Shown here piece by piece: positions 1-64,000 of a DNA stretch of 64,000 nucleotides (within the stretch, counting starts at the first letter, position 1; each line of letters opens with the position of its first letter). This DNA comes from an uncultured Gammaproteobacteria bacterium (GTDB taxonomy: Bacteria > Pseudomonadota > Gammaproteobacteria > CAKMZV01). Location of the stretch: assembly GCA_929200535.1 (NCBI GenBank), contig CAKMZV010000003.1, positions 25,171 through 89,170 on the forward strand, read 5' to 3'. A program made the translations under genes and the position numbers. The notes below the pieces were generated by a model. The model saw only the letters and a list, made by a program, of their open reading frames with translations, was not told the origin of the DNA and searched no databases.

Positions 1-1
1 T

Positions 2-2146
2 GATGCTCCACAAACTGAAAAGAATGGCTTGTTTGTACGTGATAAAGAACAGCAACCACTGGTTTTCGATGGCAAAAAACAAGCCTTTGTTACTGTTGAG
101 GAAAGTGATAATCCAGCCCTTACTGGCACTTACGAGCTCGCTGATAAAACCAAAGCTACTCCAGTTTTTGAATTAATGGTAAAGCGTTATTTAGAGCCAC
201 AATATGCAGCCGAAAACACAGCCGAAAAAATTGGCATTGAAGCCACAACGATTAAACGCATTGCTGCTGAGCTTGCTCATGTCGCATTTGAAGAAGAAAT
301 TACCATCGAGCAAGAATGGGTTGATTGGCGTGGAAAAAAACACAGTACCATTACTGGGCGTCCAGTCAGCTTTCATGCGATGCGTGGTATTTCCGCCCAC
401 TCCAACGGTTTTCATACTTGCCGTGCTCTACATTTGTTACAGATGATTCTCGGTAGTGTTGATTGCCCCGGTGGATGGCGCTACAAAGCCCCCTACCCTA
501 AAGAAATTCCACCACCACCCAAACCAACAGCAGGCTCAGAAGAGGCAAACCAACCATTAAATGGAATGCCCATTGGTAATCCTCAATCTCCCGAAGATTT
601 AATTATTGAAGAAGATGGCACCCCAAAACGAATAGATAAAGCTTATAGCTGGGAATTTCCACTTTCCTCACACGGTTTATTGCATATGGTACTACACAAT
701 GCTTGGAAAGGTGACCCCTATCCAGTTGATGTGGTAATGATGTATATGGCAAATATGGCGTGGAATTCATCAATGAATGTCAAAGATACCTTACATTATC
801 TCACCGATAAGGACGAGCAAGGCAATTATAAAATCCCTAAATTTATTTATAGTGATGCCTATTATTCGGAAACCGTCCCTTATGCTGATCTTATTCTTCC
901 TGATACCACTTACTTGGAACGTTACGACTGTATTTCCCTATTAGATCGCCCTATTTCTAATGCCGAAGGTCCTGGCGATGCAATTCGAGTTCCTATCGAA
1001 GAGCCTGATCGTGATGTACGCCCTTTTCAGGAGGTACTGCTTGAACTTGGTGCTCGTCTAAAACTCCCCGGAATGGTTGATGATAGTGGCAAAGCACTCT
1101 TTAATGGTTATGATGATTATATTATCAATCACCAAAGAGCACCTGGAATTGGACCACTTGCTGGTTGGCGTCTTGATGACGAAGGTAATTTGACACATGG
1201 CAGAGGCAATCCTAATCCCAATCAAATTCAAGAGTACATTAAAAATGGGTGCTTTTGGTCTGAGGAAATCAGTTTAGATAAGCAATTTAATAAGTATGCT
1301 AATCAAGCCTATTTGGATTATGCTAAGCATATGGGATGGATTGGACAGAGCAAACCTATCGTAATGCAGATTTATAGCGAGGCAATGCAAAAATTTCGCT
1401 TGAGTGCTCAAGGATTAACGGAGCCTCAACCCCCACAAGAACATCGTGAACGAGTCGAAACCTATTTTGACCCACTACCCATTTGGTATGAGCCATTTGA
1501 ACATCAACTCATCGACAAAGAAGAATATCCTCTACAAGCCATCACCCAACGCCCAATGCATATGTATCATTCATGGGGCTCACAAAATGCTTGGCTGAGA
1601 CAAATCACTAATCGTAATTTTCTCTATATCCATTCAAAAGTCGCTAAAACATATCAGCTACAAGATGAAGATTGGATTTGGTTAATCAGCCATCACGGCA
1701 AAATTAAAGTCCCCATTAAAATTATGCTGGGTACTAATGAAGATACTGTATGGACATGGAATGCTATCGGTAAAAGACGTGGTGCTTGGGAACTCGATGA
1801 AAATTCACCCGAATTTAAACAAGGCTTTTTACTCAATCACTTAATTTCCGAACTATTACCTCACAAAGGCAATGGCTTTCATTATGCCAATTCCGATCCA
1901 GTTACCGGGCAAGCTGCTTGGTTTGACTTACGAGTTCGTATCGAAAAATGCACTGCCGAAGAACAACAAGAAAGCGATAAAAACGTGTTCCCACTCTTCC
2001 CTCCAATTACCAAAAAACACTTAGAAACCGATACCAAACGCCCACTTTCACAATTTGGCAAAACCCTAAAAGGCGAACCCGGCAACACTTCCCCAAAAGA
2101 AATCAAGGAATGGATTGGAATTAACGGGACTAAAAAATTAAAATGA
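2..2146 (+). CDS. soeA: Sulfite:quinone oxidoreductase molybdopterin subunit SoeA (5'-truncated by window edge)
   Basis: Frame is open from position 2. DMSO-reductase-family motifs GRPVSFHAMRGISAHSNG, ADLILPDTTYLER and ITQRPMHMYHSWG; followed by Fe-S and DmsC-like genes. Confidence 0.85.
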   Translation, partial: DAPQTEKNGLFVRDKEQQPLVFDGKKQAFVTVEESDNPALTGTYELADKTKATPVFELMVKRYLEPQYAAENTAEKIGIEATTIKRIAAELAHVAFEEEITIEQEWVDWRGKKHSTITGRPVSFHAMRGISAHSNGFHTCRALHLLQMILGSVDCPGGWRYKAPYPKEIPPPPKPTAGSEEANQPLNGMPIGNPQSPEDLIIEEDGTPKRIDKAYSWEFPLSSHGLLHMVLHNAWKGDPYPVDVVMMYMANMAWNSSMNVKDTLHYLTDKDEQGNYKIPKFIYSDAYYSETVPYADLILPDTTYLERYDCISLLDRPISNAEGPGDAIRVPIEEPDRDVRPFQEVLLELGARLKLPGMVDDSGKALFNGYDDYIINHQRAPGIGPLAGWRLDDEGNLTHGRGNPNPNQIQEYIKNGCFWSEEISLDKQFNKYANQAYLDYAKHMGWIGQSKPIVMQIYSEAMQKFRLSAQGLTEPQPPQEHRERVETYFDPLPIWYEPFEHQLIDKEEYPLQAITQRPMHMYHSWGSQNAWLRQITNRNFLYIHSKVAKTYQLQDEDWIWLISHHGKIKVPIKIMLGTNEDTVWTWNAIGKRRGAWELDENSPEFKQGFLLNHLISELLPHKGNGFHYANSDPVTGQAAWFDLRVRIEKCTAEEQQESDKNVFPLFPPITKKHLETDTKRPLSQFGKTLKGEPGNTSPKEIKEWIGINGTKKLK

Positions 2147-2898
2147 CCTCAATACCGAAGAAAACCGAAAAAAAATTAGGTCTGGTAATTGACCTCGATA
2201 CCTGTGTTGGCTGCCATGCTTGTGTGGTCAATTGCAAGGAATGGAACACCAGCGGACATATGGCTCCCTTGACCGATCTTAATCCACAACAAGAAGACCC
2301 TGATGGAGTATGGTTTAACCGTGTACATTCTTATGAAATTGAGCAAGAGATCAATAACGAAAAACATAGCCAAACCGTTCATTTCCCAAAATCGTGCTTG
2401 CATTGTGACAACCCACCTTGTGTAACCGTATGCCCCACAGGCGCTTCTTATAAACGAGAAGAGGATGGTATTGTATTGGTTAATATGGATACCTGCATCG
2501 GTTGCAAATTATGCTCTTGGGCATGTCCTTATGGTGCCAGAGAATTTGACCAAACCGAGGGAGTTATGAAAAAATGCACGCTCTGTATCGATCGCATTTA
2601 TAACCCTAATTTGCCTGAAAGTAGCAGAGTGCCTGCTTGTGTTTCCACTTGCCCTGCCGGAGCAAGAAGTTTTGGTGATTTTAGCGATGAAAATTCCGAA
2701 GTATCAAAATTAGTTAAAGAACGTGGGGGCTATGAGCTAATGCCTGAGCAAGATTGCCAACCAGTTAATCGCTATTTGCCACCTCGCCCCAAACAACACC
2801 AACAGGAACAAGATACAATGGTGCAACTACCGGAAGCTGAAAGCAATACTGAAAAATTACTTACTCGTTGGGCTCAGCAACTTTCTCAAAATTACTAA
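2143..2898 (+). CDS. soeB: 4Fe-4S dicluster subunit SoeB
   Basis: Four Cys clusters (CVGCHACVVNC, CLHCDNPPCVTVCP, CIGCKLCSWACP, CTLC..CVSTCP); ATGA overlap with soeA. Confidence 0.85.
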   Translation: MTSIPKKTEKKLGLVIDLDTCVGCHACVVNCKEWNTSGHMAPLTDLNPQQEDPDGVWFNRVHSYEIEQEINNEKHSQTVHFPKSCLHCDNPPCVTVCPTGASYKREEDGIVLVNMDTCIGCKLCSWACPYGAREFDQTEGVMKKCTLCIDRIYNPNLPESSRVPACVSTCPAGARSFGDFSDENSEVSKLVKERGGYELMPEQDCQPVNRYLPPRPKQHQQEQDTMVQLPEAESNTEKLLTRWAQQLSQNY

Positions 2899-2910
2899 TT
2901 TTTTAAACAA

Positions 2911-3849
2911 ATGCATCCAGCCGCATCCGTTATTCTTTTTACAACCAGTACTGGGTTTGGCTATGGTCTGCTCTGCTGGCTATCCATCACATTAAATTTG
3001 TCGGAAACTGGACAACTGCCAACGCCGTACATTCTTACCCTCATTACCATTGCTCTGCTACTTATCACCTTTGGTTTACTCGCATCCCTGTGGCATCTGG
3101 GACATCCAGAAAGAGCTTGGAGGGCTCTGAGCCAATGGCGTACCTCTTGGCTTTCTCGTGAAGGTGTGTTTGCCGTTTTGGTATATCCACCAGCACTATT
3201 GATGGGATTTGCCTCTTACCTGCAATGGACAGAATTTTTACCTCTTTTAAGTATTATGGTGGCAATTCTAAGCCTTATTACCATTTATTGCACCGCAATG
3301 ATTTATGCTTCACTTAAAACCATCCCTGCTTGGCATAACCTGTGGACAATCTCTGGTTACCTACTCTACAGCTTCTCCACTGGAGGCGTTCTCTGTTATT
3401 TTCTCGCTATGTTGCTATACCCAGAGAGCTTCCCATCGGGTTCTCCCCAGCTGTATTTACTCATAGGTTTTATACTGCTTGCATTATCCAATAAAATCAT
3501 CTATTGGAAATACATTCAACGAACCTCAAACTCTACAACCAAAGAAACGGCAATAGGTATAAAAGGAAATATTAGCCCCTTGGATCCACCACATTCATCG
3601 GCAAATTATTTAATGAAAGAAATGGGATTTCAAATCGCTCGCAAGCAGGCTCACATATTGACACCAATTGCGGTTTTAGCAACTTATATTATTCCATGCA
3701 TCTGCCTACTCATAGCTTCGTTCAGTTCTCTGCAAGTAATGATTATATTACTCAGTACTATTGCATTAGTTAGCTGTGTGATAGGAATTATTGCCGAACG
3801 TTATTTATTTTTTGCCGAAGCTAAGCACGTTGTAACACTATATTATTAA
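2911..3849 (+). CDS. soeC: DmsC/NrfD-type membrane anchor SoeC
   Basis: MHPAASVILFTT start, HLGHPERAWRALSQWRTSWLSREG, C-terminal ERYLFFAEAKH; multiple TM helices. Confidence 0.85.
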   Translation: MHPAASVILFTTSTGFGYGLLCWLSITLNLSETGQLPTPYILTLITIALLLITFGLLASLWHLGHPERAWRALSQWRTSWLSREGVFAVLVYPPALLMGFASYLQWTEFLPLLSIMVAILSLITIYCTAMIYASLKTIPAWHNLWTISGYLLYSFSTGGVLCYFLAMLLYPESFPSGSPQLYLLIGFILLALSNKIIYWKYIQRTSNSTTKETAIGIKGNISPLDPPHSSANYLMKEMGFQIARKQAHILTPIAVLATYIIPCICLLIASFSSLQVMIILLSTIALVSCVIGIIAERYLFFAEAKHVVTLYY

Positions 3850-3943
3850 ATTTCCTTTGGCAAAAGAGTAATCTCCAAGCTCATCGCTGGTGAGTTTAGC
3901 GATATATTTGGTTCTAATTCTAAAGATAATGCCGCTTAAGAAC

Positions 3944-4678
3944 TTATACAGACAAAGAATTTAGTAAAGTTTTTTTTGCTTTGGAATCGCTAATTAAGGT
4001 CGCTAAAGAAGCTGGCAAAATTAGTTGATGATTTTTCAAATAAGCACTTAATTGCTCATCTCCTTCAATAATTTGAATTATTTTTTGATATTGTTCATCG
4101 CCTTGTGGAAATATGAAGACCTGCTTTTTGTCTAATTGAGCTCTTTCGTTATCTAATATCTCATTCAGCACCTCTGGCAGTTCCCTATCCAAAAAAGAAA
4201 GATAGTTAAACGCATTAATATCACCACATAAATACAAACTTAAATCGGCAATTAGTTGTCTCCCCAAAAGCAGTTCACTAAATTGTTTTTGACGCCCCAA
4301 GACATAGATCACTTGTTGTGATTTTCTTTGTTTAAGCATTGTTAATGGGGCAGAGGCTACTTCTTCTCGCTCCTCATTATTTGTGCCTTGCTCTCCCAAA
4401 ATAGGGGTGGGGGGAGGCGGTTCTAATTTATTCAATGAATTTTTCTGAACTTCAACAGAGGTAGAACGATCTTGAATAGAAGAAGCTGTTATATCAACAT
4501 TTCTATCAGTTAAATTAGACTGATTAAGTTGTTTTGGATGCTTATCTAAGCTTTCTACTTTTTTCGTATCATACAAAACTTGTTCTTCTAAAATAGAAGT
4601 ATCTGGATAAAGGTACGATAAATCTACCCCCATCTGAGATAAACAATATTGCTGCCTGGAACTCCATTGTTTTTGCAT
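3944..4678 (-). CDS. Hypothetical protein
   Basis: 244-aa ORF directly downstream of leuA. N-terminal RQQYCLSQMG loosely resembles HolD/UDG-associated N-termini; Pro-rich linker. Confidence 0.55.
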   Translation of the reverse strand: MQKQWSSRQQYCLSQMGVDLSYLYPDTSILEEQVLYDTKKVESLDKHPKQLNQSNLTDRNVDITASSIQDRSTSVEVQKNSLNKLEPPPPTPILGEQGTNNEEREEVASAPLTMLKQRKSQQVIYVLGRQKQFSELLLGRQLIADLSLYLCGDINAFNYLSFLDRELPEVLNEILDNERAQLDKKQVFIFPQGDEQYQKIIQIIEGDEQLSAYLKNHQLILPASLATLISDSKAKKTLLNSLSV

Positions 4679-4695
4679 TAAAACCGCCCTAAACT

Positions 4696-6240
4696 TTATA
4701 CAGATTCTTTTTGAGGGTGCAACTTGCCAACATCGTTTATACGATTGAGGGCGTTAATATACGCCTTAGCTGAAGCGTTGATAATATCCGTGTCATAGGC
4801 TTGCCCATTCACCACAGCACCATTTGCCTCAATACGAATGCTAACCTCTCCTTGTGCATCGGTGCCATCGGTAACATTGGTTACAGAGTAGAGTAATAAT
4901 TTAACGCCGGATTGAATAATACTCTCAATCGCTTTAAATGTCGCATCCACAGCACCATCTCCAATTGCCTCACCTTGTTTTTCAATACCACCCACGCGAA
5001 CTATTGCCTGGGCTTGTGGTTTCTCATCGGTGCCAGTAACAACCTTAAGTGAAATCAATTGATAAAGATTTTGCTCGGTCATCTCAGTTGCTTCAACATG
5101 GCTGATTAATGCCTGTAAATCATCATCATAAATTTCATGTTTACGATCGGCTAAATCTTTAAAATTCTGGAAAATCGTTTGTAAGCGTTCATCACTCTCA
5201 ATCGCATAACCCAGTTGTTGCAAGCGATCCTTGAGAGCTGCTCTCCCCGAATGTTTACCCAGCACTAATCGATTCGATTGCCAGCCAACGTCTTCGGCAT
5301 TCATAATTTCATAAGTTTCCCGTGATTTCAAAACCCCTGCCTGATGAATGCCTGATTCGTGTGCAAAGGCATTAGCCCCCACAATCGCCTTGTTCGGTTG
5401 TACGGGGAAGCCCGTAATCCCAGCAACTAAACGACTCGTAGGTACTAATTGAGTAGCATCAATTTGCGTTTGTTTTTGAGTAAAATCCTGACGTGTGCGA
5501 ATTGCCATAACAACCTCTTCCAAAGCAGTATTTCCTGCCCGCTCACCGAGTCCATTGATCGTACATTCAATTTGCCTAGCTCCATTTTCTACCGCTGCCA
5601 TTGAATTAGCAACTGCCAAGCCAAGATCATTATGACAATGTGCCGAAAAAATCGCCTTATGACTATTAGGCACACGCTCTATAACTTGTTTAAAAATATT
5701 GCCAAATTCCTTAGGAAAAGTATAACCAACCGTATCAGGGATATTGATAGTGGTGGCACCTGCGGCAATGGTTTGTTCGATAATTCGACATAAAAAATCA
5801 ATGTCCGAACGTCCAGCATCTTCAGGGGAAAACTCAACATTATCGGTAAATTTACGGGCAAACTTAACCGCTTGAATCGCTTGCTCTAATACAGCCTCAG
5901 GCTCCATCCTTAACTTAAACTCCATATGAATTGGAGAGGTTGCAATAAAGGTATGTATTCTGGGCTGTGTGGCATTTTTCAACGCATCGGCGGAACGTTG
6001 AATATCTTGTTCATTAGCACGCGATAAACTACAAACCTGAGATTCTTTAACCGTATCGGCAACTGCTTTCACTGATTGAAAATCCCCTTCACTGGCAATG
6101 GCAAAACCTGCTTCAATAATATCCACTTGCATCTTTTCCAAAGCAGTGGCTATGCGAATTTTTTCATTTAAAGTCATTGAAGCACCTGGGCTTTGCTCTC
6201 CATCACGCAAAGTGGTATCAAATATATAAACTTTATCCAT
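4696..6240 (-). CDS. leuA: 2-isopropylmalate synthase
   Basis: [35 protein letters not shown]; C-terminal regulatory domain. Confidence 0.97.
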
Positions 6241-6336
6241 TTTGATAATTAGTATAATAAAAATTAAATTTGGAAAAAATTATAATCAAAATTAAATTTT
6301 TCCAGAAAGATGATAAATCTAAGGCTTGACCTTAAT

Positions 6337-7101
6337 TTATTCTACGTATTGCTTGTGATTATTACTATTTTTGAGTTTTCTTTCTATGCGTCGCTGACGA
6401 CGCAAAAATAGTGTATAGATAATGCCAAATAAAGCATAACCAATAGAACCTATTGTGAGTATTAATGCAGGCTGACTAACAATGACTACAAAGATAAGCA
6501 AGAGTGCAAGCAGACCCACAAATGGAATTTTTTCCCTGCCAAGATGCTTAATGCCTGGATAACGAATATTGCTCACCATTAACAAGGCAATCATAACACT
6601 AGTAATTAAAAGAACCCAGCTCATATAGGACTGGTGTAGGGAGTATGTTTCAGCAAGCCATACTAAACTAAATACAGCCATTGCACCTGCAGGACTAGGA
6701 AGCCCTTGAAAATACATTTTCTTTTCTTTATCGGCTATTTGTGTATTAAAACGCGATAAACGCAGAGCAGTCATTGCGGTGAAAATAAAAAATACCATTG
6801 AGGCGTCTTTGCCAAGTGCTTCATAGCTCCAACTCCATGCAAGAAAAGCTGGAGCAACGCCGAAAGAAACCATATCACTCAGACTATCTAACTGTGCCCC
6901 AAATTCAGAGGTGCTATTAGTCAGTTTGGCAACAAAACCATCTAATACATCAAATACCCCAGCAGCAATAAGAAACAAGCAGGCATCAATATATTTTCCC
7001 TGAGTGCTTAGAACAACAGCGTACATCCCACACGCCAAAGCGGTGAGAGTAAATAGGTTTGGTAACCAATAAATGCCTATGCGTCTTTTACGAGATTTCA
7101 T
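6337..7101 (-). CDS. pssA: CDP-diacylglycerol--serine O-phosphatidyltransferase
   Basis: LPNLFT, DVLDGFVAK..FGAQLDSLSDMVSFGVAP, FQGLPSP. Confidence 0.93.
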   Translation of the reverse strand: MKSRKRRIGIYWLPNLFTLTALACGMYAVVLSTQGKYIDACLFLIAAGVFDVLDGFVAKLTNSTSEFGAQLDSLSDMVSFGVAPAFLAWSWSYEALGKDASMVFFIFTAMTALRLSRFNTQIADKEKKMYFQGLPSPAGAMAVFSLVWLAETYSLHQSYMSWVLLITSVMIALLMVSNIRYPGIKHLGREKIPFVGLLALLLIFVVIVSQPALILTIGSIGYALFGIIYTLFLRRQRRIERKLKNSNNHKQYVE

Positions 7102-7225
7102 TAAGCGTACAATCTAAAAACAAAAATGAAAAAATTACCAATAAATGTATAGTTCACACCTATCGATTCTACTCAACGTGAGCATTAATGTAAAGCAAAA
7201 GTATTGCTAATAGGAGCATTAATTT

Positions 7226-8416
7226 TTAATCCCAAACAAGAGCCCCACTTGATTGATAGTCCGTAACACGATTCTCGAAAAAATTAGCTTCTTTGTTTAT
7301 AAACATCATTTCAGACATCCAAGACATTGTATTTACTGCATTTGGAAATTGAATAGGCATACCTAACATAATACAACGCTCGTTGGCAACATGTTGTAAA
7401 TAACCGACAATCATTGATTCATTTAAACCAATTAAACCATTGGGTACAGTGTCCCTTGCATAGGCTGTTTCTAACTCAATTGCTTCATGCAACATACCAA
7501 GTAATGTGTTTTGTAGTTGCTCATTCCAAATAGCGGGGTTTTCATTTCGAATCTGATTTATGCAGTCAATACCAAAGCTAAAATGCACAGATTCATCACG
7601 CAAAATATAGCGATATTGTGTCGCAATACCATTTAATAAGTTACGTCTTCCCAAAGAAAGAATTTGTGCAAAGCCAGTATAAAACCATAAGGATTCCATA
7701 CAAACATACAGTGCAAACATATTACATATAAATTTGCGTTGATTTTCTAAGCTATTAACAGTGAAATCCCCATCCTCTAATTCTTTGGTGTGCTTTAATG
7801 CCCAAGCGGCTTTATCATGCACCGAGGGTACTTCCATATACATATTAAAAATTTCCCCTTGATCCAAGCTCAAACTTTCAACAATATATTGAAAGGTATG
7901 GGTGTGAATTGCTTCCTCAAAAGCTTGCCTCAATAAATACTGGCGACACTCTGGATTGGAAATATGACGATATACAGAAAAAACAATATTATTGGCAACA
8001 AGAGATTCGCTACTTGAAAAAAAACCTAAGTTACGTTTGATCATACGACGCTCGTCATCAGTAAGCTGATTGTCCGCACGCCAAGTAGCTATGTCACTGT
8101 GCATAGGTATTTCAGTCGGCATCCAATGATTATTACAACCAATAATATATTTATCCCAAGCCCATTTATATTTAATCGGAACTAATTGATTGACATCAGC
8201 ACGAGAATTTAACATTGATTTATCGGCTACTTGCACTCTTAACTTCTGACGACTCATTACATTATCTTTAGAATCAGAGGTTGTCGCTGATAGTTGCTCC
8301 GAAAAACTATCCGTTGTTACCGAGGATAAAATGTTCGTACCTGACTGCTCATTCGTAGCCCAAGCATTATCTAATAACTGCTCTAAAGGGTTGGGTGAAT
8401 TTTTTACCTCAGACAT
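7226..8416 (-). CDS. nrdB: Ribonucleotide reductase beta subunit with class Ic (Mn/Fe) signature
   Basis: Ferritin-like ligands EEAIH and RDESVH; FFSSSESLV (Glu as first ligand) and HTHTFQY (Phe at the radical-Tyr position). Confidence 0.92.
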
Positions 8417-8506
8417 ATCTACAAACCTCTTGTTTTAGTTTATTTAAAATAATTTTAGAATTTTAGGAAATGATAGTATAACTCTTTGCTGTATTTTTAT
8501 ACCCAA

Positions 8507-11443
8507 TTACTGGCAAGCTTCACAATCTGGATCAAGTAGGCTACACACATTGGTTACCATTGAGCCATTTGCATTACCATTTGTCTCACTAGTACTACCA
8601 TTAAGACTGTTACTACCATTGAGATGCCCCTCGAGCTTAACTGCACTATTGCTATTACTGCTTCCTTTACCATCTACCGATGAAACATCTGAAGCGGCAA
8701 GAGAGCGAAGATAGTAGGTTGTTTTCAGTCCTTTTAGCCACGCCGTTTTGTATATGTTATCTAATTTTTTGCCATCTGGATTAGCAATGAAAATATTTAA
8801 AGATTGCGATTGATCTAACCATTTTTGACGGCGAGAAGCGGCTTCAATTAGCCATTCCGAAGAAATCTCAAATGCCGTTGAAAATAATGCTTTAATATGT
8901 TGCGGAACTCTATCAACAGACTGTACTGAACCTTTGTAATATTTAAGGTCATTAATCATCGCCTCATCCCAAAGATCTAACCGCTTTAATTCTTCAACTA
9001 AATAAGCGTTGATGGTAAGAAAGTCCCCCGAAAGGTTAGTTTTAGTATATAAATTTTGATAAGAAGGTTCAATGCCTGGAGAAACACCTACAATATTTGC
9101 AATAGTTGCTGTTGGTGCAATTGCCATTGTATTGGAGTTACGCATTCCCACAGTTTTTACTCGCTCACGCAAGTTACTCCAGTCTAAGCTTTGCTCTGTA
9201 TTCTGCTTCAATAAACCTGCTCTTTGTTGCTCTAATAATTTCACAGAATCAATTGGTAAAATACCTTGACTCCATAAAGAGCCTTTATAGGATTTATAGA
9301 CGCCTTTTTCTTCTGCCAAGTCAGTAGATGCTTTAATAACGAAGTAACTAATAGCCTCCATACTACGATCAGCAAATTCAACTGCTTTTTCACTCGCATA
9401 AGGAATGGATAGTTTATATAGTGCATCATGAAAACCCATTAAACCAAAGCCAATTGGACGGTGAAGATGGTTCGAATAAGCCGCTTTTTCTACACTGTAA
9501 TAGTTGTAGTCAATGACATTATCCAACATACGCATTCCAGTTGTTACAGTGCGTTCTAATTTTTCTAAATCTAACTTACCTTGTTCGTTGATATGTTTGA
9601 CTAAGTTAATGCTGCCTAAGTTACATACAGCTATCTCTTTATCATTCGTATTAAGAGTAATCTCAGTGCATAAATTAGACGAGTGTACGACCCCAACATG
9701 CTGCTGCGGTGAACGAATATTGCAAGGATCTTTAAAAGTAATCCAAGGATGTCCTGTTTCAAATAACATTCCCAACATTTTACGCCACAAATCAAGAGCC
9801 TTAACTGAACGACTTCTAATTTCTTTAGTCTCTGCTAATGCCTCATATTCAACGTAACGTTTTTCAAAATCTTCTCCATAAAGATCATGTAAATCTGGCA
9901 CTTCATCAGGGGAAAAAAGCGTCCAACTCTCCTCATTCACTACTCGCTTCATAAAGAGATCAGGTATCCAATTAGCCGTATTCATATCATGCGCCCTACG
10001 ACGCTCATCGCCTGTATTTTTACGCATTTCTAAGAAATCTTCAATATCCATATGCCATGTTTCTAAGTACGAGCATAAAGCACCTTTCCTCTTACCACCT
10101 TGGTTCACTGCAAGAGCAGTATCATTGGCAACTTTAAGAAAAGGAACTACACCTTGAGATTTCCCATTTGTTCCTTTAATATAGGAACCAAGTGCACGAA
10201 CCTGCGTCCAATCATTTCCCAATCCACCTGCAAATTTAGACAGTAGTGCATTGTCTTTTAAACTCTCATAAATGTTATCAAGATTATCTCCAATTGTTGT
10301 TAAATAACAAGAGGATAGTTGTGGTCTGAGAGTTCCTGAGTTAAACAAAGTAGGTGTTGAACTCATAAAATCAAAGGAAGATAAGGCATTATAAAATTCA
10401 ATCGCCCTTTGTGTTTTATCTTTTTCATTAATGGCTAAACCCATTGCAACCCGCATAAAAAATGCTTGTGGCATTTCAATGCGACGATCATTTTTATGCA
10501 GAAAATAACGATCATAAAGTGTTTGAAAGCCTAAAAAAGTAAATTGAAAATCTCTTTCTGCCTTAAGTGCCTGCCCTAAAGCTTGCAAATCAAAATCACT
10601 TTTTAGACGAGGATCTAATAATTCGTACTCAATTCCTTTATCAATGTAAACAGAAAAATAATCCGAATAAATATCTTTCATTTGCTCGGCACTTGTCCAT
10701 CCTTGTTGTTTTAAAACTTCACTCAATGCAGTGGAGCGTAAACTTCCCAAAAGCAGTCTTGCACAAACATAAGTATAGCTTGGCTCTTGCTCAACCAAAG
10801 GTCGTGTCGCCATTATCATTGTTGTCGTCAGCTCACCTACGGGAATATTGGGATAAATGTTTTTAATAGTTTCCTCAAGAATCCTCTCCTTATTTACAAA
10901 TTCAAGACCTGCACACGCTTCTTCAATAATGGCAGAAAGCTCCTTTACATCAATTTTTCTTGAGCTTCCATCTGGATGCAACACCATAAAATCTAATTTT
11001 TCTTGGTGCTCTAAAGGCGTTTGTTTTGAACTACGCTCCATAGCACGACGCTCACGATAAAGTACAAAGTTACGAGCCACTTCTCGCTCTTCACTACGCA
11101 TCAACGCAAGCTCTACTTGATCTTGAATATCTTCAATATGAATGGGGACTCCAGCAGCAACACGACGTGTCACTACCTCAGCAATTTCAAGCGTTAATTG
11201 GGAAATAAGTTTCTTAATCGATTGTGAGTGTGCCGCTGTTGCTTTAGTAGCTAAAAAAGCCTTATCAATAGCAATCGCTATTTTTTTAACATCAAAATCT
11301 GTGATATTGTTATTCCGACGTAACACCTTATGCCCTTGAAAAGGCTTTTCGTCCTCTAAAATATCTAACAATGAGACATTACTACCAATTGGTGATTGAA
11401 CATCTACTTTTTGCTCTTCAGAAGGAATTATTTGATAGCTCAT
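8507..11443 (-). CDS. nrdA: Ribonucleotide reductase alpha subunit with two ATP-cone-like domains
   Basis: SSTPTLFNSG, QLSSCYL, SSNLCTEI, IAPTATI, KTTYYLRS, C-terminal CSLLDPDCEACQ. Confidence 0.96.
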   Translation of the reverse strand: MSYQIIPSEEQKVDVQSPIGSNVSLLDILEDEKPFQGHKVLRRNNNITDFDVKKIAIAIDKAFLATKATAAHSQSIKKLISQLTLEIAEVVTRRVAAGVPIHIEDIQDQVELALMRSEEREVARNFVLYRERRAMERSSKQTPLEHQEKLDFMVLHPDGSSRKIDVKELSAIIEEACAGLEFVNKERILEETIKNIYPNIPVGELTTTMIMATRPLVEQEPSYTYVCARLLLGSLRSTALSEVLKQQGWTSAEQMKDIYSDYFSVYIDKGIEYELLDPRLKSDFDLQALGQALKAERDFQFTFLGFQTLYDRYFLHKNDRRIEMPQAFFMRVAMGLAINEKDKTQRAIEFYNALSSFDFMSSTPTLFNSGTLRPQLSSCYLTTIGDNLDNIYESLKDNALLSKFAGGLGNDWTQVRALGSYIKGTNGKSQGVVPFLKVANDTALAVNQGGKRKGALCSYLETWHMDIEDFLEMRKNTGDERRRAHDMNTANWIPDLFMKRVVNEESWTLFSPDEVPDLHDLYGEDFEKRYVEYEALAETKEIRSRSVKALDLWRKMLGMLFETGHPWITFKDPCNIRSPQQHVGVVHSSNLCTEITLNTNDKEIAVCNLGSINLVKHINEQGKLDLEKLERTVTTGMRMLDNVIDYNYYSVEKAAYSNHLHRPIGFGLMGFHDALYKLSIPYASEKAVEFADRSMEAISYFVIKASTDLAEEKGVYKSYKGSLWSQGILPIDSVKLLEQQRAGLLKQNTEQSLDWSNLRERVKTVGMRNSNTMAIAPTATIANIVGVSPGIEPSYQNLYTKTNLSGDFLTINAYLVEELKRLDLWDEAMINDLKYYKGSVQSVDRVPQHIKALFSTAFEISSEWLIEAASRRQKWLDQSQSLNIFIANPDGKKLDNIYKTAWLKGLKTTYYLRSLAASDVSSVDGKGSSNSNSAVKLEGHLNGSNSLNGSTSETNGNANGSMVTNVCSLLDPDCEACQ

Positions 11444-11537
11444 AATTTACGTAAAAAAAAACACTGTTATAAACAAAATTAAATAATAAGTTGCTTTACT
11501 TTAGACCAAATATAAGCACCTATAAAAAGGTCATTAA

Positions 11538-11569
11538 CGTGCATAAAATTGTGTATAAAATGTGAATAA
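11538..11569 (-). promoter_or_regulatory. Three tandem DnaA-box-like 9-mers in the nrdA leader
   Basis: Minus strand TTATTCACA (11561-11569), TTATACACA (11550-11558) and TTATGCACG (11538-11546) versus consensus TTWTNCACA; 11-12 bp spacing. Confidence 0.65.
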
Positions 11570-11605
11570 ACTACAACAAAGTAATGCAGGAAAAAAACAA
11601 CTCAG

Positions 11606-11653
11606 AATCTACATATTGTTGAAAACTTGAAAAGCAGGCACAACATATAGTAG
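11606..11653. promoter_or_regulatory. Tandem NrdR boxes
   Basis: aatCTACATATTGTtg (11606-11621) and gcaCAACATATAGTag (11638-11653), 32 bp apart, upstream of nrdA. Confidence 0.8.
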
Positions 11654-11658
11654 TTAAA

Positions 11659-11687
11659 ACTATAACAAAAAAAACCTATAATTGCAA
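11659..11687 (-). promoter_or_regulatory. Sigma70 promoter for nrdAB
   Basis: Minus strand TTGCAA-17 nt-TATAGT with an extended TG; the predicted start site overlaps the upstream NrdR box. Confidence 0.65.
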
Positions 11688-11812
11688 GTCATTGAATGAA
11701 AAAGTTAAAAAAAATATTAACTTTTAGGTAGCCATTGAAATTAGAATTTTTAATTTTATAATTCTCTAAATTTAGAATTTTTATGAAGCGCTCTAATTAA
11801 TGCATAACTGTT

Positions 11813-12457
11813 CTACATAAAAAGAAAATATGGGACGCATAAAAATAAAGTGATTGCACCAATTTTAGAGATGGTTTGATGAGAGAGGTTAAGAGTCATT
11901 TGTTTGACAAAAATACCTGAAATAACCCACAAAGTATTCAATGCAAAACCGATAATACTCATAATGATTAAGATAGTAAAAACGCTTAATTTTTCTTGAA
12001 AAGAGGCAATTACACTTAATGATGCCATCCAAATTTTTGGATTGATAAATTGAAAAAAATATAGCTGTATTGGATTAATAATAAATTTGCTTTGATTTTG
12101 AGAAGAATTTTCTTCAAAAAAATTAGCTTGTTTATTCTCTGTTTTGGCTTTAGGCCATAAGGCATAACCCAAATAAAACAATAATAACGCTGATAACAAG
12201 TTGAGGTATTCAGCAAAGGAAACAATAAACTCTTTAATCAAGTGAGTAGCAGATAAAGAAACCGCAACCATACTAATTGCCCCTAAGTTAATAGCTATGA
12301 GCAAAGGGATGGCTTTTTTAAAGCCTTGCTGCAAGCCACAAAGCAGAAGTAAAGTATTATTAGGACCAGGCGTACCAATAATAGACGCAAGCACCAGTAC
12401 TAAAACAACTATAGAGCTACTATCCAAGAGTGTTAAGGGACTGAGCAAGATCCTCAC
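11813..12457 (-). CDS. LysE/RhtB family amino-acid exporter (start may be TTG at 12427)
   Basis: TPGPNN motif, FQFINPKIW, about six hydrophobic segments; overlaps the metZ stop. Confidence 0.8.
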   Translation of the reverse strand: MRILLSPLTLLDSSSIVVLVLVLASIIGTPGPNNTLLLLCGLQQGFKKAIPLLIAINLGAISMVAVSLSATHLIKEFIVSFAEYLNLLSALLLFYLGYALWPKAKTENKQANFFEENSSQNQSKFIINPIQLYFFQFINPKIWMASLSVIASFQEKLSVFTILIIMSIIGFALNTLWVISGIFVKQMTLNLSHQTISKIGAITLFLCVPYFLFM

Positions 12458-13622
12458 ATAAATCTTTAGAATCTTCTAAGCCAATAGAAAGGCGCACTAA
12501 ATCATCACTTACCCCAACCTCATCACGCATTTTTTGAGTCAAACGATTATGCGTTGTTGTCGCTGGATGGCAGATAGTGCTCCGAACATCACCAAAATTA
12601 GCGGTACGAGAAAATAGTTGACAATCATCAATAATTTCCCACGCTTTCTTCTTACCACCTTCTACTTCAAAAGATAACAAAGCACCACTTGCTTTCATTT
12701 GCCTATTAAAAATTTCTTTTTGAGCATAGGTAGTAGCAGAGGGATGGTAAACTTTTTTAACAATTGGTTGCTGCTCTAACCAATTAACTAAAATTTCAGC
12801 ACTTTTGCTCTGCTCCAGCATACGAAGTGGTAGCGTTTCTAAGCTCTTGAAGATGACCCAAGCATTAAATGGGCTCGGCGTTGGTCCTGTGGTACGTACG
12901 ACGCTAAAAATCTTATCTCTAATATCTTTATCATTCATCACAATGGCACCACCCAAACAACGACCCCCACCATCCATAAATTTTGTCATTGAGTGTATAA
13001 CAATATCTGCTCCAAAATTGATGGGTTTTTGCAAAATAGGCGTAGCAACACAATTATCAACTATTAAAAGGGCATTTGCTTGATGAGCAAGTTTAGCTAA
13101 GGCTGGTAAGTCGATGACCTCTAATAAGGGGTTTGATGGCGTTTCACAAAATAAAAACCGCGTGTTATCGCGTATCGTATTTTGCCATTGAGACAAATCA
13201 TTCAATGGGACAAAATCCACTTCAATACCAAAACGAGTGATAACATCACGAAATAACCCCACTGATGTGCCAAAAATATCACGTGAGCAAACAATATGAT
13301 CGCCGCTCTTAAGTAGGGATAAACATACTGCCATAATCGCACTCATTCCAGAGGAAGTGACTAAGCCGTACTCAGCATTCTCTAAAGCAGCAACCTTTTT
13401 TGCCAGTGCATCTATAGTCGGGTTAGTAAAGCGTGAATAAATATTTCCTGAATCTGGATTGGCAAATAAATCGGCACCTTGTTGAGCATTATCAAATACA
13501 AAGCTGGAGGTTAAAAAAAGTGCTTGAGAGTGCTCATTTAATTGTGAGCGGCTACTGCCACTACGCACAGCAAGTGTGCGATCATGCCACACCTTATTTT
13601 TTTCTTTTTGCTTTTTATCCAT
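12420..13622 (-). CDS. metZ: O-succinylhomoserine sulfhydrylase
   Basis: YSRFTNPT, SSGMSAI, ETPSNP, HSMTKFMDGGGR (PLP Lys), ANFGDVRS. Confidence 0.88.
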   Translation of the reverse strand: MDKKQKEKNKVWHDRTLAVRSGSSRSQLNEHSQALFLTSSFVFDNAQQGADLFANPDSGNIYSRFTNPTIDALAKKVAALENAEYGLVTSSGMSAIMAVCLSLLKSGDHIVCSRDIFGTSVGLFRDVITRFGIEVDFVPLNDLSQWQNTIRDNTRFLFCETPSNPLLEVIDLPALAKLAHQANALLIVDNCVATPILQKPINFGADIVIHSMTKFMDGGGRCLGGAIVMNDKDIRDKIFSVVRTTGPTPSPFNAWVIFKSLETLPLRMLEQSKSAEILVNWLEQQPIVKKVYHPSATTYAQKEIFNRQMKASGALLSFEVEGGKKKAWEIIDDCQLFSRTANFGDVRSTICHPATTTHNRLTQKMRDEVGVSDDLVRLSIGLEDSKDLCEDLAQSLNTLG

Positions 13623-13707
13623 TATTAGTAACTTAAAAAATTTCCCGACTAAACTAAAAAATCAACGTCTAATTATAATTGTAAGATAATATTTAAAAAA
13701 TAATATA

Positions 13708-15165
13708 ATGACCGCTCTTGAAACATCACCCATCTCCTCACAAATGAGTCGTAATCCTGAAGTATCTGCTTTTTTAGAGAAAAGCCATCTTGCTTTACAA
13801 AAAAAAGATTTTTTAGAAGCTGAAAAATCCTTACTGAATGCCAGTAAAATTGAGCCTGAAAATGACCAAATATGGTCTAATCTGGGGGTTGCTGCCAAAC
13901 GCAGGAAAGACTATAAAGCTGCCGTCAAATACTACAATAAAGGATTGAAAATTAACCCACAAAATGCTGGATTACTAAGTAATATCGGTAGTCTATTACT
14001 ACAAATTAAAGATTTCGCCCAAGCGGTTAAGTTCCTCCAACAAGCACTTGCTATCGATGATAAATCGGCAAATGCTTGGAACAATCTTGGTAGCTGTCAT
14101 TTTCACCTTGGACGGTACAATGAAGCTCAGTACTGTTATGAAAAATCTCTCCTTTTCGATGTAAATAATTATAGTACTCGATTTAACCTATCATGGTGCT
14201 TACTTAGAATCGGCGAATTTCAACGTGGTTTTCAACTTTATGAAGCTCGTTTTAACAAGGAAGAAAATACTGCCATCGTAAAAAATATTCATTCACCACG
14301 GTGGCAACGCCAGTCGCTTATTGATAATCCTAAAGCTAAACTCTGCATTACTGCCGAGCAAGGGTTTGGGGATACACTCCAATTTATTCGTTTCATTCCT
14401 CAACTACTCGGAACAAATTTGGTAACTCAAGAGCAACTTATCATTCATGTTCAACCCCAATGCGAAAAACTTATTAGCCAAAGCTATCCAGAAATTACGG
14501 TGATTAACAATCAACAACCAGAACCCCCAGAAAGCCTGTTTCATATTCCACTAATGAGTTTACCCTTATTGTGCCATTTAAATCCCCTTAATATCCCTAA
14601 TGCCCCCTATTTAAAGAGCGATAAAACATTGCTTAAAGCTTGGCAAGAAAACATCAATCTCCAAGCAAAAACCAAAACTATTGGAGTTACTTGGAAAGGT
14701 AGTCCGACTAACTTTGATGCTTCTTATCGTTCAATCGATTTTCAAAACTTTATACAAATTTTTACTAACTTGAAAAAACCAGTTAATCTGATTAGCTTAA
14801 GTATTCAACCTGATGTACAAAAGCAAATTGACGAATTTAATCAAAACAAACCAGATATATACAGTAATCTCACTTTTCAAGCACTATCCAAGCCAATTGA
14901 AAATTTTTCTGATACAGCGGCAATTATTCAAAATACCGATTTAATAATTACCATAGATACCGCGGTCGCCCATCTAAGTGGTGCATTAGGAAAAAAAACT
15001 TTCTCGCTAATCCCATATACCAGCGATTGGCGCTGGTTTAAAAATATCACCCATTCTCCTTGGTACCCTTCTATGCAACTTTTTAGACAAAAAAAATATC
15101 GTGATTGGGAGCTACCAATTAGAGAGCTTAACGAAGTGCTAAATAATTGGCTTAATAGCAAATAA
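13708..15165 (+). CDS. TPR-repeat protein fused to a GT9-like glycosyltransferase domain
   Basis: N-terminal TPRs (WSNLG, WNNLG); EQGFGDTLQFIRF; DLIITIDTAVAHLSGALGK; WYPSMQLFRQ. Confidence 0.85.
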   Translation: MTALETSPISSQMSRNPEVSAFLEKSHLALQKKDFLEAEKSLLNASKIEPENDQIWSNLGVAAKRRKDYKAAVKYYNKGLKINPQNAGLLSNIGSLLLQIKDFAQAVKFLQQALAIDDKSANAWNNLGSCHFHLGRYNEAQYCYEKSLLFDVNNYSTRFNLSWCLLRIGEFQRGFQLYEARFNKEENTAIVKNIHSPRWQRQSLIDNPKAKLCITAEQGFGDTLQFIRFIPQLLGTNLVTQEQLIIHVQPQCEKLISQSYPEITVINNQQPEPPESLFHIPLMSLPLLCHLNPLNIPNAPYLKSDKTLLKAWQENINLQAKTKTIGVTWKGSPTNFDASYRSIDFQNFIQIFTNLKKPVNLISLSIQPDVQKQIDEFNQNKPDIYSNLTFQALSKPIENFSDTAAIIQNTDLIITIDTAVAHLSGALGKKTFSLIPYTSDWRWFKNITHSPWYPSMQLFRQKKYRDWELPIRELNEVLNNWLNSK

Positions 15166-15182
15166 TTAAGCCAATTATTTAG
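15139..15182. repeat. Perfect 18-bp inverted repeat spanning the TPR-GT stop codon (possible terminator or RNA-processing hairpin)
   Basis: CTAAATAATTGGCTTAAT / ATTAAGCCAATTATTTAG with an 8-nt loop. Confidence 0.6.
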
Positions 15183-15201
15183 TCTGAAAACCTTAGATCA
15201 A

Positions 15202-15990
15202 ATGCACACAAAATTGAGAAATCTTCATATTAGTTATAATGAGATTAAGACCGCACCACGCTATTCAAATCGCTTAATTGCGGTTATTCTTAGCTATGCA
15301 ACCATTGCTATTGTTGCCGTCTCCTATCTTAAAAACTATGCAGCATTTTTAGAATTGACTTATTTGATAGATGACCTGCAAAATCTTAATCGTGGCACCA
15401 ACATTGCAAAATTACGCCAATACCATTATTTTGAGTTATTAATCTATATATGGTGGTGGTGGTGGCAAGGTGTGTTTTACTTCGTTATTCCAATATTTAT
15501 TGTTAAATGGAAATATAAATATAGCTTAAAACAATTTGGGCTACGTTCTTCTGCCTTCCCTAAACTTAATCGATATTATATTTTATGGTTTCTTGTTACG
15601 CTACTTGCTATCGTGATCGTAAGTAGCCACAAAGATTTTGTCCAATACTATCCTTTCTATAAAAAGGCTCATCGTAGCTTAATCGATTTTGTTGCTTGGC
15701 AAGCAATCTACTTGTCGCAATTTTTATTTCTTGAATTTTTCTTTCGTGGATTATTACTGAATGTCCTATATAGGAAAACCGGCATTCTTGCTGTATTTAT
15801 TGTGGTTATCCCCTATGTGATGATTCATATTACAAAGCCTTGGTTGGAAGCGTTGGCATCTTTCCCTTTTGGATTATTCCTTGGCTATATGGCACTTAAA
15901 ACACGATCCATTTTATCTGGATTTTATCTTCATGTTGCCATTGCGTTGAGCTTAGATGTCAGCATTTTGCTCAAAACCAGTCATTTATAA
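15202..15990 (+). CDS. CPBP (CAAX/Abi) family intramembrane protease
   Basis: LEFFFRG, YVMIHITKP, GFYLH motifs; multiple TM segments. Confidence 0.8.
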   Translation: MHTKLRNLHISYNEIKTAPRYSNRLIAVILSYATIAIVAVSYLKNYAAFLELTYLIDDLQNLNRGTNIAKLRQYHYFELLIYIWWWWWQGVFYFVIPIFIVKWKYKYSLKQFGLRSSAFPKLNRYYILWFLVTLLAIVIVSSHKDFVQYYPFYKKAHRSLIDFVAWQAIYLSQFLFLEFFFRGLLLNVLYRKTGILAVFIVVIPYVMIHITKPWLEALASFPFGLFLGYMALKTRSILSGFYLHVAIALSLDVSILLKTSHL

Positions 15991-16102
15991 AGAGACCTTT
16001 GTACAAAAGCTCTCATAAAATAAAATGAAATTTTGCATAAAATATATCGTCTAATTAAGGAGACCTATCAACCTATTTTTTTATATCCATAAACATACCT
16101 GA

Positions 16103-18058
16103 ATGAACACGTTATCAAGAGTTACCCGCAAGTTTTTTCTTTTATTGTTAATGCTACAAGTAGCCCCATTATATGCAGCACATGATAATCTTAATGACTC
16201 TTCTCATAATGAATCAAATGCTTCTCAAAGCTCATTGATTAGCAATGGGAAAAATCTGCTTGATTCTCTTCTCACGAACATTAATTCCGATGAAATATTG
16301 GATGCTGATGAGGCATTCCAAGTAGAAATCCATTCTGAATCAGAACCTGAGCGCCTTATCGTAAAATGGAATGTTACTGAGAAATATTACTTATATCGTA
16401 ATAAAATGCGTATTTTAGTTGACGATAAGCCCATTGATATTTCACTCCCTCCTGGCAAAGAAAAAGACGACCCTTTATTTGGCAGCGTACAAGTTTATTA
16501 CTCTGCAATTTCAACAACAATTCCACGAACAAAAATCCAAGGCAAAGAACTTAAAATAAACTTTCAAGGTTGTGCTGAAATTGGCGTATGCTATCCCCCT
16601 CAACAAAAAACTTTTCAAATTAGCGAACTCAGTAAATTTCTGATTCCCACCGCCAATGCGGCAACCATAGATACTGCCAAACAAAACACTCAAGCCGCAC
16701 CCAATACCGCTGAAATTCAATCTGAAACAGATATCATCCTATCCCAATTAGATAATAACTCGCTTTGGCTAACCATCGCCCTATTCTTTTTGGCTGGGCT
16801 TTTATTAGCTTTTACGCCATGCGTTTTTCCTCTTATCCCCATTCTCTCTGGAATTCTCAGCCAGCAAGGCGATAAGCTCACTGCTCGAAAAAGCCTCAAA
16901 TTATCCAGTATCTATGTATTATCAATGTCTGTGGCTTATACCATTGCCGGCGTTGTTGCAGGATTGCTCGGTAAAAACCTTCAAGCGGCTTTGCAAAATC
17001 CTTGGTTACTAAGTAGCTTTTCGCTAATTTTTGTTCTGTTGGCATTATCAATGTTTGGCTTCTATGAACTGCAACTACCTCTAAAATGGCAAAATAAACT
17101 CAATACCCTATCCAATAAAAAGGGCTCATCCTCATCAATCGGCGTCATCATAATGGGTTTGTTATCCGCATTGATTGTTGGACCTTGCATTGCTCCACCA
17201 CTGGCTGGTGCCCTACTTTATATCGGACAAACCGGCGATGCCTTTACTGGAGGGGCATCACTTTTTGCAATGAGTCTCGGAATGGGGACGCCGCTAATAA
17301 TTATGGGTATGTTCGCTGGGAATATCCTTCCAAAAGCAGGTGCTTGGATGGAATCCATAAAATCCGTTTTTGGGGTACTTATGTTAGCACTGGCAATTCA
17401 TTTCTTAGATCGCTTTATCCCTGTATCACTCTCAATGTTCTTATGGGGTGCATTATTTATTATCAGTGCTGTTTATATGGGAGCCTTTGAACCCATTATC
17501 TCACCAGTAAAAGAGCAAGAAAAAACACCGCGCCAAGGCTGGAAATTTTTCTTTAAAGGGATTGCTTGGATATTAATGATTATTGGAATCATTTTACTTA
17601 TTGGGCTTGCCAGCGGTGGTCGCTCACTACTGAAACCTTTAGGAAATATAGCAACAAACAATGCCAACAATATCCAACAATCAAACTATGGAAAATTCTT
17701 CCAAACGGCGAATGCAGGTGAAGATATTTTAAATAAATTAAAACAAGCTAAAACCGCACAAAAACCCGCTATGTTTTATGTGACTGCTGATTGGTGTATC
17801 TCTTGCAAAGAATTAGAGGTCTTTACCTTTAGTGATGAAAGAGTCAGCGCTGAGTTAGAATCACAAACCGCTTACAAGATCGATGTCACAGATAATACAG
17901 CCATTGATGAAAAATTTATGAAATCCTTAAATATTGTCGGCCCCCCAGCAATCATCTTTATCGATCGTAATGGCAAAGAAATCAAAAACTATCGCGTCAT
18001 TGGTTTTATGTCTGCCGACGAACTTTTAAAACGAATAAATGCTTGGAAAGCTGGATAA
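16103..18058 (+). CDS. dsbD: Thiol:disulfide interchange protein DsbD
   Basis: QGCAEIGVCYPP, FTPCVFP, GPCIAPPL, ADWCISCK; signal peptide. Confidence 0.95.
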   Translation: MNTLSRVTRKFFLLLLMLQVAPLYAAHDNLNDSSHNESNASQSSLISNGKNLLDSLLTNINSDEILDADEAFQVEIHSESEPERLIVKWNVTEKYYLYRNKMRILVDDKPIDISLPPGKEKDDPLFGSVQVYYSAISTTIPRTKIQGKELKINFQGCAEIGVCYPPQQKTFQISELSKFLIPTANAATIDTAKQNTQAAPNTAEIQSETDIILSQLDNNSLWLTIALFFLAGLLLAFTPCVFPLIPILSGILSQQGDKLTARKSLKLSSIYVLSMSVAYTIAGVVAGLLGKNLQAALQNPWLLSSFSLIFVLLALSMFGFYELQLPLKWQNKLNTLSNKKGSSSSIGVIIMGLLSALIVGPCIAPPLAGALLYIGQTGDAFTGGASLFAMSLGMGTPLIIMGMFAGNILPKAGAWMESIKSVFGVLMLALAIHFLDRFIPVSLSMFLWGALFIISAVYMGAFEPIISPVKEQEKTPRQGWKFFFKGIAWILMIIGIILLIGLASGGRSLLKPLGNIATNNANNIQQSNYGKFFQTANAGEDILNKLKQAKTAQKPAMFYVTADWCISCKELEVFTFSDERVSAELESQTAYKIDVTDNTAIDEKFMKSLNIVGPPAIIFIDRNGKEIKNYRVIGFMSADELLKRINAWKAG

Positions 18059-18106
18059 AAAAAGAGCACACATCTTGAGATCTTTGCACAAAAATATGAC
18101 AAGATC

Positions 18107-18202
18107 TCATCTTGAATAGGACCAAATAGTAGGGATTTTCCTATATAAAATATAAGCACCAATCATAGCCACAATACCAATCAGCGTTAGCAAAATGCCC
18201 AT
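18107..18202 (-). CDS. Putative 31-aa single-TM peptide MGILLTLIGIVAMIGAYILYRKIPTIWSYSR
   Basis: Purine-rich RBS AGGAGAGGGGG upstream; hydrophobic core followed by YRK; below the ORF-track size cutoff. Confidence 0.35.
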   Translation of the reverse strand: MGILLTLIGIVAMIGAYILYRKIPTIWSYSR

Positions 18203-18249
18203 ATGACCATTTCCCCCTCTCCTATTGGCAAAACCATAATCTAAGCAAA

Positions 18250-18342
18250 TTAATGCTTTTTACGTTGATATATTAGTATTGCAATAACCCCAATAGTACC
18301 AACAATAGATAAACCGCCGAATAAAATAAGTGCTTCCATCAT
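18250..18342 (-). CDS. 30-aa single-TM peptide MMEALILFGGLSIVGTIGVIAILIYQRKKH
   Basis: AGGAG RBS; ATGA overlap with the upstream small ORF; basic tail. Confidence 0.6.
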   Translation of the reverse strand: MMEALILFGGLSIVGTIGVIAILIYQRKKH

Positions 18343-18512
18343 TTTCTCCTTAAAAATAAAAATCCCATCAATGCGAATACAGACGTTGCATATATCCCAA
18401 CAAACAGCACGGATATTTTAGAGACATCTAAATCCAAGACAGCACTTAACACAACCCCTGCAAAAATTAATTTTGAAATATCTAAAAAATAATTACCAAT
18501 TGTCTCCTTCAT
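18339..18512 (-). CDS. 57-aa two-TM protein, DUF6722-like (MKETIGNYFLDISKLIFAGVVL...FLFLRRK)
   Basis: Translated by hand. GxYFLDISKLxFxGVVL resembles DUF6722 small membrane proteins (from memory). Confidence 0.65.
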   Translation of the reverse strand: MKETIGNYFLDISKLIFAGVVLSAVLDLDVSKISVLFVGIYATSVFALMGFLFLRRK

Positions 18513-18593
18513 AAACACGATTGTAGCTGAAAATATCTAAATTTTAAAATATCGACTATAATTTTTTGCACGCCTTATACGACCCTACAAATC

Positions 18594-19925
18594 TTAGCGA
18601 AACAAACTCACCAACTTCTTACTCAATTCATCATTTATTGCCTCATCGGCACTTTCTACCATAACCCGTACCAAATTTTCCGTACCCGATGGGCGCACAA
18701 GGATAATTGCCTCTGGGTATTGCTCTTGTAAAATAGAGATTTCTTGTTGAATCTTAGGATTTTGCACAATGGATTTATCCTCAACCTGAAGATTAACCAA
18801 CTTTTGAGGATGTGGAAAAAATTCAGCAAAAGCCTCATCAAGAGTGCTTTTTTTATTATGTAAAATCGCCAGTACAAATAAAAATACCAGCAAAGCATCC
18901 CCACAAGGGTTATATTTTGGTAATAAAATATGCCCTGAGGATTCTCCCCCAAGAAGCCATTGGTTTTTCTCCAAGGCTTCGGCAATATATTTATCCCCCA
19001 CTGGAGTGCGGGTAAACGGAATGTTTAATTGGCGTAACGTTTTTTCAACAAAACCATTGGTCATCTGCGTACCCACAACACCACTATCAACACTACCAAA
19101 AATCGGTGCAAGCAAATACAGAATCCCATCACCATCAATCACCCTACCCTGAGAATCGCATAATAAAATGCGATCACCATCACCATCAAAACACACTCCA
19201 ATATCCGCCTTCTGAGCAATCACCTCTTGAGCGACAATTTCTGGATGCGTTGCACCGCAACAATGGTTTATATTCTTACCATTAGGTTGATTTGCCATTG
19301 CCGTGATTTTATAACCCAATGGCGATAAAACCTGATAAGCAAGTTGATACAAAGCACCATTTGCCGTATCTACAATAACATGCCAAGCAGGTGGTTTAAC
19401 AGTAAGGTAATCGCTATAACGCTTTTGAAGATAATGCTGATAGTCACTCAGCAAAGAGCCTGCATCTTCACCATAATTATTCGCTTTTTGCAGAGGCGTA
19501 GATACCTCACACTGGTTGATAAAAGCCTCTAACTCACGCTCTTGTTGCACAGAAAATTTGCATCCCAAGTGGCTAAATATTTTAATGCCATTATCCTGCC
19601 ATGGATTATGCGATGCTGTAATCATCAAACCAACAGTCGCAGGTGTAATTTGCTGCCTCATTAACCATGATAAAGAAGGCGTAGAAGTAACACCAAGAGA
19701 AATAACCTTAACATTATGACAACCCGCTGCCGAAACAATTGCCTGTAAAAGAATTTCGCTGGAATGACGCGTATCCCTAGCTACCATCAAGACAATGTTT
19801 TTATCCTGATGGCGTTTTAGCCATTCAACTAAAGCATAAACTAATTTATAAACCGCATCATAAGTAATAGGGAAAGTTCCATACTCACCACGAATACCAT
19901 CTGTGCCAAATTGGAACTTCCCCAT
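18594..19925 (-). CDS. glmM: Phosphoglucosamine mutase
   Basis: FGTDGIRG, ITASHNP, DGDGDR, GGESSGH, RPSGTE. Confidence 0.93.
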   Translation of the reverse strand: MGKFQFGTDGIRGEYGTFPITYDAVYKLVYALVEWLKRHQDKNIVLMVARDTRHSSEILLQAIVSAAGCHNVKVISLGVTSTPSLSWLMRQQITPATVGLMITASHNPWQDNGIKIFSHLGCKFSVQQERELEAFINQCEVSTPLQKANNYGEDAGSLLSDYQHYLQKRYSDYLTVKPPAWHVIVDTANGALYQLAYQVLSPLGYKITAMANQPNGKNINHCCGATHPEIVAQEVIAQKADIGVCFDGDGDRILLCDSQGRVIDGDGILYLLAPIFGSVDSGVVGTQMTNGFVEKTLRQLNIPFTRTPVGDKYIAEALEKNQWLLGGESSGHILLPKYNPCGDALLVFLFVLAILHNKKSTLDEAFAEFFPHPQKLVNLQVEDKSIVQNPKIQQEISILQEQYPEAIILVRPSGTENLVRVMVESADEAINDELSKKLVSLFR

Positions 19926-19936
19926 AAAAGAACAAG

Positions 19937-20998
19937 CTAAGCGTTTTTACCAAGTGCAGTAATATGATCTTCCAAGCGTTCATTACTCCCATATAAAAAA
20001 TGATTTTCCATTTTTTCATAGAAACGATGAGCCTCAGTGGTAATTCCCACTGCGTTTGCCACCTCACGAATATGCATTGGTGATGCACCACAGCATACCC
20101 CCAAATAACGAATATCCATTGCATACGCCTCTTTGGCAAACTCAGCAATTTCATAGCGATTACAAAACATTGGATCTAATGCCGTTGGAAAAGCTCTGCC
20201 ATGAGGTGCGGGACAAGAACAACCATTATGGTCACTCAAATTAAAGAAAGTCGGCTCAGCGTCAGTTGTGCGAAATGGAATAGGCAATGCCCCCACATGA
20301 CAAGAAACACTCTTGCGAATTTCTTCTAAATAAGGCATCATTGTCGCAGGTCCTCGAAAGCAATTCATCCCAACCACATCGGCACCACGATTAGCCAATT
20401 CCTTACAAGTATCAACAATGCTCACCCCATCAATCATCGCATTTTCTGCCATCGGAGCAACCGTGACAACAGAAGGTAAACCACTTGCTTGAATAACATC
20501 CAAAGCGGCATAAGCCTCCTCGGCATAATAAAAAGTCTCACCAATAATAATGTCGGCACCCTCATCAACTGCCCAACCAATCATCTCTTCAAACATGCCC
20601 CTAACCTCAGCCTGCTTTGATTTATCTGTTGGATGCCAAATATTGGTATTAGAAACATTCCCTGCCATTAAATTGCCCTCTTTTCGCTTAGCTACTTTTT
20701 TAGCAATCTGCAAAGCAGAACGATTTAACGGCTCTAATAAATCCTCCTTACCAATAACACGCATTTTCTCACGATGCCCATTATAAGTAAATGCCTGCAC
20801 CACATCCGAGCCAGCTCGTTGAAAATCATGATGCAAATTCTCCAACGCATCCGGATTCTCTAAAGCCACCTCAGGCACAAACTCACCCGCCGTCAAATAA
20901 CCACGACGCTCCAGCTCAAACAAAAATCCTTCTGCACAAATGACTGCACCCTTATCCAATCGCTCCGTTAATACATTACTCATAAAATTTTCCCTCAT
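19937..20998 (-). CDS. bhmT: Betaine-homocysteine S-methyltransferase family protein (start probably 20983)
   Basis: EGFLFELERRGY, AFTYNGHREK, GMNC and GVCCG Zn ligands. Confidence 0.8.
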   Translation of the reverse strand: MRENFMSNVLTERLDKGAVICAEGFLFELERRGYLTAGEFVPEVALENPDALENLHHDFQRAGSDVVQAFTYNGHREKMRVIGKEDLLEPLNRSALQIAKKVAKRKEGNLMAGNVSNTNIWHPTDKSKQAEVRGMFEEMIGWAVDEGADIIIGETFYYAEEAYAALDVIQASGLPSVVTVAPMAENAMIDGVSIVDTCKELANRGADVVGMNCFRGPATMMPYLEEIRKSVSCHVGALPIPFRTTDAEPTFFNLSDHNGCSCPAPHGRAFPTALDPMFCNRYEIAEFAKEAYAMDIRYLGVCCGASPMHIREVANAVGITTEAHRFYEKMENHFLYGSNERLEDHITALGKNA

Positions 20999-21112
20999 TA
21001 GTCATAGAATTAATTATCAACTACTCATTTTTCGACATTCAATACAAGTACGATAAAATAAGTTCCATTACATAATTTTATCACCAAAAACACCCATAAA
21101 ACATAACAAAAG

Positions 21113-21121
21113 TGTTAAAAT
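21113..21121 (+). promoter_or_regulatory. Extended -10 element upstream of wzz / glycan locus 1
   Basis: TGtTAAAAT; a diverged copy of this region recurs at 49322-49356. Confidence 0.45.
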
Positions 21122-21206
21122 AAATAGCTGTTAAGCTGGTAAACGAGTCTTCCCTCCTCAAATAAACCACCCCTCCAAACTTTGTAATTTCACCTAAATC
21201 TATTCT

Positions 21207-22649
21207 ATGGAAAAAAACAACACCGTCCAAACTGTCCCCTCTGATAATCATTATTCTGATGATGAAATTGACCTACGCCAAATATGCCAAAAAATTTGGC
21301 ACATCCGCTGGAAAGTCATTCTATTCTCAACCTTGTTTTTCACCTTAGGAGCATTATTTATCAGCATAAACTACTATAAAAATCAAAAAACAACCACACT
21401 GTCATATGTTGTTCATTTAGACAAAATCATAAACTCGAGATACCCTGACGGTACACAATTTAATCTTTCACATCTAACGCTACCCATAATCTTTACCCAA
21501 ACAAAAAAAGAATTAAATCTAACAGACCTTGACTACAAAAAATTTTCTGCTGCTCTCCAAATCACCTACTACAATCCTAACATTACGTTACTTAAAGAAC
21601 GCTTTGACGAACTTGCACGCGAGAAAAAAAATAAAAACCCCCAATCTATCCAAGCCCTCCAACAAGCTCTAAACGATCAACAAAATCAAAAAAGCAGCAT
21701 TCGCCTTATCTTAACTAATTCCTTAGGGCTAACCACTAACCAACAAGAAACACTACTGCTTTCCTTAGTAAAAAACTGGTCTGATTATTTTGTTGCTGAT
21801 GGGGTAATATCACACTTAAAAATCGAGTCACTGCCACCTTATATTGTTGAAAACTCTCCAACAGCCTATTTCAATATCGTCTCCTTTAGAGAGTATATGC
21901 TTGAGGTTAAAGATATTTTAAAAACCCTTATTCAAACTAATAAAGAACAAAAAAAATTTGAAAACACTAATAATCTCCTAAGGCTCCAAAACCGCATAAA
22001 TTCATTAGAAAAAAACTACCTTATTACCCTGCACCAATTATTCAACATAAACGAGAAAAAAACCAAAAAATTATTACAAAATAAACTCCTTATCGAAGAA
22101 AAAAAAGAGATCTTGATTGGGCTTAAAAAATCATTACAAGACATTCAAACAACCCTTTTAAAAAACCATACCCCTCTACCTTTATCCATCAATTCTGATC
22201 ACAATAAAACCTCTTCCCTGCCAGTATTTGACATCATTGCGGTAGGGAAAAAAGTTGGTTTTTCTGAAATCTATGAAAAGCTACTCAAACAAAAATTAGA
22301 TTTAGAGAGGGAAATCGCACAATTAAGGAACGATGAAGACAACCTTTCAAATCACTTCTCCGTCTATCTAAATTCACAAAGAAAACCAAGCACCATAAAA
22401 ATTAAACAATATGTAGCATTCACCCAACAATTTATAAGCATCAGTGAACAAATAAACCAACTCGCAAAAGAATACACAGCCCACTTCACCAATCCTAAAA
22501 CACAAACTCTCTACTCACAAAGCTATCAGCCCACTCACCTAAAAAACACATTTTCATTAAAAAAACAGTTAGTTATAGTGCTTGCCATATCGCTTTTCTT
22601 ATCCCTTATAACAACAATTATTTTGTTGTTAAGACAACCTAAAAAATAA
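21207..22649 (+). CDS. wzz: Wzz/polysaccharide co-polymerase-like chain-length protein
   Basis: DDEIDLRQICQKIW start, N- and C-terminal TM helices, coiled-coil periplasmic region; first gene of the glycan locus. Confidence 0.75.
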   Translation: MEKNNTVQTVPSDNHYSDDEIDLRQICQKIWHIRWKVILFSTLFFTLGALFISINYYKNQKTTTLSYVVHLDKIINSRYPDGTQFNLSHLTLPIIFTQTKKELNLTDLDYKKFSAALQITYYNPNITLLKERFDELAREKKNKNPQSIQALQQALNDQQNQKSSIRLILTNSLGLTTNQQETLLLSLVKNWSDYFVADGVISHLKIESLPPYIVENSPTAYFNIVSFREYMLEVKDILKTLIQTNKEQKKFENTNNLLRLQNRINSLEKNYLITLHQLFNINEKKTKKLLQNKLLIEEKKEILIGLKKSLQDIQTTLLKNHTPLPLSINSDHNKTSSLPVFDIIAVGKKVGFSEIYEKLLKQKLDLEREIAQLRNDEDNLSNHFSVYLNSQRKPSTIKIKQYVAFTQQFISISEQINQLAKEYTAHFTNPKTQTLYSQSYQPTHLKNTFSLKKQLVIVLAISLFLSLITTIILLLRQPKK

Positions 22650-22664
22650 ACACCTCTCAAACTT

Positions 22665-23984
22665 ATGCAAAATAAAACCTCTCAAAAAATTGTTTATGTT
22701 GGTATGAGTGCCGATCTCATACACGAGGGACACATTAATATTCTTAACAAAGCTGCCTCTCTCGGAAAAGTTGTCGTAGGATTGCTTACAGATGAAGCTA
22801 TTGCAAGCTACAAACGTGTTCCACATATGAATTTTGAACAACGTAAAGTAATCATTAATAGTATCAAAGGGGTAGATCAAGTTGAAGCACAACACACCTT
22901 AGATTACACCGATAATCTAACTAAAATCAAACCAAACTATGTCGTTCATGGTGATGATTGGAAAGAAGGTGTGCAAGCAACAACTCGCCAAAAAGTTATC
23001 GACACACTCCAACAATGGGGAGGTGAATTAATTGAAGTCGGTTATACTCCCGGCATTTCTTCGACTCAACTGCATCGCTCTATTAAAGAAATTGCCAGCA
23101 CACCAGATGTGCGTCTCAAACGCCTACGGAGATTACTACAGATTAAACCACTTATTCGAGTCAACGAAGTTCATAATGGATTGTCTGCTTTGATTACTGA
23201 AAAAACATCAGTGGATAAAGAAGATATGAAAACAGAATTTGATGCTATGTGGGCAAGTAGTCTAACCGACTCAACGGCTAAAGGAAAACCTGATATAGAA
23301 GCAGTAGATGTTTCTTCAAGGCTATCCTCTGTCAATGATATATTTGAGGTCACGACAAAGCCAATGCTGTTTGATGCCGACACAGGTGGAAAAGTTGAGC
23401 ATCTTGCCTTCACGATTCGTTCGCTTGAACGTCTTGGTGTCTCGGCTGCCGTGATAGAAGATAAAACAGGACTGAAAAAAAATTCACTCTTTGGCAATGA
23501 TGTTGAGCAGCACCAAGCCACCATCGAAGAATTTCAAGCTAAAATACGCGTTGCCAAAGAAGCGCAAATTACTGATGATTTTATGCTTATTTCACGTATT
23601 GAAAGCCTCATTTTGGAAAAAGGAATGGAGGATGCGTTAGCACGAGCAAGGGCTTATATTGAAGCAGGTAGTGATGGTATTATGATTCATAGCAGGCAAA
23701 AATCACCTGAAGAAATATTTGAGTTTTGTAAACAATACCACAGCAACCTACCAAAAACAGTTCCGTTAATGGTTGTGCCTTCCAGTTTTAACTCAGTCAC
23801 CGAAGATGAATGGATTAATCAAGGCGTGCAAATTGTGGTATATGCTAATCATATGCTCCGCTCAGCCTATCCAGCAATGTTAAATGTTGCACAATCCATA
23901 CTACGCCATGGTCGTAGTGCCGAAGCGGATCCTAATTGTCTCCCTATTAAAGAGATATTGGAGCTTATTCCGGGTACAAAATAA
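22665..23984 (+). CDS. pepM: Cytidylyltransferase-phosphoenolpyruvate mutase fusion
   Basis: N-terminal ADLIHEGH (HxGH) and VVHGDDW; PepM-diagnostic [10 protein letters not shown] (EDKx5NS). Confidence 0.96.
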
Positions 23985-25115
23985 ATGATTTGTCCTGATT
24001 TTTTTCATCGAACACTTAAAGACAACGGGGTTGATTTTTTTACGGGCGTGCCTGACTCCTTACTCAAAGAGTTTGGTAATTTTGTCTCCTCAATGCTCCC
24101 TACTACTCAGCATACCATTGCAGCAAACGAAGGAGCTGCTGTTGGGTTAGCAATTGGACATCACCTTGCTACTGGGAAAATTCCTTTAGTTTATCTTCAA
24201 AATTCAGGGTTAGGCAATACAATTAATCCCCTTGTTTCACTGGCGGATCCTACCGTTTATGGCATTCCTCTATTGCTTCTCATTGGCTGGCGTGGAGAAC
24301 CTGATATTCCAGATGAACCACAACATAAAAAACAAGGCCCCATCACCTTACCTACGCTGGACGCAATGGATATTAAATGGGCAACACTTCATAAGGACCT
24401 TTCATCCAAAGAAGTCATTTCAACCGTTGATACTGCTCTTCAACACTGCCGTCAACAACAAGCACCCTTTGCCTTAGTCGTGCATAAAAATACCTTTGAA
24501 AAATTCACTAAACCCAAACACACATCAGACTTAATTTTGCAACGTGAACAAGCAATTGCAACCATAATGAAATTTATCCAGCCTGATGATATTGTTGTCG
24601 CCACAACTGGGATGATTTCACGTGAGCTATATGAGCAAAGAGAAATGCAAAATCAATCTCATCAACAAGATTTTTTAGTCGTTGGGGGAATGGGTCATTG
24701 TAGTTCTATTGCCCTACGTATAGCTATGGAAAAACCTAACCGAACAATCTATTGCCTTGATGGTGATGGTTCAATACTTATGCATATGGGCTCTTTAGCC
24801 GTTGCCGGCACCAGTGCTTGTAAAAATTTTAAACACATCGTACTTAATAATGGCGTACATGATTCAGTCGGAGGACAACCCACTGTGGGTCTGACTATTG
24901 ATATGCCAAATATTGCCAAAAACTGCCACTATCGCCATACTCACTCGGTTGAAACAAGCGAGCAACTTGAAAATACTCTACCTGATTTCATCAATCAATC
25001 AGGACCTTGCTTTTTACAAGTTTGTGTCAAACCTGGCAATCGTGCTGACCTTGGCAGACCAACACAAACACCCCAAGAATGCAAAGTGCATTTTATGCAA
25101 CACCTCTCCTCATAA
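23985..25115 (+). CDS. aepY: Phosphonopyruvate decarboxylase
   Basis: FFTGVPDSLLK, ANEGAAVG, YLQNSGLGN, DEPQH, DGDGSILMHMG..LNNGVHDSVGGQ. Confidence 0.95.
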   Translation: MICPDFFHRTLKDNGVDFFTGVPDSLLKEFGNFVSSMLPTTQHTIAANEGAAVGLAIGHHLATGKIPLVYLQNSGLGNTINPLVSLADPTVYGIPLLLLIGWRGEPDIPDEPQHKKQGPITLPTLDAMDIKWATLHKDLSSKEVISTVDTALQHCRQQQAPFALVVHKNTFEKFTKPKHTSDLILQREQAIATIMKFIQPDDIVVATTGMISRELYEQREMQNQSHQQDFLVVGGMGHCSSIALRIAMEKPNRTIYCLDGDGSILMHMGSLAVAGTSACKNFKHIVLNNGVHDSVGGQPTVGLTIDMPNIAKNCHYRHTHSVETSEQLENTLPDFINQSGPCFLQVCVKPGNRADLGRPTQTPQECKVHFMQHLSS

Positions 25116-25127
25116 AACATCTATCTA

Positions 25128-26243
25128 ATGAAACAACAACTCTACATCAATCAAGGATTTGCAGCTTGGGATGGTATCCTAAAACAATATCAACCCCAAA
25201 AAACCCTACTTGTATGTGGAAAGCAATCCTATCGCTCCATAGAAGCAATTGTACAACCCCTACTAACTCAACTATCAGGAAAAATAATTACTTTTAATGA
25301 GTTTGGTAAAAAGCCTTGTATTGAGGATATTTTCCGTGGCATCACCTTATGTCGAGAAGAGAACGTTGATTTAATTATTGCCATTGGGGGTGGCCATTGC
25401 ATTGATACAGCAAAGGCCATTAATTTATTAAGCAAACAACCTATTTCACTTAATAATGCCAATGATTTAGCAGAAAGCATTCGTGGCAACACGACATTAA
25501 TCCCAACTGAATGCCCTCTAATTGTGATGCCCACCACATGCGGATCAGGCTCTGAAGCCACACACTTTGCCGTCGTTTATATTGGCTCCGACAAATTCTC
25601 ATTAGCCCACCCCAGCATCTTGGCTGATTGGGTAATTGCTGATAAATGTTTAGTCAACTCACTACCTCACTCAATCGCTGTATATACAGCCTTAGATGCT
25701 CTATGCCAAGCCATAGAATCCTACTGGTCAGTCGGTGCAACACAAGAGAGTGAAGAGTACGCACTCAATGCCTTAAAAATCATTAGCCCGCATCTTCAAA
25801 ACCAATTTACTATAAATGATCAATTTTTTACGGATATGGTACTCGCTGCAAACTATGCTGGTCGTGCCATTAATATTTCCAAAACAACTGCCCCACACGC
25901 CCTATCCTACTACTTAACCGATCAATTTGATGTCCCCCATGGGATTGCCGTGGCACTAACTCTTGGAGCCGTAGCAACCTATACTGAAATCAATGCAGAA
26001 AATCACACTCAGAAAAAAATACAAACAATAAAGAATATACTTAATTTTTCAGATGAATTTTCTCAGTCATGGTACGACTTTATTGCTTCACTTGATATTG
26101 CTTGCAAATTATCTGACTACAATCTGAAAGAAGAACACTTAGAAAAAATGGTGAACTCAGTTAATTTACAAAGACTTGCCAATCACCCAATTAATTTTGA
26201 TACAAAACAACTAAAACAGGTGCTGAAATCACGCTATATTTAA
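25128..26243 (+). CDS. Phosphonoacetaldehyde reductase (Fe-ADH family, PhpC/FomC-like)
   Basis: AIGGG..IDTAK, PTTCGSGSEAT, DALCQAIES, HALSY, PHG; third gene after pepM-ppd. Confidence 0.88.
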   Translation: MKQQLYINQGFAAWDGILKQYQPQKTLLVCGKQSYRSIEAIVQPLLTQLSGKIITFNEFGKKPCIEDIFRGITLCREENVDLIIAIGGGHCIDTAKAINLLSKQPISLNNANDLAESIRGNTTLIPTECPLIVMPTTCGSGSEATHFAVVYIGSDKFSLAHPSILADWVIADKCLVNSLPHSIAVYTALDALCQAIESYWSVGATQESEEYALNALKIISPHLQNQFTINDQFFTDMVLAANYAGRAINISKTTAPHALSYYLTDQFDVPHGIAVALTLGAVATYTEINAENHTQKKIQTIKNILNFSDEFSQSWYDFIASLDIACKLSDYNLKEEHLEKMVNSVNLQRLANHPINFDTKQLKQVLKSRYI

Positions 26244-26536
26244 GTACTCAAATCCTGTGCTGATTTTTTGCAGACTTCCATACTATAAATATTTCCGACT
26301 ATTTCCGATCTGCAAAATATTTTTCATAGTACCTTAACCTTATACCAATGATAGCCCAAAAATGTACTGCCATTATCAAAACCTTTACAACAACAATGGG
26401 ATAAAGCATACAACATATGTTTATACGGAATATGACATTGGTTTATCCAAAGGACGAAATATTACTGTGAGTTATGTTAAACTATAGCCTCAAGTCTCTT
26501 AACCAAAAAAAGCTAATTTTCATATAAAGCTCACCT

Positions 26537-27769
26537 ATGAAGCGTAGGATACTCTCAAATGCAGCTTCCTTAACAGTGATTCAAGTAGCGAATTATGTCA
26601 CTCCCTTAATCGTGCTCGTTTATCTTGCCCGTATATTAGGAACTGAGCTTTATGGAGTTCTAGCATTTTCTCAAGCGATTATAACCATAAGTAGTATATT
26701 TACAGACTTTGGATATTCTTTATCTGCGACAGACAAAATTTCAAAGAATAGAGAGAAGCTTAATTTTGTATCCACAATTATAGGCGGGATTTATTCTTTT
26801 CAATTTTTACTCTTTATATGTTGTGCAATAGTAATTATTACATTTGCACATTTCAGTCAGACATATCATGAACACAAGACTTTATTATTACTAACACTAG
26901 TGCCAGTCTTTGCACAAACATTCTATCCTTTGTGGTTCTTCCAAGGCATAGAAAAAATGAATTTACTAGCTTTTTTTTCTATTACTATCAAAATAATATA
27001 TGTACTTCTGGTAATTTACTTCATAAAAACCCCCAAAGACTATACTTTTGTTCCTTTACTTAGTGGGCTTGCACACGGCACTGGTCTCTGTATGTCTATA
27101 GCTATAATTTACAGATTAGGTTACAAAATAATTATCCCGAATAAAACAAAAATATTGTACTGCATTAGTTTTTCTAGAAAATTTTTTGTTTCACGTATGC
27201 TTGTTATGATTTACATGAATAGCTCAGTTTTAATTCTTGGGCTTATTGCAAACTCATCTATTGTCGCCACATACTCAATAGCAGAGCAACTATATAAAGC
27301 AATGCAATCTGCAATAAGTCCACTATCTGCAGCGACATATCCATTTATGGCAAAGGAAAAAGATATTAAGCTGATGATGAAATTAATATATTACTGTGTT
27401 TTTTTTGTTATTGTAGGAGCTATTTTAGGATATTTTATTAGCCCCACTCTAATACACTATTTTTTTGATCAGTCATGGGAAAACTCCTTGTCCATACTAA
27501 ATATATTTTTTATTGCAATTGTATTTCACGCAGGTACTGTAATGACTGGCTATCCTCTTGCAACAGCAGTGGGTCGTATAGACGTTGCTAATTCATCGGT
27601 TATTACTGGTGCTCTTATCTACTGTACTGGCATTATCGTATTATTTTTATTTGGACAAATAAACCCGTTAATGCTAGCCTTTCTTATGATTATTAGTGAG
27701 CTTGGGGTTTTAGCCAAACGGGCTTTTATACTGATACCCGTGGCAATGCAAAAAATATCAAATGACTGA
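26537..27769 (+). CDS. wzx: Wzx flippase
   Basis: YLARILG..YG, PLWFFQGIEKM, YSIAEQLY; about 12 TM helices. Confidence 0.9.
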   Translation: MKRRILSNAASLTVIQVANYVTPLIVLVYLARILGTELYGVLAFSQAIITISSIFTDFGYSLSATDKISKNREKLNFVSTIIGGIYSFQFLLFICCAIVIITFAHFSQTYHEHKTLLLLTLVPVFAQTFYPLWFFQGIEKMNLLAFFSITIKIIYVLLVIYFIKTPKDYTFVPLLSGLAHGTGLCMSIAIIYRLGYKIIIPNKTKILYCISFSRKFFVSRMLVMIYMNSSVLILGLIANSSIVATYSIAEQLYKAMQSAISPLSAATYPFMAKEKDIKLMMKLIYYCVFFVIVGAILGYFISPTLIHYFFDQSWENSLSILNIFFIAIVFHAGTVMTGYPLATAVGRIDVANSSVITGALIYCTGIIVLFLFGQINPLMLAFLMIISELGVLAKRAFILIPVAMQKISND

Positions 27770-27906
27770 TAATAGCAGTCTATAATATACAGTGCTGTTT
27801 ACTAAGTGTTTTCTACTAAAGATACCCTTAAATGTTAAACAATCAAAAATAAATTATAAATAGAAAAATAAATTTTTCTTAAGAACACGGCCATAGAGTA
27901 GAAAAT

Positions 27907-29322
27907 ATGCAACAGCTTGAACATATCGTACAAATACAAAATATTTTATCAAGATACAATCTCACTAATTTTATTGACTCTGGCACTTTATTGGGACTTA
28001 TAAGAGAAAATAGAATTTTGCCTTGGGATAACGATATTGATATCGCCATTATTGATGATGGAAGCATCGATATGGCAAAACTATATTCTGCTTTCACCAA
28101 TATGGGATACAACGTAAAAATGAATATGGATGGAATTCTACTTGAAAACAAAAATACGATAGAAATAAATCTCAAATTTTACCAAAAATTGGATAATAAA
28201 ATTTATACAATTTACAAATATAGTAATGCTAAGGCAAAATTTCTAAAAACACTAAATAATATTATTGTTACAGATAGTTGGTATATAGACAAGCGTAATT
28301 CCAAAAAAACAATAAAGTATATTATTAAAAGAATCAATTTACTAATCCCCAATTCTTTAAGTCAGAAGTTCTTAAAGTCCAAAAATTATGTCAGTATTCT
28401 GAGTGGCTCAATAGTTGAACCAATAAATACCATTGAAATAGGGGAACATTCATTTAAAGTACCTGCATTTCCAGAAATATATTTAGAAAAAAAATATGGC
28501 AAAAACTGGAAAACACCTGTTAAAAATTATTCATATTCAACAGATGATTGTACGATAGTTGAATACAAGATGAATTTAACAGATGTTCTTTATTTATTAC
28601 AAATAGTACGGAATATTTTTTTTAAATATAATGCAGAAGTGTACTTATCAGCAGGCACTTTATTAGGAGCTATACGAGATGGAAATATAATTCCATGGGA
28701 CTATGATATCGATTTAGCCTCAAAAGAATCGTATTTAAATAAAGCTGAAATGATTGCACAAGAGTTATCTGATTTAGGGGTAACTGTTTTTTTGTCAAAA
28801 TTTACCAATGTAATGGCTCTGTATTATAAAGGAATCACTGTTGATATAGATTTTTATCGCAGTGATGGTAAATATTTAACTATGCCAATGAAACATATTA
28901 ATAATAAATGGGGTGCTTTGATTTACTTCATAGACTGGCTATTTTGTTTTGAACCCAAATCGAGTGTATTTAATTCGATGAAAAATAACGTAACATTAGC
29001 AATCCCTAGGCACGTATTGTCTAGTATTCTAACAAAACTACCTACTACATTAAAAAAAGCTGCTATAAACTTTCTTACCAAATGTGCCCAAACTACTGGT
29101 AATTCAAGAGGTTCTGTAAAAATTCCCAACAAGCTTATAGGCAATTTTAAAGAAATAAAAATATTTAATAGTAAATGGTTAATCCCTGAAAAATATGAAG
29201 AATATTTAGAACTGTATTATGGTAACTGGAAGATTAAGGAGAAAAAATTTGACTATCATAACTCCTCCGGTGAAGTATCCAGCTCTACTCAGATCCCAAA
29301 CGAAAAATGGGAAATTAAGTAA
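27907..29322 (+). CDS. Tandem two-domain LicD-family phosphotransferase
   Basis: SGTLLGLIR..PWDNDIDI and AGTLLGAIR..PWDYDIDL, each followed by a P..Y/PE.YLE..YG.W motif. Confidence 0.85.
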   Translation: MQQLEHIVQIQNILSRYNLTNFIDSGTLLGLIRENRILPWDNDIDIAIIDDGSIDMAKLYSAFTNMGYNVKMNMDGILLENKNTIEINLKFYQKLDNKIYTIYKYSNAKAKFLKTLNNIIVTDSWYIDKRNSKKTIKYIIKRINLLIPNSLSQKFLKSKNYVSILSGSIVEPINTIEIGEHSFKVPAFPEIYLEKKYGKNWKTPVKNYSYSTDDCTIVEYKMNLTDVLYLLQIVRNIFFKYNAEVYLSAGTLLGAIRDGNIIPWDYDIDLASKESYLNKAEMIAQELSDLGVTVFLSKFTNVMALYYKGITVDIDFYRSDGKYLTMPMKHINNKWGALIYFIDWLFCFEPKSSVFNSMKNNVTLAIPRHVLSSILTKLPTTLKKAAINFLTKCAQTTGNSRGSVKIPNKLIGNFKEIKIFNSKWLIPEKYEEYLELYYGNWKIKEKKFDYHNSSGEVSSSTQIPNEKWEIK

Positions 29323-29350
29323 TCTTAATGAATATAAGCCCCCCTAAATT

Positions 29351-30636
29351 ATGTCGTATTTTTCACTGCTAATATTAATTACTAGTCATGTTATGTGCTG
29401 GTGGCTCATTGGCGGAAGACAAAAATTACAACATAGTCCAGTCAAAATCAGCACCTTACTTAGTGGAATACACACTATCCCACACTATATTATTTGTACA
29501 ATTTCCCCAGAAAATTCTTGGCTATACCCCTCTCTTGGTAATAAATATATCATTTATTTGATAGAGTTTGGAATTCTGTATTCTTTAGGGTTATTTATAC
29601 AAGCGCTCTGTATAAGTACCGCTAGCAAAATAAAAATGCCAATAGCTACTAAATTAACTATAGAGCCTCATTATCCTTTTAGAAAAGCCGCATTACTGCT
29701 ATTTACAGTTTATATATCAATACTATTGGTATATTTTAATAAAATTGGTGGGTTGCAATACTACCTTACTCATTTTAATAACCGAGATGAGTTGCGAGCT
29801 GGCCTTGGGATACTAGATATGTGTAAATTTCCTGTCGCATATTTAACTATATTATTTTTAGTAGCTTCCTCCCTAAATCTTCGTCTAACCTTTTTTTTCT
29901 TATTGTAATCTTTATGGCAATGATTGAAATGCTATTCGGTGGACGCAGAAATCCAATCCAATTTTTGTTATTTGGGTTAATAGGCTTATTAATGGTTGAT
30001 AAAAATAGACAACTATTTTCACCAAGCAGTATAGTTATTACACTTCTCTCCATATCAATTTTTATTGGTTTGTACTCCTTTAGAGCATTACATGTATCTC
30101 AATCCGAAGTAGATATTGATATCTTGACGTATGTACTGAATATTAGCTACAATGATATCTATATCTTTATAATATCTCATTTTTCTAATAATGATTTTTG
30201 GTATGGTTCTATATATCTAGATATTTTTTATAAAATTTTCTCTTACTTTAATGGTTCAACAGGTCCATCGCTAGACGAAGGGCTTTATATATATAATATC
30301 TATAGAGGAAATTTCATTGAGCCACCCATGATCTTGGAGCAAATATATCAAAATTCATTCCCACCTAGGACTTTTGGTAATGGTTATATAAACTTTGGAA
30401 TCGCAGGAGTATTAATATTTTTTTCTATCAAAGGTACGCTAACTGGTCTAGCTTATAAAATCATGACTAAATCTAACTATAATCCTATTTTTATGTATAT
30501 TTACTTAATCATGATTTTTTCTTTTCAATTAAGTAATTTAAAATTATTTGAATTTATGACTATTTGTAGTGCATTAATACTCCTATCAATACCATTAAGA
30601 TTAATTAAAAAACGGCAAACTACCACCTATAGATAG
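29351..30636 (+). pseudogene. wzy: Wzy O-antigen polymerase split by a frameshift at T8 (29891-29898)
   Basis: Two hydrophobic ORFs (29351-29908, 29914-30636) join into one frame if one T is added; GGRR and GYINFGIAGV Wzy-like motifs. Confidence 0.75.
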
Positions 30637-30906
30637 ATTTAATTTCTTGATTTAAATGAAAAAAAATTGTCTACAATATTTAGTAGAATCATGCGAGTAA
30701 GTACCAAAACTTTTTTTGTAACCAACACGCCTCTAAAAATATTAATATTATTACACTCAAAAATGAGTTGAATTTAAACTAATAGCAATTTTTATATACA
30801 AAATATGAACAGTAAAAAATGAAAAATCGCATGGATTGTCATTGTGGAACTTTTATGAATAGATTTGAAACTGTTTTTTTAGTTTAACAAAAATTATTAA
30901 CATTTC

Positions 30907-32034
30907 ATGAATGAACGAGAGGGAATTTTAAATAAAAAAATATTTTTTATTGGGACATTACCACCACCTATTGATGGACAATCAAAAATTGCATCAATCG
31001 TATTGGAAACGATGTATGAAAACAATGCAGACGTGATGGTGCTCAACCTCAATAGAGCTAGGATTTCACGAACTTTTACAGATCAAATTAGGCGTTTTTT
31101 TGGGATATTATTGATTTATTCAAAAGTGATTTTGAGTCAAAAAAATGTAGATTCAATTTATTTTACTATCTCAGAATCTAAATTAGGTAATGTGAAAGAT
31201 TTAATTTTGTATTTATTAATTTACAAAAGACTCAAATTGCTAACCATACATATGTTAGGGGGAGCTAATATGGATAAAATTTTAAATAATAATAGCTTAT
31301 TATCTATGCTGAATGTTTTTTTTATGAAAAAAATGCGTAATGTTATAGTAGAAGGTGCACGTGGTCAGCAAATATTCGCAAAGACATTTACAAAAAATAA
31401 TATTCACATCACCCCTAATTTTGCCGATGAATTTCTATTTTCATCAAAAGAGATATGTCTGGAAAAATATGAAAACATTGAAAAAATAAAATTATTGTAT
31501 CTTAGCAATATGATACCTGAAAAAGGATACTTAACACTAGTTAAAGCTATCCAGCTGTTGCCATCTAAAATCATGTCTCAATTTGAGATAACATTTGTTG
31601 GCGGATTTCAACACCAGAAACATCAAAAAGAATTTAATGAATGTATTCGAAACATGCCTATGATAAAATATCTAGGTCCATTCATTGATGGAGAGAAAAA
31701 AAAATCTCTTTACCTGTCTTCACATATCTTTTGCTTGCCAACATATTACCCTTATGAAGGACAACCTGTCAGTATATTGGAGGCATATGCAACAGGTTGT
31801 GCTGTTATAACTACTGAACACGGAGGCATTTTAGATATTTTCAAAGATAATATTAATGGATTTACTGTTAAAGCTAATTCTCCCGCGGCTTTATCTTCGT
31901 GTATGCGTTCCATTGCTACAGATCGACAAAAATTAAAATATTTTGCATTACGTAATATTGAAGATGCGATTACAATGTATACAAAGCATAGATTTAAATC
32001 ACAAATATCGGATATATTCTTTCTAACTCATTAA
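30907..32034 (+). CDS. GT4 glycosyltransferase
   Basis: LPPPIDGQ, EKG, EGQPVSILEAYATG (Ex7E). Confidence 0.88.
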   Translation: MNEREGILNKKIFFIGTLPPPIDGQSKIASIVLETMYENNADVMVLNLNRARISRTFTDQIRRFFGILLIYSKVILSQKNVDSIYFTISESKLGNVKDLILYLLIYKRLKLLTIHMLGGANMDKILNNNSLLSMLNVFFMKKMRNVIVEGARGQQIFAKTFTKNNIHITPNFADEFLFSSKEICLEKYENIEKIKLLYLSNMIPEKGYLTLVKAIQLLPSKIMSQFEITFVGGFQHQKHQKEFNECIRNMPMIKYLGPFIDGEKKKSLYLSSHIFCLPTYYPYEGQPVSILEAYATGCAVITTEHGGILDIFKDNINGFTVKANSPAALSSCMRSIATDRQKLKYFALRNIEDAITMYTKHRFKSQISDIFFLTH

Positions 32035-32050
32035 AATTACTTAAAATTAA

Positions 32051-32767
32051 ATGAATTTATTAGATAGCGGAATTATCGGAAATGGAATGATTGCCTCTGA
32101 AATAAAAAAAAGTTGGCAAAATCCCGCAAATTATGTCATATTTGCATCTGGAGTATCAGATTCATTATGTACCGACTCTAGCCAATTTGCAAGAGAAAAA
32201 AACCTCTTATCACAGATAATTGAACAGTTAAATGATGATAGAATACTAGTATACTTTAGTACTTGTAGTGTTTTTGATGCCTCTAAAATCAAAATATCGC
32301 AGTATATACAGCATAAATTAGCTATGGAGTCTTTAGTAAAGAAATGTGAATCCTATCAAATATTTCGATTACCTCAAATAATTGGTATTAGTAATTCCAA
32401 AAAAACCTTAGTTAGCTATTTCTATGAGGCAATCACGAATACCCGAAAACTCATTATACAACGCAATGCTATAAGAAATCTTCTTGATGTCACAGATGTT
32501 GTTAGTTTAACTTCAGCTATATGCGACAGTAAAAAATTTATTAATTCTACGCTTAATATTGCAAGCACTCGATACGATTCAGTAATTCGAATTGTGGAAA
32601 TTTTGGAAAAATTGATCGGTCAAAAAGCGTTAACAAAATATATTGATGGTGGAAGTGCTTATTTTATCGATACTAAAATTGTGGAAGAATTTAATAAAAA
32701 TCTTGGAATTGTATTTGATGCTCAATACTTACCTAGGGTCATTCAAAAATATTACGGTTCATGTTAA
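32051..32767 (+). CDS. Short NDP-sugar reductase, probable dTDP-D-fucose synthase (Fcd-like)
   Basis: IIGNGMIA, IFASGVSDS, VYFSTCS, YIQHK, RLPQIIG; resembles Aggregatibacter Fcd from memory. Confidence 0.6.
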   Translation: MNLLDSGIIGNGMIASEIKKSWQNPANYVIFASGVSDSLCTDSSQFAREKNLLSQIIEQLNDDRILVYFSTCSVFDASKIKISQYIQHKLAMESLVKKCESYQIFRLPQIIGISNSKKTLVSYFYEAITNTRKLIIQRNAIRNLLDVTDVVSLTSAICDSKKFINSTLNIASTRYDSVIRIVEILEKLIGQKALTKYIDGGSAYFIDTKIVEEFNKNLGIVFDAQYLPRVIQKYYGSC

Positions 32768-32768
32768 T

Positions 32769-33908
32769 ATGAATTTAAAAAAAAAAATATGTATTCGCTG
32801 TGTGATGGATTACAGAGATTCAAAAATTACTTTTGATGAAAATGGTATTTGTGATCATTGTCAAAATTTTGATAATAACATTAAACCTAATTGGCACACG
32901 GATCAAAAAGGAGATTTAGAATTAAAACAAATAACTACCAAAATAAAGCAAGAGGGCATTAACAAAGATTTTGACTGTATTATTGGCTTAAGTGGCGGGC
33001 TGGATAGTTCGTATACTGCTTATATTGCGAAAGAGATTATGGGTCTAAGACCATTATTGCTGCATGTTGATGCAGGATGGAATACTGATCAAGCAGTAAG
33101 TAATATTGAAAAATTAGTTAATGGATTAGAGTTAGAGCTCTATACAGAAGTAATAAATTGGAAAGAAATGCAAGACTTGCAAGTAGCATTTTTAAAATCA
33201 CAAATACCCGACCAGGACATTCCACAAGATACTGCGTTTTTTTCAACACTCTATAAATTTGCAAAACAACATGGCATAAAATATGTTTTAACTGGTGGCA
33301 ACTATTCAACAGAATGTTGTCGAGAACCTGATGAGTGGGGGGCATTCCCTGGTATAGATAAAACATTAATTAATAATATACATAAAAATTTTGGCTCACA
33401 AAAACTAAAAACTTTTCCAATTATAGATACCTTAGTTTATAAAATATTCTATCATAGAATTTTAGGTATGAAAGTCTTTAAACCTTTGAATTATGTTCCC
33501 TTTATCAAGAAAGATGCTGAAATTTTATTAAATGAAAAATATGGTTGGAAACCATTTCAACACAAACATCATGAATCTCGATTTACTCGCTTCTATGAAG
33601 ATTATTGGATGCCGAGAAAATTTGGATATGAAAAACGGCGTGCACATTTTTCAAGCTTAATTATGACTGAACAAATGACCAGAGAGAGTGCGATAGAACG
33701 ATTAAAAACTCCAGAAATGGATGATCAGTTTATGAAATTAGAATTTGAATTTGTTGCTAATAAACTCAATCTTTCAGTGGCTGAACTTCAAGAGATATTT
33801 GATGGCAAAAATAAAAACTTTCATGATTATAAAAACAAATATAAAATTTTTCATTTTGGAGGAAAGATTTTAAATTTTCTAGGCTTGGAGCGTAGACAAT
33901 ACCGATGA
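32769..33908 (+). CDS. wbuX: N-acetyl sugar amidotransferase (WbuX/WbpG family)
   Basis: CIRCVMD..CDHC Zn motif and GLSGGLDSS PP-loop; start reassigned to ATG 32769. Confidence 0.85.
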   Translation: MNLKKKICIRCVMDYRDSKITFDENGICDHCQNFDNNIKPNWHTDQKGDLELKQITTKIKQEGINKDFDCIIGLSGGLDSSYTAYIAKEIMGLRPLLLHVDAGWNTDQAVSNIEKLVNGLELELYTEVINWKEMQDLQVAFLKSQIPDQDIPQDTAFFSTLYKFAKQHGIKYVLTGGNYSTECCREPDEWGAFPGIDKTLINNIHKNFGSQKLKTFPIIDTLVYKIFYHRILGMKVFKPLNYVPFIKKDAEILLNEKYGWKPFQHKHHESRFTRFYEDYWMPRKFGYEKRRAHFSSLIMTEQMTRESAIERLKTPEMDDQFMKLEFEFVANKLNLSVAELQEIFDGKNKNFHDYKNKYKIFHFGGKILNFLGLERRQYR

Positions 33909-34528
33909 TTACGATTATTGATTACGGTTTAGGCAATATTCAGGCATTTTTAAATATCTATAAAGAGTTGCACGTACCTGCACAAGTTGCTAGGAACAAG
34001 GATGACTTAGAAGGTGCTAGCAAGTTGATTTTACCTGGCGTTGGGCATTTTGACTATGCAATGCAGAAGTTTAACACTTCTGGCATGCGAGAAGAGATTG
34101 AAAGGCTTGTACTAAAGAATAAAGTTACTACACTGGGTATTTGCGTGGGTATGCAAATGATGGCAGATTTTAGTGAAGAAGGCGTTGAAACTGGATTAGG
34201 CTGGATTAAAGGGACTATCAAGAATCTCAAAGCAATTTTAAAAAATAAAGATGAACACAATTTACCACTCCCTCATATGGGATGGAATAAAGTAACATCA
34301 AATCATAAACGCTTATTTAATAACCTTAACTCTAATGATTTAGAATTTTACTTTTTACATTCGTATTACTTTGATTGTACTTCTAAAAAAAATTATATTG
34401 CGAATACGAGATATGGTTCAAATTTTTGTTGTGCTGTAAATAGTGAAAATATCTTTGGTGTACAATTTCACCCAGAAAAAAGTCATCATTTTGGTGTTCA
34501 ATTGCTTAAAAATTTTTCAGAATTATAG
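33905..34528 (+). CDS. wbuY: HisH-like glutaminase of the LPS amidination module
   Basis: IDYGLGN, PGVG, GICVGMQ, QFHPEKS. Confidence 0.85.
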   Translation: MITIIDYGLGNIQAFLNIYKELHVPAQVARNKDDLEGASKLILPGVGHFDYAMQKFNTSGMREEIERLVLKNKVTTLGICVGMQMMADFSEEGVETGLGWIKGTIKNLKAILKNKDEHNLPLPHMGWNKVTSNHKRLFNNLNSNDLEFYFLHSYYFDCTSKKNYIANTRYGSNFCCAVNSENIFGVQFHPEKSHHFGVQLLKNFSEL

Positions 34529-34532
34529 ATAT

Positions 34533-35303
34533 ATGCTAAGAGCAAGAGTGACGCCATGTTTATTGGTACAAGATGGCGGATTAGTAAAGACTACTAAGTT
34601 TCAAGACGCTAAATATATCGGAGATCCAATTAATGCAGTAAGAATTTTCAATGAGAAAAAAGCAGATGAACTAATTGTTTTAGATATACATGCTAGTGCA
34701 AATAACGCAGAACCAGATTATAAGATGATTAAACATCTTGCCAAAGAATGTCGCATGCCATTATGCTATGGAGGTGGTATTAAAACTCTATCGCATGTTG
34801 AAAAAATTATCGCCTTAGGAGTAGAAAAGGTTGCTTTAAGCTCTATTGTGCTTGAGCAGCCTAATCTCATTATCGAAATCGCTAATAAGGTTGGGCGGCA
34901 AAGTGTTGTTGTGGTTTTAGATATTAAGAAAAAAGCGTTATCTAATAGTTACACCATTTGGACACTAAACGGAAAACACAACACGAAGAAAAACGTAATT
35001 GATATTATACAAAAAGTCCAAAATTTAGGTATCGGTGAAATTATTTTAAATTTCATTGATTTTGATGGTACTGAATCTGGCTATCCTATTAAAGTCATTC
35101 AGCAACTAAAGAGCTACATCCAAGTCCCTCTAACTATATTAGGAGGAGCTAAATCTCTTGAAGATATGGGTAGTGCAATAAAACAGTGTGGATTAATGGG
35201 TGTTGCTGCAGGTAGCTTATTTGTTTTTAAAGGGAAGTATCGTGCAGTCTTGATTAATTACCCTAACCAGCAACAAAAAGAAAAATTCATATATGGAAAA
35301 TAA
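34533..35303 (+). CDS. wbuZ: HisF-like partner of the amidination module
   Basis: GLVKT..YIGDPINAVRIFNEK, YGGGI, C-terminal AAGSLFVFKGKYRAVLINY typical of HisF2. Confidence 0.85.
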   Translation: MLRARVTPCLLVQDGGLVKTTKFQDAKYIGDPINAVRIFNEKKADELIVLDIHASANNAEPDYKMIKHLAKECRMPLCYGGGIKTLSHVEKIIALGVEKVALSSIVLEQPNLIIEIANKVGRQSVVVVLDIKKKALSNSYTIWTLNGKHNTKKNVIDIIQKVQNLGIGEIILNFIDFDGTESGYPIKVIQQLKSYIQVPLTILGGAKSLEDMGSAIKQCGLMGVAAGSLFVFKGKYRAVLINYPNQQQKEKFIYGK

Positions 35304-36336
35304 CGTTTTTAAAAATAAAACTTTATTAATCACTGGTGGTACTGGGTCTTTTGGCAATGCTGTATTAAAACGCTTTCTTAATACAGATATAACTCAAATA
35401 CGTATCTTTAGTCGTGATGAAAAGAAGCAAGACGATATGCGTCGCAAATATGCTGATAATCGCCTCCAATTTTTTATTGGTGATGTAAGAGACTATGAGT
35501 CTATAATAAATGCCATCAGAGGGGTTGATTATGTTTTTCATTCAGCGGCTTTAAAACAAGTACCATCATGTGAATTCCATCCAATTGAAGCTGTAAAAAC
35601 AAATATATTGGGAACAGAAAATGTATTAACTGCAGCTATTAATACTCAGGTAAAACGAGTGGTTTGTTTAAGCACAGATAAAGCAGTTTATCCAATAAAT
35701 GCCATGGGGATATCAAAAGCGATGATGGAAAAAATTGTAGTTGCAAAAGCACGGCAAGGTGGAAAACAGACAGTAATATGTGGAACTCGCTATGGCAATG
35801 TTATGGCATCTCGAGGCTCTGTCATTCCTCTTTTTTTAGAGTTAATATGTCAAAACAAACCCTTGACCTTAACAGATCCATATATGACGCGTTTTATGAT
35901 GACCTTGGAGGACGCTGTAAATTTAGTTTTATTTGCTTTTGAAAATGGAAAGGGCGGGGATATTTTTGTACAAAAAGCTCCCGCCGCAACCATTAAAATC
36001 TTAGCACAAGCTTTATGCGAAATCATGGATAAACGAAATTATCCAAACCAAATCATAGGTACTAGGCACGGAGAAAAAAAGTATGAGTCCCTCTTATCAA
36101 GAGAAGAGATGACATACGCCAAGGATATGGGAGAATACTATAAAATCCCTCCTGATTTAAGAGATTTAAATTACTCTAAATATATTGATTCAGGAGAAGA
36201 AAGTATTACTAATTCTAATGAATATAATTCTGATAATACCAGACAATTAAATATTGAAGAAATGAAGCTTTTACTGAATAAATTAAATTTTATCAAGGCA
36301 GCTAAAAAAGGTGAATTTCTTGATCCTGAAAGCTAA
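35293..36336 (+). CDS. fnlA: UDP-GlcNAc 4,6-dehydratase/5-epimerase
   Basis: GGTGSFG, SRDEKKQDDMR, KQVPSCEF, GTRHGEK. Confidence 0.92.
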   Translation: MENNVFKNKTLLITGGTGSFGNAVLKRFLNTDITQIRIFSRDEKKQDDMRRKYADNRLQFFIGDVRDYESIINAIRGVDYVFHSAALKQVPSCEFHPIEAVKTNILGTENVLTAAINTQVKRVVCLSTDKAVYPINAMGISKAMMEKIVVAKARQGGKQTVICGTRYGNVMASRGSVIPLFLELICQNKPLTLTDPYMTRFMMTLEDAVNLVLFAFENGKGGDIFVQKAPAATIKILAQALCEIMDKRNYPNQIIGTRHGEKKYESLLSREEMTYAKDMGEYYKIPPDLRDLNYSKYIDSGEESITNSNEYNSDNTRQLNIEEMKLLLNKLNFIKAAKKGEFLDPES

Positions 36337-36339
36337 AAA

Positions 36340-37443
36340 ATGAAAATATTAGTCACAGGTGCTGAAGGATTTATTGGCAAAAATTTAATTATTAAACTCA
36401 ATGAGTTGGGGATAGAGTTCAATCAATATACTCGTTCTAACTCCCCACAAGATTTGCCATATTTACTTGAAAACACTAAATGCGTGGTACATTTGGCTGG
36501 CGAAAATAGACCTTTAAAAAAGGAAAAATTTGATATTGTAAATGCTGGATTAACCGAATCACTTTGTGAAGCGATTCGTATAAAAGAACGCAAAATTCCT
36601 ATTATTTTTTCTTCTTCCTCGCAAGCAATACTTGACAATGCTTATGGGGAAAGTAAATTAAAAGCCGAAACGATTATACGAAAGCTTAGTGCACAAATTA
36701 AAAACCAAGTATATATTTACCGTTTACCAGGGGTATTTGGCAAGTGGTGTAAGCCAAATTATAATTCTGTTGTCGCTACATTTTGCCATAATATTAGCCA
36801 CAATCTACCCATTAAAGTAAATGATACTTCTGTAGAATTAGAGTTAGTCTATATAGATGATGTCATCTCAGAATTTATTTCTATTATTCAAGGAGAGAAG
36901 AAGCATTGTAAAAATTTAACTCTTCAACCAAGTTATAAAATAACTCTTGGTGATTTAGCCAATCAAATAAAACACTTTCGCGAAAGCAGAACTTCCCTTG
37001 TATCAGAAAAAGTGGGGACAGGATTAATTAGAAAACTTTACTCAACCTATCTTAGTTATTTGCCTCCAGAGCAATTTTCTTATCCTATATTAACTCACAG
37101 GGATGCGAGGGGAATGTTTGCGGAAGTTTTAAAAACAAAAGATAGTGGGCAATTTTCATTTTTCACTGCAGATGTGGGGGTAACTCGAGGAGGACATTAT
37201 CACCATACTAAAACTGAAAAGTTTTTAGTTTTACAAGGGACTGTACAGTTTAATTTTAAGCATATTGTTTCAGGAAAAACATATAAAATCATCACTTCAT
37301 CAACTAAATTGGAAATTGTTGAAACTCCCCCAGGTTGGTCTCATAGTATTACTAATATTAGCACTCAAGAAATAATTGTTATGCTTTGGGCTAATGAAAT
37401 ATTTGATCCAAATACTCCTGACACAATTTCCTACAAGATATAA
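36340..37443 (+). CDS. fnlB: UDP-sugar epimerase/reductase with cupin domain
   Basis: GKWCKPNYNSVVATFC, RGGHYHHTKTEKF. Confidence 0.92.
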   Translation: MKILVTGAEGFIGKNLIIKLNELGIEFNQYTRSNSPQDLPYLLENTKCVVHLAGENRPLKKEKFDIVNAGLTESLCEAIRIKERKIPIIFSSSSQAILDNAYGESKLKAETIIRKLSAQIKNQVYIYRLPGVFGKWCKPNYNSVVATFCHNISHNLPIKVNDTSVELELVYIDDVISEFISIIQGEKKHCKNLTLQPSYKITLGDLANQIKHFRESRTSLVSEKVGTGLIRKLYSTYLSYLPPEQFSYPILTHRDARGMFAEVLKTKDSGQFSFFTADVGVTRGGHYHHTKTEKFLVLQGTVQFNFKHIVSGKTYKIITSSTKLEIVETPPGWSHSITNISTQEIIVMLWANEIFDPNTPDTISYKI

Positions 37444-37447
37444 AAAA

Positions 37448-38578
37448 ATGAAAAAGATAAAAGTTGCCACGATTGTCGGAACTCGACCAGAAATAATTCG
37501 CCTATCGTGCGTCATTAAAAAATTAGACCAATACTGCGAACATATACTCATTCACACAGGACAAAACTATGATTATGAATTAAATGAAATATTTTTTAAT
37601 GATTTAGATATTCGGAAGCCTGATTATTTTTTAGATGCTGCTGGATTAAGTAGTGCCGAAACAATTGGTAATGTCATTATTAAAGTTGATAAAGTGCTGG
37701 AAAAAATCAAGCCAGAGGCTGTGCTTGTATTAGGAGATACAAATAGTTGTATGGCAGTATTACCAGCTAAACGTAGAAAAATTCCTACTTTTCATATGGA
37801 AGCAGGCAATCGTTGTTTTGACCAACGTGTTCCAGAAGAAATTAATCGACGTTTGGTAGATCATATGGCAGATATTAACCTCACCTATAGCAACATTGCT
37901 CGAAGTTATTTATTAGCAGAAGGATTACCTGCCGATATGATCATCAAAACTGGGAGTCCCATGCTTGAAGTCCTGAATACCTACCTTCAAGGAATAGATG
38001 CCTCCGATATATTAACACATTTAAATTTAAAAAAATATGACTTTTTTGTCGTGAGCGCTCACCGCGAAGAAAATATCAACTCTGATGAAAATTTTTCAAA
38101 TTTGATAACAACACTCAATCATATTGCTACAACCTATCAAAAACCAATTATCATATCAACACATCCTCGTACTCAAAAACGTATTGACTCTCTCTCTCTC
38201 AAATTAAATTCCTTAATTAGATTACTAAAACCTCTAGGTTTTAAAGATTATAATAAATTACAAATTTCAGCTAAAGCTGTGTTATCAGATAGTGGCACTA
38301 TCAATGAAGAATCCTCTATTTTAAATTTCCCAGCTTTAAACCTTCGTGAAGCACATGAGCGTCCAGAAGGTATGGAGGAAGCTGCCGTTATTTTAACTGG
38401 GCTAAAAAAAGAAAGAATTATGCAAGCTTTGGAGATTATTCATAAGCAACCCAGAGGAAATCAGAGATTAATACGTCAAGTTTATGATTACACATCACCT
38501 AATGTGTCTGATAAAATAGTACGATTAATTCATAGTTATACAGACTATGTAAATCGTATTGTCTGGAAGAAATTTTAA
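37448..38578 (+). CDS. fnlC: UDP-L-FucNAc-forming 2-epimerase
   Basis: GTRPEIIRLS, HTGQNYDYELN, EAGNRCFD, DSGTINEE, HERPE. Confidence 0.9.
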   Translation: MKKIKVATIVGTRPEIIRLSCVIKKLDQYCEHILIHTGQNYDYELNEIFFNDLDIRKPDYFLDAAGLSSAETIGNVIIKVDKVLEKIKPEAVLVLGDTNSCMAVLPAKRRKIPTFHMEAGNRCFDQRVPEEINRRLVDHMADINLTYSNIARSYLLAEGLPADMIIKTGSPMLEVLNTYLQGIDASDILTHLNLKKYDFFVVSAHREENINSDENFSNLITTLNHIATTYQKPIIISTHPRTQKRIDSLSLKLNSLIRLLKPLGFKDYNKLQISAKAVLSDSGTINEESSILNFPALNLREAHERPEGMEEAAVILTGLKKERIMQALEIIHKQPRGNQRLIRQVYDYTSPNVSDKIVRLIHSYTDYVNRIVWKKF

Positions 38579-38579
38579 T

Positions 38580-39767
38580 ATGCTATTCAAACTAAAGAGA
38601 TACGATTTTGCTATTGTGCATCGTAATTTTTGGCCAAAAAGTGACATTATAGGCGAAGCACTACTTCAATTAGCCGAAAAATCCCAAAAAAATGGAAAAA
38701 AAGTAGCTGTTATTACACAATCTTATAGTAATTTACATCAAACTTTGGAAGAAAAAAATAGAGGTAATAATATTCTTTTTAAAGTGAGCAAATTAAGAAG
38801 TGATTCCTCCACCAAGCTAATATATCGTATCATTGATATGATAATATTCACACTTTGGACATTTTTCAACTTGCTTTTAATCCGCCCTAAAAAAATATAT
38901 ATATCAACGGACCCTCCCTTATTGATTCCATTTATAGTATGTCTATACTCCAAACTATTTAAATGCTCATATACTTATCACCTACAAGACATACACCCTG
39001 AAATAACAAATACAATCACCAAGATAAATCCTCTACTTTTTAATCTCCTAAAAAAAATTGATAACTTTGTCGTTTGTAATGCAAGCAACGTTATTACCAT
39101 CACAAAAATAATGAAACAGGAAATTTTTCAAAGATTAGAGCATGAGATTAAGATTTATCTAATAGACAATCCCACAACTGCTATTATAAAAGCAGAAAAA
39201 TCTATTTCTCAAAAAATCAATGGGTTTGTTTTTTCAGGGAATGCGGGGAGATTGCAACAAATCCCACTACTTTTAAAAAGCATTGAAAAATATAAAAACC
39301 AAGGCGGAAAATTGCCATTCATATTTATTGGAGGTGGAATATATTCCGATGATATAAAATTATTAGCTAGGAAATATGAGGATGTAGAATTTAAAGGCAA
39401 AATGAGTTCTATAGAAGCGAACTCTCTCACTATTCAATATACATGGGCGTTGTTACCAATAGAAGATGCCGTTACAAAGTATGCATTCCCCTGTAAAACT
39501 TCTTCATACCTTTCCTGTAGAATGAATATTTTGTCTATTTGTTCACAAGATACAAGTGTCGCTCAATGGGTTTTAAAAAACAACTTTGGAATAAATGCAC
39601 AACCAAATACTCAGGAATTGGTGAAAACATTTTTTAAAATAGAAGACGGTATAACAATAAACAAACCAAATATGAATTCATACGATTTTTCCATTGAAAC
39701 ATATGTTGAAAAAATATTTCATATCATCTACGAAAATAATGAAAATTACTATGAAAAAAATATTTGA
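38580..39767 (+). CDS. GT4 glycosyltransferase (WbuB-like L-FucNAc transferase)
   Basis: NFWP, STDPP, YHLQDIHPE, SGNAGRLQ, FPCK; directly follows fnlABC. Confidence 0.75.
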   Translation: MLFKLKRYDFAIVHRNFWPKSDIIGEALLQLAEKSQKNGKKVAVITQSYSNLHQTLEEKNRGNNILFKVSKLRSDSSTKLIYRIIDMIIFTLWTFFNLLLIRPKKIYISTDPPLLIPFIVCLYSKLFKCSYTYHLQDIHPEITNTITKINPLLFNLLKKIDNFVVCNASNVITITKIMKQEIFQRLEHEIKIYLIDNPTTAIIKAEKSISQKINGFVFSGNAGRLQQIPLLLKSIEKYKNQGGKLPFIFIGGGIYSDDIKLLARKYEDVEFKGKMSSIEANSLTIQYTWALLPIEDAVTKYAFPCKTSSYLSCRMNILSICSQDTSVAQWVLKNNFGINAQPNTQELVKTFFKIEDGITINKPNMNSYDFSIETYVEKIFHIIYENNENYYEKNI

Positions 39768-40344
39768 TCTAACGATAGTTTTTACGACTTCTTTGTTAGT
39801 TTTACCAATATGCATTTTGATTGCAGTAATTATAAAATTTAAATTAGGATCCCCTGTATTATTTATACAAGTTCGTCCTGGATTAAATGCAAAAAAATTC
39901 CGTTTACTTAAGTTTAGGACAATGACCAATAAACAAGATATAAATGGAATTTTATTGCCTGATGCAGATAGGTTAACCAAATTTGGCAAATTTTTACGTT
40001 CAACAAGCTTAGATGAATTGCCCAGTCTGTTAAACGTATTAAAAGGAGATATGAGTTTAATAGGACCGCGACCATTGCTAGTAGAATATTTACCTTTATA
40101 TTCAGAAAAGCAAGCGAGAAGACATGAAGTTAAACCTGGTGTCACGGGCTGGGCTCAAGTTAATGGCCGCAATGTAATAAGCTGGGAAGAGAAATTTGAA
40201 TTGGATATTTGGTATGTCGATAATCAATCTATTTGGCTAGATATCAAAATATTATGGTTAACTGTAAAGACGGTGATTTTGCGTGATGGAATTAATCAAA
40301 AAAATAATGCCACTATGCCTATATTTAAAGGTTCTAAACAATGA
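39751..40344 (+). CDS. Initiating phosphoglycosyl transferase (PglC/WeeH type)
   Basis: KFRTM, LRSTSLDELP, MSLIGPRP, PGVTGWAQVNGRN. Confidence 0.92.
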   Translation: MKKIFDLTIVFTTSLLVLPICILIAVIIKFKLGSPVLFIQVRPGLNAKKFRLLKFRTMTNKQDINGILLPDADRLTKFGKFLRSTSLDELPSLLNVLKGDMSLIGPRPLLVEYLPLYSEKQARRHEVKPGVTGWAQVNGRNVISWEEKFELDIWYVDNQSIWLDIKILWLTVKTVILRDGINQKNNATMPIFKGSKQ

Positions 40345-41306
40345 CTAATATACTTATCACATCGGCTGGAAGAAGAGTTGAGTTAGTTGAAGCTTTTCAG
40401 ATAGAAGGACAAAAAATAGATAAAAACTTAAAAGTCATTTGTATTGATATAAAACCAAAATTATCATCGGCCTGCCAAGCTGCAGATTTTTCTTTTCAAT
40501 CACCAAAAGTCACCTGCCAAGAATATATAAGTTTTTTAAAGAAAATATGCGTCTCTCATTCAATCGCTTTGATTATTCCTACTCTTGATACAGAATTACT
40601 TATTCTATCAAAGCATAGAGAAGAATTTCTAAAACTTGGAGTCAATATAATAATATCTGATACGCTCTTAATTCAAACCTGTAGAAATAAAAATCATACT
40701 GCTAATTTGTTACATAAAATTGGTATTGAAACGCCTGTTATATACAATATTAATAATTTAAAATATCCTTGTTTCGTAAAACCATATGACGGTAGTTGTA
40801 GCGTGGGAGCGTTTATATTGAATGACGAGTCTATGTTAACTGAAAATATATTGAAAAATCCAAAAAACATGTTCATGGAACTTGTATCAAAAAATTATGA
40901 TGAATACACAGTTGATATTTATTTTGACAAATTTGGAAAATTAAAATCATTAGTACCCAGATTAAGAATTGAAACTAGAGCTGGAGAGATAAGTAAAGGA
41001 TTAACCTCTAAAGGGATTGTTTATGACTATTTAAAAGATAGGTTGCCTAACTTAGAAGGTGCTAAAGGCTGTATTACATTACAGTTATTTGTTAATTTAC
41101 ACGACGAATCATTTAAGGCTATTGAAATAAACCCTAGATTTGGAGGCGGTTATCCATTATCTTATTCTGCAGGTGCTAATTTTCCTAAAATGTTAATTCA
41201 AGAATATATTTTAAAAAAAACGGTCGATTTTATAGATAATTGGGAAGATAACCTTTTAATGTTAAGATACGATTCAAAAATACTTATTCATGGTTATAAA
41301 TCCTAA
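40341..41306 (+). CDS. ATP-grasp protein (PglB2 C-terminal-like)
   Basis: ILITSAGRRVELV, KPYDGS, EYTVD, EINPRFGGG. Confidence 0.85.
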   Translation: MTNILITSAGRRVELVEAFQIEGQKIDKNLKVICIDIKPKLSSACQAADFSFQSPKVTCQEYISFLKKICVSHSIALIIPTLDTELLILSKHREEFLKLGVNIIISDTLLIQTCRNKNHTANLLHKIGIETPVIYNINNLKYPCFVKPYDGSCSVGAFILNDESMLTENILKNPKNMFMELVSKNYDEYTVDIYFDKFGKLKSLVPRLRIETRAGEISKGLTSKGIVYDYLKDRLPNLEGAKGCITLQLFVNLHDESFKAIEINPRFGGGYPLSYSAGANFPKMLIQEYILKKTVDFIDNWEDNLLMLRYDSKILIHGYKS

Positions 41307-41952
41307 AAATACTTGTCTTGTTTTAGATTTAGATGATACTTTATATAAAGAGTATGACTATCAAACATCAGGTTTAAAATATATAGAAGAGCAGGTGTTT
41401 AAATTATATAATGTTAATTTGAAAGGGCAATTATTAAGACTGAGAGAACAAAAAGTACAAGATATTTTTCTAGAGCTCACTAAGATATTAAATATACCTC
41501 CTTCAACAAAAGCTTCTTTTCTTGCAATGTATCGTTATCATCGTCCAGATATCAAGCTATCCACAGATACAAAAAAATTTCTCAAATCAGTATTAAGTGA
41601 TTTTAAACAAGTGGTCATCCTAACAGATGGGAGAGCTGTTAGTCAACGATTAAAGTTGGAGTCCTTAGGTTTAATGAAGATTCCTGTGTTCATATCTGAA
41701 GAATGGAACTCAGTAAAACCAGATAATAAAAGATTTGTTACTATTATGGAAAAATATAATACCTGCACACAATTTTATTATATTGCAGATAATCCATCCA
41801 AAGATTTTATTGCTCCCAATGCTCTTGGTTGGCACTCTATATGTTTAAATGGTAGCCATTATAATATTCATTCACAAAATATTAGTCGAGTTTCCAAAGA
41901 ATACCTTCCTGACCATTATGTAAATTCCCTAAATGATATTTACACATGTTAA
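41290..41952 (+). CDS. HAD family hydrolase
   Basis: DLDDTLY, LTDG, KP, ADNPSKDF. Confidence 0.88.
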   Translation: MVINPKNTCLVLDLDDTLYKEYDYQTSGLKYIEEQVFKLYNVNLKGQLLRLREQKVQDIFLELTKILNIPPSTKASFLAMYRYHRPDIKLSTDTKKFLKSVLSDFKQVVILTDGRAVSQRLKLESLGLMKIPVFISEEWNSVKPDNKRFVTIMEKYNTCTQFYYIADNPSKDFIAPNALGWHSICLNGSHYNIHSQNISRVSKEYLPDHYVNSLNDIYTC

Positions 41953-43121
41953 ATACCAACTTCACACCTTGGCCTTTATTTATGAATGAAGAATGCGATG
42001 CAGTTTCTCATATTTTGTTATCTAATAAGGTTAACTACTGGACTGGCAATGAATGTCGAGAATTTGAAAAAGAGTTTGCTATTTGGTCTACAACAAAATA
42101 TGCAATTGCATTAAGCAATGGTACGGTGGCTTTAGAGCTAGCATTAAAAACATTAAATATAGGCGCTGGAGATGAGGTCATTATTACTTCTCGAACATTT
42201 ATCGCTTCAGTTTCATCTATTGTTAATGCAAACGCTACTCCCATATTTGCTGATGTTAGTTTAGAATCTCAAAATATAACACCTGAATCTATTCGTACGG
42301 TAATTACAAAAAAAACCAAAGCAATAATTTGTGTGCATTTAGCTGGATGGCCTTGTGAGATGGATGAAATAATGGAATTAGCTAATGAGCATGGTTTATA
42401 TATTATTGAAGATTGTGCACAAGCTCATGGAGCTACATATAAGGGAAAATCTGTTGGTTCAATTGGGCATATTGGTTGTTGGAGCTTTTGTCAAGATAAA
42501 ATTATGACAACTGGTGGTGAAGGAGGGATGGTGACCACTAATAATGAATTACTATGGCGTAAAATGTGGGCATACAAAGAGCATGGTAAAAGCTACGAGG
42601 CTGTTTATGAACGCGAACATCCCGAAGGATTTAAGTGGTTGCATGAATCCTTTGGAACCAATTGGCGTATGACTGAAATGCAAGCAGCTATTGGAAGAAT
42701 TCAACTCAAAAAAATGCCTGATTGGCACGCTAAACGTCTAAAAAACGCAAATGCAATTTGGAGTATTGCAAAACAATGTGAAAATTTGTACTCACCTAAT
42801 ATTCCTGATTATATTGAACATGCAGCTTATAAATGCTATGTTTTTCTTAGACTAAACCAAATTAAAAAAGGGTGGCATCGCGATAAAATCATTAAGGAAA
42901 TAAATACTTTTGGAGTACCCTGTTATTCAGGTTCATGTTCGGAGGTTTATCTAGAAAAAGCATTTGATAATACCTCATTTCGACCAAAAGAGAGATTACC
43001 TAATGCGAAAAAACTAGGTGAAATATCTTTAATGTTTTTAGTTCACCCAACACTTACAGAAGCTGAAATGCAGAAAACGACAGAGGTGGTTTATAGTATA
43101 CTTACTAATGCCTTAGTTTAG
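41946..43121 (+). CDS. UDP-4-keto-6-deoxy-GlcNAc C4 aminotransferase (DegT family)
   Basis: SNKVNYWTG, EDCAQAHGA, SFCQDKIMTTGGEGG; resembles Neisseria PglC / WeeJ. Confidence 0.9.
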   Translation: MLNTNFTPWPLFMNEECDAVSHILLSNKVNYWTGNECREFEKEFAIWSTTKYAIALSNGTVALELALKTLNIGAGDEVIITSRTFIASVSSIVNANATPIFADVSLESQNITPESIRTVITKKTKAIICVHLAGWPCEMDEIMELANEHGLYIIEDCAQAHGATYKGKSVGSIGHIGCWSFCQDKIMTTGGEGGMVTTNNELLWRKMWAYKEHGKSYEAVYEREHPEGFKWLHESFGTNWRMTEMQAAIGRIQLKKMPDWHAKRLKNANAIWSIAKQCENLYSPNIPDYIEHAAYKCYVFLRLNQIKKGWHRDKIIKEINTFGVPCYSGSCSEVYLEKAFDNTSFRPKERLPNAKKLGEISLMFLVHPTLTEAEMQKTTEVVYSILTNALV

Positions 43122-43206
43122 CAAAAATATTAAATCTCATAAGAAAATTTTTGAACCTGAGCTACTCATTAATTTGAGAATTAAATTCACACTATAACAA
43201 GCTATT

Positions 43207-45171
43207 ATGAATAATAAATTAACCTTTCTTTGGAGGTTACCCCGAATTTATAAGCGCGTCTTAAGTCTAATGGTTGATAGCTGTATAATATCAGCTTCTT
43301 TTTTTCTTGCTCTCGGAGTTAGATTAGGAGAAATTTCAATATTTATATCCAAAGAAATCATTTTTACTGTAATTGCAACCACTGTTATTACATTGATTGC
43401 ATTTACTAAGTTAGGACTTTATCGAGCAGTACTTCGCTATCTGACATTTCATGCACTCGCCATCGTTATTTTAGGTGCTTTGGTTTCAACGCTCTCTATC
43501 CCTCTCTTTGCCTATTATTTTGATGCCGAAATTCCGCGTACAGTACCTGTTATTTACTTAACTTTTCTTGCCTTGCTATGTGGCGGAATTCGAATAATAA
43601 TCCGTTCCTTAGTGGCACAAACCAACTCTAAAACTTATAAAAATGTTTTAATTTATGGTGCTGGGGGTACTGGACGTCAGCTTTCTATAGCTCTTCGTAG
43701 TTCAGAAAACTATCGAGTAAAAGGATTTATTGATGACGATAGATCATTGGATAATACTATCATTCAAGGACTTACAGTTCACCCCTCATCTAAAATTGAA
43801 AAAATAGTTGAAAGAGATAAGATTGATAAAATTCTTTTAGCGATACCCAAAGCTTCTCGCTCAACCCGAAAAACAATTATTGATAGTTTGCTATATCTGC
43901 AAAGAGAAGTCCTTACCATTCCTAATCTTAAAGATATTTTAGAAGGGAAGGCAAAAATTGATGAACTCAAAGATGTTGCTATTGAAGATTTATTAGATCG
44001 TGAACCGGTTGAACCTGATTCAATATTAATGAAAGCAAATATTCAAGATAAAACAGTCATGGTAACAGGGGCGGGCGGCTCCATTGGTTCTGAACTCTGC
44101 CGTCAAATAGTGATACAAAACCCCAAAACACTTATTTTATTTGAAATATCTGAGCCCTCCCTCTATCAGCTTGATAAAGAATTATCAGAATTGATAGATA
44201 AACTTAAGTTAAACGTAAATATTATCCCTTTGCTTGGTTCAGTTAGACATACGAAGCATCTAAGTAAAGTAATGTGTTCTTTTAATGTGCAAACGGTTTA
44301 TCATGCGGCAGCCTACAAACACGTTCCTTTAGTCGAATACAACGTAATAGAAGGGATTCAAAATAATGTGTTTGGCTCTTACTATAGTGCGAAAGCTGCA
44401 ATAGAAGCTAATGCTGAGCTATTTGTACTTATATCAACAGATAAGGCAGTACGACCAACAAGTATTATGGGGGCCTCAAAAAGAATGGCTGAACTAGTTT
44501 TGCAAGCCTTAGCAGAGCAAGAAAAAACAAAACCTCGTAGCACTCGATTTTGTATGGTTCGCTTTGGTAATGTCCTAGATTCTTCAGGCTCCGTTATTCC
44601 TCTCTTTAAGAAACAAATTGCTGAAGGAAAAGCAATCACTGTTACGCATCCAGAAATTATTCGCTATTTTATGACTATCCCTGAAGCCTCTCAATTAGTC
44701 ATTCAAGCTGGAGCTATGAGTAGTGGTGGAGACGTTTTTGTATTAGATATGGGAGAGCCTGTCAAAATTTTAGATTTAGCAAAAAATCTTATACAACTTT
44801 CTGGTTTGGAAATTAAATCATCTAAGAATCCTAATGGAGATATCGAGATTCATTTTACAGGCTTGCGCCCAGGAGAAAAACTTTACGAAGAACTTTTAAT
44901 TGGAAGCAATACCCAAGGCACAAAACATAAACGCATTATGACCGCAAATGAACACTTCCTCTCATTGGAGCGATTCAATAATATTTTGAAAAAATTAAAT
45001 CAAGCGTGTCTTAAGTTTGATTATGAAACTATCCAAAAAATTCTACTTGAAATACCAATAGAGCTAAATTCCACCGGAGTAATTAATGATTTATTATGGG
45101 ATACTGAGAAAGACGCCTCCTCTCCAAAAAGCAAAATTATAGACTTAAATACTCGACAAATCTCCAGATAA
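43207..45171 (+). CDS. Membrane-bound UDP-GlcNAc 4,6-dehydratase (PglF/WbpM/CapD)
   Basis: Four TM helices; GAGGSIGSEL, AAAYKHVP, STDKAVRP, MGASK, GLRPGEKLYEEL. Confidence 0.93.
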   Translation: MNNKLTFLWRLPRIYKRVLSLMVDSCIISASFFLALGVRLGEISIFISKEIIFTVIATTVITLIAFTKLGLYRAVLRYLTFHALAIVILGALVSTLSIPLFAYYFDAEIPRTVPVIYLTFLALLCGGIRIIIRSLVAQTNSKTYKNVLIYGAGGTGRQLSIALRSSENYRVKGFIDDDRSLDNTIIQGLTVHPSSKIEKIVERDKIDKILLAIPKASRSTRKTIIDSLLYLQREVLTIPNLKDILEGKAKIDELKDVAIEDLLDREPVEPDSILMKANIQDKTVMVTGAGGSIGSELCRQIVIQNPKTLILFEISEPSLYQLDKELSELIDKLKLNVNIIPLLGSVRHTKHLSKVMCSFNVQTVYHAAAYKHVPLVEYNVIEGIQNNVFGSYYSAKAAIEANAELFVLISTDKAVRPTSIMGASKRMAELVLQALAEQEKTKPRSTRFCMVRFGNVLDSSGSVIPLFKKQIAEGKAITVTHPEIIRYFMTIPEASQLVIQAGAMSSGGDVFVLDMGEPVKILDLAKNLIQLSGLEIKSSKNPNGDIEIHFTGLRPGEKLYEELLIGSNTQGTKHKRIMTANEHFLSLERFNNILKKLNQACLKFDYETIQKILLEIPIELNSTGVINDLLWDTEKDASSPKSKIIDLNTRQISR

Positions 45172-45294
45172 CTACATATAACGTAACACTAGACTACAAA
45201 TCACTTTAATGCTGATTCTACAAAATATGAAGTTTCAATCTGTCACTTTCATCCTCTCTACTTTTGAGCTAACAACCCAAAACAACTTCAAACA

Positions 45295-45997
45295 ATGAAA
45301 ATACTCCTCACAGGCTCAGCAGGCTTTATTGGTTTTCATCTAATTAATGGTTTAATAAAACGTGGTGATGACGTAATTGGCTTGGATTCAGTCAATGATT
45401 ATTATGAGCAATCCCTTAAGTACGAACGTTTAGAACAACTGGGATTTACCCAATTTCAAATTAGTTACAATTCACTTTGCCAATCAACAAAGCATTCTAA
45501 TTACCGTTTTATTAAGCTCCAGTTAGAGGATAGAGAAAACCTTAATACGCTTTTTCAAACTGAAAAGTTTGATGCTGTTTGTAATCTTGCTGCTCAAGCG
45601 GGTGTTCGCTATTCTCTTGAAAATCCAATCGCTTATATGGATTCTAATATTGTTGACTTTATCAATTTATTGGAAGCCTGTCGCCATTATGGCGTTAATA
45701 ACTTAAGCTATGCCTCCAGTTCATCAGTTTATGGGCTGAATGAATCTTATCCTTTTTTCACTTCGGATAACGTAAACCATCCTGTTAGCCTTTATGCTGC
45801 TTCAATAAGCTAATGGATTTTATCAATGCTATTGAAAATGCCTTAGGTATAGAGCTTGAAAAACAGATGATGTACCACAAACCTATGCCAATGCTGATGA
45901 TTTGATTTCTGATTTAGACTATAAGCCACAAACTTCTATCCAAATAGGCATTAATCACTTTATTGATTGGTATAAGGGTTTTTATAAAGCAGAATAA
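45295..45997 (+). pseudogene. UDP-glucuronate 4-epimerase pseudogene with internal deletions
   Basis: N-terminus intact up to PVSLYAAS, then a stop; out-of-frame C-terminal remnants LMDFINAIENALG and DVPQTYAN..FIDWYKGFYKAE*. Confidence 0.85.
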
Positions 45998-46268
45998 AAA
46001 TATGCGATTAAAGATCTATCCTTTCCTATCCTTTTTAAATGCAACTTGCCACGCAGCAACAGCAAATTATAAGGACTGAAAGTTTCACCAACGAAAAATA
46101 AAGGTTGCCTTTTCTTATAACAGTTATTGATAGCAGAACAAAAAAACTCAATTAATTGTTTAACTCCAAAGTCCAGAGCAATAAATTTAAAGCTCTTAAT
46201 TTTACTAAAAGCAAAATATATTCTCAATATGATAATAAAACAACAGCCTTTAGCTTAAAATTTTTATA

Positions 46269-47264
46269 ATGAATAATAAAAAAGCATTTATCACCGGCAT
46301 TACTGGACAGGATGGTTCCTATCTTGCCGAACTTCTTTTAGAAAAAAACTATGAAGTCCATGCCATTTTACGTCGTGTCTCCTTATTCACTACTAAACGC
46401 ATTAATCATTTATTTGAACACCCTAATTTACATACCTATCATGGCGATTTAACAGATTCGAGTAACCTGAATCGATCGCTATCAAAAATAGAGCCTAAAG
46501 AAATATACAATCTTAGTGCACAATCTCATGTTGGAGTTTCTTTTGAAGTACCTGAATATACAGCAGAAGTTGATGCCGTAGGTGCGTTGCGTTTATTAGA
46601 TGCTATTCGAGATACTAAGGTAAATACTCGTTTTTATCAAGCCTCCACTCCTGAATTGTTCGGCGGTATTCCTGGCACGAAACCTCAAAGCGAACAAACC
46701 CCCTTTCACCCTAAATCCCCATATAGAGCCGCTAAACTTTACGCCTATTGGATTACGGTAAACTATCGTGAATCCTATGAATTATATGCTTGTAATGGAA
46801 TTTTGTTTAACCACGAAAGCCCGAGACAAGGCAATACTTTCGTCACAAAAAAAATCACTAAAGCCGTCGCTAATATTTATAAAGGCAAACAAAAAGTTTT
46901 AAAAATTGGAAACTTAGATGCTAAACGAGACTGGGGGCGTGCGAAAGCGAAAGATTTTGTTTATACTCAATGGTTAATGTTACAACAAGATAAACTAAAA
47001 GACTATGTTATTGCAACAGGGGAAACTCATACCGTAAGAGAATTTATTGAACTTGCCTTTGAAGAGGTCGGCACTAAAATTCAATGGAAAGGAACTGGAA
47101 TAGCTGAAAAAGGTATGGATTTAAGTACTGGAAAAATTTTGGTGGAAGTTAATAAAAAAATATTTCCGTCCAGCCGAAGTAAAATTGCTTTTAGGCGATG
47201 TGCTTCCAAAGCAGAAAAAGAATTAGGCTGGAAGAGAAAAATTTCATTTAGAGAACTCATTTAA
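46269..47264 (+). pseudogene. gmd: Decayed GDP-mannose 4,6-dehydratase
   Basis: GITGQDGSYL present, but ASTPEL, SPYRAAK, SPRQG and DWGRAKAKD deviate from consensus; YFRPAEV..LLGD is in another frame near 47160-47200; C-terminus truncated. Confidence 0.8.
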
Positions 47265-47344
47265 CTCGCATGGGGTGGAAATATAATATTAAATTAAAAG
47301 AAGGCTTAAAAAAAGCCTATCAGTGGTACAAACAAAATGCCTAA
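47261..47344 (+). pseudogene. fcl: 3' remnant of GDP-L-fucose synthase
   Basis: [25 protein letters not shown] lies directly after the truncated gmd and overlaps the rmlB start. Confidence 0.65.
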
Positions 47345-48413
47345 AAAAATCCTCATCACCGGTGGAGCTGGATTTATTGGTTCAAGCTTAATTCGATATA
47401 TTATTAATAATACAAATTATTATATTACTAATGTTGATAAATTAACTTATGCTGGTAATTTAGAATCTCTAAACTCTATTGAAAATAATTCGCAATACCA
47501 CTTCGAAAAAATTGATATTTGTGATGTCAATGCCATTAAGCGAGTCTTAACAGAACAACAGCCTGATATTATTATGCATCTTGCTGCCGAATCACATGTT
47601 GATCGCTCCATTGATTCTCCCAATCAATTTATTCACACGAATATTATTGGGACATACATCCTGCTAGAAGAAACTTTATCTTACTGGAATACATTAGAAA
47701 AAAATAAAAAAAACACCTTTAGATTCCACCATATTTCCACCGATGAGGTTTATGGCGATTTAACTCAAGATGCAACTCGCTTGTTCACCGAAGAAACACC
47801 ATACGCTCCTAATTCACCTTACTCTGCTTCAAAAGCAAGCGCAGATCATTTAGTCAAAGCTTGGCATAAAACCTATGGACTCCCTATAATCATCACCAAC
47901 TGCTCAAACAACTATGGTCCCTATCAATTTCCAGAAAAATTAATTCCTCTCACTATCCTCAATGCCTTAGAAGGTAAAAAGTTACCCATATACGGGGATG
48001 GCAAACAAAAAAGAGATTGGCTATACGTGAATGACCATGCAGAAGCATTATTACATGTAGCCCTCAATGGAAAAATTAACGAAAATTATAATATTGGTGG
48101 AAATAATGAATTAGAAAATATCCAAGTAGTAAAAACAATCTGTACTACACTAGATGAAATCATGCCGTCTAAAATAACATCGATTAAGCAATATGAACAA
48201 CTCATCACTTACGTTACAGATCGCCCAGGACATGATAGAAGGTACGCAATTGACAACACTAAGATCACCCAAAATTTAAATTGGAAACCCTGTGAAACAT
48301 TTGAAACAGGAATTCGTAAAACAATACAATGGTATATAGAAAATCCAATATGGTGTCAAAATGTAAAAAATGGGAGTTATCAAGGCGAAAGGTTAGGTAT
48401 AAGCAGAGAATGA
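47337..48413 (+). CDS. rmlB: dTDP-glucose 4,6-dehydratase
   Basis: [43 protein letters not shown]. Confidence 0.96.
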
Positions 48414-49279
48414 AAGGGATTATATTAGCTGGCGGCAAAGGGACCAGACTACAACCAATTACCCAATGTATATCTAAACAACTCTTGCCGATATACGATA
48501 AACCGATGATATACTATCCTTTATCGGTTTTAATGTTGGCAGGCATACAAGATATTCTTCTTATATCTACCCCACAAGATCTCCCTAATTACCAAAAACT
48601 ATTGGGAGATGGCACAAGCCTTGGAATTAACCTTAATTATGCTGAGCAACCTTCCCCTGATGGCTTAGCTCAAGCTTTTCTTATTGGGGAAAAATTTATT
48701 GACAATGATAATGTATGTCTTATTTTAGGTGATAATATTTTTTGGGGACATGGATTCACTCCCTCATTACAACAAGCCGCGTCTAAAACTAATGGCGCTA
48801 CTATCTTTGGCTATCAAGTCAATGATCCAAAACGTTTTGGGATTGTGGAATTTGATAATAACCAAAAAGTCATTAGCCTTGAAGAGAAACCTCAAAACCC
48901 CAAATCTTCATTCGCAATAACTGGGCTGTATTTTTACGATAATGATGTGATACAAATTGCCAAAAATATTAAACCATCTCCACGAGGAGAATTAGAAATC
49001 ACCAGTATAAATCAAGCTTATTTGAAACAAGGAAATTTAGAAGTTGAATTATTAGGACGTGGCTTTGCTTGGTTAGATACAGGTACTTTTGATAGCCTAC
49101 TGGAAGCATCCCTGTTTGTTTCTACCATCGAAAAAAGACAAGGCTATAAGGTCGCTTGTTTGGAAGAGATAGCCTATCACAATGGATGGATCGATGCAAT
49201 ACAGATAGAAACATTAATAAAATCTTATCCTCATAATAGTTATACCCAATACCTCATCAATCTCATTAAGATTCTATAA
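48410..49279 (+). CDS. rmlA: Glucose-1-phosphate thymidylyltransferase
   Basis: [42 protein letters not shown]; start reassigned to 48410. Confidence 0.96.
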
Positions 49280-49321
49280 AAATATAGATGAGTGTAAAGT
49301 CTCTACCTTGTATAAGTTCAG

Positions 49322-49576
49322 AAACATATAAACAGTGTTACAATAGATAGTAGTCAGATTTTCCATTGCTCTACTAAACAAAAAAAATCAAATTAAACTG
49401 TTTTTTTACTCCTACAAAGCTCTGCAACCCTTGAAGTTTGCAAAACCCTAAATCTATGGAAAAAATCCCACTTCTGACTCAAAAAAAACTGATTATATCA
49501 TTGCTTCATTGCTATATCCTTTTTATTGTCTCTTATAACAACAATTATTTTGTTGTTAAGACAACCTAAAAAATAA
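49322..49576 (+). pseudogene. Diverged copy of the wzz promoter region plus an internally deleted wzz relic
   Basis: TGtTACAAT at 49336-49344 in a context similar to 21099-21135; CCTAAATCTATGGAAAAAA matches the wzz start; IAISFLLSL versus wzz LAISLFLSL just before the repeat. Confidence 0.7.
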
Positions 49577-49591
49577 ACACCTCTCAAACTT

Positions 49592-50911
49592 ATGCAAAAT
49601 AAAACCTCTCAAAAAATTGTTTATGTTGGTATGAGTGCCGATCTCATACACGAGGGACACATTAATATTCTTAACAAAGCTGCCTCTCTCGGAAAAGTTG
49701 TCGTAGGATTGCTTACAGATGAAGCTATTGCAAGCTACAAACGTGTTCCACATATGAATTTTGAACAACGTAAAGTAATCATTAATAGTATCAAAGGGGT
49801 AGATCAAGTTGAAGCACAACACACCTTAGATTACACCGATAATCTAACTAAAATCAAACCAAACTATGTCGTTCATGGTGATGATTGGAAAGAAGGTGTG
49901 CAAGCAACAACTCGCCAAAAAGTTATCGACACACTCCAACAATGGGGAGGTGAATTAATTGAAGTCGGTTATACTCCCGGCATTTCTTCGACTCAACTGC
50001 ATCGCTCTATTAAAGAAATTGCCAGCACACCAGATGTGCGTCTCAAACGCCTACGGAGATTACTACAGATTAAACCACTTATTCGAGTCAACGAAGTTCA
50101 TAATGGATTGTCTGCTTTGATTACTGAAAAAACATCAGTGGATAAAGAAGATATGAAAACAGAATTTGATGCTATGTGGGCAAGTAGTCTAACCGACTCA
50201 ACGGCTAAAGGAAAACCTGATATAGAAGCAGTAGATGTTTCTTCAAGGCTATCCTCTGTCAATGATATATTTGAGGTCACGACAAAGCCAATGCTGTTTG
50301 ATGCCGACACAGGTGGAAAAGTTGAGCATCTTGCCTTCACGATTCGTTCGCTTGAACGTCTTGGTGTCTCGGCTGCCGTGATAGAAGATAAAACAGGACT
50401 GAAAAAAAATTCACTCTTTGGCAATGATGTTGAGCAGCACCAAGCCACCATCGAAGAATTTCAAGCTAAAATACGCGTTGCCAAAGAAGCGCAAATTACT
50501 GATGATTTTATGCTTATTTCACGTATTGAAAGCCTCATTTTGGAAAAAGGAATGGAGGATGCGTTAGCACGAGCAAGGGCTTATATTGAAGCAGGTAGTG
50601 ATGGTATTATGATTCATAGCAGGCAAAAATCACCTGAAGAAATATTTGAGTTTTGTAAACAATACCACAGCAACCTACCAAAAACAGTTCCGTTAATGGT
50701 TGTGCCTTCCAGTTTTAACTCAGTCACCGAAGATGAATGGATTAATCAAGGCGTGCAAATTGTGGTATATGCTAATCATATGCTCCGCTCAGCCTATCCA
50801 GCAATGTTAAATGTTGCACAATCCATACTACGCCATGGTCGTAGTGCCGAAGCGGATCCTAATTGTCTCCCTATTAAAGAGATATTGGAGCTTATTCCGG
50901 GTACAAAATAA
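49592..50911 (+). CDS. pepM: Cytidylyltransferase-PEP mutase fusion, copy 2
   Basis: Translation identical to 22665-23984. Confidence 0.96.
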
Positions 50912-52042
50912 ATGATTTGTCCTGATTTTTTTCATCGAACACTTAAAGACAACGGGGTTGATTTTTTTACGGGCGTGCCTGACTCCTTACTCAAAGAGTT
51001 TGGTAATTTTGTCTCCTCAATGCTCCCTACTACTCAGCATACCATTGCAGCAAACGAAGGAGCTGCTGTTGGGTTAGCAATTGGACATCACCTTGCTACT
51101 GGGAAAATTCCTTTAGTTTATCTTCAAAATTCAGGGTTAGGCAATACAATTAATCCCCTTGTTTCACTGGCGGATCCTACCGTTTATGGCATTCCTCTAT
51201 TGCTTCTCATTGGCTGGCGTGGAGAACCTGATATTCCAGATGAACCACAACATAAAAAACAAGGCCCCATCACCTTACCTACGCTGGACGCAATGGATAT
51301 TAAATGGGCAACACTTCATAAGGACCTTTCATCCAAAGAAGTCATTTCAACCGTTGATACTGCTCTTCAACACTGCCGTCAACAACAAGCACCCTTTGCC
51401 TTAGTCGTGCATAAAAATACCTTTGAAAAATTCACTAAACCCAAACACACATCAGACTTAATTTTGCAACGTGAACAAGCAATTGCAACCATAATGAAAT
51501 TTATCCAGCCTGATGATATTGTTGTCGCCACAACTGGGATGATTTCACGTGAGCTATATGAGCAAAGAGAAATGCAAAATCAATCTCATCAACAAGATTT
51601 TTTAGTCGTTGGGGGAATGGGTCATTGTAGTTCTATTGCCCTACGTATAGCTATGGAAAAACCTAACCGAACAATCTATTGCCTTGATGGTGATGGTTCA
51701 ATACTTATGCATATGGGCTCTTTAGCCGTTGCCGGCACCAGTGCTTGTAAAAATTTTAAACACATCGTACTTAATAATGGCGTACATGATTCAGTCGGAG
51801 GACAACCCACTGTGGGTCTGACTATTGATATGCCAAATATTGCCAAAAACTGCCACTATCGCCATACTCACTCGGTTGAAACAAGCGAGCAACTTGAAAA
51901 TACTCTACCTGATTTCATCAATCAATCAGGACCTTGCTTTTTACAAGTTTGTGTCAAACCTGGCAATCGTGCTGACCTTGGCAGACCAACACAAACACCC
52001 CAAGAATGCAAAGTGCATTTTATGCAACACCTCTCCTCATAA
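50912..52042 (+). CDS. aepY: Phosphonopyruvate decarboxylase, copy 2
   Basis: Translation identical to 23985-25115. Confidence 0.95.
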   Translation: MICPDFFHRTLKDNGVDFFTGVPDSLLKEFGNFVSSMLPTTQHTIAANEGAAVGLAIGHHLATGKIPLVYLQNSGLGNTINPLVSLADPTVYGIPLLLLIGWRGEPDIPDEPQHKKQGPITLPTLDAMDIKWATLHKDLSSKEVISTVDTALQHCRQQQAPFALVVHKNTFEKFTKPKHTSDLILQREQAIATIMKFIQPDDIVVATTGMISRELYEQREMQNQSHQQDFLVVGGMGHCSSIALRIAMEKPNRTIYCLDGDGSILMHMGSLAVAGTSACKNFKHIVLNNGVHDSVGGQPTVGLTIDMPNIAKNCHYRHTHSVETSEQLENTLPDFINQSGPCFLQVCVKPGNRADLGRPTQTPQECKVHFMQHLSS

Positions 52043-52054
52043 AACATCTATCTA

Positions 52055-53170
52055 ATGAAACAACAACTCTACATCAATCAAGGATTTGCAGCTTGGGATG
52101 GTATCCTAAAACAATATCAACCCCAAAAAACCCTACTTGTATGTGGAAAGCAATCCTATCGCTCCATAGAAGCAATTGTACAACCCCTACTAACTCAACT
52201 ATCAGGAAAAATAATTACTTTTAATGAGTTTGGTAAAAAGCCTTGTATTGAGGATATTTTCCGTGGCATCACCTTATGTCGAGAAGAGAACGTTGATTTA
52301 ATTATTGCCATTGGGGGTGGCCATTGCATTGATACAGCAAAGGCCATTAATTTATTAAGCAAACAACCTATTTCACTTAATAATGCCAATGATTTAGCAG
52401 AAAGCATTCGTGGCAACACGACATTAATCCCAACTGAATGCCCTCTAATTGTGATGCCCACCACATGCGGATCAGGCTCTGAAGCCACACACTTTGCCGT
52501 CGTTTATATTGGCTCCGACAAATTCTCATTAGCCCACCCCAGCATCTTGGCTGATTGGGTAATTGCTGATAAATGTTTAGTCAACTCACTACCTCACTCA
52601 ATCGCTGTATATACAGCCTTAGATGCTCTATGCCAAGCCATAGAATCCTACTGGTCAGTCGGTGCAACACAAGAGAGTGAAGAGTACGCACTCAATGCCT
52701 TAAAAATCATTAGCCCGCATCTTCAAAACCAATTTACTATAAATGATCAATTTTTTACGGATATGGTACTCGCTGCAAACTATGCTGGTCGTGCCATTAA
52801 TATTTCCAAAACAACTGCCCCACACGCCCTATCCTACTACTTAACCGATCAATTTGATGTCCCCCATGGGATTGCCGTGGCACTAACTCTTGGAGCCGTA
52901 GCAACCTATACTGAAATCAATGCAGAAAATCACACTCAGAAAAAAATACAAACAATAAAGAATATACTTAATTTTTCAGATGAATTTTCTCAGTCATGGT
53001 ACGACTTTATTGCTTCACTTGATATTGCTTGCAAATTATCTGACTACAATCTGAAAGAAGAACACTTAGAAAAAATGGTGAACTCAGTTAATTTACAAAG
53101 ACTTGCCAATCACCCAATTAATTTTGATACAAAACAACTAAAACAGGTGCTGAAATCACGCTATATTTAA
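52055..53170 (+). CDS. Phosphonoacetaldehyde reductase, copy 2
   Basis: Translation identical to 25128-26243. Confidence 0.88.
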   Translation: MKQQLYINQGFAAWDGILKQYQPQKTLLVCGKQSYRSIEAIVQPLLTQLSGKIITFNEFGKKPCIEDIFRGITLCREENVDLIIAIGGGHCIDTAKAINLLSKQPISLNNANDLAESIRGNTTLIPTECPLIVMPTTCGSGSEATHFAVVYIGSDKFSLAHPSILADWVIADKCLVNSLPHSIAVYTALDALCQAIESYWSVGATQESEEYALNALKIISPHLQNQFTINDQFFTDMVLAANYAGRAINISKTTAPHALSYYLTDQFDVPHGIAVALTLGAVATYTEINAENHTQKKIQTIKNILNFSDEFSQSWYDFIASLDIACKLSDYNLKEEHLEKMVNSVNLQRLANHPINFDTKQLKQVLKSRYI

Positions 53171-53267
53171 GTACTCAAATCCTGTGCTGATTTTTTGCAG
53201 ACTTCCATACTATAAATATTTCCGACTATTTCCGATCTGCAAAATATTTTTCATAGTACCTTAACCT

Positions 53268-53500
53268 TATACCAATGATAGCCCAAAAATGTACTGCCAT
53301 TATCAAAACCTTTACAACAACAATGGGATAAAGCATACAACATATGTTTATACGGAATATGACATTGGTTTATCCAAAGGACGAAATATTACTGTGAGTT
53401 ATGTTAAACCCTACACTCTATATATTAGATGATAATTTTAAATTTTGGAGAAATACTAAAATAGAGATATTTTTGAATATTTTAGAAATAAATAATCTAA
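53268..53500 (+). pseudogene. GT-A fold glycosyltransferase relic crossing the repeat border
   Basis: YTNDSPK...YDIGLSKGRNITVSYVK, then in a shifted frame YILDDNFKFWRNTKIEIFLNILE. Confidence 0.55.
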
Positions 53501-53507
53501 GAAAACA

Positions 53508-55211
53508 ATGTTAAAGCAATTGCATAAGTTACGGACTTTACTATCCCGAAAAGATAAGAAAATCTTAGTTTTTCTTTTAATTTTTTCCGTTTTTATTTCT
53601 TTAGTGGAAACGATAGGAATCTCCCTAATTATGCCGTTTGTCTCTATGGCAATTGATTTTACTATTATTGAGAGAAATCAATACTTAAATCAATTTTTTG
53701 AACTATTGAATTTTGAAAGTCCAAGATATTTCGTCCTATCATTTGGACTATTTCTTGTGTTTTTCTATAGCACCAGAGGACTCATTAACTTAATTTATAT
53801 CTATTCTTTAAATCATTTTACTCATCGCAAATTCCATACCATTGCTACTCAATTGTTCGAGAAATATATGAATCTACCCTATAAAAATTTTGTACAAAAT
53901 AATAGTTCGCAATTCACCAAAACCATCACAATAGAAATTGCACATTTAACCTCTTTAATTAAATCAATTTTATTAATGATTAGCGAGTTTTTTGTGACAT
54001 TATTGCTATACATTTTAATGTTTTATGTTAACTATAAAGTCACACTAATATTAACTATCGTATTTATCATAAATGGATTATTTTTGGTAAAAGCCATTTC
54101 AAAAAAAATTAAAAAATTGGGAGTAACTCGAGCATCAATGCAAACCGTTTTTCATGAAGTGATGAATCGAAGTTTTGGAAATTTCAAATTTATTAAATTA
54201 TCCGATTACGGAAAAAAAGCACATCAAGACTTCAGTGAATCCAGCCTAAGTTATGCTAACTCAATTATAAAATCCGAAACATTGCAGCAATTTCCACGAC
54301 TTTTTTTAGAAGCTTTAGCCTTTGGCATCATATGCTTGATTATCACTTATATTGTGTGGGAAGATGAAGATCATATAGCAAGCTTTTTATCAGTGATAGC
54401 CTTATTTGTGCTATCACTTTATCGACTAATGCCCTCGCTCAATCGTATTATCTCGAGCTACAATATAGCTGTTTTTTACTACAAGTCATTGGATATTACT
54501 CACGCAGCCATGCTGCATGAAAATGAAAAATTAGGCAACGAAAAAATTACTTTTCAACATCATATTACACTCAATAATGTTAGCTTTGAATACATTGAAA
54601 ATAAACCTATTTTTAATGATGTAAATCTTCAAATAAACAAAGGGGAAAAAGTGGCTTTTATTGGCGAAAGCGGCGGAGGAAAATCAACCTTAGTTGATCT
54701 TATCATGGGATTACATACACCCAACCAAGGAAATATAAGCATTGATAATATCCCATTATGCCAAGACAATATTAAATCATGGAGACATCAAATCGGATAT
54801 ATCCCCCAAAACATTTATTTATTTGATGGTACAGTGGCTGATAATATTGTTTTTGGCAGAGATTATGATGAAAAAAAATTAATTAACGCGTTAGAAAAAG
54901 CAAATATATATGATTTTTTACAAACTCAAAATGGTATATCCACACAAGTTGGTGAAGGAGGAATTGTATTAAGCGGCGGACAAAAACAACGAGTTGCCAT
55001 TGCAAGAGCTCTATACGACAATCCTGAAACGCTAGTCTTAGATGAAGCAACCAGTGCCCTTGATAGTGAAACAGAAGAAAAAATTATGGATGAAATATAT
55101 AAGCTATATCAAGATAAAACACTAATTGTCATTGCTCATCGAATTAGCACTACAAAAAGGTGTGATAAAACATACGTTTTAAAAAAAGGAAGACTCGTTT
55201 TGTCTCAATAA
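53508..55211 (+). CDS. PglK/Wzk-type ABC flippase for lipid-linked oligosaccharides
   Basis: Six TM helices plus NBD (GESGGGKST, LSGGQKQR, LDEATSALD); SVFISLVET, LMISEFFV.LLLY, NFKFIKL and YRLMPS recall Campylobacter PglK. Confidence 0.85.
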   Translation: MLKQLHKLRTLLSRKDKKILVFLLIFSVFISLVETIGISLIMPFVSMAIDFTIIERNQYLNQFFELLNFESPRYFVLSFGLFLVFFYSTRGLINLIYIYSLNHFTHRKFHTIATQLFEKYMNLPYKNFVQNNSSQFTKTITIEIAHLTSLIKSILLMISEFFVTLLLYILMFYVNYKVTLILTIVFIINGLFLVKAISKKIKKLGVTRASMQTVFHEVMNRSFGNFKFIKLSDYGKKAHQDFSESSLSYANSIIKSETLQQFPRLFLEALAFGIICLIITYIVWEDEDHIASFLSVIALFVLSLYRLMPSLNRIISSYNIAVFYYKSLDITHAAMLHENEKLGNEKITFQHHITLNNVSFEYIENKPIFNDVNLQINKGEKVAFIGESGGGKSTLVDLIMGLHTPNQGNISIDNIPLCQDNIKSWRHQIGYIPQNIYLFDGTVADNIVFGRDYDEKKLINALEKANIYDFLQTQNGISTQVGEGGIVLSGGQKQRVAIARALYDNPETLVLDEATSALDSETEEKIMDEIYKLYQDKTLIVIAHRISTTKRCDKTYVLKKGRLVLSQ

Positions 55212-55316
55212 CCACGAACGTTAAAAATTATACATAGGCATAAAAATGTTCTTAAACTACTTAACTTATACAAAAAAATTAACTTAATGCACCTGACTTT
55301 AATATAAAGTGTCAGT

Positions 55317-56090
55317 ATGATATCCATGCAAAAAAAGACACCCATCTATTTAATTTCCTTAGCACAAGATAGTCAAAGACGCAAAGAGCTCAAACAGAAA
55401 TTCCCTAAGAGCTATGCTCAATTTATTCAGATAGAAGCCACCGATGGAAGACAATTAACGGCGACAGAGTATTATGAGAAGGCGATCAAATTCTTCAGAA
55501 AATCTAACAGAATAATGTTACCTACAGAATTGGGGTGTACCTTAAGCCACATTCATGCTCTTGAGGAATTTATTAAAACCAATTCTCAATACGCCCTTAT
55601 ATTAGAAGATGATGTCGAAGGTGAAGATAAAGATATAATAAAAATCTTAAATCTAATAAAAAATTTTGAACCCAAATCTCTATTAATTTGCGGTAGAATA
55701 GCTAATAAAAACTATCCATTTGGTAAAAAAACAAGTATTGAAGGACTGTATGAAATCTCCCATTTAACCCACCAATTTATCCATAGAGCCTGGAGTTATG
55801 TCGTCACTAAAAAATCGGCAAATGAGATTATAGAATACCATAAACATAATTTAACTATTGCTGATTGGTGGAATGATATTTTTAAAGATACAGATACAAA
55901 AATTTACTATACTAATATCCTCTCACATCCTATATGTCGAGCAAAGAGCCATATGGAAACAGACAGAGCTCAATTTAATCAATCTCTATGGGAAAAAATT
56001 ACATCTATAAAGAGTATTAAACATAAATTAAAAAAGGAAATTGTGAAAGTAATTATCCAATTAAAAGGCTATAAAAAAATAAAAGATTAA
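55317..56090 (+). CDS. GT25 glycosyltransferase
   Basis: YLISL...RR, EATDG, ELGCTLSH, LILEDD. Confidence 0.9.
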   Translation: MISMQKKTPIYLISLAQDSQRRKELKQKFPKSYAQFIQIEATDGRQLTATEYYEKAIKFFRKSNRIMLPTELGCTLSHIHALEEFIKTNSQYALILEDDVEGEDKDIIKILNLIKNFEPKSLLICGRIANKNYPFGKKTSIEGLYEISHLTHQFIHRAWSYVVTKKSANEIIEYHKHNLTIADWWNDIFKDTDTKIYYTNILSHPICRAKSHMETDRAQFNQSLWEKITSIKSIKHKLKKEIVKVIIQLKGYKKIKD

Positions 56091-56419
56091 TATTTATTTC
56101 AACCCAGTAAAACCACATATAAAATATCTATCTTTCTTTAGTCATTTGATTGAACTTCAAAGTTTTAATGGTTAAATTTATTATACATTTCAAAATAAAT
56201 ATAAAATAAATCCTTTACATTTGAATTATCCATTCCTGCTCTCATCAATTTGCTAAAGAAAAAAAGCTCTTGAGATTATATTTGATGAATAATATTTACT
56301 TAGGGTTATTGAAAAATATCACGATTAGTGCTAATAAATATAATTCCGATAATGTTAAAAAAACGAAGTTTTTATTTAGGATTTTAACTAGCCAAAACCC
56401 TAAAATTTATTCAAAAAAC

Positions 56420-56428
56420 TGATATAAT
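56420..56428 (+). promoter_or_regulatory. Extended -10 element upstream of the TagF-like gene
   Basis: TGATATAAT followed by TCATCAC. Confidence 0.5.
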
Positions 56429-56580
56429 TCATCACTTATCTACTATGACAATGGTTGTAAATAAACGACCTTATATTTTCAGACAATCTAATCATATTAA
56501 AGCAGTATAATATAGTATACGAATACTTTGAAAACATCCGTTATTAATTCCTGCAAAAAATATAATACAAAGCTTCTCCC

Positions 56581-57825
56581 TTGAACAAAATAAAAAAAAC
56601 ACCCCAAGAGGTAATTAAATTCATCAAAATTGTACTCCATAGCTTATTACATATCATACGCTTATTTTCTTTCATAACACCAAGGAACCGAAATTTTTGG
56701 CTCTTAGGTAGCTTTGGCGGTTCGTTTAATGATAATGCCAAGTATTTGTTTATTTATATACATAATAACCATCCAGAAATAAAAATTGCTTGGATTTCAA
56801 ACAATAAAAAAACAGTTTCATTTCTTAGGGAGAAAAGTTTTTCCGCTTACTACAAATGGAGTATTCAAGGTATTTACTATAGCCTTGTAGCTGGTGTTTA
56901 TATTTATAATGCCTATATTAATGACATTAATAGTTGGACTTATGGGCGTGCTGTTAAAGTAAATTTGTGGCACGGTTTTTTTGCTAAAAAAATAGAATTT
57001 GATATCAAAAAAGGCGTGCTTGCCCCAGTCTTTAATAATTCATTAAAAAGTCGACTCCTTTATCCCAAGGAGTATATAAAGCCAGACTTTGTTTTATCTG
57101 CTTCTGAGAAAATGTCAGAATTATTTTCATCAGCCTTTAGAATTAATTCCGCTCAATGCTTAAATTTTGGCTATACGCGCAACAATATCTTACAATTACC
57201 TAAAAATGATATAAAAACATTTATCAAAAACAATGAGCCGCCTAACACGCTTAATATATTAGAAAAATTAACACATTATAAAAAAATTTATGTCTATATG
57301 CCTACATGGCGAGATAACCATGCAGATTTTATAGAAAACTCAGGAATATGTTTTGAAACACTTAATGATTTAATGATTGAAAACAATCATTTCTTCATCT
57401 TCAAAGTACATAATAATACACACATAGAGATTGATTTAAGCCAGTATCCTAATATTTTTTTATTTGATAACAAATCTGACATCTATCCATTACTACCTTT
57501 TACCGATGTCCTTATTACTGATTATTCTTCAATTTGCCTTGACTATAAAGTAATGAATAAGAACGTTATTTTTTATTGTTTTGATGAAGCTTCCTATTTA
57601 GAAGAAAGGGAAATGTACTTTGACTATCAAGATGTTCTTAAGGGCGAAACTGTTGCAAGAACTTTTAACGAACTATTACAGTGTATCCAAAAGGATGCAA
57701 GTTACCAACAACCAAAAACACCAAATACACTTATGCAACAACTCATCCCAACTGGAAAAAATTCAAGCAAAAATTCAAGCAAAAAATTAGTTGATTTTAT
57801 AAAAAAACATGTGAAAATAAAATGA
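56581..57825 (+). CDS. CDP-glycerol glycerophosphotransferase (TagF/TagB) family protein
   Basis: FNDNAKYLF, NLWHG..KKI, GYTRN, YMPTWRD, KVH, DVLITDYSS. Confidence 0.88.
   Translation: MNKIKKTPQEVIKFIKIVLHSLLHIIRLFSFITPRNRNFWLLGSFGGSFNDNAKYLFIYIHNNHPEIKIAWISNNKKTVSFLREKSFSAYYKWSIQGIYYSLVAGVYIYNAYINDINSWTYGRAVKVNLWHGFFAKKIEFDIKKGVLAPVFNNSLKSRLLYPKEYIKPDFVLSASEKMSELFSSAFRINSAQCLNFGYTRNNILQLPKNDIKTFIKNNEPPNTLNILEKLTHYKKIYVYMPTWRDNHADFIENSGICFETLNDLMIENNHFFIFKVHNNTHIEIDLSQYPNIFLFDNKSDIYPLLPFTDVLITDYSSICLDYKVMNKNVIFYCFDEASYLEEREMYFDYQDVLKGETVARTFNELLQCIQKDASYQQPKTPNTLMQQLIPTGKNSSKNSSKKLVDFIKKHVKIK
57757..57780 (+). repeat. 12-bp in-frame tandem duplication (KNSS x2)
   Basis: AAAAATTCAAGC repeated twice near the TagF-like C-terminus. 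Confidence 0.8.
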
Positions 57826-57938
57826 AAGTGTCGCCAGTAAATGCTGCCAACTTATGCCCTACTTTAGTGCGATTCAAAATAAGTTTATTAGTGGTCGCTT
57901 ATAACATATAAGAGTATATTTCCCAATGCATTTATTCG

Positions 57939-57947
57939 TGATATAAT
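57939..57947 (+). promoter_or_regulatory. Extended -10 element upstream of the single-domain licD
   Basis: TGATATAAT followed by TTCATCAC, nearly the same as 56420. Confidence 0.5.
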
Positions 57948-58142
57948 TTCATCACAATTACTTTTAGTATTGCTTACAGTTTCAAATTATCTGGCTACAA
58001 CCTTAAAAGGGAATAATTTACGACGATTAGCTAATCACCCACTTTAATTTTTGAATGTGTAATAGTAGTATAGTTTCTGTAACATATTCTCCATTAGCAA
58101 CACTAAGCATTTTCTTAGATTATTTCTATTTTTATATAATTA

Positions 58143-58997
58143 ATGGACGCAGATACCAAATCAAATTATGTGGGTAAAACCTTGAGACAACATCAAATAG
58201 ATTGTGTCTCAGTGCTAAAAGCAGCTCACGATTTTTTTCAAAATAACGATTATCCATACTTTATTGGTGCTGGAACTTTATTAGGAGCGGTTCGTCATGG
58301 AGGCTTCATTCCTTGGGACGACGATATCGATATTTTCATGCTAATTGATGATTTTAATCGCCTACTCCACTCTACTAAAATGAATAAAAATATAGCCTCT
58401 GACTACGACATAAAAATTTCCCAATCACCTATAGATCCCTTTTTCTTAGGCATTTCGAGTACAAATCCTAATAGTAGTGGAGTAATTGATATATATCCAC
58501 TTGAGCGTTATCGTAAAAAAATTCCATTATTGCGTACGATTTATCAAAAAACTATATCGGTTGCAGTTTTACTTAATTTCCACGGAATCTTACCTGACCT
58601 AATCAATCAATCGAAACCTTGGTTTATAAAGAATAATCAATACCAAGGCAGAGTACATAAAGCTGGAGACCCTTCGACAATAATTCGTTATCTTAAAGCT
58701 ACTCGATTATTATGGAGAACTACCTTGCCTATTGTCATTTCCACATTTAGATTATTACGAAAACTATCTGTATCAAAAGATGGTCCTTGGGTATCAAATC
58801 ACTCTCAATCCCGTTTTACATTTTTATACATAAAATATGAAGATCTTGTTCCTGCTAAAATAATAAATTTTGAAAAAATTAATGTCTATGCACCCAATAA
58901 ACCCAAAAAATGGTTGGAATCTAATTATGGAAAAAATTATATGCAACCCCCTCCTCTCAAAAAGCAAATACCTCATCATTTTGATTTTCAAGAATGA
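58143..58997 (+). CDS. LicD-family phosphotransferase
   Basis: GTLLGAVRHGGFIPWDDDIDIFM, IDIYPL, YGKNYMQPPP. Confidence 0.9.
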   Translation: MDADTKSNYVGKTLRQHQIDCVSVLKAAHDFFQNNDYPYFIGAGTLLGAVRHGGFIPWDDDIDIFMLIDDFNRLLHSTKMNKNIASDYDIKISQSPIDPFFLGISSTNPNSSGVIDIYPLERYRKKIPLLRTIYQKTISVAVLLNFHGILPDLINQSKPWFIKNNQYQGRVHKAGDPSTIIRYLKATRLLWRTTLPIVISTFRLLRKLSVSKDGPWVSNHSQSRFTFLYIKYEDLVPAKIINFEKINVYAPNKPKKWLESNYGKNYMQPPPLKKQIPHHFDFQE

Positions 58998-59248
58998 CAG
59001 TTGCCAACAAAAACAAACACTAAAATACACTCATACAACAACTTGCCACAGCTGAAAAAATTAAAAAATTTAGTTGCATTTATAAAAAATAAAGACCGTT
59101 TGTAAGGGCTAGGTAATTCTCTGGCAGAAATTATAATTTTTGGATACCTTATGACTCTAGCAGACAAAACTGGAGAAGTGTCAATACTTTTGCGTACAAG
59201 GAGTCTGTTTAAATTGTTTCCCAAACAGGTCTTCAAATTGGTTACATG

Positions 59249-59401
59249 ACAGAAGAAAAAATTATGAATGAAATATACGGTTTATATCAAGATAAGATGC
59301 TGATTGTAATTGCTTATAGAAGCAGTCCCACAACAATGTGTGATAAAATGTACAATTTTGAAAAATTTGGAAAAAAGAAAGCTGATTATATCCCACAATA
59401 A
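59249..59401 (+). pseudogene. 3' relic of a second PglK-like ABC gene
   Basis: TEEKIMNEIYGLYQDKMLIVIAYR..CDK..PQ* versus TEEKIMDEIYKLYQDKTLIVIAHR..CDK..SQ* at the end of 53508-55211. Confidence 0.85.
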
Positions 59402-59478
59402 CCATTAGTCAATGTTATAAAAATAATACGAAAAATCATCCATAAATCAAAAAAGCAGCGTTTTTTAAGACAACAAAT

Positions 59479-60264
59479 ATGCAAGACAAAAAAGTACCTA
59501 TTTATCTCGTTTCCTTAACACAAGATATCCAAAGGCGAGAAGCACTAAAGCAAAGATTTCCCAAGAATTATCCGCATTTTATTCATATAGAAGCTGTTGA
59601 TGGTAGGCAATTAACCGCGAAGGAATATTATAATCAAACCTTAGACTACTTTATCAAATCAAACAGAACAATGTCACCTGCAGAACTCGGTTGCACCTTA
59701 AGCCATATTCGTGTTCTCGAGGGATTTATTAAAACCGACTCTCAATATGCTCTTATATTAGAAGATGATATTGAGGGTAGTGATGATGATATACAAAAAA
59801 TATTCAGTCTCACCCAAGCTTTGATGAGCAACTCACTTGTACTTTGCGGGGGACAATTGGATATAAAGGGGAAAAAATATCGATTTGGTAAAAAAACCAA
59901 TATAAAAGAACTATATGAAGTTTATCCTTTGTCCTACCCGTATATCTACGGCACTTGTTGTTATGTGGTTACTAAAAAATCAGCAAATAAAATTTTAGAA
60001 TACCATAAAAATAGCCTAACTATTGCTGATGGATGGAATGATTTTTTTAAAGATACCGATATAAAAATTTACTACGCCAACCTGCTCTCGCACCCTTTAG
60101 ATTTATCTAATAGCCATATTGAACAATATAGAGTTCAAGCTCAATCCCATAAAAAAACTCTATGGAAAAAATTTGTATCTCCAAATTTTCTTATTACTAT
60201 GGCTAAATTAAAAATAATACCCATAATTGCTTCATTAATGGGTTATAAAAAAATAGAAGATTAA
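59479..60264 (+). CDS. GT25 glycosyltransferase, paralogue of 55317-56090
   Basis: YLVSL..RR, EAVDG, ELGCTLSH, LILEDD. Confidence 0.9.
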   Translation: MQDKKVPIYLVSLTQDIQRREALKQRFPKNYPHFIHIEAVDGRQLTAKEYYNQTLDYFIKSNRTMSPAELGCTLSHIRVLEGFIKTDSQYALILEDDIEGSDDDIQKIFSLTQALMSNSLVLCGGQLDIKGKKYRFGKKTNIKELYEVYPLSYPYIYGTCCYVVTKKSANKILEYHKNSLTIADGWNDFFKDTDIKIYYANLLSHPLDLSNSHIEQYRVQAQSHKKTLWKKFVSPNFLITMAKLKIIPIIASLMGYKKIED

Positions 60265-60433
60265 CCACCGTTATACTAAAGAAGGGTGTACATATTATCT
60301 CGACAATGACTAGAGCACTAAGCAAATTTTAGGATACTTTTCTCCATAATATCTCTTGCTTTTCCTATGACAAACAAAACTTACCTAACATTCCACCGAC
60401 GATACCCTATTGGGTAAAATTAAACATTGGAGA

Positions 60434-60479
60434 CATACAATTTACCTATACAAATTACCTATACATACAATTACCTATA
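60434..60479 (+). repeat. Three imperfect tandem repeats with core TTACCTATA
   Basis: Cores at 60442, 60455 and 60471, upstream of a GT2 gene. Confidence 0.7.
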
Positions 60480-60574
60480 ATAATGGAAAGTTTTTTTGTG
60501 GACATCCAAAAGTGGGGAAACTTCTTGAATATGGTACATTCTTTGCTACAACCATAGTTGGGAGGGAGGACTAA

Positions 60575-61600
60575 ATGAAAACACAACCCGATATCAGCCT
60601 TATTGCCATTGCTTATAATTTGGAAGATTATATTGAAGAATGTCTAAATTCTCTTGTAAATCAAACTCATAAATCCATAGAAATCATTGTTGTTGATGAT
60701 GGTTCAACCGATTCAACTTTATCCAAAATTCAGACAATCGCACAAACAGATCGTCGCATCAAAGTACTTTCACAAAAAAATCAAGGTTCTAATTCAGCGA
60801 GAGAAAATGGTTTTAAAATTGCCAAAGGAAACTATGTCCAATTTATCGATGGCGATGATTGGCTCGATCTAAACACTTGCAAACATCTCTATAAAAAAGT
60901 GCAGGAGCAAGAGGAAAACGTTGATGTTATCCTCTTTCATTCTCAGAAAGTTTATCCCGATGGAATGGAGATAGCGTGCACTGGGTTTACACAGAAAAAA
61001 ACTTATTCTCACCCCTTCAAAGAATATTCTACTGGAGTATTCACTACATCTATAGGAACAAAATTTATTCGACGAAAATTCCTAACTGAACATGCCTCTT
61101 GTTTCCTAAAAAATGTAACCTATGGAGAAGATTTAATTTATAGTGCCTTATTTTTTCTATATAACCCCAAAGTCGCTTTTGTCGATGAATTCCTTTATTA
61201 CTACCGCCAAAGAAAGGATAGTTTACAATACAATATCCAAGGCTATAGTGAGGATTGCGAAAAAATATTCTCCGCTTTACAAGTAGGTTTTGACAACATA
61301 AAGCCTTGCCAAGAGTTACAAGATTATAGGCAATTTTTTACCCTGAAGCATCTTATTTATATTTACGCTAGAGCTCTACAGTCTAACAATAAAAAAATAG
61401 CCGCTAAAATCGCCACAAAAATTCTTAAAAAAAAATTTACAGTACCCTCACACATCCCACAACCCTCACTTATTTATTGGTTGGGGTTTAAACTTTATAA
61501 TATTTCTCCGAATCTCCTACTTTTTATGTACAAAATATATAGAGTTATTAAAGCTGTTTTGATTCCCTCAAAAACAATAAATAAGCAATACATAAAATAA
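60575..61600 (+). CDS. GT2 glycosyltransferase
   Basis: AYNLEDYIEECL, VDDGSTD, FIDGDD, GED, YYYRQR; strong SD GGGAGGGAGGA. Confidence 0.92.
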   Translation: MKTQPDISLIAIAYNLEDYIEECLNSLVNQTHKSIEIIVVDDGSTDSTLSKIQTIAQTDRRIKVLSQKNQGSNSARENGFKIAKGNYVQFIDGDDWLDLNTCKHLYKKVQEQEENVDVILFHSQKVYPDGMEIACTGFTQKKTYSHPFKEYSTGVFTTSIGTKFIRRKFLTEHASCFLKNVTYGEDLIYSALFFLYNPKVAFVDEFLYYYRQRKDSLQYNIQGYSEDCEKIFSALQVGFDNIKPCQELQDYRQFFTLKHLIYIYARALQSNNKKIAAKIATKILKKKFTVPSHIPQPSLIYWLGFKLYNISPNLLLFMYKIYRVIKAVLIPSKTINKQYIK

Positions 61601-61618
61601 ATTAGTTGCCTATTTCCC

Positions 61619-62041
61619 GTGATTTTCTCAATAACAATGCCGTTATATAACAAAGTTCAATCCGTAGTTCTTACCCTCCAGCCAATACTAGAACACTCTT
61701 TTCCACATTTTAAAGTTATTATTGGCAACAACAGTTCAGTCGATAATGCATCTAATAAAATTCAAACCTTTTCAAAAAAAAATCCAAAGCTAAGTGACGT
61801 ACGAAAAATTAGCTTTCAAGTTGCCAAAAAAAAATATGTTCAATTTGGCGATGATTATCTTTATAAATATCACCAAAAAATAGAATCCCTCCCTATACTT
61901 AAAACAAAAAATTTTACAAATTTTTTGAATATTCAGATTCAACATAGTTCAATTTTTCAATTCATATTCTACAAAACGTATGCAATTTTCCCCATAATTG
62001 CTACATTTTCTCTCCCCCCTAACAACAAATTGAAAAATTAG
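61619..62041 (+). pseudogene. Degenerate GT2 fragment
   Basis: FSITMPLYNK, VIIGNNSSVD (decayed DDGS), KKYVQFGDD. Confidence 0.65.
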
Positions 62042-62048
62042 CAACCCT

Positions 62049-63068
62049 ATGAATCAAGAAATTAAAAAATACACACAACCAAATATCAGCCTTATTGCCA
62101 TTGCTTATAATTTAGAAGACTATATTGGAGAATGCCTAAATTCTCTTACAAATCAAACTCATAAATCCATCGAAATAATTGTTGTTGATGATGGTTCAAC
62201 CGACTCTACTTTATCCAAGATTCAAGCCATCGCACAAACAGATTGTCGCCTCAGAGTGCTTTCACAAAAAAATCAAGGTCCTAATTCAGCAAGAGAAAAT
62301 GGACTTAAAATTGCCAAAGGAAAATATGTCCAATTTATTGATGGCGATGATTGGTTAGCTCTGGATGCCTGCGAAAAGCTCTATCAAAAAGCAGAGGAAG
62401 GTAAGGCTGATGTTATCTTATTTCATGCTCAAAGAATATATCCTGACAAACAAATTAGCCCCCTCATGGGGTTCCATAAAAAAACACGCTATCGACACCC
62501 TTTTAAAGAGTTTGCTATGAATACCTACGATCACCCTATTTATCTCAAGTTTATTCATCGAGTCTTTTTATTTGATAATAATATCTCTTTCCCAGCAAAA
62601 ATCACTTATGGTGATGACACAACCTTTAGTGCATTATTTTACCTTCATAGCCCACATATAAATTTTTTGGATGAATTTATCTATTGCTATCGCCAAAGAA
62701 CTAAAGGAAATAGTCATGATTTACAGGGATTTATAAATGATATGAATAAAGTTATAAACATCTTAAAATCTATAAAAGCTTCAAAATTCAATCAAGAAAT
62801 AGAAGATTATGCTAATTACTTGATACTTAGCTATATGGCGACATTTTACTATAGAGCTCTATTGGCTAAAAGAGAAGATATAGCATCTCTTTTAGCGGAT
62901 AGAATTTTAAAAGAAAAAATTTTTATCGCATCACATATTCAACACCCCTCACCTCTTCGTTGGTTAATATATCAAATTTACAATCACTTTCCTCAATTTT
63001 TATTGACTATACATAAAATAAGAGCATTTATTCGAGGACTTTACAAAAGAGATAGGATGGAAGAATAA
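62049..63068 (+). CDS. GT2 glycosyltransferase, paralogue of 60575-61600
   Basis: Near-identical N-terminal ~95 aa; DDGSTD, FIDGDD. Confidence 0.92.
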   Translation: MNQEIKKYTQPNISLIAIAYNLEDYIGECLNSLTNQTHKSIEIIVVDDGSTDSTLSKIQAIAQTDCRLRVLSQKNQGPNSARENGLKIAKGKYVQFIDGDDWLALDACEKLYQKAEEGKADVILFHAQRIYPDKQISPLMGFHKKTRYRHPFKEFAMNTYDHPIYLKFIHRVFLFDNNISFPAKITYGDDTTFSALFYLHSPHINFLDEFIYCYRQRTKGNSHDLQGFINDMNKVINILKSIKASKFNQEIEDYANYLILSYMATFYYRALLAKREDIASLLADRILKEKIFIASHIQHPSPLRWLIYQIYNHFPQFLLTIHKIRAFIRGLYKRDRMEE

Positions 63069-63084
63069 TCGTATTTGAATGCAC

Positions 63085-64000
63085 ATGAAAAAAATAAACC
63101 CACTTTTTATTATTGTCTTGTTATATATTGCTTTCTATGCTATTTGGAGAAATTTATTTTTCTTCTCAGAGTTTAGAGTAGAAGTTACCCTCTTTCGAAA
63201 TTTAGGGATTATCTTATTAATATTAACAACGCTATTTTACACAATTAAAAGAGGTATAAATTACCAACCTACCAACATCTTGCTATATGCTTTCGGTATA
63301 TATAGCTTCACCCAATATATGGTACTATCTGCTGAACAAAGCCAAATTTATGTGGCAATATTTTCTATATCTATTCCCTTAACCTACTTGGCAGCACAAA
63401 TATTTTCATATAAACTTGATTTTTTATTTATAAAAAAAATATTGATTTTTTTATTTTTATTGATGTGTATTAGCTATTTTATAGTTAATATTTCCAACAC
63501 TGCTGGTAGTTTTTTCATTCACTCTGGAGATCGAATGAGGCACACATTTGGATTTATAAGACCAAGTCAAAATGCTGAAATAATACTTGTTATGTTCTAT
63601 GCTTTAGCTCTATTACACACTCACTCAATGATAAAAAAGATAAATTCTTTCTTTATTTTTGTTCTTATTTTAATTATGTTGTATTTATCCGGTGCAAAGG
63701 CTGCTATGGTGAGCCTTATAGTATTTTTTGCATCTATAGCTATTTTCCCAAAAATTAAAACTCAAAAGGCATTTCTTGGTATTTGTTTTGTTTTTTTTGT
63801 ACTGTTTTTTATAGTGGTTTATATTATATTAACTCAATTCACTTTTTCAGAATTAAACAGGATTTCCAGCACTAGGCTTATCATTTGGACTAATCACTTC
63901 AACTATTATTGTGAAGACCTTATGGATTTTATTTTTGGAAGTAGTAAAATATATGAAATAAGTCGTGTTTTTCATACAGATTCTTTCTATGTAGATTTGC
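63085..64000 (+). CDS. O-antigen ligase/polymerase family membrane protein (3'-truncated by window edge)
   Basis: Hand-translated open frame MKKINPLFIIVLL...; many TM helices; LSGAKAA, SSTRLIIW, FIFG and HTDSFYVDL echo Wzy_C/WaaL motifs. Confidence 0.65.
   Translation, partial: MKKINPLFIIVLLYIAFYAIWRNLFFFSEFRVEVTLFRNLGIILLILTTLFYTIKRGINYQPTNILLYAFGIYSFTQYMVLSAEQSQIYVAIFSISIPLTYLAAQIFSYKLDFLFIKKILIFLFLLMCISYFIVNISNTAGSFFIHSGDRMRHTFGFIRPSQNAEIILVMFYALALLHTHSMIKKINSFFIFVLILIMLYLSGAKAAMVSLIVFFASIAIFPKIKTQKAFLGICFVFFVLFFIVVYIILTQFTFSELNRISSTRLIIWTNHFNYYCEDLMDFIFGSSKIYEISRVFHTDSFYVDL

Follow-up and report, generated by a model that had tools for sequence, protein, structure and literature searches.

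The window (i.e. the whole 64,000-nt stretch of DNA analysed) carries the same set of predicted phosphonate genes at the head of two different glycan loci, raising the question of whether the host decorates two distinct surface glycans with 2-hydroxyethylphosphonate (HEP) or whether the second set arose without a function of its own. On balance, an account is favoured in which HEP would be made, activated as CMP-HEP and transferred by LicD enzymes of both loci (i.e. locus A and locus B) and a TagF-like enzyme of locus B, with the twin state produced by recent recombination.

The repeated cassette and its predicted chemistry

An earlier note on this DNA had described a pepM (with cytidylyltransferase domain), ppd and Fe-alcohol dehydrogenase (Fe-ADH) cassette at two sites. 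Its coordinates were correct, and family matches were obtained for the genes of both copies, which form a single 3901-nt direct repeat (blastn; 99.85% identity, gap-free; Table 1). All six mismatches fall within positions 22586-22604, and the remaining 3878 nt form a core of 100% identity. The cassettes are 27 kb apart, flank locus A and lie inside a 54-kb block of surface-glycan genes that occupies a single strand throughout. Scans of promoters and terminators gave results at chance level, and none of the RNA runs contained the stretch.

Table 1. Positions of the repeat copies and of the genes in the window
Feature	Position	Strand	Evidence or remark
Wzz/PCP-like ORF, 480 aa (tentative)	21207..22649	+	final 68 nt within repeat copy 1
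Repeat copy 1	22582..26482	+	identical core 22605-26482
CyTase-PepM fusion, copy 1	22665..23984	+	439 aa; PF01467 + PF13714; TIGR02320, 404 bits (cut-off 319.55); Fom1 CyTase structure 5x3d, residues 7-143, E 9.6e-58
Phosphonopyruvate decarboxylase (Ppd), copy 1	23985..25115	+	376 aa; TIGR03297, 475 bits (cut-off 312.5)
Fe-ADH (predicted phosphonoacetaldehyde reductase), copy 1	25128..26243	+	371 aa; PF00465/PF25137
Shared tail with GT2-like gene fragment	26244..26482	+	translation '..YDIGLSKGRNITVSYVK' in both copies; GT2 likeness read from the translation, not from a search
Wzx-type flippase	26537..27769	+	PF01943, 132 bits
Double LicD, 471 aa	27907..29322	+	PF04991, two regions
Wzy-like membrane protein, split into 185-aa and 240-aa ORFs	29351..30636	+	T8 tract 29891-29898
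Locus A glycosyltransferase and sugar-nucleotide genes	30907..45171	+	GT1, amidotransferase/HisH/HisF-like trio, three UDP-HexNAc-modifying genes, GT, Bac_transf initiating transferase, ATP-grasp, HAD, DegT, PglF-like dehydratase
Truncated epimerase (pseudogene)	45295..45813	+	C-terminal remnant next, in another frame
gmd, rfbB, rfbA	46269..49279	+	PF16363; TIGR01181, 498 bits; TIGR01207, 493 bits (both above cut-offs)
Decayed remnant of wzz-like gene 3' end, upstream of copy 2	49457..49576	+	
Repeat copy 2	49509..53409	+	CyTase-PepM 49592-50911, Ppd 50912-52042, Fe-ADH 52055-53170, tail to 53409
CCTACACTCTA unit, single	53410..53420	+	tandem array in runs X2, X4 and X5
PglK/Wzk-like ABC exporter	53508..55211	+	best match NF050066, 646 bits (cut-off 1000)
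GT25	55317..56090	+	
TagF-like phosphotransferase	56581..57825	+	PF04464, 171 bits; the only one in the genome
LicD	58143..58997	+	PF04991, 90 bits
GT25, GT2, GT2 fragment (61619-62041), GT2	59479..63068	+	
Wzy_C/O-antigen-ligase-like protein	63079..64000	+	384-aa full gene, end past the window

The fusion protein and the decarboxylase both scored above the cut-offs of their models, and the motif EDKxxxxxNS, defined for PEP mutases in an excerpt of PMC6697681, was visible in the PepM alignment. The cytidylyltransferase (CyTase) domain lies N-terminal to the PEP mutase (Ppm) domain and is close to that of Fom1, features of a HEP cytidylyltransferase of the Fom1 type, and a specificity for HEP is predicted. 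The ppd gene starts 1 nt past the pepM stop codon. For the Fe-ADH, the best NCBIfam match was the phosphonate-linked TIGR03405 at 160 bits, under the cut-off of 424, and identity to the dehydrogenases of related cassettes was only 25-43%. Gene order is widely shared: among 80 related loci, 79 have Ppd after PepM and 72 have a Fe-ADH homologue after Ppd. No match to PhnW reached its cut-off, nothing resembling MpnS or HepD was found in the locus, and the ORFs of at least 100 aa in the 54-kb block, five of which lacked any family, gave no Pfam match to further phosphonate-tailoring families.

On this gene content, the route to HEP and CMP-HEP proposed in the earlier note holds as a prediction. 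PEP mutase and phosphonopyruvate decarboxylase would generate phosphonoacetaldehyde, the Fe-ADH would reduce this to HEP, and the fused Fom1-type domain would convert HEP to CMP-HEP, each step being predicted from family membership and gene context. Fom1 of the fosfomycin producer Streptomyces wedmorensis makes CMP-5'-HEP, has the same order of CyTase and PEP mutase domains, and belongs to a cluster with a HEP-supplying Fe-ADH; the present cassette, whose activity is predicted, differs in lacking tailoring enzymes of the Fom3/Fom4 type and in having a glycan-assembly rather than an antibiotic context. Synthesis of CMP-HEP by Fom1 is also described in the excerpt of PMC6697681, which gives a frequency of 23.6% for the fused domain among Ppm enzymes. 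The Pnt pathways for cell-surface AEP presented there (Rice et al. 2019) similarly activate the phosphonate with a cytidylyltransferase adjoining or fused to Ppm and have LicD-like phosphotransferases and glycosyltransferases as neighbours. Those pathways employ PntC, a LicC-type PF12804 enzyme, and obtain their AEP through a transaminase, whereas here the domain is of the PF01467 Fom1 type and an alcohol dehydrogenase stands in the transaminase's place.

Copy number in the assembly and among strains

The source assembly is a draft of 50 contigs, some with runs of N, and a perfect 3.9-kb repeat is hard for short reads to span, features that would favour an assembly artefact or a merger of two strains. 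The probable source run (i.e. X1) was assembled independently. The 3878-nt core was recovered as a single unbranched contig with a depth of 67.8, approximately 2.1-fold that of all three flanks (i.e. 31.4 for a 26-kb housekeeping-linked contig, and 32.6 and 32.7 for the two right flanks), and both right-hand junctions of the core were present. As the housekeeping-linked contig is as deep as the locus-specific flanks, an equal mixture of two strains is excluded and, the repeats being direct, A-R-B-R-C is the sole linear order that uses every flank. These results indicate two real copies in one strain, answering the earlier note's concern over merged strains, and render an artefact extremely improbable, even though another run, X2, looks mixed. 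The tail of the Wzx-linked copy has diverged in X2; in that run, 31 differences were present in 2 kb of the locus A flank versus three in the left flank, and the depth figures fitted neither a simple one-strain nor a simple two-strain model.

Two other runs, X4 and X5, contained one cassette. In both, a single contig led from wzz through the cassette without raised depth, positions 26641-28500 were uncovered and the Wzx flank was absent, indicating that the twin state is strain-specific and not a fixed design. This state would be a recent outcome of homologous recombination, with locus A and one cassette copy forming an insertion (i.e. A-R-B-R-C) relative to strains in which wzz and the cassette are joined directly to the flank of copy 2. 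Multiple Ppm genes per genome have been reported, an excerpt of Li and Horsman (2022, PMC8942020) listing 869 Ppm neighbourhoods in 723 genomes, some with more than one. The two Ppm enzymes of Burkholderia pseudomallei, an example given there, belong to distinct clades, implying different products, whereas the copies described here are identical versions of one cassette.

The two glycan loci

Locus A, downstream of copy 1, would direct a Wzx-dependent, O-antigen-like unit begun on a bacillosamine-type sugar. Of the Wzx/Wzy pathway parts, Wzx and the Bac_transf initiating transferase were matched by families. The earlier note had placed copy 1 before a Wzx/Wzy locus with a double LicD; the flippase and the double LicD stand, but the Wzy candidate is split and neither of its ORFs, with four and three hydrophobic segments, respectively, gave a Pfam match. 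From 29827 onwards the second frame stays open, such that a single added T would fuse the two ORFs, and the split may stem from erroneous sequencing or from reversible slippage. Upstream of the cassette, the 480-aa ORF had no match in Pfam, NCBIfam or PDB; its Wzz label is based on topology (hydrophobic segments at residues ~35 and ~449 only) and on one lead from the Atlas, where a near cluster has PF02706 Wzz in 27% of members.

Locus B, downstream of copy 2, extends about 11.6 kb beyond the window end and also holds GT4 WecA-like and GT10 fucosyltransferase-like genes. The ABC flippase, TagF-like, LicD, GT25, GT2 and ligase-like genes that the earlier note had listed were all matched, with the ABC protein falling below the PglK cut-off. 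A true MsbA is encoded on another contig (i.e. C23; 697 bits), so the locus B protein is an additional exporter. Known systems of this kind are the WecA/Wzk/WaaL O-antigen route of the Helicobacter pylori type and PglK of Campylobacter. Locus B resembles them in joining PglK-like ABC, GT4 WecA-like, GT25, GT10 fucosyltransferase-like and ligase-like genes, and differs from PglK in the score of its ABC protein. Its product would be a WecA-like-initiated oligosaccharide, extended by GT25, GT2 and GT10 transferases and flipped by the ABC exporter, with lipid A-core or a protein as candidate acceptors.

Locus A is not entirely intact, given the Wzy-like split at T8 and the epimerase pseudogene. 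These defects would suit an alternative in which the second cassette is a mere by-product of recombination stacking two alternative glycan loci. One copy would then be enough, and either HEP would reach the product of one locus only (most likely B, with its TagF-like and LicD genes) or locus A would yield unpolymerised units only. The existence of single-copy strains lacking the Wzx flank fits this alternative, as does the complete identity of the copies, which implies no divergence of function. Against it, a double LicD belonging to locus A lies directly past Wzx with both motif regions kept, LicD recurs beside the cassette in other genomes, and the T8 split may be no lasting defect. The by-product reading is regarded as credible but rather unlikely, and we infer that HEP is carried by both glycans.

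Proposed phosphonyl donor and candidate transferases

Transfer of hydroxyethylphosphonyl groups from CMP-HEP to sugar hydroxyls would be performed by the LicD family in both loci (i.e. the double protein of locus A and the single one of locus B) and by the TagF-like protein of locus B. The motif GTLLG..R..PWD.DID is shared by all three LicD regions of the window, which also scored above the PF04991 cut-off. TagF enzymes transfer glycerol or ribitol phosphate. When the TagF-like protein was aligned to the TagF structure 3l7i, the WHG histidine and a later 'vH' histidine, which we take to be the catalytic residues of TagF, were both kept. LicD and TagF-like genes are also the commonest immediate neighbours of related cassettes: of 62 loci, 14 have a TagF-like gene and 11 a LicD gene as the first ORF past the cassette (25/62 together).

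This adjacency, along with the absence of TagD, TarI and LicC from the genome, leads us to infer that CMP-HEP is the donor. The absence follows from scanning the genome's other PF01467/PF12804 proteins, all of which were assigned to other enzymes (i.e. CoaD, NadD, RibF, MobA, KdsB, MurU-like, GalU and RfbA). Contig C5 holds a further LicD locus, the third, which also encodes a nucleotidyltransferase-HAD fusion and a CDP-alcohol phosphatidyltransferase and could supply another CDP-alcohol donor. Sequence does not reveal which donors LicD and TagF relatives use, and this, together with the C5 locus, would be consistent with an alternative in which LicD and the TagF-like protein use a different CDP-alcohol donor, while the phosphonate goes into a lipid or small molecule or is modified further. 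This alternative is judged improbable, as the C5 genes adjoin their own LicD far from contig C3, the genome lacks the three cytidylyltransferases, a TagF-like or LicD gene directly follows so many related cassettes and the ORFs of at least 100 aa in the 54-kb block gave no Pfam match to a further tailoring family.

Neither SoxB nor the RuBisCO large subunit was found in the genome, which is rated 100% complete. The host was thus not supported as the probable marine sulfur oxidiser of the earlier note, whose claim of a role as a source of ethylene precursor is without basis here. To our knowledge, few producers of HEP esters and none of the transferases are known. As cited in excerpts of PMC13576164 and PMC8942020, HEP esters are reported to be a major phosphonate bound to polysaccharide in marine dissolved organic matter, and to be an ethylene precursor via C-P lyase. 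The same excerpts describe HEP phosphonoglycans from two actinomycetes, Glycomyces sp. and Stackebrandtia nassauensis (Yu et al. 2014), with HEP on an exopolysaccharide and a PhpC-type dehydrogenase in the cluster. Those organisms are Gram-positive and have one cluster, whereas the present cassette occurs twice and in an LPS/O-antigen context of the Gram-negative type.

The recurrence of TagF-like genes beside the cassette points towards the transfer step that is still missing. The locus offers a compact testable set, comprising the cassette itself, three LicD domains and a single TagF-like enzyme. A more speculative proposal, which we consider a long shot, is that TagF-like proteins constitute a second, widespread class of phosphonyl transferases dependent on CMP-HEP, and that the 3.9-kb cassette repeats allow the 23-kb Wzx locus to be lost or gained by recombination. 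Because a transferred HEP ends again in a free hydroxyl, such enzymes may build teichoic-acid-like poly(hydroxyethylphosphonate) on Gram-negative glycans. If the cassettes do act as recombining repeats, strains would alternate between carrying phosphonate on a single glycan and on two, and the natural one-copy and two-copy strains allow comparison.

The duplicated cassette and its strain distribution

Self-comparison of the window revealed one direct repeat of 3901 nt in assembly G000 (1.97 Mb, 50 contigs, 37.5% G+C; the window is C3:25171-89170). The two copies align without gaps at 99.85% identity, and the six mismatches all lie within a short segment (see table), leaving a core of 3878 nt that is the same in both. 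Each copy encodes a 439-aa cytidylyltransferase (CyTase)-PepM fusion (PF01467 and PF13714; TIGR02320 at 404 bits, above cut-off), a 376-aa phosphonopyruvate decarboxylase (Ppd; TIGR03297 at 475 bits, above cut-off) and a 371-aa Fe-alcohol dehydrogenase (ADH), whose best NCBIfam model was the phosphonate-associated TIGR03405 at 160 bits, far under that model's 424-bit cut-off. The CyTase domain matched the solved Fom1 CyTase domain (5x3d) with an E value of 9.6e-58 over residues 7-143. Alignment confirmed that the fusion protein carries EDKxxxxxNS, the PepM motif as defined in the available text of PMC6697681.

The left repeat edge lies within a 480-aa ORF, of which the repeat covers the final 68 nt, and a decayed remnant of the 3' end of this ORF is still alignable upstream of copy 2. 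No Pfam, NCBIfam or PDB match was obtained for the 480-aa protein. It contains two hydrophobic segments, one at each end, and so resembles a PCP/Wzz-type protein and not a cupin; Pfam Wzz was present in 27% of the members of a near Atlas cluster. The protein was tentatively assigned as Wzz-like, and identification as MpnS or HepD was rejected given the terminal hydrophobic segments and the lack of database matches. An ORF from a Pelagibacteraceae locus (L045), also a candidate MpnS, proved to be a GMC oxidoreductase. The right repeat edge is abrupt, 239 nt past the ADH stop, and the translated shared tail looks like a fragment of a GT2-like gene. With edges in a wzz-like gene and a GT2-like fragment, the cassette would appear to have moved as a block cut from a wzz-cassette-GT2 context.

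Logan contigs of four public sequencing runs were aligned onto positions 20500-28500. Run X1 is the probable source of G000, so that its assembly is independent of G000 and its reads are not. The core was recovered from X1 as a single contig that had no branches and matched its length exactly (3878 nt), at a word depth of 67.8. Depth was 31.4 on the left flank, where one contig of 26,395 nt also holds housekeeping genes, and the two right flanks had depths of 32.6 (18,885 nt, Wzx side) and 32.7 (7,241 nt, continuing into post-copy-2 sequence). These depths fit two identical cassette copies within one strain. An equal mixture of two strains is excluded because the housekeeping contig would then be doubled too, indicating that the twin cassette described in the earlier note is real and not a product of merged strains.

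A repeat depth of approximately twice the left flank (41.6 vs 22.2) was also observed in X2; here the tail of the Wzx-linked copy had diverged and three right flanks were present (10.8, 12.4 and 19.5), a pattern that fits no simple model. In X4, which is labelled as another organism, and X5, which belongs to another study, a single contig without raised depth spanned both the wzz-like gene and the cassette, positions 26641-28500 had no cover, and the contigs continued into other sequence, a tandem array of CCTACACTCTA. This 11-mer is present once in the window, ~90 nt before the PglK-like gene starts, and forms a tandem array where the contigs end in X2, X4 and X5; the cassette and locus B are separated by a repeat of variable copy number. 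The presence of one cassette and absence of Wzx-side cover in X4 and X5 indicate that the twin state is strain-specific. The simplest history would be A-R-C in the X4 and X5 strains versus A-R-B-R-C in G000, where B is locus A, which would have been gained or lost by recombination within the cassette.

Gene content of the two glycan loci

The plus strand carries every gene from 21207 to about C3:100,700, a block of ~54 kb. To its left, on the minus strand, are homocysteine methyltransferase and phosphoglucomutase genes, and to its right an amine oxidase gene and plsX-fabHDG. Family searches of both loci showed the gene content described in the earlier note to be correct. As G000 encodes a true MsbA (697 bits) on another contig, the ABC exporter of locus B comes in addition to it.

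Features of the twin-cassette block and of related loci in G000 (bare coordinates are window positions)
Feature	Position	Strand	Content
480-aa ORF	21207-22649	+	Upstream of copy 1
Repeat copy 1	22582-26482		Mismatches within 22586-22604; core 22605-26482
ADH, copy 1	25128-26243	+	
Locus A	26537-49279	+	Wzx; 471-aa protein with two LicD regions; Wzy-like membrane protein in two ORFs (185 aa, 240 aa); GT1; amidotransferase/HisH/HisF-like trio; three UDP-HexNAc-modifying genes; another glycosyltransferase; Bac_transf initiating transferase; ATP-grasp, HAD, DegT and PglF-like genes; truncated epimerase; gmd, rfbB, rfbA
T8 tract	29891-29898		Breaks the Wzy-like gene
Epimerase	45295-45813	+	Middle absent
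ORF remnant	49482-49508		Decayed 3' end of 480-aa ORF
Repeat copy 2	49509-53409		
CCTACACTCTA	53410-53420		Single 11-mer
Locus B, in window	from 53508	+	ABC exporter (best model PglK, 646 bits; cut-off of 1000 not reached); GT25; TagF-like; LicD; second GT25; two GT2 and a GT2 fragment
Locus B, past window end		+	Wzy_C/ligase-like; GT9-like; GT2; methyltransferase; GT4 WecA-like; UDP-sugar dehydrogenase; epimerases; GT10
GT2 paralogues	60575-63068	+	89% identical across first 300 nt
A9 tract	61427		Within first GT2 of locus B
A9 tracts	61774, 61826		Within 140-aa GT2 fragment between the paralogues
Outside Wzy_C proteins	C6:15189-15698; C21:33252-33764		709 aa; 431 aa
Third LicD-like locus	C5:54400-60400 (L097:6410-12409)		500-aa NTP-transferase and HAD-IIA fusion, weakly like inositol-1-phosphate cytidylyltransferase; CDP-alcohol phosphatidyltransferase; 92-aa ORF; LicD-like gene; 425-aa unknown; GT4/GT1

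The frame downstream of the break in the Wzy-like gene is open from 29827, so one extra T would fuse the two ORFs; the break may represent a slip-strand switch, a mutation or a sequencing error. The two Wzy_C-domain proteins encoded outside the block are stronger matches than the one within it. The true WaaL may be one of these two, and the 709-aa protein may be O-oligosaccharyltransferase-like, which would permit protein glycosylation. Promoter and terminator scans around both cassette copies gave the same counts as shuffles, and the public runs listed as containing this sequence included no RNA run. The ops/JUMPStart core GGCGGTAG had a single match, at chance level, on the minus strand within a GT2 gene. 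No tRNA genes were present in the window, and no transposase or integrase families in Pfam scans of the 54-kb block.

Predicted product and donor for transfer

A total of 338 relatives of the fusion protein were found, from many phyla and archaea, the best being only 70% identical. Neighbourhoods were fetched for 80 loci with the fusion protein; PepM was followed by Ppd in 79 and by Fe-ADH in 72 of these. This context supports 2-hydroxyethylphosphonate (HEP) as the predicted product. The ADH is just 25-43% identical to those of related cassettes (L017-L096), for which PepM identity is 60-70%; within this set, the ADH would have evolved much faster than PepM or have been replaced.

The first ORF of at least 150 aa past the ADH was scored in 62 loci, leaving out eight without a Ppd or ADH match, L045 with its different gene order, and nine without a downstream ORF. 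TagF-like proteins were the most frequent (14/62), followed by LicD (11/62) and GT2 (5/62). A TagF-like gene lies at most about 100 nt past the cassette ADH in several phyla (L022, L027, L037, L038, L047, L067, L074, L085 and L093, among others). Other PF01467 and PF12804 proteins of G000 scanned as CoaD, NadD, RibF, MobA, KdsB, MurU-like, GalU and RfbA, with HldE and GlmU assigned from length alone; none was TagD, TarI or LicC. The TagF-like protein of locus B was alignable to the TagF structure 3l7i, with conservation of both histidines, which we take to be the catalytic residues of TagF. Together, the cassette context, the downstream neighbours, the absence of TagD, TarI and LicC from these families and the conserved histidines make CMP-HEP the likely donor for the LicD and TagF-like transferases of both loci. 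No PhnW-type transaminase scored above cut-off in G000, and Pfam scans of ORFs of at least 100 aa in the 54-kb block, five of which were family-less, detected no further phosphonate-tailoring family.

The two distinct HEP-decorated glycans proposed earlier are partly supported: gene content and the likely donor, as judged from sequence, agree with them, and the split Wzy-like gene and truncated epimerase of locus A weaken the reading. In the third LicD-like locus, on C5, the LicD-like gene lies beside the nucleotidyltransferase-HAD fusion and the CDP-alcohol phosphatidyltransferase, suggesting that another CDP-alcohol donor may exist in the cell and may be both made and used by this locus.

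Occurrence in other genomes and in the literature

The available text of PMC6697681 describes a Fom1-type fusion on 23.6% of Ppm enzymes, with LicD-like neighbours, and that of PMC8942020 gives HEP-type neighbourhoods as 8.5%, with some genomes having more than one neighbourhood. HEP phosphonoglycans have been reported, as cited in the available text of PMC8942020 and PMC13576164. Our literature search found no paper that links phosphonoglycan or HEP to TagF or glycerophosphotransferase, and no case of twin cassettes, identical in sequence, heading loci with two classes of flippase, although the supplements of PMC8942020 and PMC6697681 could list cases. Two features had no precedent in the literature searched: identical cassette copies on either side of a glycan locus, with the second copy heading a further locus of another flippase class, and the association of TagF-like genes with the cassette. 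The main value of the system lies in the TagF-like lead and in the natural occurrence of strains with one and with two copies.

The "probable marine sulfur oxidiser" of the earlier note was unsupported, as searches of G000, which is rated 100% complete, detected neither SoxB nor the RuBisCO large subunit. The C-P lyase PhnJ was likewise not found in G000. True PepM was absent from all four same-family genomes. In a sample of the class, PepM above cut-off was detected in 38 of 400 genomes scored (G251 was unscored; the tally takes in the unpublished G043, G144, G298 and G310, each of which had one match). G000 alone had two, a count that is a floor because draft assemblies collapse identical repeats. 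Two loci of one Chitinophagaceae MAG (L073 and L080), on short contigs, carry cassettes that are 83% identical over 3.1 kb; this MAG may be a second two-copy genome or a binning mix.
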